Below are positions 1 to 51,971 of a DNA stretch of 51,971 nucleotides, piece by piece. Numbering within the stretch: position 1 is the stretch's first letter; each line of letters opens with the position of its first letter. A model generated the notes under the pieces. The model did no database searches. It was not told the origin of the DNA and worked only from the letters and a program-made list of their open reading frames with translations. Source of the DNA: Chiloscyllium plagiosum (lineage: Eukaryota); contig NC_057755.1 in the NCBI RefSeq assembly GCF_004010195.1, forward strand, positions 10,892,680 to 10,944,650, read 5' to 3'. Made by a program: the position numbers and the translations under genes.

Positions 1-516
1 AATAAGCAATCTGAGAGAGAGGGAGAGAGTGTTGAACAAACACAGAATAACACATCAGAGACACACAGAGAGACTACTGAACAGCACGGTGGCACAGTGG
101 TTAGCACTGCTGCCTCACAGCGCCAGAGACCCGGGTTCAATTCCTGACTCAGGCGACTGACTGTGTGGAGTTTGCATGTTCTCCCCGTGTCTGTGTGGGT
201 TTCCTCCGGGTGCTCCGGTTTCCTCCCACCATCCAAAAGATGTGCAGGGTCAGGTGAATTGGCCATACTAAATTGCCCGTAGTGTTAGGTAAGGGGTAAA
301 TGTAGGGGTATGGGTGGGTTTCGCTTCGGCGGGTCGGTGTGGACTTGTTGGGCCGAAGGGCCTGTTTCCACACTGTAAGGTAATTTAATCTAATCTAATC
401 TGAACCGACACAGATTAACTCTTTCGAGAGTGAGTGCTGGACAAACACAGAATCACCCACCAGAGAGAGAGACTGCTGAACTAACACAGCATAACCTGTC
501 AGAGAAACAGAGAGAG
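1..516. repeat. Degenerate ~45-50 bp AG/AC-rich minisatellite interrupted by the SINE
   Basis: Recurrent CTGAAC-AAACACAGAAT-...-AGAGAGAG units on both sides of the SINE, running into the gap. Confidence 0.5.
83..399 (+). mobile_element. HE1-type tRNA-derived V-SINE, full length
   Basis: A box GTGGCACAGTGG, B box GGTTCAATTCC, V-domain (TGTGTGGAGTTTGCATGTTCTCCCCGTGTC), LINE-like tail with (TCTAA)n, flanking CTGAAC duplication at 77-82 / 400-405. Confidence 0.9.
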
Positions 517-1016
517 NNNNNNNNNNNNNNNNNNNNNNNNNNNNNNNNNNNNNNNNNNNNNNNNNNNNNNNNNNNNNNNNNNNNNNNNNNNNNNNNNNNN
601 NNNNNNNNNNNNNNNNNNNNNNNNNNNNNNNNNNNNNNNNNNNNNNNNNNNNNNNNNNNNNNNNNNNNNNNNNNNNNNNNNNNNNNNNNNNNNNNNNNNN
701 NNNNNNNNNNNNNNNNNNNNNNNNNNNNNNNNNNNNNNNNNNNNNNNNNNNNNNNNNNNNNNNNNNNNNNNNNNNNNNNNNNNNNNNNNNNNNNNNNNNN
801 NNNNNNNNNNNNNNNNNNNNNNNNNNNNNNNNNNNNNNNNNNNNNNNNNNNNNNNNNNNNNNNNNNNNNNNNNNNNNNNNNNNNNNNNNNNNNNNNNNNN
901 NNNNNNNNNNNNNNNNNNNNNNNNNNNNNNNNNNNNNNNNNNNNNNNNNNNNNNNNNNNNNNNNNNNNNNNNNNNNNNNNNNNNNNNNNNNNNNNNNNNN
1001 NNNNNNNNNNNNNNNN

Positions 1017-1690
1017 GGTGATGAAGGTGATCTGTAAAATGTACAGGGAGATGCAGCACAAGTTCTATCACGGGGAACATTATCACAATTCTGGCGAGCT
1101 AGAGTAAGGGGTGAGAGGAGAAGTGAAGGTTGTGGGCGAGATCTAATACCCTATCATCCACTGTGGGAGGAGGGGAGTGGGTCCTCAGCTGAAGACAAGT
1201 GTGGACTGCTGCACAAAGGCAGAGACAGAGAAGCTGGAAAATGGACTGAAATGGAATATTTGATGGAAGCAGGGGGTGTAGGGAGTGCTGGATGTGGTCA
1301 CTGTTGGAGACAGTGGACCTGTCGTAGATATGATGCGAGTTGGCTCCATTTCTTGGAGAGGCAGTGACGTGAGAGAAGAGAAGTGATGAATGAGCGACGG
1401 ACGAGATGAGAGTAAGCAGGATCAAACTAGAGAACAGAGTGAATGTTTCCACTTCAGGCATGGCAAAAGGAGCTGCACCCACACAGGCCATATCCAGGTA
1501 AAAATGTTGAAGGAGGAAATGAGTGTGGATGGACAATTTTCCACACTTCGCACAAAATAATAGACATCATTCGGATCCCTGAGGGGACAAAAACACATAT
1601 TGTTCGGAGAAAGCAAGTGAAGTTGGAGTCATTGCTGAGAATGAGTTTAGCCAGGCAAAGACACTCTGTCAGAGATACTTGCAATGCAGG
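1017..1690 (-). mobile_element. Decayed Penelope-like reverse transcriptase fragment
   Basis: Minus-strand remnants (LCLAKLILSNDSNFT; PPPTVDDRVL) parallel the RT region of the Penelope at 20417-22032. Confidence 0.55.
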
Positions 1691-1779
1691 AGATGGCCAT
1701 TTGGCCCAACCTGCCCAGGCCAGCCCAGGGTCTGACTACACTCCAGTTTTTCCTCTGGCCACACAATTTAATAGCTAAA

Positions 1780-2110
1780 TACAGCTTCAATGCTACAATA
1801 GTTTTTGATTCCTTTCAGGTAGTGAGTCCCAAACTCTCACCATCCTCTGAGGGAAAGCATTCCTCCTCAGTCCTCTCTCTCTCTCAGCCTTCTGCGATGT
1901 ACCTTAAAGCCTATGCCCCCAGGTTACTTATTCACCCTGTCCATTCCCCACATAATCTTACACGCCTCCTGTCAGGTTCCCTTTCAACCTTCACCAATCC
2001 AAGGAAAACAACTCCAGCCCCTCTCATGTTTCCTCATAAATCTGATTCTGCAGGCCAGGCAGAATCTTGATCAATCTCCTCTGCCCTTTCCTGTGAGGGG
2101 TGACCAGAAA
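1780..2110 (-). mobile_element. Old CR1-like LINE 3' fragment
   Basis: Degenerate match to the CR1/HER1 3' ORF2 sequences seen elsewhere in the window (CCAAGGAAAACAACTCCAGCC). Confidence 0.5.
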
Positions 2111-2319
2111 CGCACCCCGCCACACATACACACACACGTAGACAGACACACACAGATCGAATACATTTTATTAAGTCGAAACGGGGCAAATGCAAATGGT
2201 TCAGAGACATGAACAACTGAGGCCAAGATCAAACAATATGTCAAATGAACCAAACCTTGCCTTCGAGAAAATGTCGAAATGGTCAAATGCCTTTAAATGA
2301 TGTCCTTTAACGTGTGAGT

Positions 2320-2790
2320 GCTGAAACCCTGGAGAAAGTGCAAAAGACTTTTAATGAATGATGCCAGGAATGAGGGATGTTAGATACAAGGAGAGGTGAG
2401 ACAATTTGGGCTGAGAAGATTAAGAGAAGACCTTACTGTAGCGTTCAAAATGATGGACAACTTTGACTGGATAAACAAGGACATCTGTTTCCACTAGTCT
2501 GTGTATCAGTAACTAGGGGTTACAATTTCAAGATTATCAGCAAGAGAGCAAGGAGTGAGAAACCTCTTTTTCCAGAGTTGCTAAGCTCTGGGATGCACTG
2601 CATTAGAGATTGATGAAGGCAGATTTCATAGGAAGTTTCAAAAGAGAGCTGGATATATTTGAAAGTGATGAAGTTTGAGGGCTAAACAGATAGCAGTGGA
2701 GAAGGAGAATCCCTGGATAGTTCTTTTGGGAGCTGTTACAGATGTGATAGATTGAATGGTGTGCTTTTATTTTGTATATGTCCATGATTA
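2320..2790 (+). mobile_element. CR1-like LINE 3' fragment
   Basis: Decayed LEKVQKR...MPGM...RLREDL ORF2 C-terminus followed by a 3' UTR. Confidence 0.7.
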
Positions 2791-2794
2791 TTGA

Positions 2795-3100
2795 ATCATC
2801 AAATCATAGATTCATTCATCATGGAAACAGACCATTCGGTCCAACTTGTCCATGCCGACCAGATATCCTAAACTGATCTAGTCTCATTTGCAAGCACATG
2901 GCTCATATCCCACCAAATCATTCCTGTTCAAATTTCATTTCAATGCTGTAAGTATCCCAGCCGCCACCACTTCCTCTGGCAGCTCATTTCATACACCCTC
3001 TGCGTGAAAACGTTGACCCTCAGGTGTTTGCAAATTTTCCCCTCTCACCTTAAACTTACACCCCTTCACAATGGAGAAAAAGACATTAACTATTCATCCT
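2795..3100 (-). mobile_element. HER1/CR1 LINE 3' end
   Basis: Reverse complement matches the LINE tail at 42170-42395. Confidence 0.75.
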
Positions 3101-3129
3101 CTCCATTTCTCTCTTTCAGGTTTTCGCAA

Positions 3130-4090
3130 AGATCTGTACCCCGGGTTGTGAATGAGGTCATTGTTTGGCTCACTGAGCTGCTGGGTAACCGTGCAGACGT
3201 TTGGTTCCCATGCTGGGTGACCTCTGTCAAGCGCTGTTGTTCTGTTCTGCTTGGTGTGTATGTGGGTCTGGTCTGGTCGGGCGAGGGTCTTATCTGCAGT
3301 GGTTTTTACACCGGGTCTGTGTGCTTACTGATGGCCTATTTGGTTGTAAGCCAGCATCCAAGGCCTCCCTTGCTTGTCCCTTGTTGTCTTGCCCGAGGAC
3401 AGTAAATTTATCACAACCGAAAGGATGTCCCTCGTGGTCAGTGTGTATGGATGTGAGGGAGAGTGGTTCATGTCAGCTTGTTGCCAGGTGTTGGTGGTGA
3501 AGTCAGGAGGCTCGTCTTCCGGTTTGCCTGATTCAGTGCTTGTTGTAAGTGTTGCGCTTTGGGTGGGGTGCTGAGTGCCAATAAGTAGTTGGCATAATGT
3601 GTCTGTTAGTTGGCGGGCTACCATAATACCACGTGGTCATAACAGTCTGGTAGTTAATTCTGATATGTTCTTCACGTAGACTAGGGTGGCCAGTGTATTG
3701 GGAGGTACAGTGTGTTCTTGGCGTTAGCTGTTCGGCAGGATAGGTGGGCAAGGCTGATGGGATATCTGTTGTCAGTGAAGATTTTGTGTAAATGTTCTTG
3801 GTCTTCCTTGCACTGCTCTGGTGTGTTGCGATGTGTCCCAGCTCTTTTCATTAGTATTCTGATACAGCTCCATTTGTTGACGTTGAGCTGGTTGCTGGTT
3901 TCAGGATGTGGTCCGTGTGGATGGGTTTCCTGTAGGCTTTGGTTGTGAATTCCCTGTTGTTCATCGTTACTACTGTGACATCTTGGAATGGGTTGTTATT
4001 CTCTCCCTCCCTGTTGAACTTGATACCTGTGATTATACTGTTGGTGAGGGAGTGTTTTTGTACATATGATTATGACAAATGTGTTGTCCG
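3130..4090 (-). mobile_element. Decayed Penelope-like element (RT end, GIY-YIG, pLTR)
   Basis: Minus strand reads NKH*IRQTGRRAS*LHHQHLA, a remnant of the YIGQTGR..RIHEH GIY-YIG motif. A degenerate hammerhead motif lies at 3195-3232. Confidence 0.7.
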
Positions 4091-4140
4091 TGTATCCTAT
4101 CCTGTTTCAGTTGGATCAGGGGAAGGGCTGTGTTTTCAAG

Positions 4141-4300
4141 TAGAAAGTGAGGTCTGCAGATGCTGGAGATCAAAGTTGAAACTTTGATCATTCCTGAAGA
4201 AGTGCCTGTGCCCGAAACGTCGAATCTCCTGTTCCCTGGATGCTGCCTGACCTGCTGTGCTGTTCCAGCAATAAAGTTTCAACTGTGTTTTCAAGTCTCT
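4141..4300 (+). mobile_element. Short Penelope pLTR-derived element with a hammerhead motif
   Basis: Matches the 3' terminus of the Penelope at 21910-22010. Confidence 0.75.
4190..4225 (+). ncRNA. Minimal type I hammerhead ribozyme motif (stem II mismatch)
   Basis: ATTC-CTGAAGA-A-GTGC-CTGT-GCCC-GAAA-CG-TC-GAAT; stem I is ATTC/GAAT. Confidence 0.6.
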
Positions 4301-4706
4301 GCACCACTGTTTCTGCTTTCAGCCCTGAAATTGGAAAGCCCCATCGGTGTGCTGTCGACTTGGTGGTAGATCTGAAATTGGAGACAAAGTGGTGGTGAAG
4401 CATTAATCTAGTCGCTCGAAGAGTTCGCCCCTAAGATTGTACGATTCTGGGTAACTTCAAGTTTTGACAATAATTTGCAATGCCTACTTGTGGTTTTTGA
4501 CACAGTGGTAGCGTCCCCACCTCTGGGCCAAGTCCCACCTGCACCCTAAATGTGTCATGACACGTCTATACAGGCTGATTAGAAAGTTCTAAGTTACTTC
4601 TTATTTTACGGACGAATAGATGCTGAATAACCTTTACAGCAGCTCATCACAGTGTCAGCAAATTTCACTTTTAATGTGAGAAGAAAAAGTTTATTCTCTC
4701 CTACAG

Positions 4707-4818
4707 GAATTCCCTCAGCTCAGATCTAAGTTAAATATAAAAATATGCCAAACCAGACTGATATCAGCGTTAGTTACAACGCGTCAAAGCCCAGCACGTA
4801 CTTTCCTTTGAAAGAATG
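4707..4818 (+). other. Candidate upstream exon of the GVIN locus (mirror copy 51639-51751, -)
   Basis: TTTATTCTCTCCTACAG acceptor and TG|GTGAGG donor in non-TE sequence; both sites are conserved in both arms. Confidence 0.4.
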
Positions 4819-5158
4819 GTGAGGATTATTCAGCTCGAAAGTGATACTCAGCAGCAAGATAAGTTTAAAAAATAAAAGTTCCCACTGGATAGAACTAGAA
4901 AAGAAGTTAAAAAGTAGGTCATAGTTTGCAACTCAAGCAAGGAATCTCACAGACAGAGCTGCTTTTGTGAGTGTGTTCCCCTCCCTCTATCTCTTGATCT
5001 AAACAGAGTACCGCTGGCATGGTAAACTGCTCATATAACATCTGCCTGGCAACAGACACGTCGAAAGTTCCGATTGGACAAAGTTTCAAGACGGGTTTCA
5101 GCACTTTATGGTTCTGCCGCAGTTGTGCTGTTCAGTCACTTTCCAGACTTACTTTCAG

Positions 5159-5283
5159 GAGCTGCAGCTTCAGACCGGGTCAGGAAATCGAGAGATTTGA
5201 TTTTACTTGAAGAAGATCTGAAAGTTAAGCTTCTAAATTGGAGTAAGGCCAATGGTAACACTAACAGGCCAGAACTTTCAGAA
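5159..5283 (+). other. Candidate upstream exon of the GVIN locus (mirror copy 51174-51298, -)
   Basis: CACTTTCCAGACTTACTTTCAG acceptor. The donor is GTAAGT in the left arm and GTGAGT in the right arm, both consensus. Confidence 0.45.
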
Positions 5284-5364
5284 GTAAGTTGGGAGAGACA
5301 ATCTCCAGGTAAGGACACACTGGAAAGTGGAGCACCCTTTCCAAAGCGAGATGAGAGTGCAAAG

Positions 5365-6940
5365 ACCGTTATGTTCCTGTTTGTGTGAAGGGCAAGGCTG
5401 GTAGGGGTAAGGAGCGCTGGACGGCTGGAGAAAATGAGTCTCTGGTCAAGAGAACGAAGGAGGCATATTGTCAGGTAGAGACAGCTGGGATCTAGAGAAA
5501 AGTAGAAAGAAGAGATACTCGAGAGAAATCAGGAGGGCAGCAAGAAATCAGGAGATTGCTTTGGCAAATAGGGTTAAGGAGAATCCATAGGGATTTTGCA
5601 TTAAGGGCAAAAGGGTGACGGGGGAGAGAATAGGGCGTCTCAAAGATCAGCAAGGACATCTATGTGTGCAACTGCAGAAAATGAGTACAATACTAATGAG
5701 TATTTTGCATCAGTATTCACTATGGAGAAAGGCGTGGAATCTAGAGAACTTGGGAAATAAATAGTGACATCTTGAACAGTGTCCATATTGCAGAGTAGAT
5801 GGTACTGAACGCATTAAAACGTAGAAGGGTTGATAAACCCCCAGGATCAGCGCAGGAGTGCCATAGAACTCTGTGGGAAGCGAGGGAAGGGATTATTGGG
5901 CCTCTTGCTGAGATATTCTGATCATTAATAGTCACAAGTGATATGCCAGAAGCCTGGAGTTTGGTTACCATAGCGCCACTGTTTAAGAAAGGTGGCAAGG
6001 AAAGGCCATGGAACTGTAGACCCGTGAGCCTGACAACAGTGGTGGGCACGTTGTTGGAGGGAATCCTGAGGGATAGAATTTACACATATTTGAATATCAA
6101 AAATATCATAGACTCACGATCGAGTGGAAACAGGCCATTTGGCACAACAGTTCCAACCGACCCTCCAAAGACAAAATCCACCCAGACCCAATCTCGCAAT
6201 TTGATGGATTTTTATGACGAAGTGACAAAGAGATTGATAAGGGTAGAGTGATGGACATCATCTGCATTGACATCAGCAAGGAATTTGACAAGGTTCCACA
6301 TGGTAAACTGGTTGGCAAGTTAATAATTGGTGAAGTCCATGGAGAGCTAGACATTTGGATACACAATGTCCTGACAGGAGGAGACAGAGGGTAATAGTGG
6401 AGGGTTGCGTTTTAGACTGGAGGCCTGTGACCAAGGGTGTGCCACAAGGATCGGCGTTGAGTCCACTACTTTTTATCATTCAGAAAAATAATTTGGGTGT
6501 GGACATAGGAGGTATAGTTAGTAAATTTGCAGATGACACCAAATTTGGAGGTGTAGTAGACAGCAAACAAGGTGACCATCCTTTTGGGAGACCAAATTAG
6601 GTCAGTATTAGGCAGGAGCTCGAGAATGGTAATTGGGTGCAGCTGTTATCTGGCAAGTCCAATATGATATGTGTCAGTTGTTTAAAGGTCTACTGATCAG
6701 AGTTCAGGGCCAGCATGTTTTAGTAAGGAGGAAGGACAAAAATGGCAAGGTAAAGGACCGTGGAGAATGAGGGAGGTTGGGACTTTTGTCAAAAGGAGAC
6801 AAGAAGCGTATGTAAAGTTTAGGAAGCTGAAATGAGATGAGGTCTGCGAGGGAAACAAAGAAAATAGGGAAAAAAAAACTCAGGCAGGGAATTAGGAGAG
6901 CAAGAAGGGTCCATGAAATGACCTTGGCAAGTGGGATCAT
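5365..6940 (+). mobile_element. CR1/HER1 LINE ORF2 fragments (mirror 49580-51095, -)
   Basis: [28 protein letters not shown] and KFADDTK RT motifs with frameshifts. A short antisense SINE/LINE tail is inserted near 6105-6195. Confidence 0.85.
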
Positions 6941-7324
6941 AATGTTAAAAGATTAATGGGAATATCTCTCTGGACATTCATGTAATATTAAATGGTTGAA
7001 CTGCACTGAGTGAACATTGTGGAGGTGGGTAGGGACGATAGTCAGGCAGGAATGCAAACGACTCCCACCCCTTTTAGACAGTTATTTACCACTAAAACCC
7101 TCCTCTAATCAAATTAAACACTCATTCAGTGCCTTTCATTCAGAATGTATAGCTTTCTAGCCATCGACTGAAGGATGCGATGGCGAGAATACACCAAAAC
7201 TACATTGTCTTAGAAAATCACTGAGTCAGGAAATCGTCTGCAGAACGATTCCCCAGGATTAGGGCATTTTCATTTGCATTATCTCCGAGGATGACCTCAT
7301 CCTGCCAGCGTACCTGGGATAACA

Positions 7325-7530
7325 TGTGATTGGTGACAGTAGAGTCACCAGTAGAGGTAGAGTCGGGGTTTGTGCTGAGTTACAAGTGATTGTGAGGGAA
7401 TGTTTGGGGGTTGTGTTGAGTGATATGTGACTGTGGGAAGGTGCTGAGATTTGTCTTCAGTAGCATGTGACTATGGTGAAGTGGCTGGGGGTTGTGTTGA
7501 GTGGCATGTGTCAGTGCGGGAGTGGCCAGA
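7325..7530. repeat. Short degenerate tandem repeat (GGGTTGTGTTGAGTGACATGTGACTGTG-like)
   Basis: Several imperfect units, with a shorter mirrored version at 47440-47530. Confidence 0.55.
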
Positions 7531-7769
7531 TGATCTGTGTACACTTCCAACTGACCTGCATAAAGGGGATGTGCTTACTTTGTTTGGAACCTCACTTTGA
7601 ATTGATCTCGCATGCCTGTTGGGGGTGGGGTATGTGGCGGGGGTCAAATGGGGTCACCTAGATTGTACAGACTTTGATAAACTTTAACTGTTTGCAGAGG
7701 TTGGTGTGAACAAAGTGCATCTCGCGCAAGGAACATCGCAAAAAGAACCTAACAGGATTAAAGAGAATC

Positions 7770-8185
7770 CCAACACCTTCTGTACACACATTAGAAAGAA
7801 GAGGACAACTATGGAGAGGTAGGACCACTCAAGGATAAAGAGGGAACTTCTGCTTGGAAACAAAGGATGTGGGCGAGTTCCTTATTGAATACTCTGCATA
7901 GGAATTCACCCAGGAGAGAGGTACAGATGAGAATGAGATTAGTGTGGAGCATTCTAATAAGCTCGGGCATTTTGAGATCAAGAAAGAAGTGGTGTTTGGT
8001 CCTTGAAGAGCAATAAAGATGATAAGCAGTAAGTGACTGATGGTATCTACCCCAGGTTATTGAGCGAGGCCAGAGAAGAGGTTGCAGGAACCTTGACCAA
8101 GATCTTTGTATCCTCACTAGCCATGTGGGTAGGTTCCAGATGACTGACCAATCTTTTGTTGAAGAAGGGAAATAGGGATCATCCA
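7770..8185 (+). mobile_element. CR1-like LINE ORF2 fragment
   Basis: IKENP..F..IR.KR...ERVGPLKDK remnant, homologous to 44510-44940. Confidence 0.7.
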
Positions 8186-8199
8186 GTTAAATAAAAAGC

Positions 8200-8920
8200 T
8201 TGTTTCTGCTGTAAATCTGAAACATAAACAAACATTGTTGGAGAAACTCAGCAGGTCTAGCAGCAGCTCTGGAGAGAAAGAATTTGTCAATATTTAGAGT
8301 CCAGTGACCCTTCTTCAGACCTGACTGTAGCTGGGAAAATGTTGGTATAAACACTGAAGATGGGGTTGGAGAAGGGAGTTATCAGACGGATTAAACAATC
8401 GGTGAAAACCGAGACCAAAGAGAGAAAGCAGTAGTTGGGTAGACAAATGGATGGATAAGGGTGAGTCGCAGGAAAAAGAGCTGTTCATAGGAACTGATAG
8501 TGGTTGACAATGGCTCACAATGTGATGACAAGGACTGAGGTGTGTGGGAGTGTGGGGGAAGGACATGGAAGAAGGTGTTCAGACTCTAAAATTATTGAAC
8601 ACGATATTGAGTACTGAAGGCTATTGGGTCCCCAACGAGAAAGTGATGTGCTGTTCTTTCAGTTTGTATTGAGCTTCGCTAAGGCACTGCAGCAAGACTG
8701 AGTCAGAGATGTTGGCCAGGGAACAGAGTGGGGCACCTGGAAGTTCAGGGTCAGTTTTGAGGACAGAACATAAGTGTTCTTCAAAGTGGTCACCCAGTTT
8801 CAGTTTCATCACCCCAGTGTAGAGGAGACCACTCTGTGAGCAGCAAATACAATAGACCAGACTCAGTGAAGTACAAGGAACTGGTTGCTTCACCTGGAAG
8901 GTATGTCTGGCATTAGCAGA
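8200..8920 (-). mobile_element. Penelope-like GIY-YIG/pLTR fragment
   Basis: ORF 8621-8998 reads HTFQVKQ..CTSLSLVYCICCSQSGLLYTG. A degenerate hammerhead lies at 8291-8320. Confidence 0.8.
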
Positions 8921-8924
8921 AGGA

Positions 8925-10021
8925 GTGCTCCCTAATGTCTGAACTGTCCCCATCCTGCACCAGCCTCCTCTGCTTGAGCTCATCCACAGATTGAACAACT
9001 TTAATTTCTCCCCTTTTCTTTCTGGCAGAGCCTTTCACTTGGGTCCCAGTTTTGCCTGTTCTTTGTGGGGCACGTGGAATATTTTTTTCCTATCCTGGAG
9101 ACCACCCACAACCCTTTCTCCACTACGTTGGTCGATGTTGCTTCCCTCACCTATTTGGAATTGGGGAAGTTTATCAATTTTTCCTCCAATTTCCAGCCCC
9201 CCTTACTTCCACCTGGTCCAAATGAAACCTTTTTTCCCTTCCTCAAAATCTCTGTTTCCATTTCCTATGGATAGGCTGGCCAATATCCATAACAAACCCA
9301 TCAACTCTCAGAGTCATCTTGACTATACGTCCTCGCAGCCTGCTCTCATAAAGGCTCTATCTCATTTCTCGGTCTCCGTCACATCCGTTTGATTGGTGCT
9401 AACATTGACCACGGGCCTGGAAACGTCCACCTTCTTCCTCAAAGGAGAAATCGCGAGTGCGATGGTAGACAAGGCCCCCAGCCGCATCTGCCACATCGTC
9501 TGCACTTCTTCCCTTGCCCTTGCCTTCCCTCCCATAACAATGATCGTGTGCCCCTAGTCCTCACCTGCCATCCTACCAGCACCCATATCCATAGGATTAT
9601 TGACTGCCATTATTGCCATCTCTAGTCGGGTGCCCCCACCAGACTGTGGAGACCTTTCCCTCCGGGACACACTGGTCCACTCCTCCTTAAGTCCCAACAT
9701 CATCTTACTTTGCAATTGTTCTTTCCCACGAAATGTCAGAAGATATAACACTTGCCAGTTTACCTCCTCCCTCCAAGTGCACAAACATACCTTCCAGGTG
9801 AAGCAGCCATTTACCTGCACTTCTCATAATCTAGTCCATTGTATTCACTTCTCACAGAGTGGTACCTGATACACGAGAGAGACGATACACAGACTGGGTG
9901 ACCGCTTTGCAGAAGACGAACATTCTGTCCTCAGAAATGACCCTGAGCTTCCATTTGCCTGCCACTTCAACACATAATCTTGTTCCCTGACAAACATCTC
10001 TGACGCAGGCTTGCTGAAGTG
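8925..10021 (+). mobile_element. Penelope-like RT/GIY-YIG fragment
   Basis: SHLDYTSS, DRVPLVLTCHPT and HTFQVKQPFTCTSHNLVHCI motifs; cut off at 10021 by an LTR. Confidence 0.8.
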
Positions 10022-11165
10022 TGTTACGGAACAGATCAAAGCCCCTCAAAATATATTCAGAACATCGTTTAGATTTGAATGTTTTAATATTGGAAAGGTA
10101 AGCATAAAGTGTTGTGTTGCAGTTGCAATTCGATTTGTCCAACAACCAGATTAGAAGCAAAACAACGTTTATTCAGGCACAGTAGTTAACATACAATGAA
10201 GAAAACAATAATAATTTGATTAGTTGTAACTCTATTGAAATGCTTAACAAAACAATACACATATAAACTAAAACTAATTACATTTCTAATATCGTGAATC
10301 CATAATCACACACTTGGCAAAAGATGAGTTTAGAAAAATAAGTCATCTCACAGGAAATTCTCCAGTCTCAGAAGAAAACAAATTCAAGAGAAAACTCACA
10401 GGGAGAGAGAGAGAGTAGCAGGGAGAGATATCCTGCAGCTTCCAAACCCAGCTTCAAGACATCAGCAACTGTTACTGAGAAACTAAAGTTAAAATCCTGG
10501 CCTGACCCCACCCATTCAGGCTGCTTCTATTGTTCCAATGTTTAAGGTCTCCAAGGCCTCACAGAGCTGACTACTTAAAGGCATTCAATTGACAGCTGTC
10601 TGATCACCTCTCTTCAAAACAAAATAGCACAATACAGGCCTCTTAAAGCTACGGTATTGACAAACTGCCCCCTCAACAGAAAGAAGCACCAATATACAAA
10701 GATGGCTTGTCACCATGTCAACATGTCACCAATTATGTTCTCTTGTCCTGCCATGTCCATTATTGAATGGCTGTAATAAAAAAACCCATCTAAACAGTCT
10801 GGAGTGTTTTCCCATAAATATTTCCAAAATCTTTAAGGGGTTATGATCAGTATATGCATTTGTCTCAGACACATGACTGGGAACAGAAATGTTGAAATGT
10901 TGCAACACCAACACCAAGCTCAAAGTCACCTTCTCATTCATGGAATATTTCTATTGATGATTATTCGATTTTCTGTAAGAATATATAATTGGTATTTCGG
11001 TCTTTTCGTCTTCCTGCAATAGTACAGCACCGACACTGACGTCACTTGCATCAACAGCCACCTTGAATGGCTTTGTGTAATTGGGAGTGGCTAACACAGC
11101 TCACAGCGTGTCAAATGCCTTCTGACAGTCTGCTATCCACTGAAATTTCCTGTACTTCTTCAACA
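10022..11165 (-). mobile_element. Ty3/Gypsy LTR retrotransposon 3' remnant (RNase H, PPT, LTR ~10022-10662), Gmr1-like
   Basis: Minus strand reads PNYTKPFKVAVDASDVSVGAVLLQE and YTDHNPL...RLFRW.LLQPF. A purine-rich tract GAGGGGGCAG precedes TG at 10662; AATAAA is near 10170; the terminal CA is at 10022. Confidence 0.75.
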
Positions 11166-12055
11166 ACCATTCACAGTGTTCATGGCTCTTCAGACGCTGA
11201 GGCAGTCCATGCTGAAATACAAGAAGTTTTGGAGAGTATTCAGGCTTGGGCTGAAAATTGGTTATGAACTTTCACGCCACACAAATGCCAAGGTTATGAC
11301 CATCTCCAATAAAAGACAATCTAGCTCCCACCCCTTGCCATTCAATGGTGTTACCAACACTGACTCCCACACTGTCAGAGACTGGGATTTATTATTGATC
11401 AGAAACTCACCTGGACTCACCCCATAAACACATTGGTTACAAAGGCAGGACAGAGGCTGGGAATACTGGGGTGAGTAACACACCTTCTGATTCCTCAAAG
11501 ACTGTCCACCATCTGCAAGACACAAGTCAGGAGTATGATGGATTTCTCCTCACTTGGCTGGATGGGTGTGGCTCCAACAACACCCAAGAAGCACAACACC
11601 ATCAAGGACAAAGCAGCACCCGCTTGATTGGCATCACATCCATAATCATCCACTCCCTGCACCACCGACGCTCGGTAGCAGCAGTGTGTACCATCTGCAA
11701 GATGTACTGCAGACATTTGCCAGTGATTCTCAAACGACACCTCCCATAGCCATTATCACTTCCATCTCGAAGGACAAAGGAAGCAGGTACTTGGGAACAC
11801 CACCGCCTTCAAGTTCCCCTCCAAGCCAATCATCACCCTGACTTGGAAATGTATCGCTGTTCCTTTGCTTTTGTTGGGTGAAATTCCTGGCCTTCCCTTC
11901 GTAAAGGAATTGTGGGTCAACTCTGAGCAGGTGGACTGCAGCGGTTCAAGAAGGCAGCTCATCGTCACCTTCTCAAAGGGGGTAACTAGGGACGGGTAAT
12001 AAATGGTGGGCCAGGCAGTGACACCTACATCCGACAGATGAATAAATGAATAATA
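11165..12055 (+). mobile_element. LINE 3' portion (CR1/L2 group) sharing its tail with the SacSINE1-like SINE
   Basis: Decayed RT C-terminus (LESIQAWAENW; HSLHHRRSVAAVCTICKM). The tail GGGTAATAAATGGTGGGCCAGGCAGTGACACC matches the reverse complement of about 14095-14145. Confidence 0.75.
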
Positions 12056-12623
12056 GGCAGTGGTAGAAACACATTGCCAAAGTTCATTACAAATTTCCAA
12101 TAAAAACCACTCAGTCCTAGGAATCACAGTACTTCCTTCATTGCTATGGCATGGGTAACTCCCTAATAACATTTGTTGTACATCCTATGTGCCATGTCCA
12201 ATCAGTTGACCCAGGAGCATAACTCGGTTTTCACTTCTGTTTGCGTTGGCCCTTTTGGCCCTTCCCATCACCATCAGCTCTTCTGGTTTTGCCAGGACAC
12301 AATATTTCTGTGTATACAGTCAGATATTGTCAACAGTGACAAGAACAATGTCGAGAAAGTTACTGTATCTGTCAGCGGGAGGCTGCTTAAGTCATCTGCA
12401 TTCACTATGCGGCCTCCCAGATGGTGTTTCAACTGTCATTGTGTGCACTCAGAAAGAGAGCCCATCACAGAATTCGACCTGAATCTATAGGCCGCATTGC
12501 CTTACCCACTCTGGGTAAAAGTATTTTCTCTGTTCCACGTAAACAGCACTGTCAGATAATCCAGCAATTACCTTATTCTTTAGTCTTGGAAATTTGGCTA
12601 GAGCATTTCTAATACGAAATACA

Positions 12624-12872
12624 GGCAGCACGGAGGCTCACTGTTTAACAGCGCCAGGTACCCGGGCAACTGTCTGTGAGAAATTTATGCATTCTCCCCG
12701 TGTCTGCGTGGGATGCCTCCCACAGTCGAAAGATATGCAGGTCAGGGTGAATTGGCCATGGTAAATTGCCCATAATCAGACAGAAATGGGTTTGGGTGGG
12801 TTATGCTGCAGAGGGTCGGTGTGGAATTGTTGGGTTGCAGAGCCTCTTTCCACACTGTAGGTAATCTAATCA
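12624..12872 (+). mobile_element. HE1-type SINE, internally deleted
   Basis: Homologous to 83-399, with a TAATCTAATC tail. Confidence 0.8.
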
Positions 12873-13162
12873 ATTGACTGTAAAATTAGCACTGTTTATT
12901 GAACTGTCCTTGTAAACATATACCAAGTACACTAGGAAGGTGGGTTTTCCATTCCACTTGCCCATGAGCGAATCTGATCACTCCTCATTGTCCATTTTTA
13001 TCTTTCCCAATGTTCCTCCTTTCACTCTCCAGTTTGTTCCTGTCCCTGAAAATAAACCTCAGCTTTCTTTTAAGTTGAACTTTTGCTAATCAGTGCGCTC
13101 ATACTCAAATTCCCCAACTTCCCTCTTTCTGACAGATCTCTCCCATAGGGAGCTTTGCAGAA

Positions 13163-13790
13163 ATGTAGAAAATAGGAACAGGAATAGGCCATTCGGCCCT
13201 TCGAGCCTGCTCCACTATTCAACGTGGTGATGGCTGATCCTCTATCTCCATGTCATCTTCCTGCTCTCGCCACATTACCCCGATACTGTTTGCTAGTAGA
13301 AATCTATTCTTTATTGAGTACCTTGAGAGACTCTGCACCCAAAATCTTGTGTAATAGATGTTCACAACTCTTAGAGAGAAGAAATGTCTCCTCATCTCAG
13401 TCCAAAATGGACTACCTCGCATTCTCCGACTTCACCTCTTGTTCCAGATCGTTCAGCCAGAGAAAACATCACCCCTGCATCCAGTTGATCTAGCCATGGC
13501 AGAATTTTGTATGTTCCAAGAAGGTGCATTCTGATTTTTCTAACCATTGAATCCAAACCCTCATCATAAGACAAAACTTGCTGTCCCAGGAATCAGTCTG
13601 GTGATCTTTCACTGCACGAAGGCAATTTTATGTCTTCTTAATTAAGGATAATATAATTGCAAGCAATCCTCCAGGTATGCTCTCACCAAGGTCTGAACAG
13701 CTGCAGTAAGGCATCCTGCTCCTCTACTCAAACCCTTTTGCAATCATGGCTAATTTGCCATCAAGACGTCTTGCTGCACCCACATGCGTG
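13163..13790 (-). mobile_element. CR1-like LINE 3' fragment
   Basis: Reverse tail ATAGGAACAGGAATAGGCCATTCGGCCC; peptide PFWTEMRRHFFSLRVVN. Confidence 0.75.
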
Positions 13791-14087
13791 TCTGAGATGC
13801 ATTAAATTCCTCTGACAGATTTCCCCAAACAGCGTCATGGACCACAATGTGCCCAAACTTCGCGTATCTCTCCAGGAGAACCCACTTAACCCATCTCAAA
13901 ATATTCCTGGTTCATGGTTGCATTCTATCCCTGATCTCATACAATGCATTAACACCCGATTTCGAAATTCTTTTTGGGAGGTAAGCATCACAAGCTCTTT
14001 TGCAGTTCTGAAGATGATTTAAAAGCACAGCAGAACGTTATCTCTTTCTCTTCTTTCATTCGTTGAATTGGAATTTTAAAAATCCCA

Positions 14088-14426
14088 CATTTTAGGGGTG
14101 TTGGTGTCGCTGGCTAGGCAGCATTTATTACCCATCCCTAATTGCTCAGATGGCAGTTAAGAGTCAACTACCTTGCTGTAGATTTGGAGTCACATGGACA
14201 TACCAGGTAAAGATGGCAGTTTCCTTTCCGAAAGGACATTAGTGAATCAGGTCGGCTTTATTTTCTGACAATTGATTTGTGGTCGTCTTCAGAATCTTAA
14301 TTGTAGATTTTAATTGAATTCAAATCCCACCATCTGCCATGGCAGGACTGAAACCTGGGTCCACAGAATATTACCTGGGTCACTGGATTAACAGCTCAGT
14401 GATAATATAACTATGCCACCACCTCC
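14088..14426 (-). mobile_element. SacSINE1-like DeuSINE (partial duplicate 14949-15092; mirror 40102-40435, +)
   Basis: tRNA-like head GGTGGCATAGT...GGTTTCAGTCC, core CTGATTCACTAATGTCCTTT..GGAAACTGCC..GTGACTCCA, and a LINE-derived tail. Confidence 0.75.
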
Positions 14427-15580
14427 ACAGATGCTTTGAGCATTTCCAGCATTGCCTGTTTATTTAGTATTCCGCATTATTTTGCCTCTACCTTGGGTCC
14501 AAACACAAAGTCAAAAACATGTGTCAACTGAGAAAACTTCAAACTGTACCTTTATAAAACAATATTGAATATTACAAAAACGTATTAGATTTCCCAGAAA
14601 TATTTTGCAGGAATTGAGGAAATCTAGATTGCACAAGCTGATCATTCCATCATTACATTTCAAAAGTGATAGGATTTAATGATGTACCAGATTCTAAATG
14701 TATCGATAGCCATATATAACAGGAAAAGGTTGACACTGTTGAACTGTGAAGATTTCAGTAGGTCTGAAGGTTGGAACTGTGCAATAAAAATGTCGTTTTG
14801 CTTTCTTACTGTTTTAGAAAATTGAAGAATCCATCCATGAGGGGAATGGACAATTTGGGTATTGATAAACATGAGGACTGTACCGAGGAGAATCGAGGAG
14901 AGGAAGCAAGTACCGTGGTCGGCACGGTGGTACAGTGGTGAGCACTGTGTGGTCATCTTTAGAATCTTAATTGTAGATTTTCATTGAATTCAAATCCCAC
15001 CATCTGCCATGGCAGGACTGAAACCTGGGTCCCCAGAATATTACCTGGGTCACTGGATTAACAACTCAGTGATAATATAACTATGCCACCACAGATGCTT
15101 TGAGCATTTCCAGCATTGCCTGTTTATTTAATATTCCGCATTATTTTGCCTTTACCCTGGGTCCAAACACAAAGTCAAAAACATGTGTCAACTGAGAAAA
15201 CTTCAAACTGTACCTTTATAAAACAATATTGAATATTACAGTAACCTAGTAGATTGCCCAGAAGTATTTTGCAGGAATTGTGGAAATCTAGATTGCACAA
15301 GCTGATCATTCCACCATTACATTTCAAAAGTGATAGGATTTAATGATGTACCAGATTCTAAATGTATAGATAACCATATATAACAGGAAAAGGTTGACAC
15401 TGTTGAACTGTGAAGATTTCAGTCGGTCTGAAGGTTGGAACTGTGCAATAAAAATGTCGTTTTGCTTTCTTACTGTTTTAGAAAATTGAAGAATCCATCC
15501 ATGAGGGGAATGGACAATTTGGGTATTGATAAATATGAGGACTGTACTGAGGAGAATCGAGGAGAGGAAGCAAGTACCGA
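14279..15580 (+). repeat. ~670-bp direct tandem duplication covering the splice acceptor and start of copy A
   Basis: 14279-14915 is repeated at 14949-15580. Minus-strand ORFs 14660-14956 and 15324-15812 share almost the same peptide. Confidence 0.9.
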
Positions 15581-18500
15581 CTGTCGGGATGCATTTCAGC
15601 AGCTTCTGAAAACTTTTGGACTGTGGGAATTTTATCCCAACAAGCTGTCCCTGAATAAAGTAAAGGAGATCAACATTGAGACTGTGGAGGACAAGAAATC
15701 CACCAGTACAAGATATTCCTTCGCATTTCCTCAGGCTGCTAATGGAGGCAAATTCTAATGCCAGAACACAGGACACATCTGAAAATGGAACATCGGAAGA
15801 TGATTCTAACAATTTCCCTCAATGTCCGAATGCTACTGCAATGTCTTTCCATCCACTGGACATTATTTCTGCGATCTTTGTGTGTGCAAACACTATTCTG
15901 CAGCAGGAAGTGATTCTCCGAATGTCCTTGTGCCAGTTTGCATTTCCAATCGTCATGCTGAGTCCGGAAGGGAGACCAACTTTTCTTATGCATCCCATGC
16001 GCTCCTTCGTGAGGAGATACCAACCTCAGTCAATGAGAGACAGGGCGGGATACATTGAGGAATGTATGGCCACATCTAGTCTTCCAATGTTCGCTTTTGT
16101 TCGATTTGGCAACTGCTCATCATCAAAATCTAAACTGTTAAATCAGGTTTTCAGCTCGCAACCCAATCTGGATTATTTTGTCCATTCTGATATGCGATGT
16201 GGCGATATAAGCAGGAAGGTTTCAGACGGAATGATAGAAATGATCTGGTATTTGCCATCTGGCAGTAAGGATATTGACATCATTCCAGAGGCTGTGGCAG
16301 TCATGAATCTCCGAGGGGATGCCCAAAACTTTCCGGAACATGTCCAGTTCCTGAGTAAAGTTGCCACCACTCTGTTTGTTTTCATTGAGCATTTGAACGA
16401 ACAAGCCGAAACATTTCTGTTTTCCAATCCTCAGATTCAACAGAGACTGTTTTTAATTATTAATTCCAAGGTGGGACAAATATATCTCCACTTAGAAAGG
16501 TTGTTTGAAGCTAAATCAATAGCAAAAGATCATATTTTAACAAAACACCAAAAAAACGAAGCACACTTTCTACAAACTATTCGATCCAAATTAATAGAGA
16601 TTCTGAGAAAGGGGGCAGAAGTGAAAGAGGAGCACTGAGTTAACTTTCCGGAACATGTCCAGTTCCTGAGTAAAGTTGCCACCACTCTGTTTGTTTTCAT
16701 TGAGCATTTGAACGAACAAGCCGAAACATTTCTGTTTTCCAATCCTCAGATTCAACAGAGACTGTTTTTAATTATTGTTTCCAAGGCGCCACAATCTGAA
16801 AGGTTGATTGAAGCTAAATTAATTGCAAAAGATAATATTTTAACAAAACACCGAAAAAATGAAGCATACTTCCGGCGAACTATTCGATCCAAATTAATAG
16901 AGATTCTAAGAAAGGGGGCAGAAGTGAAAGAGGAGGCACTGAGTTTGCAAGCAATGCTCCCAGCAGCGAGGGCCAGTAAGTTTCTGATCGATGAAGACAA
17001 CAACGTGATTTCAGAAGCTTGGGGAAAATCTGAAGAAATTCTTCGAGTAATTGTGAGCGAAGCCATTAAAATGATCTGAGAGAGAGAGTTGTATTTCCAA
17101 GGAGCTACTTGGGAAAAGATTTCAGGCATCGATAAGGAAATGTGTCAGTTAAAGAGTCTCAGTGATGCTAATGTTTCAGATTATGTCAGTCGGCTGCAGA
17201 GAAAGAGAGAAGATCTTTGTCGGACACTTCCACATCGTGAGATGTCGAATCTGATGAGGCAAATAATCCTCGGGGCTCCAGACAATGAGAAACCAAAGGA
17301 AACTTTTCCTAAATTGCCTGAGACATGCATTGGATTCAAACTCAGTCACAGTGTCTCATAGTAACATAATGTTAAACCTGGAGACTGAGGAGCAAGTGCA
17401 GAGTCAAAGTATTCAGGAACAATTGACTGAACCCAATAAGAACCTGCTGGACAGGTCCCAGAGCTTGGGATTAGAACATTTCCTCCGGGAAATGTGACTC
17501 ATCTATGAGGTGTTTCAGATCCAGCCAAGTGTTCCTTCAGATATCAAACAGTTTCCATCACTGGCAGCTGATATGATGTTGGAGGGTTTCCCAATTGAGC
17601 TCATGGATGGAGATGTTTCCAATATCCCCATGGAATGGAACGGAAGTTGACAAGAAGGTTGGGCCTTGCCTCATTTTTGTCCTTTCAGTGTTGGGGATTA
17701 CAAAGCACTGGCAAGTCCACTCTGTTGAATGTAATGTTTGGCTGTCAGTTTGCAGTGGGCTGTGGGAGGTGCACCTCCGGGGTCTACCTGCAGCTCATTA
17801 GAACAACAGGAACAATAAAGGAGAAAGCCTGCGACTTCATCCTGATCCTGGATACTGAGGGCTTGTGGGCTCAGGAACGGTCCAGCCTGTTTGGCCGAAA
17901 TGAGCATGACAATGCACTGGCCACTCTGGTGGCTGGCTTAAGTGATTTGATCATCATAACCATGTCCACAGAGACTGCCTCAGAAATGAAGGACATCCTG
18001 CAAGTTGTTGTCCATGCCTTAATTCGTATGAAAGTGGTCGGGAAAAGACCCAATTGTCAATTTGTCCACCAAAAGATTGGAGATGTGTCTGCATATCAGA
18101 AGAATGTGGGCAGTCACAAATCATTGCACCAGGAGCTGGACGCACTGACCAAGATTGTTGCTAAAACTGAGGGGCAAGATCACAAATTCTCAAAGTTCGC
18201 TGATATTTTGGATTATGACTCCAAGAAAAACAATTGGTACATCCCAGGGCTGTGGTGTGGGACTCCCCCGATGGCGCTAGTTAATATGGGATACAGTCAG
18301 AAGGTGACAGAACTCAAACACAAGATTTTGCAGCATTTTCTCAACAGGAAACCTTCCACCATCCCAGAGTTCATTCGCTGGATGACAAGTCCATGGAACG
18401 CAGTGAAACATGAGAACTTCATTTTCAGTTTCAGGAACAGCTTGGTGGCAGATGCCTACAATCGACTGTCAGAGAAGTACTCGGATTTGGAGTGGAAGCT

Positions 18501-20416
18501 GAGGAGTGAGGTCCATTCCTGGCTTCAGAAAGAAATCAGTCGAATTGCCAACTGTGAAGGGGACCTTCAGGAACTCAGAGGAAATTTGGATATTGAAGTT
18601 CCAAGGATGATCAGTGAAGAGAAAAGTCAAATACTGGATGAGATGGAGAGGTATTTTAAGGAGGACACCAACCAGGCACATCTGATTGAGAATTTTAAAG
18701 CCGAGACAGCAGCGGGTTTTGACTCTCTGAGTCGGGAGCTTGACACACGCACAAACATGAGATGTGAGGAAGCATTGAACAGGTGGAGAGACCTTAACGA
18801 ATTAAACCACATTTTAAGTAGTTTCAGTGAGAGAATCCAAGAGAAGATTGATCTGCTCTTGGATAATTTGAAACTTAAATCGACAGATCAAGGTAACAAT
18901 GAACTGAGTGAAACCTTTGAAACAATATGGAGAGAAGTCATGGCATCAGTACATTTCCAGCCCATAGCAGTCAACATCGAGGGAGACATGGAAAAGAGCT
19001 TGAGGGAAAATACGTGGAAGCAAGGAAGAATGCTCACAATGAAGCTCACGTCTGGGGAGAGTCTTGTTGAGTTCAGCAACGTGGAATGGAAGATCATTGA
19101 GCAACATCTGGAAACAAACAAAACATCTTTCTTTGAGATGTTTAAAAGGAAGATACGCGCAGCTTATACTCTGATACGTTCCTTCCATCAAAATAAAGAA
19201 AACTTGGAAGACGAGAATGTGGCACAATGGGTGGAATCTGCACGTTTACTGGAGGCGAAGAAGAAAACTCTCCAATTGATATCACAATGTGACGATTATG
19301 TAGAAGAGATTGTTAAGAGAGGTGAGAGTTACAACCTGCTTCTTTGTAATGAACTTCTGCGAGAAGTGGACAGAAATCTACAGACACTTGATGCGGAGAC
19401 ACTCAAAGTCAATGAGCTATTAAGTACAGATGTGAAAATCCATGTGTGTGGCAAAGCCATTCAGAGATTTCAGGAGATGCATGATCGATTCTGTGACAAA
19501 CAGAATCCTCTGAAGAGACTAGCGAATGAGAGACATTATTACTTTACAATGTTTAAAAGCATATACTCTGAAAAGGACCAGAGTGAGACGTGTGCGAGAT
19601 TATTTTGTGATTCCTGCTTGAAGCCCGCTCTGTTGGAAGCTCTCAAACAACAATTGGGCTCGGCAATTGTGGATCACCTTAAAAAAAGAGCAAAAGATAG
19701 AACTTAAGTCACGCAGAAACCTTCAAGTGGGGGTCATGTTGTATCTAAAAAAGCTCAACAGCTTTGACAAGTACTGTCAGTACTTTGAACAGACCGGAAA
19801 GTTTGAACAAGTTGAGTTAAAAGAGCAAGTGCTGAACCATTGTAAAGGGCTGAACAACAACAAATCCATGTTTTATTGCATAGCTAAAGAGGTGTTGCAG
19901 CAGAAAATTGACAAAATAAAGACAACCGTTGACTGTATAAAAAGCTCAGCTGATAACATTCAATCATTTTTGAATGAATTCAAGCAAAGACTTGAAGAAC
20001 ACCTTGTGTTACCAAAAGAAAAGCTTGAAAACACAAGAGCTTTCAAAAATGCTCCAGGTTTTGTGATTAAACAGATTCAATTCATTCCTGCCTTGGAAAC
20101 ACGCCTCCTCCAAGACATTGAGAAATGGGATGTTGAGCAGACGCTGGTGAACATTCCTAATGACCCTTCCAAAGAGCTCTACAAATTGTTGGCTGGTTGT
20201 GGAAATCGCTGCCCACTTTGCCGGGTGCCCTGTGATCACACCAATAATACATATGGGAAGCACTCAGCAACATATCACTGGCCTCAGGGGATTGGGGGCT
20301 GTCACTGGAGACGGAGCAAAGAGCTGGTCACTGACAGCTGCACAGCAACAGCCACCGCAATTTATTTGTACCAGAAAGATAAAGGACATTGGGGGCAAAG
20401 ATTTATCTGGAATATA

Positions 20417-22032
20417 GAGGCCGAACCAACCTACCGAACCCTTCCACTGACACTCTCCTTCGACTGACTGAACTGGTCCTCACTCTTAACAACTTCTCCT
20501 TCCAATCCTCCCACTTCCTCAAAACCAAAGGAGTAGCCATTGGCACCCACTGGTAGCCCTAGCTATGCCTGCTCTTCAATATGTGGAACAGTCCATCTTC
20601 CGCAGCTATACTGGCACCACCCCCCACCTTTTCCTCCGCTACATTGATGACTCTATCGGCGCTACCTCGTGCTCCCACGAGGAGGTTGAACAGTTCATCC
20701 ACTTTACTAACACCTTCCACCCCGACCTCAAATTCACCTGGACCGTCTCAGACTCCTCCCTCCCCTTCCTAGACCTCTCCATCTCTATCTCGGACGACCG
20801 ACTCAACACGGACGTATACTATAAACTGACTGACTCCCACAGCTACCTAGATTACACCTCTTCCCACCCTGCCCCATGTGGAAACGCCATCCCATATTCC
20901 CAATTCCTCCGCCTTCGCCACATCTGCTCCCAGGAGGATCAATTCCAATACCGAACAACCCAGATGGCCTCCTTCTTCAAAAACCGCAATTTCCCCTCAG
21001 ACAAGGTTGACGATGCTCTCCACCGCATCTCCTCCACTTCCTGCTCCTCCGCCCTTGAACCCAGCCCCTCCAATTACTACCAGGACAGAACCCCACTGGT
21101 CCTCACCTACCACCCCACCAACGTCCAGAAACATCGGATTATCTTTCGTCATTTCCGCCACCTCCAAACGGACCCCACCACCAAGGATATATTTCCCTCC
21201 CCACCCCTATCAGTGTTCCAGAAAGACCACGCCCTCCGCGACTCCCTTGTCAGATCCAGACCCCCCACCAACCCAACCTTCACTCCCGGCATGTTCCCCT
21301 GCATCCGCACAAAATTCAAAACTTGCGCCCACACCTCCCCTCTCACTTCCCTTCAAGGCTCCAAGGGATCCTTCAATATCCATCAGAAATTCACCTGCAC
21401 CTCCACACACATGATTTACTGCGTCCGCTACACCCGATGTGGCCTCCTCTACATTGGAGAGATAGGCCGCCTACTTGTGGAATGTTTCAGAGAACACCTC
21501 AGGGACACCCGCACCAACAAACCCAACTGCCCCGTGGCTGAACACTTTAATTCCCCCTCCCACTCCGCCAAGGACCTGCAGGGCCTTGGTCTTCTCCATC
21601 GCCAGACCATGGCAACACGCCACCTGGAGGAAGAGCAACTCATCTTTCGCCTAGGAACCCGCCAACCACAAGGGATGAATACAGATTTCTCCAGCTTCCT
21701 CATTTCCCCTCCCCCCACCTTTTCTCAGTTCCAACCCTCAGACTCAACATCGCCTTCTTGACCTTCAATCTTCTTCCCGACCTCTCCGCCCCCACTCCCT
21801 CTCCGGCCTATCACCCTCACCTTAACCTCCTTCCACCTATCACATTCCCAATGCCCTCCCCCAAGTCCCTCCTCCCTACCTTTCATCTTAGCGTGCTTGG
21901 CACTCCCTCCTCATTCCTGAAGAAGGGCTTATGCCCGAAACGTCGATTCTCTTTCTCCTTTGATCCTGCCTGACCTGCTGCGCTTTTCCAGCAACACATT
22001 TTTAAGCTCTGATCCCCAGCACTTTCTCCTAC
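20417..22032 (+). mobile_element. Young 5'-truncated Penelope-like retroelement inserted in GVIN copy A
   Basis: ORF 20565-21761 (398 aa) contains the RT motif RYIDD, LPFLD and the GIY-YIG motif IYCVRYTRCGLLYIGE, followed by a pLTR with a hammerhead. It is absent from copy B near 27383, where 10 bp (CTGGAGCGAG) occupy the site. Confidence 0.92.
21913..21948 (+). ncRNA. Minimal type I hammerhead ribozyme motif in a Penelope pLTR
   Basis: ATTC-CTGAAGA-A-GGGC-TTAT-GCCC-GAAA-CG-TC-GATT: intact CUGANGA/GAAA/UH core, perfect 4-bp stem II, palindromic ACGT stem III region. Confidence 0.7.
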
Positions 22033-22906
22033 TTTTTAATGTGTGGTATATAGAAATGCAATGTGAGGAATATAGTTCCTGGGATATTCGTTTAAATCCG
22101 GAGGCTGGAGTGCCATCTTATTGGAAATGGGTCCTGTACACCTATTACAAGGAGTTTGCAGAGAAATACAAGGTGAATCCTGCAAGAAATATTTCCAACT
22201 GGAAAATACCATGGGGGAAGATCGTGTCAGAACTGGAAGCTGAGTATTGTGTGAAGGTTGGGGAGACTGGAATAGTCCAAACCTCGTATTATCAAGGATA
22301 ACAAAATCTGAAGTTGTGATTATGTTGTGCATTGGGATCCTGCGGAAGGCCGGATGTAATTATGTGTACTGCAATTGGATGGGAAGCTTAGTCATTCAAT
22401 GGGCTGGTTCATGCCGTTCTCTAATACTGACAAAAGTATCTCAAACTAAAATTATGTCGATATTAGTCATTGTCTCTGATAAACAGCTAAGGCATCTACA
22501 ATTGAAACAGAGTTCACCTTGGACGATATCTGCATGTATGCAGGTGATTACTGTGTGATCTGGACGAGGTGATGTACATCTCCTTCATTGATAGTGAGGG
22601 CGGGTGGCTGGTTATGTTATATGTGCACAGCAGTAATCCTAGACCATCCCAGTCTCCTGGATCTGGACAATGAGAGGGAGGCATCCAGCACCAAAGGAAA
22701 TCTCCTCCTGACTGCCCCATCGCCAGGAGGAAGCTCCTCTTTATCAGCTACAGCCTCGGCCTGTCCTTTACCTGCACACCTCCCCTCCCGGATCCCCTCA
22801 TCCACAGAATCATGATGTCAGGGACTTTCTGCAGCCTGTCAAAGAGAGCTCACATCTCGGATCACATAGGAACAGGAGTAGGCCATTCGGCCCATTAAAT
22901 GTATAT

Positions 22907-23216
22907 GATATCTCTCTGGTTCAGGACCCCTCAACTATGGACAAAATCTCACCTACATCTACCCTGTGAAACCCTTAAATATATTCAGTAAAATTACCTC
23001 TTGAGAATACAGGCCCAGTTTGACCAACCACTCTCCAAATGACAGTGCCTCTATCTGAGGGACAAGTCTGGGGTGAAACACTTTTGGAGAGTGGTTGGTC
23101 AAACTAGGCCTATATTCCCAAGAGGTAATTTTATTGAATGTATTTAAGGGTTTCACAGGGTAGATGCAGGTGAGATGTTGTCCACAGTGGAGAAGTCTAT
23201 AACCAGAGGGATATCA
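22907..23216. repeat. Fold-back inverted repeat of CR1 sequence downstream of copy A (arms ~130 bp, loop ~40 bp)
   Basis: GATATCTCTCTGGTT...CTCTCCAAA pairs with TTTGGAGAG...AACCAGAGGGATATC. Confidence 0.85.
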
Positions 23217-23459
23217 TTGGGGTGAATGGCCTACACCTATCCCAATTCTCTAGAAGCCATTTTACATCCTTCTCACGATGCATATTTTCACTTCACTGCG
23301 CATCATACACGGATTTGTAAATATTACATTTGGTCTCCACCACCGACTCATTGACACCTATTCTGAACAGCTGGGGCCCAAGTATTGGTCCTAACTAGTA
23401 ACAGCCTGCTGATGTGAGAATGACCTATACATTCCAACTCTCTGTTCTTGGGATGTTAG

Positions 23460-23702
23460 CAATAGCATTCCAACCAGAACTCTATCAACAAACATATCGA
23501 CTTAGATCCATCCACCACCTTCTGAAGAAAATAATGGGAAACAACATCACTAACACAGGAAAGGACATCACCACAGGAAATGACATCACCAACTCAAGGA
23601 AACCTAAACACACAAATAGAAAGCGGGTCACTAACACCAGTGCTTCACTGGAAACATCTGAAATCGAACCTTCCAGCTCAGTGAGCAAACTTACTTCCAG
23701 AT
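23460..23702 (+). mobile_element. Penelope pLTR fragment (copies at 29135-29405 + and 33105-33385 -)
   Basis: GGAAATGACATCACC repeats and a GAAACGTCTGAAAACGAACCTTCCAGCTCAG terminus. The hammerhead-like core is present at 29332-29371 but deleted here. Confidence 0.65.
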
Positions 23703-24227
23703 TCCAGCATTGTCTCTACTACTGATGCTTGGTTAGCAGGTCAGTGGTTCCCTTATTTTTCTCTCCCTCCCTTCTTAAATAATGGGGTGGCATTCCAATC
23801 TTCAGGAAGTGTTCCAGACTCTGCAGAATTTGGGAAGGTAGTCACCAATGCATAGACTCTCTCCATAGCCATCTCCTTCAATCTTTTGTGATGTGGACCA
23901 TCGGGTTTTGGGGATTGATCAACTTCCAATCCCACTAATTTCTCCAGTACAATCCGACTCATGGTCATTTTCTTCAACCCCTCATTCATCTGAGCAACTT
24001 TGTTCTGGGAGAGAGGTTACATCTTCCTCAGTGAAGAAAGCCACAAAGTAATCATTTACTTTATCTGCATTTCCTTTATTCCCTGTGATAAATTCTCCTG
24101 ATTTCTGTTTGTAATGGGCCTACAATTGTTCTAGCCACGTGTCGAGTTTTTATAAGGTTTTGCAGTACATGTTTATGCTTTTGGCTAGACTGCATTCATA
24201 TTCTATTCTCCCTATCCTTAACAGTTT
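23703..24227 (-). mobile_element. CR1 ORF2 fragment (copies at 29405-29926 - and 32586-33105 +)
   Basis: VDQSPKPDGPH..LKEMA...PEDWNATPLFKKG. Confidence 0.8.
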
Positions 24228-24535
24228 TGATTAGATTAGATTCCCGACAGTGTGTAAACAGGCCATTCGGCCAACAGATCCACACTACCCTCCGAAGAGT
24301 AACCCACCCAGACCCATTCCCCTACCTTATATTTATCCCGACTAATGCAGCTAACACTATGGGCAATTTAGCATGGCCAATTCAGCTGACCTGCGCATCT
24401 TTGGACTGTGGGAGGAAACCGGAGCACACGGAGGAAATCCACGCAGACACGGGGAGAATGTGCAAACTCCACATAGACAGTCGCCAAAGGCTGGAATCGA
24501 GGCAGCAGTGCTAACCACTGAGTCACCGTGCCACC
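24228..24535 (-). mobile_element. HE1-type SINE
   Basis: Reverse complement of the HE1 head, V-domain and tail. Confidence 0.85.
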
Positions 24536-24539
24536 ATTT

Positions 24540-24802
24540 TGTTGTAACCCATCAGCCCAGTATAGAAGCCCCAGTCCCAGAACTGGAGCCTTCCTCCACC
24601 CACGTATTAAACCAATTCATTCCCATTTCATACTCATTGGCATGTGGCAGGGAGTCATCCTGGCTCTGAACATTTCCTTTTTTCCTATTTCCTTCCTGAA
24701 TCCTTAAAACCGTGTCCTCCTTCCCCGTGTCATTGGTCACAGTATGGACAATGACTCTGACACATCCCTCTCACCTTCCATTACATCCTTGACCCTGGCA
24801 CC
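24540..24802 (-). mobile_element. CR1 ORF1 (SGNH esterase-like) fragment (copies at 30260-30600 - and 32053-32250 +)
   Basis: PGARVKDV...VIVHTVTNDTG resembles the CLPGA..VHIGTND motif of CR1 ORF1 esterases. Confidence 0.6.
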
Positions 24803-24829
24803 GGGGGGGGGGGGGGGGGGGGGGGGGGC

Positions 24830-27556
24830 TTGCGGGCTCAGGAACGGTCCAGCCTGGATGGCCAAAATGAGCATGACAATGAACTGGCCACTCTGGTGGC
24901 TGGCTTAAGCGATTTGATCATCATAACCATGTCCACAGAGACTGCCTCAGAAATGAAGGACATCCTGCAAATTGTTGTCCATGCCTTAATTCGTATGAAA
25001 GTGGTCGGGAAAAGACCCAATTGTCAATTTGTCCACCAAAAGGTTGGAGATGTGTCTGCACATCAGAAGAATGTGGGGAGTCACAAATCATTGCACCAGG
25101 AGCTGAACACACTGACCAAGATTGTCGCTAAAACTGAGGGGCAAGATCACAAATTCTCAAAGTTCTCTGATATTTTGGATTATGACTCCAAGAAAAACAA
25201 TTGGTACATCCCAGGGCTATGGTGTGGGACTCCGCCGATGGCGCTAGTTAATATGGGATACAGTCAGAAGGTGACAGAACTCAAACACAAGATTTTGCAG
25301 CATTTTCTCAACAGGAGACCTTCCACCATCCCAGAGTTCATTTCCTGGATGACAAGTACATGGAACGCAGTGAAACATGAGAACTTCATCTTCAGTTTCA
25401 GGAATAGCTTGGTGGCACATGCCTACAATCGACTGTCAGAGAAGTACTCGGATTTGGAGTGGAAGCTGAGGAGTGAGGTCCATTCCTGGCTTCAGAAAAC
25501 AATCAATCAAATTGCCAACTGTGAAGGGGACCTTCAGGAATTCAGAGGAACTTTGGATATTGACGTTCCAAGGATGATCAGTGAAGAGAAAAGTCAAATA
25601 CTGGATGAGATGGAGAAGTATTTTAAGGAGGACACCAACCAGGCACATCTGATTGAGAATTTTAAAGCCGAGACAGCAGCGGGTTTTGACTTACTGAGTC
25701 GAGAGCTTGAAACACGCACAAAGATGAGATGTGAGGAAGCATTGAACAGGCAGAGAGACCTTAACGAATTAAACCGCATTTTAAGTAGTTTCAGTGAGAG
25801 AATCCAAGAGAAGATTGATCTGCTCTTGGATAATTTGAATCTTAAATCGACAGATCAAGGTGACAGTGAACTGAGTGAAACCTTTGAAACAATATGGAGA
25901 GAAGTCATGGCATCAGTACATTTCCAGCCCACAGCAGTCAACATCGAGGGAGACATGGAAAAGAGCTTGAGGGAAAATACGAGGAAGCAAGGAAGAATAC
26001 TCACAATGAAGCTCACGTCTGGGAAGAGTCTTGTTGAGTTAAGCAACGTGGAATGGAAGATCACTGAGCAACATCTGGAAACAAACAAAACATCTTTCCT
26101 TGATATGTTTAAAGGAAAGTTACGTGCAGCTTATACTATGATACGTTCCTTCCATCCAAATAAAGAAAACTTGGAAGACGAGAATGTGGCACAATGGGTG
26201 GAATCTGCACGTTTACTGGAGGCGAAGAAGAAAACTCTCCAATTGATATCACAATGTGACGATTATGTAGAAGAGATTGTTAAGAGAGGTGAGAGTTACA
26301 ACCTGTTTCTTTGTAATGAACTTCTGAGAGAAGTGGACAGAAATCTACAGACACTTGATGCGGAGACACTCAAAGTCAATGAGCTATTAAGCACAGATGT
26401 GAAAATCCATGTGTGTGGCAAAGCCATTCAGAGATTTCAGGAGATGCATGATCGATTCTGTGACAAACATAATCCCGTGAAGAGACTAGCGAATGAGAGA
26501 CATTATTACTTTACAATGTTTAAAAGCATATACTCTGAAAAGGACCAGAGTGAGACGTGTGCGAGATTATTCTGTGATTCCTGCTTGAAGCCCGCTCTGT
26601 TGGAAGCTCTCAAACAACAACTGGGCTCGGCAATTGTGGATCACCTTAAAAAAGAGCAAAAGATAGAACTTACGTCACGCAGAAACCTTCAAGTGGGGAT
26701 CATGTTGTATCTAAAAAAGCTCAACAGCTTTGACAAGTACTGTCAGTACTTTGAACAGACCGGAAAGTTTGAACAAGTTTGGGTAAAAGAGCAAGTGCTG
26801 AACCATTGTAAAGGGCTGAACAACAACAAATCCATGTTTTATTGCATAGCTCAGGAGGTGCTGCAGCAGAAAATCGACAAAATAAAGACAACCGTTGACT
26901 GTATAAAAAGCTCAGCTGATACCATTCAATCATTTTTGAATGAATTCAAACAAAGATTTGAAGAACACCTTGTGTTACCAAAAGAAAAGCTTGAAAACAC
27001 AAGAGCTTTCAAAAAGGCTCCAAGTTTTGTGATTAAACTGAACCAATTCATTCCTGCCTTGGAAACACGCCTCCTCCAAGACATTGAGAAATGGGATGTT
27101 GAGCAGACGCTGGTGAACCTTCCCAATGACCCTTCCAAAGAGCTCTACAAATTGTTGGCTGGTTGTGGAAATCGCTGTCCACTTTGCCAGGTGCCCTGTG
27201 ATCACACCAATAATACACATGGGAAGCACTCAGCAACATATCACTGGCCTCAGGGGATTGGGGGCTGTCACTGGAGACGGAGCAAAGAGCTGGTCACTGA
27301 CAGCTGCACAGCAACAGCCACCGCAATTTATTTGTACCAGAAAGATGAAGAACGTTGGTGGCAAAGATGTATCCGGAATATACTGGAGCGAGTTTTTAAT
27401 GTGTATTTTATCCAAATGCAATGTGAGGAATACAATTCCTGGAACATTCCTTTAAATCCGGAGGCTGGGGTGCCATCTTATTGGAAATGGGTCCTGTACA
27501 CCTATAACAAGGAGTTTGCAGAGAAATACAAGGTGAATCCTGCAAGAAACATTTCC
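24830..27556 (+). CDS. GVIN1-like very large GTPase, copy B; 5'-truncated as assembled, 3' end in a gap
   Basis: 909 open codons nearly identical to copies A and C. It begins immediately after the DTEG motif at a G26 run, lacks G1/G2, contains the C-terminal GCGNRCPLCQVPCDH...HWPQG motif and runs into the N gap at 27557. Confidence 0.75.
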
Positions 27557-28125
27557 NNNNNNNNNNNNNNNNNNNNNNNNNNNNNNNNNNNNNNNNNNNN
27601 NNNNNNNNNNNNNNNNNNNNNNNNNNNNNNNNNNNNNNNNNNNNNNNNNNNNNNNNNNNNNNNNNNNNNNNNNNNNNNNNNNNNNNNNNNNNNNNNNNNN
27701 NNNNNNNNNNNNNNNNNNNNNNNNNNNNNNNNNNNNNNNNNNNNNNNNNNNNNNNNNNNNNTGCTGGTGATTACTGTGTGATCTGGACGAGGTGATGTAC
27801 ATCTCCTTCATGGATAGTGAGGGAGAGTGGCTGGTTAGGTTATATGTGCACAGCAGTAATCCTGGACCATCCCAGTCTCCTGGATCTGGACAACTAGAGG
27901 GAGACATCCAGCACCAAAGGAAATCTCCTCCTGACTGCCCCATCGCCAGGAGGAAGCTCCTCTTTATCAGCTACAGCCTCTGTCTGTCCTTTACCTGCAC
28001 ATCTCCCCTCCCGGATCCCCTCATCCACAGAATCGTGATGTCAGGGATTTCCTGCAGCCTGTCAAAGAGATCTCACATCTCGGATCACATAGGAAACAGG
28101 AGTAGGCCATTCGGCCCATTAATGT

Positions 28126-28882
28126 GATATCTCTCTGGTTCCGGACCGCTCCGCTATGGACGACACCTCACCTGCATCTGCCCTTTGAAACCCTTAACTA
28201 TATTCAGTACAATTACCTCTTGAGAATACAGGTCCAGTTTGACCAACTGCTCTCCAAACGACAGTGCCTCTACCTGAGGGACAAGTCTGGGGTGAAACAC
28301 TCTTGTACTCCCTTTATGGGAATCATATCCTTCCTGAGATATGGAGACCAAAACTGCACACACTACTCCTGGTGCAGACTGACTGAGATTGCACACAACC
28401 TGGACCAAAACTTGACACTTCTCTACTCAAATTCACTTGCAAAAACGGTTAATATTCAATTAGCCTTCTTAAAGGTTATAGCATCTGAAGGTTAGCTTTT
28501 AGAGTCTTATCAACATGGTCCTTTTGTACATCTGCACTTTGCAGTGTCTTACCATTGAAAAACAATTCTGTATTTCTTCAACCCAATACAGATAAACTCA
28601 TAATTTTCTATCGCCTATACCCTGATCTCAGTCAGTCTGCACCAGGAGTAGTGTGTGCAGTTTTGGTCTCCATATCTCAGGAAGGATTTGATTCCCATAA
28701 AGGGAGTACAAGGGTGTTTCACCCCAGACTTGTCCCTCAGATAGAGGCACTGTCTTTTGGAGAGTGGTTCGTCAAACTAGGCCTGTGTTCTCAAGAGATA
28801 ATTTTACTGAATGTTTTTGAAGGGTTTCGCAGGGTAGATGCAGGTGAGATGTTGTCCATAGTCTAGAACCAGAGAGATATCA
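28126..28882. repeat. Fold-back inverted CR1 repeat downstream of copy B (arms ~260 bp, spacer ~240 bp); mirror 33645-34403 downstream of copy C
   Basis: 28126-28388 is the reverse complement of 28625-28882. The peptide LSQSAPGVVCAVLVSISQEG appears on both strands. Confidence 0.85.
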
Positions 28883-29926
28883 CTTAGATTCAATGGCGTG
28901 AATGGCCTACACCTATCCCAATCCCCCAGAAACCATTTTACATCTTTCTCACGATGCACATTCTCACTTCATTTTGTATAATCCACAGGTTTGTAAATAT
29001 GACATTTGGTCTCCACCACTGCCTCATTGACACATATTCTGAACAGCTGGGGCCCAAGTATTGGTCCTAACTAGTACCAGCCTGCTGATGTGAGAATGAC
29101 CTATACATTCCAACTCTCTGTTCTTGGGATGTTAGCCATAGCATTCCAAACAGAACTCTATCAACAAACATATCGACTTATATCCATCCACCACCTTCTG
29201 AAGAAAATAATGGGAAACGACATCCCTCATACAGGAAAGGATTTCACCACAGGAAATGACATCGCCAACTCAAGGAAACCTAAACACCTAAATAGAAACC
29301 AGGTCACTAACACCAGTGCTTCACCGGAGGCTCAATGATGATGTTACCTGGTATGGTGACGAAACGTCTGAAAACGAACCTTCCAGCTCAGCAAGCAAAC
29401 TTCCAGATTCCAGCATTGTCCCTATTACTGATGTTTGGTTAGCAGGTCAGTGGTTCCCTTTTATTTCTCTCCCTCCCTTCTTAAATAATGGGGTGGCATT
29501 CCAATCTTCAGGAATTGTTCCAGAATCTGCAGAATGTGGGAAGGTAGTCACCAATGCATAGACTCTCTCTATAGCCATCTCCTTCAATCTTTTGTGATGT
29601 GGACCATCGGGTTTTGGGGATTGATCAACTTCCAATCCCACTAATTTCTCCAGTACAATCCGACTCATGGTCATTTTCTTCAACCCCTCATTCATCTGAG
29701 CAACTTTGTTCTGGGAGAGAGGTTACATCTTCCTCAGTGAAGAAAGCCACAAAGTAATCAGTTACTTTATCTGCATTTCCTTTATTCCCTGTGATAAATT
29801 CTCCTGTTTGTAATGGGCCTACAATTGTTCTAGCCGCATATTTAGTTTTAATAAGGTTTTGCAGTACACTTTCATGTTTTTGGCGAGACTGCATTCATAT
29901 TCTATCCTCCCTATCCTTAACAGTTT

Positions 29927-30258
29927 TGATTAGATTTGATTCCCGACAGTGTGTAAACAGGCCATTCGGCCCAACAAGTCCACACCGACCTCCCGAAGAG
30001 TAACCCACCCTGACCCATTCCCCTACCTTATATTTACCCCGACTAATGCAGCTAACACTATGGGCAATTCAGCATGGCCAATTCACCTGACCTGGACATC
30101 TTTGGACTGCCGGAGGAAACCGGAGCACCCGGAGTAAACCCACGCAAACACGGGGAGAACGTGCAAACTCCACACAGTCAGTTGCCAAAGGCTGGAATCG
30201 GACCAGGGTCTCTGGTGCTGTGAGGCAGCAGTGCTAACCACTGAGTCACCGTGCCACC
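29927..30258 (-). mobile_element. HE1-type SINE
   Basis: Paralogous position to the 24228-24535 copy. Confidence 0.85.
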
Positions 30259-30734
30259 ATTTTGGTGCAGCCCATCAGCCCAGTATAGAAGCTCCAGTCC
30301 CAGAACTGGTCCCAGTGCCTTGGAAATCTGGAGCCTTCCTCCAGCCGCATATTAAAACAATTCATTCCCATTTCATACTCATTGGCATGTGGCAGGGAGT
30401 CATTCTGGCTCTGAACATTTCCTTTTTTCCTATTTCCTTCCTGAATCCTTAAAACTGTGTCCTCCTTCCCCGTGTCATTGGTCACAGTGTGGACAATAAC
30501 TCTGACACATCCCTCTCCCCTTCCATTACATCCTTGATCCTGGCATCGGGGGGGGTCGGGGGGCAACATGCCATCTTGGAGTCATGTTTCATGCCAGGTT
30601 AGCTCCTGTCTGATTGCCAATAATTGCTCTTCCATGAGACCATCGGAAATCGGAACAGGGAAAGGCCATTCAGCCCCTCAAGCCTGCTCCACCATTCAAT
30701 CTGATCATGGATGATTCAACAATCCTCACCCTTG

Positions 30735-31050
30735 GGTGGCACAGTGGCTCCAGTGGTTAGCACTGCTGCCTCACAGAGCCAGGGATATGGGTATGATTCC
30801 AATCTCAGGCGACTGTCTAGGTGGAGTTTGCACATTCTCCCCGTGTCTGAATGGGTTACCTCTCACAATTCCCCCAAAGAAAGTTTGGTTCAGGTGAATT
30901 GGCCCTGCTCAATTGCCCATAGTGTTAGGTACATTAATCTGTGTTAAATATAAGGTAGGGGAATGGGTCTGAGCGGGTTACTTTTCAGAGGGTCAGTGTG
31001 GACTTGTTGGGCCGAAGGGCCTGTTTCCATACTGTAAGGAATCTAATCTT
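30735..31050 (+). mobile_element. HE1-type SINE in the palindrome spacer
   Basis: Head GTGGTTAGCACTGCTGCCTCACAG, V-domain, and AATCTAATCT tail. Confidence 0.85.
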
Positions 31051-32249
31051 CTCTGGAAGCCTAACTTTCTCACCAGTCAGCTCACTCATGACATCAGCCT
31101 GCTGTTGGTCGCAGTACACTCAAACCTCTCATTCCACAGCATGTGTCGTCTCCCAGTCACGTCTCACTCTGGAGAACTTATTTCCTTTTATAAACCTTAA
31201 TTAAAGTCCCCAGTTCCTGCATTGACTCAAATTGGCACTGACTCACTCTGTCACAACCTCATTCTGACCAAGTCTCCCTTATTCTGACCGTGTATTCTGC
31301 GTCTGCAAGTGCTTGGAGGTCATTTTGTCGTGATGGATAGTTACTCCATTTGTTCAATGGGAACTGCTTGGAATTAGATTACACCTTTGGGCAAGCTCTT
31401 TTAAAGTGTGAAAACTCAAAATTTCAAAGATAAGCAGACGCCTGGGAGAAACTCTCCAGGGAATTCCAATAGGGTCAACAGTATTTTGTGGGACAATGAT
31501 TTTTTTCAAAGTCAACAGCAGCTACTTATGTTTGATCTGTAAGAAGCCATGGNNNNNNNNNNNNNNNNNNNNNNNNNNNNNNNNNNNNNNNNNNNNNNNN
31601 NNNNNNNNNNNNNNNNNNNNNNNNNNNNNNNNNNNNNNNNNNNNNNNNNNNNNNNNNNNNNNNNNNNNNNNNNNNNNNNNNNNNNNNNNNNNNNNNNNNN
31701 NNNNNNNNNNNNNNNNNNNNNNNNNNNNNNNNNNNNNNNNNNNNNNNNNNNNNNNNNNNNNNNNNNNNNNNNNNNNNNNNNNNNNNNNNNNNNNNNNNNN
31801 NNNNNNNNNNNNNNNNNNNNNNNNNNNNNNNNNNNNNNNNNNNNNNNNNNNNNNNNNNNNNNNNNNNNNNNNNNNNNNNNNNNNNNNNNNNNNNNNNNNN
31901 NNNNNNNNNNNNNNNNNNNNNNNNNNNNNNNNNNNNNNNNNNNNNNNNNNNNNNNNNNNNNNNNNNNNNNNNNNNNNNNNNNNNNNNNNNNNNNNNNNNN
32001 NNNNNNNNNNNNNNNNNNNNNNNNNNNNNNNNNNNNNNNNNNNNNNNNNNNNGATTTTAAGGATTCAGGAAGGAAATAGGAAAAAAAGGAAATGTTCAGA
32101 GCCAGGATGACTCCCTGCCACATGCCAATGAGTATGAAATGGGAATGAATTGTTTTAAAATGCGGCTGGAGGAAGGCTCCAGATTTCCAAGGCACTGGGA
32201 CCAGACCTGGGACTGGAGCTTCTATACTGGGCTGATGGGTTACACCAAA

Positions 32250-32585
32250 GTGGTGGCACGGTGACTCAGTGGTTAGCACTGCTGCCTCACAGCACCAGAG
32301 ACCCCGGTCCGATTCCAGCATTTGGCGACTGACTGTGTGGAGTTTGCACGTTCTCCCCGTGTCTGCGTGGGTTTCCTCCGGGTGCTCCGGTTTCCTCCCA
32401 CAGTCCAAAGATGTACAGGTCAGGTGAATTGGCCATGCTGAATTGCCCATAGTGTTAGCTGCATTAGTCGGGGTCAATATAAGGTCGGGGAATGGGTCAG
32501 GGTGGGTTACTCTTCGGAGGGTCGGTGTGGACTTGTTGGGCCGAATGGCCTGTTTACACACAGTCGGGAATCTAATCTAATCAAA
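32250..32585 (+). mobile_element. HE1-type SINE (mirror of 29927-30258)
   Basis: Full head, V-domain and tail. Confidence 0.85.
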
Positions 32586-34994
32586 ACTGTTAAGGATAGG
32601 GAGGATAGAATATGAATGCAGTCTAGCCAAAAACATAAAAATGTACTGCAAAACCTTATTAAAACTAAATATGCGGCTAGAACCATTGTAAGTCCATTAC
32701 AAACAGGAGAATTTATCAGAGGGAATAGAGAAAATGCAGATAAAGTAACTAATTACTTTGTGGCTGTCTTCACTGAGCAAGATGTAACCTCTCTCCCAGA
32801 ACAAAGTTGCTCACATGAATGAGGGGTTGAAGAAAATGAGCATGAGTCAGATTGTACTGGAGAAATTAGCGGGATTGGAAGTTGATCAATCCCCAAAACC
32901 CGATGGTCCACATCACAAAAGATTGAAGGAGATGGCTATAGAGAGAGTCTATGCATTGGTGACTACCTTCCCACACTCTGCAGATTCTGGAACAATTCCT
33001 GAAGATTGGAATGCCACCCCATTATTTAGGAAGGGAGGGAGAGAAATAAAAGGGGACCACTAACCTGCTAACCAAACATCAGTAATAGAGGCAATGCTGG
33101 AGTCTGGAAGCTTGCTTGCTGAGCTGGAAGGTTCGTTTTCAGACCTTTCGTCACCACACCAGATAACATCATCATTGAGCCTCCGGTGAAGCACTGGTGT
33201 TAGTGACCTGGTTTCTATTTCGGTGTTTAGGTTTCCTTGATTGGTGATGTCATTTCCTGTGGTGATGTCATTTCCTGTGGTGACATCCTTTCCTGTGTTA
33301 GGGATGTCGTTTCCCATTATTTTCTTCAGAAGGTGGTGGATGGATCTAAGTCGGTATGCTTGTTGATAGAGTTCTGGTTGGAATGCTATGGCTAACATCC
33401 CAAGAACAGAGAGTTTGAATGTATAGGTCATTCTCACATCAGCAGGCTGTTACTAGTTAGGACCAATACTTGGGCCCCAGCTGTTCAGAATAGGTGTCAA
33501 TGAGGCAGTGGTGGAGACCAAATGTCATATTTACAAACCTGTGGATTATACAAAATGAAGTGAGAATGTGCATCGTGAGAAAGATGTGAAATGGTTTCTG
33601 GAGGATTGGGATAGGTGTAGGCCATTCACCCCATTGAATCTAAGTGATATCTCTCTGGTTCTAGACCATGGGCAACATCTCATCTGCATCTACCCTGCGA
33701 AACCCTTTAAATACATTCAGTCAAATTATCTCTTGAGAACACAGGCCTAGTTTGACGAACCACTCTCCAAACGACAGTGCCTTTATCTGAGGGACAAGTC
33801 TGGGGTGAAACACTCTTGTATTCCCTTTATGGGAATCATATCCTTCCTGAGATATGGAGACCAAAACTGCACACACTACTCCTGGTGCAGACTGACTGAG
33901 ATCAGGGTATAGGCGATAGAAAATTATGAGTTTATCTGTATTGGGTTGAAGAAATACAGAATTTATTTTTCAATGGTAAGACACTGCAAAGTGCAGATGT
34001 ACAAAAGGACAATGTTGATAAGACTCTAAAAGCTAACCTTCAGATGCTATAACCTTTAAGAAGGCTAATTGAATATTAACCGTTTTTGCAAGTGAATTTG
34101 AGTAGAGAAGTGTCAAGTTTTGGTCCAGGTTGTGTGCAATCTCAGTCAGTCTGCACCAGGAGCAGTGTGTGCAGTTTTGGTCTCCATATCTCAGGAAGGA
34201 TATGATTCCCATAAAGGGAATACAAGAGTGTTTCACCCCAGACTTGTCCCTCAGGTAGAGGCACTGTCGTTTGGAGAGCAGTTGGTCAAACTGGACCTGT
34301 ATTCTCAAGAGGTAATTGTACTGAATATAGTTAAGGGTTTCAAAGGGCAGATGCAGGTGAGGTGTCGTCCATAGCGGAGCGGTCCGGAACCAGAGAGATA
34401 TCACATTAATGGGCCGAATGGCCTACTCCTGTTTCCTATGTGATCCGAGATGTGAGATCTCTTTGACAGGCTGCAGGAAATCCCTGACATCACGATTCTG
34501 TGGATGAGGGGATCCGGGAGGGGAGATGTGCAGGTAAAGGACAGACAGAGGCTGTAGCTGATAAAGAGGAGCTTCCTCCTGGCGATGGGGCAGTCAGGAG
34601 GAGATTTCCTTTGGTGCTGGATGTCTCCCTCTAGTTGTCCAGATCCAGGAGACTGGGATGGTCCAGGATTACTGCTGTGCACATATAACCTAACCAGCCA
34701 CTCTCCCTCACTATCCATGAAGGAGATGTACATCACCTCGTCCAGATCACACAGTAATCACCAGCATATATGCAGATAGCGTCCAAGGTGAACTGTGTTT
34801 CAATTGCTACTGTTTATCAGAGACAATGATTTACATCGACATAATTTCAGTTTGAGAGACTTTTGTCAGTATTAGAGAACGGCATGAACCAGCCCATTGA
34901 ATGACTAAGCTTCCCATCCAATTGCAGTACACATAATTACATCCGGCCTTCCGCAGGATCCCAATGCACAACATAATCACAACTTCAGATTTTG

Positions 34995-37900
34995 TTATCC
35001 TTGATAATACGAGGTTTGGACTATTCCAGTCTCCCCAACCTTCACACAATACTCAGCTTCCAGTTCTGACACGATCTTCCCCCATGGTATTTTCCAGTTG
35101 GAAATGTTTCTTGCAGGATTCACCTTGTATTTCTCTGCAAACTCCTTGTNNNNNNNNNNNNNNNNNNNNNNNNNNNNNNNNNNNNNNNNNNNNNNNNNNN
35201 NNNNNNNNNNNNNNNNNNNNNNNNNNNNNNNNNNNNNNNNNNNNNNNNNNNNNNNNNNNNNNNNNNNNNNNNNNNNNNNNNNNNNNNNNNNNNNNNNNNN
35301 NNNNNNNNNNNNNNNNNNNNNNNNNNNNNNNNNNNNNNNNNNNNNNNNNNNNNNNNNNNNNNNNNNNNNNNNNNNNNNNNNNNNNNNNNNNNNNNNNNNN
35401 NNNNNNNNNNNNNNNNNNNNNNNNNNNNNNNNNNNNNNNNNNNNNNNNNNNNNNNNNNNNNNNNNNNNNNNNNNNNNNNNNNNNNNNNNNNNNNNNNNNN
35501 NNNNNNNNNNNNNNNNNNNNNNNNNNNNNNNNNNNNNNNNNNNNNNNNNNNNNNNNNNNNNNNNNNNNNNNNNNNNNNNNNNNNNNNNNNNNNNNNNNNN
35601 NNNNNNNNNNNNNNNNNNNNNNNNNNNNNNNNNNNNNNNNNNNNNNNNNNNNNNNNNNNNNNNNNNNNNNNNNNNNNNNNNNNNNNNNNNNNNNNNNNNN
35701 NNNNNNNNNNNNNNNNNNNNNNNNNNNNNNNNNNNNNNNNNNNNNNNNNNNNNNNNNNNNNNNNNNNNNNNNNNNNNNNNNNNNNNNNNNNNNNNNNNNN
35801 NNNNNNNNNNNNNNNNNNNNNNNNNNNNNNNNNNNNNNNNNNNNNNNNNNNNNNNNNNNNNNNNNNNNNNNNNNNNNNNNNNNNNNNNNNNNNNNNNNNN
35901 CAGGAATCACAGAATAATCTCGCACACGTCTCACTCTGGTCCTTTTCAGAGTATATGCTTTTAAACATTGTAAAGTAATAATGTCTCTCATTCGCTAGTC
36001 TCTTCAGGGGATTATGTTTGTCACAGAATCGATCATGCATCTCCTGAAATCTCTGAATGGCTTTGCCACACACATGGATTTTCACATCTGTACTTAATAG
36101 CTCATTGACTTTGAGTGTCTCCGCATCAAGTGTCTGTAGATTTCTGTCCACTTCTCTCAGAAGTTCATTACAAAGAAACAGGTTGTAACTCTCACCTCTC
36201 TTAACAATCTCTTCGACATAATCGTCACATTGTGATATCAATTGGAGAGTTTTCTTCTTCGCCTCCAGTAAACGTGCAGTTACCTCCCATTGTGCCACAT
36301 TCTCGTCTTCCAAGTTTTCTTTATTTTGATGGAAGGAACGTATCAGAGTAGTGTATGTTTTGTTTGTTCCCAGATGTTGCTCAGTGATCTTCCATTCCAC
36401 GTTGCTTAACTCAACAAGACTCTTCCCAGATGTGAGCTTTATTGTGAGTATTCTTCCTTGCTTCCTTGTATTTTCCCTCAAGCTCTTTTCCATGTCTCCC
36501 TCGATGTTGACTGCTATGGGCTGGAAATGTACTGATGCCATGACTTCTCTCCATATTGTTTCAAAGGTTTCACTCAGTTCACTGTCACCTTGATCTGTTG
36601 ATTTAAGTTTCAAATTATCCAAGAGCAGATCAATCTTCTCTTGGATTCTCTCACTGAAACTACTTAAAATGCGATTTAATTCGTTAAGGTCTCTCCGCCT
36701 GTTCAATGCTTCCTCACATCTCATCTTTGTGCGTGTTTCAAGCTCCCGACTCAGTGAGTCAAAACTCGCTGCTGTCTCAGCTTTAAAATTCTCAATCAGA
36801 TGTGCCTGGTTGGTGTCCTCCTTAAAATACTTCTCCATCTCATTCAGTATTTGACTTTTCTCTTCACTGATCATCCTTGGAACGTCAATATCCAAAGTTC
36901 CTCTGAGTTCCTGAAGGTCCCCTTCACAGTTGGCAATTCGATTGATTGCTTTCTGAAGCCAGGAATGGACCTCACTCCTCAGCTTCCACTCCAAATCCGA
37001 GTACTTCTCTGACAGTCGATTGTAGGCATCTGCCACCAAGCTGTTCCTGAAACTGAAGATGAAGTTCTCATGTTTCACTGCGTTCCATGTACTTTCCATC
37101 CAGCAAATGAACTCTGGGATGGTGGAAGGTCTCCTGTTGAGAAAATGCTGCAAAATCTTGTGTTTGAGTTCTGTCACCTTCTGACTGTATCCCATATTAA
37201 CTAGCGCCATGGGGGGATTCCCACACCACAGCCCTGGGATGTACCAATTGTTTTTCTTGGAGTCATAATCCAAAATATCAGAGAACTTTGAGAATTTGTG
37301 ATCTTGCCTCTCAGTTTTAGCTACAATCTTGGTCAGTGCGTCCAGCTCCTGGTGCAATGATTTGTGACTCCCCATATTCTTCTGATGTGCAGACACATCT
37401 CCAACCTTTTGGTGGACAAATTGACAATTGGGTCTTTTCCCGACCACTTTCATACGAATTAAGGCATGGACAACAATTTGCAGGATGTCCTTCATTTCTG
37501 AGGCAGTCTCTGTGGACATGGTTATGATGATCAAATCGCTTAAGCCAGCCACCAGAGTGGCCAGTTCATTGTCATGCTCATTTTGGCCATCCAAGCTGGA
37601 CCGTTCCTGAGCCCGCAAGCCCTCAGTGTCCAGGATCAGGATGAAGTCGCAGGCTTTCTCCTTCATTGTTCCTGTTGTTCTAATGAGCTGCATGTAGACC
37701 CCAGAGGTGCATCTCCCACAGCCCACTGCAAACTGACAGCCAAACATTACATTCAACAGAGTGGACTTGCCTGTGCTTTGTAATCCCAACACTGAGAGGA
37801 CAAAAATGCGGCAAGGCTTAACTTTCTTGTCAACTTCCATTAACACGCTAGTGACCCATTTCACGGGGATATTGGAAACATCTCCATCCATGAGCTCAAT

Positions 37901-39694
37901 TGGGAAACCCTCCAACATCATATCAGCTGCCAGTGATGGAAACTGTTGGATATCTGAAGGAACACTTGGCTGGATATGAAACACCTCATAGATGAGTCCC
38001 ATTTCCCGGAGGAAATGTTCCAATCCCAAGCTCTGGGATTTGTCCAGCAGGTTCTTATTGTGTTCAGTCAATTGTTCCTGAATACTTTGACTCTCCACTT
38101 GCTCCTCAGTCTCCAGGTTTAACATTATGTTACTATGAGACACTGTGACTGAGTTTGACTCCAATGCATTTCTTAGGCAATTTAGGAAAAGTTTCCTTTG
38201 GTTTCCCATTGTCTGGAGCCCAAGGATTATTTGCCTCATCAGATTCGACATCCCACGACGTGCAAGTGCCCGACAAAGATCTTCTCTCTCTCTCTGCAGC
38301 CGACTGACATAATCTGAAACTTTAGCATCACTGAGACACTTTAACTGACATATTTCCTTATCGATGCCTGAAATCTTTTCCCAAGTATCTCCTTGGAAAT
38401 ACAACTCTCTCTCTCGGATCATTTTAATGCCTTCGCTCACAATTACTCGAAGAATTTCTTCGGATTTTCCCCAAGCCTCTGAAATCACGTTGTTGTCTTC
38501 ATCGATCAGAAACTTACTGGCCCTCGCTGCTGGGAGCATTGCTTGCAAACTCAGTGCCTCCTCTTTCACTTCTGCCCCCTTTCTCAGAATCTCTATTAAT
38601 TTGGATCGAACAGTTCGTAGAAAGTCTTCTTCGTTTTTTCGGTGTTTTGTTAAAATATGATCTTTTGCTATTAATTTAGTTTCAATCAACCTTTCTAAGT
38701 GGAAATATATTTGTGCCACCTTGGAATTAAAAATTAAAAACAGTTTCTGTTGAATCTGAGGATTGGAAAACAGAAATGTTTCGGCTTGTTCGTTCAAATG
38801 CTCAATGAAAACAAACAGAGTGGTGGCAACTTTACTCAGGAACTGGACATGTTCCGGAAAGTTTTGGGCATCCCCTCGGAGATTCATGACTGCCACAGCC
38901 TCTGGAATGATGTCAATGTCCTTACTGCCAGATGGCAAATACCAGATCATTTCTATCATTCCGTCTGAAACCTTCCTGCTTATATCGCCACATCGCATAT
39001 CATAATGGACAAAATAATTCAGACTGGGTTGTGAGTTGCTGAAAACTTGATTTAACAGTTTAGATTTTGATGATGAGCAGTTGCCAAATCGAACAAAAGC
39101 GAACGTTGGAAGACTAGATGTGGCCATACATTCCTCAATGTATCCCGCCCTGTCTCTCATTGACTGAGGTCGGTAACTCCTCACGAAGGAACGCATGGGA
39201 TGCATAAGAAAAGTTGGTCTCCCTTCCGGACTCGGCATGACGATTGGAAATGCAAACTGGCACAAGGACATTCGGACAATCACTTCCTGCTGCAGAATAG
39301 TGTCTGCACACACAAAGATCGCAGAAATAATGTCCAGTGGATGGAAAGACATTGCAGTAGCATTCGGACTTTGAGAGTAATAATTAAAATCATCTTCCGA
39401 TGTTTCATCTTCAGATGTGTCCTGTTTTCTGGCATTAGAATTTGTCTCCATTAGCAGCCTGAGGAAATGCCAAGGGATATCTGTTGTGCTGGTGGATTTC
39501 TTGTCCTCCACAGTCTCAATATTCATCTCCTTTACTTTATTCAGGGACAGCTTGTTGGGATAAAATTCCCACAGCCCAAGAGTTTTCAGAAGCTGCTGAA
39601 ATGCATCCCAACAGTCGGTACTTGGTTCCCCACCTCGATTCTCCTCAGTACAGTCCTCATATTTATCAATACCCAAATTGTCCATTCCCCTCAT
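34995..39694 (-). CDS. GVIN1: Interferon-induced very large GTPase (GVIN1/VLIG-1/URGCP family), copy C; apparently intact, with one large coding exon; 35150-35900 lies in an N gap
   Basis: Frame is uninterrupted from 39760 to 35901. First ATG is at 39694 (MRGMDNLG), just after a pyrimidine-rich ...TTTTAG acceptor. Motifs: HPLD, CQFAFP, G1 GLQSTGKST, G2 GRCTSG, G3 DTEG, FVHQK, WNAVKHENFIFSFRNSL. The C-terminus (...KEFAEKYKVNPARNISNWKIPW...YYQG*) resumes after the gap and stops at 34995. The symbol denotes the family; orthology is not established. Confidence 0.9.
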
Positions 39695-40989
39695 GAATGG
39701 ATTCTTCAATTTTCTAAAATAGTAAGAAAGCAAAACAACATTTTTACTGCATAGTTCCAACCTTCAGACCTACTGAAATCTTCACAGTTCAACAGTGTCA
39801 AACTTTTCCTGTTAGAGATGGTTATCTATCCATTTAGAATCTGGTACATCATTAAATCCTATCACTTTTGAAATGTAATGGTGGAATGATCAGCTTGTGC
39901 AATCTCGATTTCCTCAATTCCTGCAAAATACTTCTGGGAAATCTACTAGGTTACTGTAATATTCAATATTGTTTCGTAAAGATACAATTTGAAGTTTTCT
40001 CAATTGACAAATGGTTTTGACTTTTGAGTTTGAGGTAGAGGCAAAATAATGCTGGACAACTTAAAGAAACAGACAATGCCAGAAATGCTCATAGCAGCTG
40101 TGGAGGTGGTGGCATCGTTATATTATCACTGAGCTGTTAATCCAGTGACCCAGGTAATATTCTGTGGACCCAGGTTTCAGTCCTGCCATGGCAGATGGTG
40201 GGATTTGAATTCAATGAAAATCTACAATTAAGATTCTAAAGATGACCACAAATCAATTGTCAGAAAATAAAGCCTACCTGATTCACTAATGTCCTTTAGG
40301 GAAGGAAACTGCCATCTTTACCTGGTTATGTCCATGTGACTCCAGATCTACAGCAATGTAGTTGACTCTTAACTGCCATCTGAGCAATTAGTGATGGGTA
40401 GCCTAGCCAGCGACACCAACACCCCTAAAATGTGGGATTTTTAAAATTCCAATTCAACGAATGAAAGAAGAGGAAGAGTTAACGTTCTGCTGTGCGTTTA
40501 AATCATCTTCAGAACTGCAAAAGAGCTTGTGATGCTTAGCTCCCAAAAAGAATTTCGAAATCGGGTGTTAATGCATTGTCTGAGATCAGGGATAAAATGC
40601 AACCATGAACCAGGAATGTTTTGAGATGTGTTAAGTGGGTTCTCCGAGAGAGAGACGGGAAGTTTGGGCACATTGTGGTCCATGACACTGTTTGGGGAAA
40701 TCTGTCAGAGGAATTTAATGCATCTCAGACACGCATGTGGGTGTAGCAAGACCTCTGACAGCAAATTGGCCATGAATGCAAAAGGGTTTGAGTAGAGGAG
40801 CAGGATGCCTTACTGCAGCTGTCCAGGACCTTGGTTAGAGCATACCTGGAGGATTGCTTGCAATTGTATTATCCATCATTAAGAAGACGCAAAATTGCCT
40901 TAGTGCAGTGAAAAATCACCAGACTGATTCCCATTACAACATATGAGAAGGGTTTGGATTGACTGGGTCGGTATTTTCTAAACTGAGGC

Positions 40990-41325
40990 ATAGAGTCAAA
41001 GAATCATAGAGATGTACAGCACAGAAACAGACCCTTCGGTCTGACCCAATCTAGTCCCACCTGCCAGCACCCGGCCCATATCCCTCTAAACCCTTCCTAT
41101 TCATATACCCAACCAAATGCCTCTTAAATGTTGCAATTGTACCAGCCTCCACCACTCCCTCTGGCAGCTCATTCCATACACGCATCACCCTCTGTATGAA
41201 AACGTTGTCCCGAAGGTCTTTTTACCTATTTATCCGATCCATGCCCCTCATAATTTTGTGAACCTCTATAAGGTAACCCCTCAGCCTCCGATGCTCCAGG
41301 GATAACAGCCCCAGCCTGTTCAGCT
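40990..41325 (-). mobile_element. HER1/CR1 LINE 3' end
   Basis: Reverse complement of 41970-42395 with internal deletions. Confidence 0.8.
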
Positions 41326-41545
41326 TCAAGAGATCTATTCTTTATTGAGTACCTTGAGAGGCTCTTACCCCACAATCTTGTGTAATAGATGTTCACCACT
41401 CCTTGAGAGAAGAAATTTTGCCTCGTCACAGTGCAAAATGGACTACTGTGCACCCTAAGACTTAACCCCTTGTTCAGAATCCTTAAACCAGGGAAAAAAA
41501 ATCATCCCTGTATCCAGTTGATCTCACGCTGGCAGAATTTCACAT

Positions 41546-42395
41546 GTGGTGGAAGGTTGTTTTTGCGACTGGAGGCCTGTGACCAGTGGAGTGCCACAAG
41601 GATCGGCGCTCGACCCTCTACTTTTTGTCATTTGCATAAATGATTTGGATGCGAGCATAAGAGGTAGTTGGTAAGTTTGCAGATGACACCAAAATTGGGG
41701 GTGGAGTGGACAGCGAAGAGGGTTACCTCAGATTACAAGAGGATCTGGACCAGATGGGCCAATGGGCTGAGAAGTGGCAGATGGAGTTTAATTCAGATAA
41801 ATGCGAGGTGCTGCATTTTGGGAAAGCAAATCTTAGCCGGACTTACACACTTAATTGCATGCAATTCTGGTCTCCTTCCTATCGGAAAGATGTTGTGAAA
41901 CTTGAAAGGGTTCAGAAAAGATTTACAAGGATGTTGCCAGGGTTGGAGGATTTGAGCTATAGGGAGAGAATTAACAGGCTGGGGCTGTTTTCCCTGGAGT
42001 GTCGGAGGATGAGAGGTGACCTTAGAGAGGTTTATAAAATCGTGAGGGGCATAGATAAGATAAATAGACAAAGTCTTTTCCCTGGGGTCGGGGTGTCCAG
42101 AACTAGAGGGCATAGGTTTAGGGTGAGAGGGGAAAGATATAAAAGAGATTTAAGGGGCAAATTTTCATTCAGAGGGTGATACGTGTATGGAATGAGCTGC
42201 CAGAGGAAGTGGTGGAGGCTGGTACAATTGCAACATTGAACAGGCATTTGGATGGGTATATGATTAGGAAAGGTTTGGAGGGATATGGGCCGGGTGCTGG
42301 CATGTGGGACTAAATTGGGTTGGGATATCTGGTCGGCATGGACGGGTTGGACCAAAGGGTCTGTTTCCGTACTGTACATCACCAAGACTCTATGA
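41546..42395 (+). mobile_element. HER1/CR1 LINE 3' portion (second copy 45106-45613)
   Basis: ORF 41706-42179 reads WAEKWQMEFNSDKCEVLHFG...LERVQKRFTRM...RRMRGDL; the tail ends GACTCTATGAC. Confidence 0.9.
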
Positions 42396-42414
42396 CAACA
42401 ACCTATAAAGTGCT

Positions 42415-43254
42415 TGTTATGCTACAAGATTCAAAATATGAATGTCTATGGGGAAGAAGCTGCAACTGCTCAAATTGGAACGTTGTACCAAAAACCATTC
42501 AGTTAGCAGGCCCAAGCCGCATTTTTACCCAGAGAACAGTTTAAATTCAGCCAATTATCTCTGAGTGAGGCCACTCAGAGATAAAGGACCAATTAAATTT
42601 AAATCTGAAACCACTCATATGAGAAATTGATGTGTCATGGGGGGTATATAACAGAGGGGCAACTGGACAGAGAAGGGAGAGCAAACAGCGATCTGAGAAA
42701 GAAATACTGAGCTCTCACAAGCAAAACTCCACACTCTCAAAACGGCCTCATCTACCTATAAAAGTACAACTTTCTTGACACCAGAGGCGTTCAGAACAGA
42801 TTAGTTACAGAGAAAGCAACCCTGAGGGTAGTATCAGTGAAGAGGAAGAGGAAGAGGAATGTTCTGGAAGATCCATTCTGTGTGAACTTTGGGGGACTAT
42901 GTTTTAATGTATTGTTTTCTTATTAATTGGATTTATACAAGTGGGACCTATGTTGTTGGAACAGCCTACTCGTAAAATTCGGTTCAGTAAGGGAATAGGT
43001 AGGAGTTAGAAGAGATTTATTCTGTTTGTTAGTAATTAGGTTAATTTATTCACTGTTGGAGTTAAATAAATAAATTGCTCGTTGTTAATTATAAAGTGGG
43101 TGACAGGATTCCATTTCATTTAACCGCTCCTTTCTAACAGATTCGGTGGGAGATCGGTTATACCCCTTGTCACACTATATCAGATTGTGAGACGATCTTT
43201 TCTAAGTGCTTCATTTTTAATCCTCAGAAAAGTATCGACCTCCATGTCATCGCA
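42415..43254 (+). mobile_element. Probable solo LTR (second copy 45633-46468)
   Basis: Starts TGTTATG, has GGGGGTATATAA (TATA) near 42640 and AATAAATAAA near 43066, and ends ...GTCATCGCA (alternative end TAACA at 43139). No clean TSD. Confidence 0.55.
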
Positions 43255-44940
43255 CTCTCCTGCAGCCGCTCCTAAAGCCTGCACATCCTTGCTGTAATGT
43301 GGCGAGCAGAACTGAACATAACACTCTGAATGTTGCCTCACCAAAGGCTTTTAAAGCTGCAACATGACATCTTGACTCTTGTACTCAATCCCCCAACCAG
43401 TAAAGGTAAGCATGCCATACACCTTCTTTACCACCCTATCGACTTGAGTGGCCACCTTCAGGGTGCTATAATATCCCTCTGTCAATCAATGTTGTTCAGG
43501 GTCCTGCCATTAACTGTAAAGTTTTCCTTCCTATTTGATCTCCCAAAGTGCAGCACCTCACATATACCCAGGTTAAACACTATCTGCCGTTTCTCCACCC
43601 ATATCTGCAACAGATCTATATCCCACTGTATCCTTTGATAACACCATCCACAATTCCACCAATCTGTTTATCATTTACAAACTTACTAACCGAGATTTAG
43701 AATTTTTAGATTTTAGATTACATTACAGTGTGGAAACAGGCCCTTCGGCCCAACAAGTCCACACCGACACGCCGAAGCGAAACCCACCCATACTCCTACA
43801 TTTACCCCTTACCTAACACTACGGGCAATTTTTTATGGCCAATTCACCTGACCCTGCACATCTTTGGACTGTGGGAGGAAACCGGAGCACCCGGAGTAAA
43901 CCCACGCAGACACGGGGAGAACGTGCAAACTCCACACAGTCAGTCGCCTGAGGCGGGAATTGAACCCGGATCTCTAGCGCTGTGAGGCAGCAGTGCTAAC
44001 TGCTGCGCCACCGTGCCGCCCACTATCCTAGCTAACCTAGCTATCTATATTTTCATTCGAGTCATTTATATATGTACAAGAAACAGCAGAGGTCCCAGTA
44101 TGGACCCCTGCAGAACACCAATGGGCACAGACCTCCAGCCTGAAACACACTCTTCCACCACCATCCTCTGCCTTCTGTGGGTAAACCAATTCTGAATGCA
44201 TGCAGCCAGGTCACTGTGATTCCAGTGCATTGTAAGCTTCTGGCTGAGCCTACCATGAGGTACCTTGCTGAAAGCCTTACTGAATAGCATACAGACAACA
44301 TCCACTGCTCTACCCTCAATCAACTTTGTCATCTCCTTGAAAAATTCCAGTTAGTGAGATATGACCTGCCGTGCACAAAGCCACGCTGACTGTCCCTAAT
44401 TAGGCCATGCTTTTGCAAATGTGCTTAAATTCTACCCTTAAGAATTCTCTCCAATAGCTCCCCAGCCACCATTGTGAGACTCACCACTCTACAGTGTCCT
44501 GGATGACCCCTATTTCCCTTCTTAAACAAAAGAACAACATTAGCTCCTCAGCAGTTTTCCGGAACCTCCCCAGTGGCTAGTGAGGATACAACGATCTTGG
44601 TCAAGGGCCCTGTAATCTCCTCTCTTGCCTCTCTCGGTAACCTGGGGTGGATACAATCGGGCCCTGGTCACTTATCTAACTGAATGCTCTTCAAGAGACC
44701 CAACACCACTTCTTTCTTGATCTCAAAATGCCCGAGCATATTAGCATGCTTCACACTAATCTCATTGTCATCCCTGTCTCAGTCCTGGGTGAGTACCTAC
44801 ACAGAGTACTCAGTTAGGAATTCACCCACATTCTCTGCCTCCAAGCACAAGCTCCCTCTTTTATCCTTGAGTGGTCCTACCTCTCCCTAGTTATTCTCCT
44901 GTTTCTAATGTGTGTACAGAAGGCCTTGGGATTCTCTTTA
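43255..44940 (-). mobile_element. CR1-like LINE ORF2 fragment (second copy 46469-47445)
   Basis: FSKAFSKVPH..., GVLQGSILGPLLF. Confidence 0.8.
43693..44031 (-). mobile_element. Young HE1-type SINE with CTAACC target-site duplication
   Basis: Very similar to 83-399. The empty site ACTTACTAACCTAGCTATC is at 46895-46913. Confidence 0.92.
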
Positions 44941-47756
44941 TTCCTGTTAGGTTCTTTTCCCAAGGTGTCACACACGAGATGCAATTTGTGCACACCAACT
45001 TCTGCAAACAGTGAAAGTTTATTAAAAGTCTGTACATGCCCAATAGGCGTGTGAAGCCCCAAATAAAGGAAACACATCCCCTTTATACAGTTTGCAATGC
45101 TCACAGAGATGTTGTGAAACTTGAAAGGGTTCAGAAAAGATTTACAAGGATGTTGCCAGGGTTGGAGGATTTGAGCTATAGGGAGAGAATTAACAGGCTG
45201 GGGCTGTTTTCCCTGGAGTGTCGGAGGATGAGAGGTGACCTTAGAGAGGTTTATAAAATCATGAGGGGCATAGATAGGATAAATAGACAAAGTCTTTTCC
45301 CTGGGGTCGGGGTGTCCAGAACTAGAGGGCATAGGTTTAGGGTGAGAGGGGAAAGATATAAAAGAGATTTAAGGGGCAAATTTTCATTCAGAGGGTGATA
45401 CGTGTATGGAATGAGCTGCCAGAGGAAGTGGTGGAGGCTGGTACAATTGCAACATTTAACAGGCATTTGGATGGGTACATGATTAGGAAGGGTTTGGAGG
45501 GATATGGGCCGGGTGCTGGCATGTGGGACGAAATTGGGTTGGGATATCTGGTCGGCATGGACGGGTTGGACCAAAGGGTTTTTTCCGTACTGTACATCAC
45601 CAAGACTCTATGACAACAACCTATAAAGTGCTTGTTATGCTACAAGATTCAAAATATGAATGTCTGTGGGGAAGAAGCTGCAACTGCTCAAATTGGAACA
45701 TTGTACCAAAAACCATTCAGTTAGCAGGCCCAAGCCGCATTTCTACCCAGAGAACAGTTTAAATTCAGCCAATTAACTTAAGAGGCCACTCAGAGATAAA
45801 GGACCAATTAAATTTAAACCTGAAACCACTCATATGAGAAATTGATGTGTCATGGGGGGTATATAACAGAGGGGCAACTGGACAGAGAAGGGAGAGCAAA
45901 CAGCGATCTGAGAAAGAAATACTGAGCTCTCACAAGAAAAACTCCACACTCTCAAAACTGCCTCATCTACCTATAAAAGTACAACTTTCTTGACACCAGA
46001 GGCGTTCAGAACAGATTAGTTACAGAGAAAGCAACCCTGAGGGCAGTATCAGTGGAGAGGAAGAGGAAGAGGAATGTTCTGGAAGATCCATTCTGTGTGA
46101 ACTTTGGGGGACTATGTTTTAATGTATTGTTTTCTTATTAATTGGATTTATATAAGTGGGACCTATGTTGTTGGAACAGCCTACTCGTAAAATTCGGTTC
46201 AGTAAGGGAATAGGTAGGAGTTAGAAGAGATTTATTCTGTTTGTTAGTAATTAGGTTAATTTATTCACTGTTGGAGTTAAATAAATAAATTGTTTGTTGT
46301 TAATTATAAAGTGGGTGACAGGATTCCATTTCATTTAACCCTCCTTTCTAACAGATTCGGTGGGAGATCGGTTATACCCCTTGTCACACTATATCAGATT
46401 GTGAGACGATCTTTTCTAAGTGCTTCATTTTTAATCCTCAGAAAAGTATTGACCTCCATGTCATCGCACTCTCCTGCAGCCGCTCCTAAAGCCTGCACAT
46501 CCTTGCTGTAATGTGGCGAGCAGAACTGAACATAACACTCTGAATGTTGCCTCACCAAAGGCTTTTAAAGCTGCAACATGACATCTTGACTCTTGTACTC
46601 AATCCACCAACCAGTAAAGGTAAGCATGCCATACACCTTCTTTACCACCCTATCGACTTGAGTGGCCACCTTCAGGGTGCTATAATATCCCTCTGTCAAT
46701 CAATGTCGTTCAGGGTCCTGCCATTAACTGTAAAGTTTTCCTTCCTATTTGATCTCCCAAAGTGCAGCGCCTCACACGTACCCAGGTTAAACACTATCTG
46801 CCGTTTCTCCACCCATATCTGCAACGGATCTAAATCCCACTGTATCCTTTGATAACACGATCCACAATTCCACCAATCAGTTTATCATTGACAAACTTAC
46901 TAACCTAGCTATCTATATTTTCATTCGAGTCATTTATATATGTACAAGGAACAGCAGAGGTCCCAGTATGGACCCCTGCAGAACACCCCACTGTGCACAG
47001 ACCTCCAGCCTGAAACACACTCCTCCACCACCATCCTCTGCCTTCTGTGGGTAAACCAATTCTGAATGCACGCAGCCAGGTCACTGTGATTCCAGTGCAT
47101 TGTAAGCTTCTGGCTGAGCCGACCATGAGGAACCTTGCTGAAAGCCTTACTGAATAGCATGCAGACAACATCCACAGCTCTACCTTCAATCAACTTTGTC
47201 ACCTCCTTGACAAATTCCAGTTAGTGAGATATGACCTGCCGTGCACAAAGCCACGCTGACTGTCCCTAATTAGGCCATGCTTTTGCAAATGTGCTTAAAT
47301 TCTACCCTCCAGAATTCTCTCCAATAGCTCCCCAGCCACCATTGTGAGACTCACCACTCTATAGTGTCCTGGATGACCCCTATTTCCCTTCTTAAACAAA
47401 AGAACAACATTAGCTCCTCACCAGATCTCCGGAACCTCCCCAGTGACATGTCACTCAACACAACCCACTGCCCCACCCCCACAGTCACATGCCACTCAAC
47501 ACATCCCCAGCCCCATCCCCACAGTCACATGCCAGGTACACTGGCAGGATGAGGTCATGGCCCGAGATAATGCAAATTAAAATGCGCTAATCCTGGAGAA
47601 TTGTCATGCGGACGATTCCCCAGGACAATGTAGGTGCGATGTGTCCTAGCTTCAAGGGGTGGCCAGAAAGCATTTCTGAATGAATTACAGAATCCCTGGA
47701 TGTCAAATGAACACAGGACGTTGACACGCCTGGGTCAGGCCCGGGACCCACCGTCC

Positions 47757-49097
47757 CTAACCCCGTGTTATCCCTGTCCTGGGAGTGTTTAATAGGAACA
47801 GTGCAGAGGGAGATTTACTCTGAATCTCACCCCGCGCTGTCCATGTCCTGGAGTGTTTAATAGGAACAGTGCAGTGGGAGATTTACTCTGAATCTAACCC
47901 CGCGCTGTCCATCTCCTGGGAGTGTTTAATAGGAACAGTGCAGAGGGAGATTTACTCTGTATCTAACCCCATGCTGTTCCTGTCCTGGGAGTGTTTGATG
48001 TTGAACAATGTAGAGGGAGTTTTACTCTGTATCTTACCCCAAGCTGTCCTTGTCCTGGGAGTGTTCGATGGGACAGTGTAGGGGGATCTTAGCCCTGTAT
48101 TTCAGCATGCGCTGTCGCTTTCCTGGGACTATCTGTTGGGTTTAGTGTCAAGAAATCTTTACTGTGTACCTAACCTTGTGCTATCCCTGTCCTGGTGGTG
48201 TTTGATGGGACAGTGTAGAGGCAGATTTGTCCCTGTCCTGGGAGTGTTTAATAGGAACAGTGCAGAGGGAGATTTACTCTGTACCTAACCCCGCGCTGTC
48301 CATGTCCTGGGAGTGTTTAACAGGAACTGTGCAGAGGGAGATTTACTCTGCATCTAACCCCGCGCTGTCCATGTCCTGGGAGTGTTTAATAGGAACAGTG
48401 CAGAGGGAGATTTACTCTATATCTAACCCCGCGCTGTCCATGTCCTGGAGTGTTTAACAGGAACTGTGCAGAGGGAGATTTACTCTGTATCTAACCCCGC
48501 GCTGTCCATGTCCTGGAGTGTTTAATAGGAACTGTGCAGAGGGAGATTTACTCTGTATCTAACCCCGCGCTGTCCATGTCCTGGCAGTGTTTAATAGGAA
48601 CAGTGCAGAGGGAGTTTTACTCTGAACCTAACCCCGTGCTGTCCCTGTCCTGGGAGTGTTTAATAGGAACAGTGCAGAGGGAGATTTACTCTATATCTAA
48701 CCCCATGCTGTCCCCGTCCTGGGAGTGTTTGATGTTGAACAATGTAGAGGGAGTTTTACTCTGTATCTTACCCCACGCTGTCCCTGTCCTGGGAGTGTTC
48801 GATGGGACAGTGTAGGGGGATCTTAGACCTGTATTTCAGCATGCGCTGTCGCTTTCCTGGGACTATCTGTTGGGTTTCGTGTCAAGAAATCTTTACTGTG
48901 TACCTAACCTTGTGCTGTCCCTGTCCTGGTGGTGTTTGATGGGACAGTGTAGAGGCAGATTTACTCTGTATCTAGCCCCACACTGTCACTATACTGGGCG
49001 TGTTTGGTGGGACAGTAGAGAGGGAGAGATCCTCTGTATTTAATCCCCATGCTGACCCTGTAATGGGTGTGTTTGATGGGACAGTGGAGAGGGAAAT
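47757..49097 (+). repeat. 69-bp minisatellite array, about 19-20 units, with a higher-order repeat
   Basis: Unit CCCCGCGCTGTCCATGTCCTGGGAGTGTTTAATAGGAACAGTGCAGAGGGAGATTTACTCTGTATCTAA, seen as 23-aa periodicity in the ORF track. A block of variant units near 47990 recurs near 48725. Confidence 0.92.
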
Positions 49098-49381
49098 TTT
49101 CCTCGGATGGTGAAGGCTAACATGAGGGGACATAGCTTTAAATTGAGGGGTGATGGCTTTCGGACAGATATCGGGTTAGTTTCTTTACTCAGAGAGTAGT
49201 AAGGGTGTGCAATGGCCTGCCTGCAACAGTAGTAGACTCGCTGACACTAAGGGCAGTGAAATGGGCATTAGACATACACATGGTTAAGAACGGAATGGTG
49301 TCAGTTCGAGGGGATCAGATGAATTTCACAGGTCGGTGCAACATCGAGGGCCGAAGGGCCTGGACTGTACTGTAATGTTGC
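49098..49381 (+). mobile_element. CR1/HER1-type LINE 3' tail abutting the minisatellite
   Basis: RGHSFKLRG...FFTQRVV remnant and a GGGCCGAAGGGCCTG..CTGTACTGTAATGTT tail. Confidence 0.8.
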
Positions 49382-49579
49382 ATGGAAGGCACTAAATGAG
49401 AGTTTAATTTGATAATAGTCAGGGATTAGTAGTAAATGGCTGTCGAAATGGGGTGGGAGCCGTCCGCATTCCTGACTGACTGTCGAACCCAAACACTTCC
49501 ACAATGTTCACTCAGTGCAGTTCAACCCTTTAATATTACAATAATGTCCAGACAGATATTCCCATTTAATTTTTTAACA

Positions 49580-51095
49580 TTACGATCCCACTTGCCAAGA
49601 TCATTTCATGTGCCATTCCTGCTCTCCTAATTCCCTGCATGAGTTTTTTCCTGCTTTCTTTATATCCCTCGCAGGCCCTGTTCGATTTCAGCTTCCAAAA
49701 CCTTACATATGTTTCTTTTCTCCTTTTGACTAAATTCCCAACCTCCCTCAGCCTCCAAGAACCCTTTCCTTGTCACCCTTGTCCTTCCTCCTTACTAGAA
49801 CATGCCGGGCCGAATTCTGATCTGTAGATCTTTAAACAATTCTCACGTGTCAGACTGGACTGGCCAGGTAACAGCTCCTCCCAGTTACCATTCCCTAACG
49901 CCTGCCTAATATTGACCTAATTTGTCTTCCCACAAAGGAGGTAGCCCTCTTCGCTGTCCACTACGCCTCCAATTTTGGTGTTATCTGCAAACTTACTAAC
50001 TGTACCTCTTATGCTTGCATCCAAATCATTTATGTAAATGACAAAAAGTAGAGGAACCAGCACCGATCCTTGTGGCACTCCACTGGTCACAGGCCTCCAG
50101 TGTGAAAAACAGCCCTCCACCACCACCCTCTGTCTTCTACCTTTGAGCCAGTTCTGTACCCAAATGGCGAGTTCTCTCTGTATTCCGTGAGATCTAACAT
50201 TGCTAATCAGTCTCCCATGGGGAACCTTGTCGAGCCTTAATGAAGTCCATATAGATAACAGTTACCACTCTGCCCTCATCAATCTTCTTTGTTACTTCTT
50301 CAAAAAATTCAATCAAGTTTGTGAGACATGATTTCCCACGAACAAAGCCCTGTTGACTATCCCTAATCAGTCCTTGCCTTTCCAAATACATGTACATCCT
50401 GTCCCTCAGGATTCCCTCCAACAACGTACCCACCACAGAGGTCAGGCTCACCGGTCTATAGTTCCCTGGCTTGTCTTTATCGCCCTTCTGAAACAATGGC
50501 ACCACGTTTGCCAACCTCCAGTCTTCCGGCCCATCACCTGTGACTATCGATGATACAAATATCTCAGCAAGAGGCCCAGCAATCACTTCTCTAGCTTCCC
50601 ACAGAGTTCTCGGGTACACCTGATCAGGTCCTGGGGATTTATCCACCTTGATGCGTTTGAATGCGTCCGGTACCGTCTCCTCTGTAATATGGACACTTTG
50701 CAAGATGTCACTATTTATTTCTCTAACTTCCACACCCTTCTCCATAGTGAACACTGATGCAAAATACTCAGTCGTGTTTTTTCTGCAGCACCACACAGTC
50801 CTTGCTGATCTTTGAGGGGCCCTATTCTCTCCCCCGTCACCCTTTTGCCCTTAATGCAAAATCCCTATGGATTCTCCTTAACCCTATTTGCCAAAGCAAT
50901 CTCCTGACTTCTTGCTGCCTTCCTGATTTCTCTCTCGAGTATCTCTTCTTTCTACTTTTCTCTAGATCCCAGCTGTGTCTACCTGACAATATGCTTCCTT
51001 GGTTCTCTTGACCAGAGACTCATTTTCTCCAGCCGTCCAGCGCTCCTTACCCCTACCAGTCTTGCCCTTCACACAAACAGGAACATAACGGTCTT
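49580..51095 (-). mobile_element. CR1/HER1 LINE ORF2 fragments
   Basis: ORFs 50203-50796 (KSPGPD, NYRPVSLTS, GFVRGKSCLTNL) and 49917-50126 ([15 protein letters not shown]). Confidence 0.9.
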
Positions 51096-51971
51096 TGCAC
51101 TCTCATCTCGCTTTGGAAAGGGTGCTCCACTTTCCAGTGTGTCCTTACCTGGAGATTGTCTCTCCCAACTCACTTCTGAAAGATCTGGCCTGTTACTGTT
51201 ACCATTGGCCTGACTCCAATTTAGAAGCTTAACTTTCAGATCTTCTTCAAGTAAAAACAAATCTCCCGATTTCCTGACCCGGTCTGAAGCTGCAGCTCCT
51301 GAAAGTAAGTCTGGAAAGTGACTGAACAGCACAACTGCGGCAGAACCAGAAAGTGCTGAAACCCGTCTTGAAACTTTGTCCAATCAGAACCTTCGACGTT
51401 TCTGTTGCCAGGCAGATGTTATATGAGCAGTTTACCATGCCAGCGGTACTCTGTTTAGATCAAGAGATAGAGGGAGGGGAAATCACTCATAAAAGCAGCT
51501 CTGTCTGTGAGATTCCTTGCTTGAGTTGCAAACTATGACCTACTTTTTAACATCTTTTCTAGTTCTATCCAGTGGGAACTTTTATTTTTTCAACTTATCT
51601 TGCTGCTGAGTATCACTTTGGAGCTGAATAATCCTCACCATTCTTTCAAAGGAAAGTACGTGCTGGGATTTGAAGCGTTGTAACTAACGCTGATATCAGT
51701 CTGGTTTGGCATATTTTTTATATTTAACTTCGATCTGAGCTGAAAGAATTCCTGTAGGAGAGAATAAACTTTTTCTTCCCACACTAAAAGTGAAATTTGC
51801 TGACACTGTGATGAGCTGGTGTAAAGGTTATTCAGCATCGATTTGACTGTAAAATAAGAAGTAACTTAGAAGTTTCTAATCAGTCTCTATAGACGTGTCA
51901 TGACATATTTAGGGTGCAGGTGGGACTTGGCCCAGAGGTGGGGACGCTACCACTGTGTCAAAAACCACAAG

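Follow-up and report, generated by a model that had tools for sequence, protein, structure and literature searches.

According to the cited passages of two reports, GVIN consists of one giant coding exon in mouse and human (PMC6855407; 10.1101/2025.03.24.645074), and the second of these has recently shown that human GVIN1 forms a coat on bacteria in the cytosol. A literature search, with subscription journals mostly outside its scope, found no study of GVIN genes in the shark lineage.

The window analysed here is a stretch of 51,971 nt from Chiloscyllium plagiosum (GCF_004010195.1, NC_057755.1, positions 10,892,680-10,944,650, forward strand), and all positions below are counted within it. It contains three GVIN-type copies, A, B and C. 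The NCBI models P0002, P0008 and P0121 are all labelled Chiloscyllium plagiosum; since P0008 matches A and B, the locus has already been annotated, automatically, as GVIN-like. As it stands the finding is of limited importance: a lineage-specific expansion within a family whose copy number is known to vary. We consider it quite likely that the locus is a lineage-specific cluster of at least four young GVIN/URGCP paralogs, formed by an old duplication and later exchange, in which A died, B was truncated and the assembly collapsed in part.

Gene copies

Copy C (34995-39694, minus strand) scores above the Pfam cut-off for both domains that characterize the GVIN1/VLIG-1 and URGCP-like GTPases (PF25496, PF25683): URGCP at 270.7 bits (cut-off 27) and, behind it, URGCP_GTPase at 474.5 bits (cut-off 55). 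Residues 637, 660 and 689 mark what we take to be the G1 (GxxxxGKS), G2 and G3 (DTEG) motifs. The frame runs for 1,264 open codons, then through 751 N (35150-35900), then for 50 codons to the stop, giving a length of ~1,620 aa if the content of the gap is like that of B; relative to A and B it carries a 36-bp in-frame deletion. The coding region appears as a single very large exon, with 1,264 uninterrupted codons up to the gap in C and 909 in B. A PDB sequence search gave weak G-domain matches to SEY1 and GBP2 only. By analogy with other GVINs, C-type copies are probably GTP-binding, self-assembling proteins of cell-autonomous defence. The usual ISRE, GAS and NF-kB consensus patterns are absent from the 844-bp upstream block common to both arms, where chance alone would yield only 0.07-0.54 matches and where the promoter is a guess. 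The sequencing runs listed for 35901-41000 include no RNA run and have no bearing on expression.

Copy A (15501-22301, plus strand) is a GVIN/URGCP-type pseudogene. Its URGCP domain is still recognized (253.2 bits, Pfam cut-off 27) and the G motifs are retained, but behind frameshifts; these lie at ~15710, 17271, 17638, 17693 and 19681. There is also a ~315-bp internal tandem duplication (16327-16945), a duplication upstream (14278-15579) that repeats acceptor and start, and a 1,615-bp insertion in the 3' coding part (20417-22031, plus strand) that is missing from the equivalent site of B. This insertion is presumably a fragment of a Penelope-like retroelement: its ORF (20490-21758) has no Pfam match, and in the atlas clusters closest to it GIY-YIG/RVT_1/HTH_animal are found at 0.96. 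A candidate upstream exon of 162 bp (13819-13980, plus strand), proposed from the appearance of its splice sites, has a partner in C at ~40701-40540 in which the donor is CT, not GT; the N-termini of homologues showed no match to the candidate upstream exons. Changes specific to A (7 synonymous, 30 non-synonymous) look neutral, with no significant difference in selection between A and B+C (P 0.21). Positive selection in the N-terminal part of the A-C comparison was considered and rejected (dN/dS 1.80, P 0.31).

Copy B (24826-27556, plus strand) has 909 open codons that align to C from residue 693 and end in a gap of 205 N (27557-27761). The first 692 codons are absent, so that B has no URGCP domain, neither G1 nor G2, and little of G3. 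Model P0008 equals copy A exactly over residues 1-211 and aligns to B over the rest; it joins the tail of A to B, yet no AG precedes the start of B. The first-pass annotation had counted one intact, one truncated and one dead copy. The death of A holds and B, as assembled, lacks its 5' part, whereas C is open but has 751 N inside its frame and the 36-bp deletion.

The N-terminal half of the gene occurs in four distinct versions (A, C, P0002 and P0121; 90-95% aa identity), as does the C-terminal half (A, B, C and P0002; 92-95%), and two further copies lie on other contigs (92-94%). P0002 and P0121 are gene models and may come from different animals. In a FastTree analysis of 41 hand-picked rows (39 of 190 matches, plus A and B), which gave long-branch warnings at the deeper joins, A, B, C, P0002 and P0121 form one clade (SH 100), whose sister group is a pair from Scyliorhinus and Mustelus at 59-60% identity. 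The shark subfamily is fast-evolving, with 35-42% identity to other listed vertebrate members. The first proposal, that these shark GVIN-type genes are a birth-and-death cluster, is supported by the domains, the single clade and the lesions in A.

Assembly gaps and orientation

There are four gaps in the window, two of exactly 500 N (517-1016 and 31553-32052) and the two inner ones of 205 N and 751 N; the single central gap of the first-pass annotation was correctly sized but is not alone. The left arm lies wholly on a 30.5-kb piece flanked by the two fixed 500-N joins, and the inverted orientation depends on the join at 31553-32052. According to the cited passages, two Hi-C scaffolders insert 500 N by default, and inversion is frequent for short pieces (PMC9292758, PMC6719893). 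A search for overlaps at gap edges bridged neither 500-N gap, and no exact match of at least 20 bp links the edges of 31553-32052 to the rest of the window. If the 30.5-kb piece were flipped, copies A, B and C would all be in tandem. The earlier warning of mis-orientation or a second haplotype holds, and with more force than it was given. We put the chance that the inversion is genuine in the chromosome somewhat below even.

As assembled, B and C do lie tail to tail around a spacer of ~1.6 kb (30455-32054), but this includes the 500-N gap, and A lies outside the pair. The single-copy part of the spacer (30455-31552) contains one SINE, and its first 107 bp are also found 3' of A.

Comparison of the arms

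In the assembled order, similarity between 4487-24709 and 51971-32055 is inverted and collinear. In the left arm (20,223 bases), blocks of at least 90% identity, hand-chosen from self-alignments of the window, cover 9,512 bases; in the right (19,166 bases) they cover 9,364. Only some half of either ~20-kb arm can be aligned well, at 90-98%, the remainder being ~19% diverged or unalignable. By block, divergence is either 2.5-6% or 17-20%, and the level of sex-chromosome palindromes (>99% identity) is not reached. The arms are not continuous mirror images over 10 kb, with the extra copy B on the left and a direct duplication on the right. The layout is asymmetric: A and B together face C alone, B has no mirror partner of its own, and the symmetry centres of A-C and B-C are ~3 kb apart.

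The outermost block (4487-5698, plus strand), with a candidate promoter, a candidate non-coding first exon and the start of a CR1-like fragment, is of high identity to its partner at 51971-50769 (minus strand), which extends to the window edge; there are 32 differences in 844 sites and 8 in 325. Donors of the putative first exon, at ~5285 and ~5309, occur in both arms. Adjoining it is an older stratum (5699-8186, plus strand) of LINE fragments, a 41-bp minisatellite and unique DNA, which has ordered partners at 50768-49379, 47620-47422 and 45036-44499 and differs from them at 70/385, 183/923 and 83/486 sites (17-20%); repeat junctions at ~6575/49935 and ~7664/45036 are common to both arms. Divergence jumps from 3.4% to 18.6% at 5669 (Fisher P 1.7e-12), within a common LINE fragment, and because of that location the step is hard to ascribe to selection. 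It suggests that an old duplication was once homogenised in patches, although part of the step may reflect a different LINE copy having been put in its place, the old stratum being largely LINE-derived.

Further in, 8187-13543 has only dispersed repeats as inverted partners, and 13298-13507 resembles 41329-41540 in direct orientation (81%). With repeats counted, an inverted partner exists for 3,662 of the 9,057 bases at 4487-13543 and for 3,657 of the 11,005 at 40967-51971. The stretch upstream of C that holds its intron and a candidate exon (39695-40966, minus strand) differs from its partner, 13544-14915, at 68 of 1,176 sites. The direct duplication found only in the right arm (41888-44575 / 45107-47445) has an extra SINE in unit 1, and its units differ at 32/1,802 and 18/544 sites. 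An Rfam search of 1017-31552 gave no matches. The two halves had been described as reverse complements within a palindrome of at least 47 kb. Inverted collinear similarity, repeat junctions and candidate exons are indeed held in common, but the likeness is patchy and a continuous palindrome is not confirmed.

The B-C tract

Between 26478-28307 (plus strand) in B and 36006-34221 (minus strand) in C there are no differences, and the gaps are mutually filled: 923 bases lie opposite the 751 N and 333 bases opposite the 205 N. Exact matches of 106, 50 and 546 bp lie at gap edges, so that all 702 jointly determined bases are identical. Between B and C, 44 of 1,722 coding sites and 79 of 2,693 sites in the flank differ (2.6-2.9%). 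The 3' flank of B (27762-30454, plus strand) is identical to its inverted partner (34766-32055) at 2,614 of 2,693 sites, and beyond 28600 at all but 75 of ~1,850. A 546-bp exact match has a chance of ~5e-9 even at the lower rate of 3.5%. Exact B-C matches are found at all four edges of the inner gaps (4/4) and at none of the 500-N gaps (0/4). The tract is probably an assembler collapse, arising from recent conversion or allelism; the 702/702 identity itself fits ongoing conversion, collapse or allelism alike. Of four mosaicism tests, one was significant (flank runs, P 0.006; coding, 0.06; four-way protein sites, 0.54 and 0.37). Together with the identity strata, the tract suggests exchange between paralogs, for which an inverted layout is not required.

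Origin of the cluster

In the proposed history, the A and C loci would stem from an old segmental duplication, whose untouched stretches show ~0.2 substitutions per site. Later exchange between paralogs, by ectopic gene conversion or unequal recombination, may have brought two separate blocks back to a divergence of 3-6%, one being the candidate promoter and the other the gene together with its flanks, after which copy A presumably died. B would be the sister of C, its 5' half lost at a run of G; the likeliest cause is a template switch, or else a deletion, at ~30 bp of imperfectly matching sequence that guided it; the likeness of B and C over 1.8 kb would then have led to the assembler collapse.

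The G-run (G26, 24803-24828, plus strand) joins the 3' flank of A to the middle of B and is the only G/C run of at least 10 in the window. The flank before it resembles the gene sequence before the break in 26 of 35 columns (score 30; no other site of the coding strand exceeds 18). Two further explanations, one of the junction and one of the run, were not adopted. As a cause of the junction, G-quadruplex-type deletions remove the G-run and extend 5', whereas here the run is retained and the loss is on the 3' side; as a source of the run, two-colour poly-G tails occur at the 3' ends of reads, and a G-run is also seen at the corresponding position after B. Alternatively, B might be full-length, its 5' half being the unplaced P0121 and the G26 junction a mis-join. 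P0121 spans C residues 57-683 and B begins at 692-693, N- and C-terminal version counts agree if the two are one gene, and the 909 codons of B are stop-free with a B-C dN/dS of 0.52 (P 0.041, one of 6 comparisons, uncorrected). But the junction, itself free of gaps, sits at the best homeologous site of the whole coding strand, the G-run at the corresponding position after B is genuine, and P0002 also breaks near residue 683, which may merely be a collapse node. We regard a full-length B as rather unlikely.

A real large inverted repeat, with arms kept alike by arm-to-arm conversion, latest over the 1.8-kb B-C tract, would account for the inverted collinear order, the identity strata, the position of the most similar copies (B and C) nearest the centre, and the 546-bp exact match beside a diverged flank. 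It appears improbable: the orientation hangs on a 500-N join, of a type prone to mis-orientation, of the 30.5-kb piece, the arms are only about half alignable, with large unalignable stretches, and 80-98% identical, and the exact B-C tracts start at gap edges, as collapse predicts. Conversion also occurs in tandem arrays. A conversion-maintained palindrome is thus not established.

That the halves are divergent haplotypes of one locus (A with a partial duplicate B, against C), or B and C alleles, scaffolded side by side, would fit the one sequence version shared over 1.8 kb with complementary gaps, the additional unplaced family pieces on 33-kb and 1.9-kb contigs, and four versions as two loci with two alleles each. 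However, the B-C differences (44/1,722 and 79/2,693) and the upstream DNA of A and C, which over 5-9 kb either diverges by 17-20% or cannot be aligned, are at levels very high for alleles. C-type words also occur, at a share of 0.61-0.89, in 12 of the 24 runs listed (8 samples from 3 studies), against a baseline of 38% (1,930 of 5,070 31-mers common to C and A/B), which other paralogs raise. We hold side-by-side haplotypes to be quite improbable. One run holding C-type words may be the source sample, and rows of small share were left out.

Very improbable is an old inverted duplication in which recurrent arm-to-arm conversion selectively holds promoter and GVIN body alike, introns have diverged to ~19%, the 1.8-kb tract between the innermost copies is fresh, and B, born by template switch at a G-run, persists as an open half-protein that lacks the GTPase and might serve as decoy or modulator of the full-length oligomer. 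Our verdict is ordinary gene-family expansion, with the giant palindrome unproven.

Comparison with known systems

Within its subfamily, copy C, if its gap is B-like, is similar in length to the orthologue-like proteins P0003 of Scyliorhinus canicula (1,635 aa) and P0004 of Mustelus asterias (1,643 aa), with one listed protein in each species against at least four versions in C. plagiosum. At ~1,620 aa it would be shorter than the human GVIN ORF of 1,808 aa (10.1101/2025.03.24.645074, cited passage) and would fall below the 200-285 kDa quoted for VLIGs in the cited part of a further report (PMC8286824).

Were the inversion and strata true, the locus would offer a compact example, from outside the mammals, of an immune GTPase cluster under concerted evolution; it is also a warning that short-read collapse and a fixed-length scaffold join can mimic a palindrome. 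As assembled, it resembles mammalian sex-chromosome palindromes, in the cited parts of their descriptions, in having inverted gene-bearing arms, a small spacer and a rearranged centre, but those arms are continuous and >99% identical, whereas the shark arms are asymmetric, 80-98% identical and half alignable, in an orientation taken from the assembly (10.1101/800185, PMC8327919). The lineage-specific GVIN1 duplicates of stickleback, which the cited passages give as copy-number variable, are likewise young, gained and lost; there the variation rests on population data, here the cluster on one fragmented assembly (PMC4256280).

GVIN/URGCP genes and their relatives

The three genes in the window are members of the GVIN/URGCP family of GTPases. 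GVINs are described as giant, single-exon and interferon-induced (PMC8286824; PMC6855407); human GVIN1 is reported to coat cytosolic bacteria, with dimerisation through the GTPase domains predicted (10.1101/2025.03.24.645074). By analogy, C-type copies probably act like other GVINs.

A protein search scored 7,994 candidates, of which 1,115 passed, and the best 120 of these 1,115 were listed; among shorter candidates, 70 of 5,083 passed. Among the matches listed, three gene models are labelled Chiloscyllium plagiosum. P0002, on a 33-kb contig, matches the window copies at 92-94%; P0121, on a 1.9-kb contig, matches at 93% and spans residues 57-683 of C; P0008 opens with 211 residues equal to the tail of A, and its remainder aligns to B. 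The next-closest matches listed come from Scyliorhinus canicula, at 60%, and Mustelus asterias, at 59%; for C. punctatum and Hemiscyllium the proteins listed reach only 39-40%. The matches listed include no close subfamily member from these two nearest relatives, which suggests that it was lost, pseudogenised or left unannotated there.

FastTree, run on 41 rows of our choosing, groups A, B, C, P0002 and P0121 in a single clade (SH 100), and the catshark/smoothhound pair is its sister. Each half of the protein exists in four versions (90-95%). Together these point to a fast-evolving subfamily that has expanded in this lineage and is not resolved by the assembly, in line with the first-pass annotation of a birth-and-death GVIN array in a shark. 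C-type words reach half or more in 12 of the 24 runs listed (8 samples, 3 studies), above the 38% baseline of words common to C and A/B. C is therefore not peculiar to a single assembly, although the source sample may be among these runs.

Condition of the copies

One intact, one truncated and one dead copy had been proposed. Copy C (39694-34995, minus strand) is open for 1,264 codons, followed by 751 N and 50 codons to the stop; with the gap inside its frame, C is plausibly functional rather than demonstrably intact. It carries URGCP and URGCP_GTPase domains, G1, G2 and G3 motifs, and a 12-codon deletion relative to A, B and P0002. Its length would be ~1,620 aa, provided that the gap is B-like. 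Within this gap falls a Cys/His cluster (CxxxCPxCxxPC, then His residues) conserved near the C-terminus of B (~27165-27250) and the S. canicula and M. asterias proteins, possibly metal-binding.

Copy A (15501-22301) appears dead, as proposed: frameshifts lie near 15710, 17271, 17638, 17693 and 19681, it has undergone two tandem duplications, and it carries an insertion of 1,615 bp with an ORF similar to GIY-YIG/RT retroelements. This insertion (20417-22031), presumably Penelope-like, has a 423-codon open frame, and ~10 bp of target are absent compared with B. Synonymous/non-synonymous copy-specific changes number 7/30 in A, 5/14 in B and 9/16 in C; the ratio in A is that expected without selection, its difference from B and C not being significant (P 0.21). 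Divergence between the halves of A's inner duplication (5.6%) exceeds that between A and C, and A could therefore be partly a composite of paralogs. At the junction of its upstream tandem duplication, ~30 bp (14916-14947) look like the local SINE's 5' end (a match of 26 bp at 92%), possibly filler from template switching.

Copy B (24826-27556) appears truncated, as proposed: it picks up at C residue 692-693, immediately behind the G26 run with which A's 3' flank closes. The flank before this run and the gene before the break agree in 26 of 35 columns (score 30), remaining coding-strand windows score at most 18 against that flank, and a G-run also sits at the matching place in the flank of B itself. 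These features fit a nascent strand that left the flank at the G-run and re-annealed at a homeologous site. B differs from C at 44/1,722 coding and 79/2,693 flank positions, and from A at 63/1,758 and 139/2,147; because B is nearer to C, it is simpler to suppose that a formerly complete neighbour lost its 5' half than that A was recently duplicated. That the truncation is instead a mis-join, with P0121 as the missing half, is rather unlikely; in its favour, P0121 ends shortly before the residue at which B begins, and against it, the junction has the homeology just described.

The 3' flank of B contains an inverted pair of LINE 3'-end fragments (28098-28389 / 28625-28914; 290 bp, 86%), with a counterpart in the 3' flank of C (33613-33902 / 34139-34430). 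A lacks ~450 bp between them (22539-23086 joins 23081 onward), as expected of inverted-repeat deletion.

Candidate upstream exons occur in both arms, as first noted, C lacking the GT of the second; they had no match among the homologues compared. A consensus interferon element is absent from the shared upstream block, a weak test.

Inverted similarity and assembly gaps

Compared with itself, the window pairs 4487-24709 with 51971-32055, and 24826-30454 with 37622-32055, in inverted and collinear order. This similarity is patchy, yet far above chance. The left arm (20,223 bases) has 9,512 bases in blocks of at least 90% identity, picked by us, and the right arm (19,166 bases) has 9,364; upstream parts have inverted partners for 3,662 of 9,057 bases at left and 3,657 of 11,005 at right, dispersed repeats included. 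The halves had been called reverse complements, which holds for the collinear blocks but for only about half of each arm at that identity, with two gene copies facing one.

The right arm has a direct duplication of its own (41888-44575 / 45107-47445; 2.3 kb, 97-98%). A SINE (43695-44031) occurs only in its first unit, and the second ends in a 41-bp minisatellite also present at 7365-7526. A 69-bp minisatellite array (~1.3 kb, 47756-49099) has no left-arm partner. Segments 13298-13507 and 41329-41540 match at 81% in direct orientation, adjoining the edge of an inverted high-identity block; they may be a repeat, or mark a short stretch of the old stratum that was locally inverted.

The exactly 500-N gap reported at the centre is present (31553-32052), but is one of four: another of 500 N lies at 517-1016, and gaps of estimated size lie inside B (205 N) and C (751 N). 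The left arm is thus one 30.5-kb piece flanked by fixed-length joins. By default, 3d-dna and SALSA2 are described as filling joins with 500 N, and Hi-C orientation as trustworthy for long pieces only (PMC9292758; PMC6719893); such a tool may have scaffolded this assembly. The edges of the two 500-N gaps show no exact match of 20 bp or more to other parts of the window. Flipping the left piece would place A, B and C head-to-tail, and we put a real inversion at slightly short of an even chance.

Exchange between copies

Towards the gene, A and C start out 3.8% apart in the candidate promoter block and 2.5% apart in the LINE piece beside it; divergence then rises to 17-20% across a further 1.8 kb of aligned sites and drops back to 3.8-5.8% in the gene and near flanks. 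The step from 3.4% to 18.6%, at 5669, falls within a LINE fragment (Fisher P 1.7e-12). In the diverged part, the arms agree in where fragments join one another and unique DNA, as noted for TE junctions; we therefore read it as putative positional homology from an old duplication (~0.22 substitutions per site), after which two blocks would have been re-homogenised. However, most of the old stratum stems from repeats, and mosaicism tests were significant in only 1 of 4.

B equals C at all 702 jointly determined bases of 26478-28307. Each fills the other's gap (923 bases against 751 N, 333 against 205 N), and at each of the four inner-gap edges B and C match exactly. These complementary gaps are the footprint of an assembler given one sequence for two places, and hence imply near-identity of B and C here, not inverted orientation. 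Either recent conversion or allelism of B and C would account for it. An A-C exact match of 247 bp sits in the same collapsed piece.

The best explanation would be an old duplication, patchwise conversion, the death of A and the truncation of B. A true palindrome with arm-to-arm conversion would account for the inverted collinear blocks, but patchiness and the 500-N join at its centre make it improbable. Two haplotypes laid side by side, about as improbable, would suit allelic B and C.

Comparison with known systems

Arms of mammalian-type palindromes are reported to be >99% identical (10.1101/800185; PMC8327919). The region has neither this identity nor their continuity, and of the large palindrome first proposed only the patchy inverted similarity is confirmed. 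In the literature covered, mostly outside subscription journals, no paper on shark GVIN clusters was found. In stickleback, GVIN1 duplicates are described as young and copy-variable (PMC4256280), and the cluster described here likewise consists of young GVIN-type duplicates.
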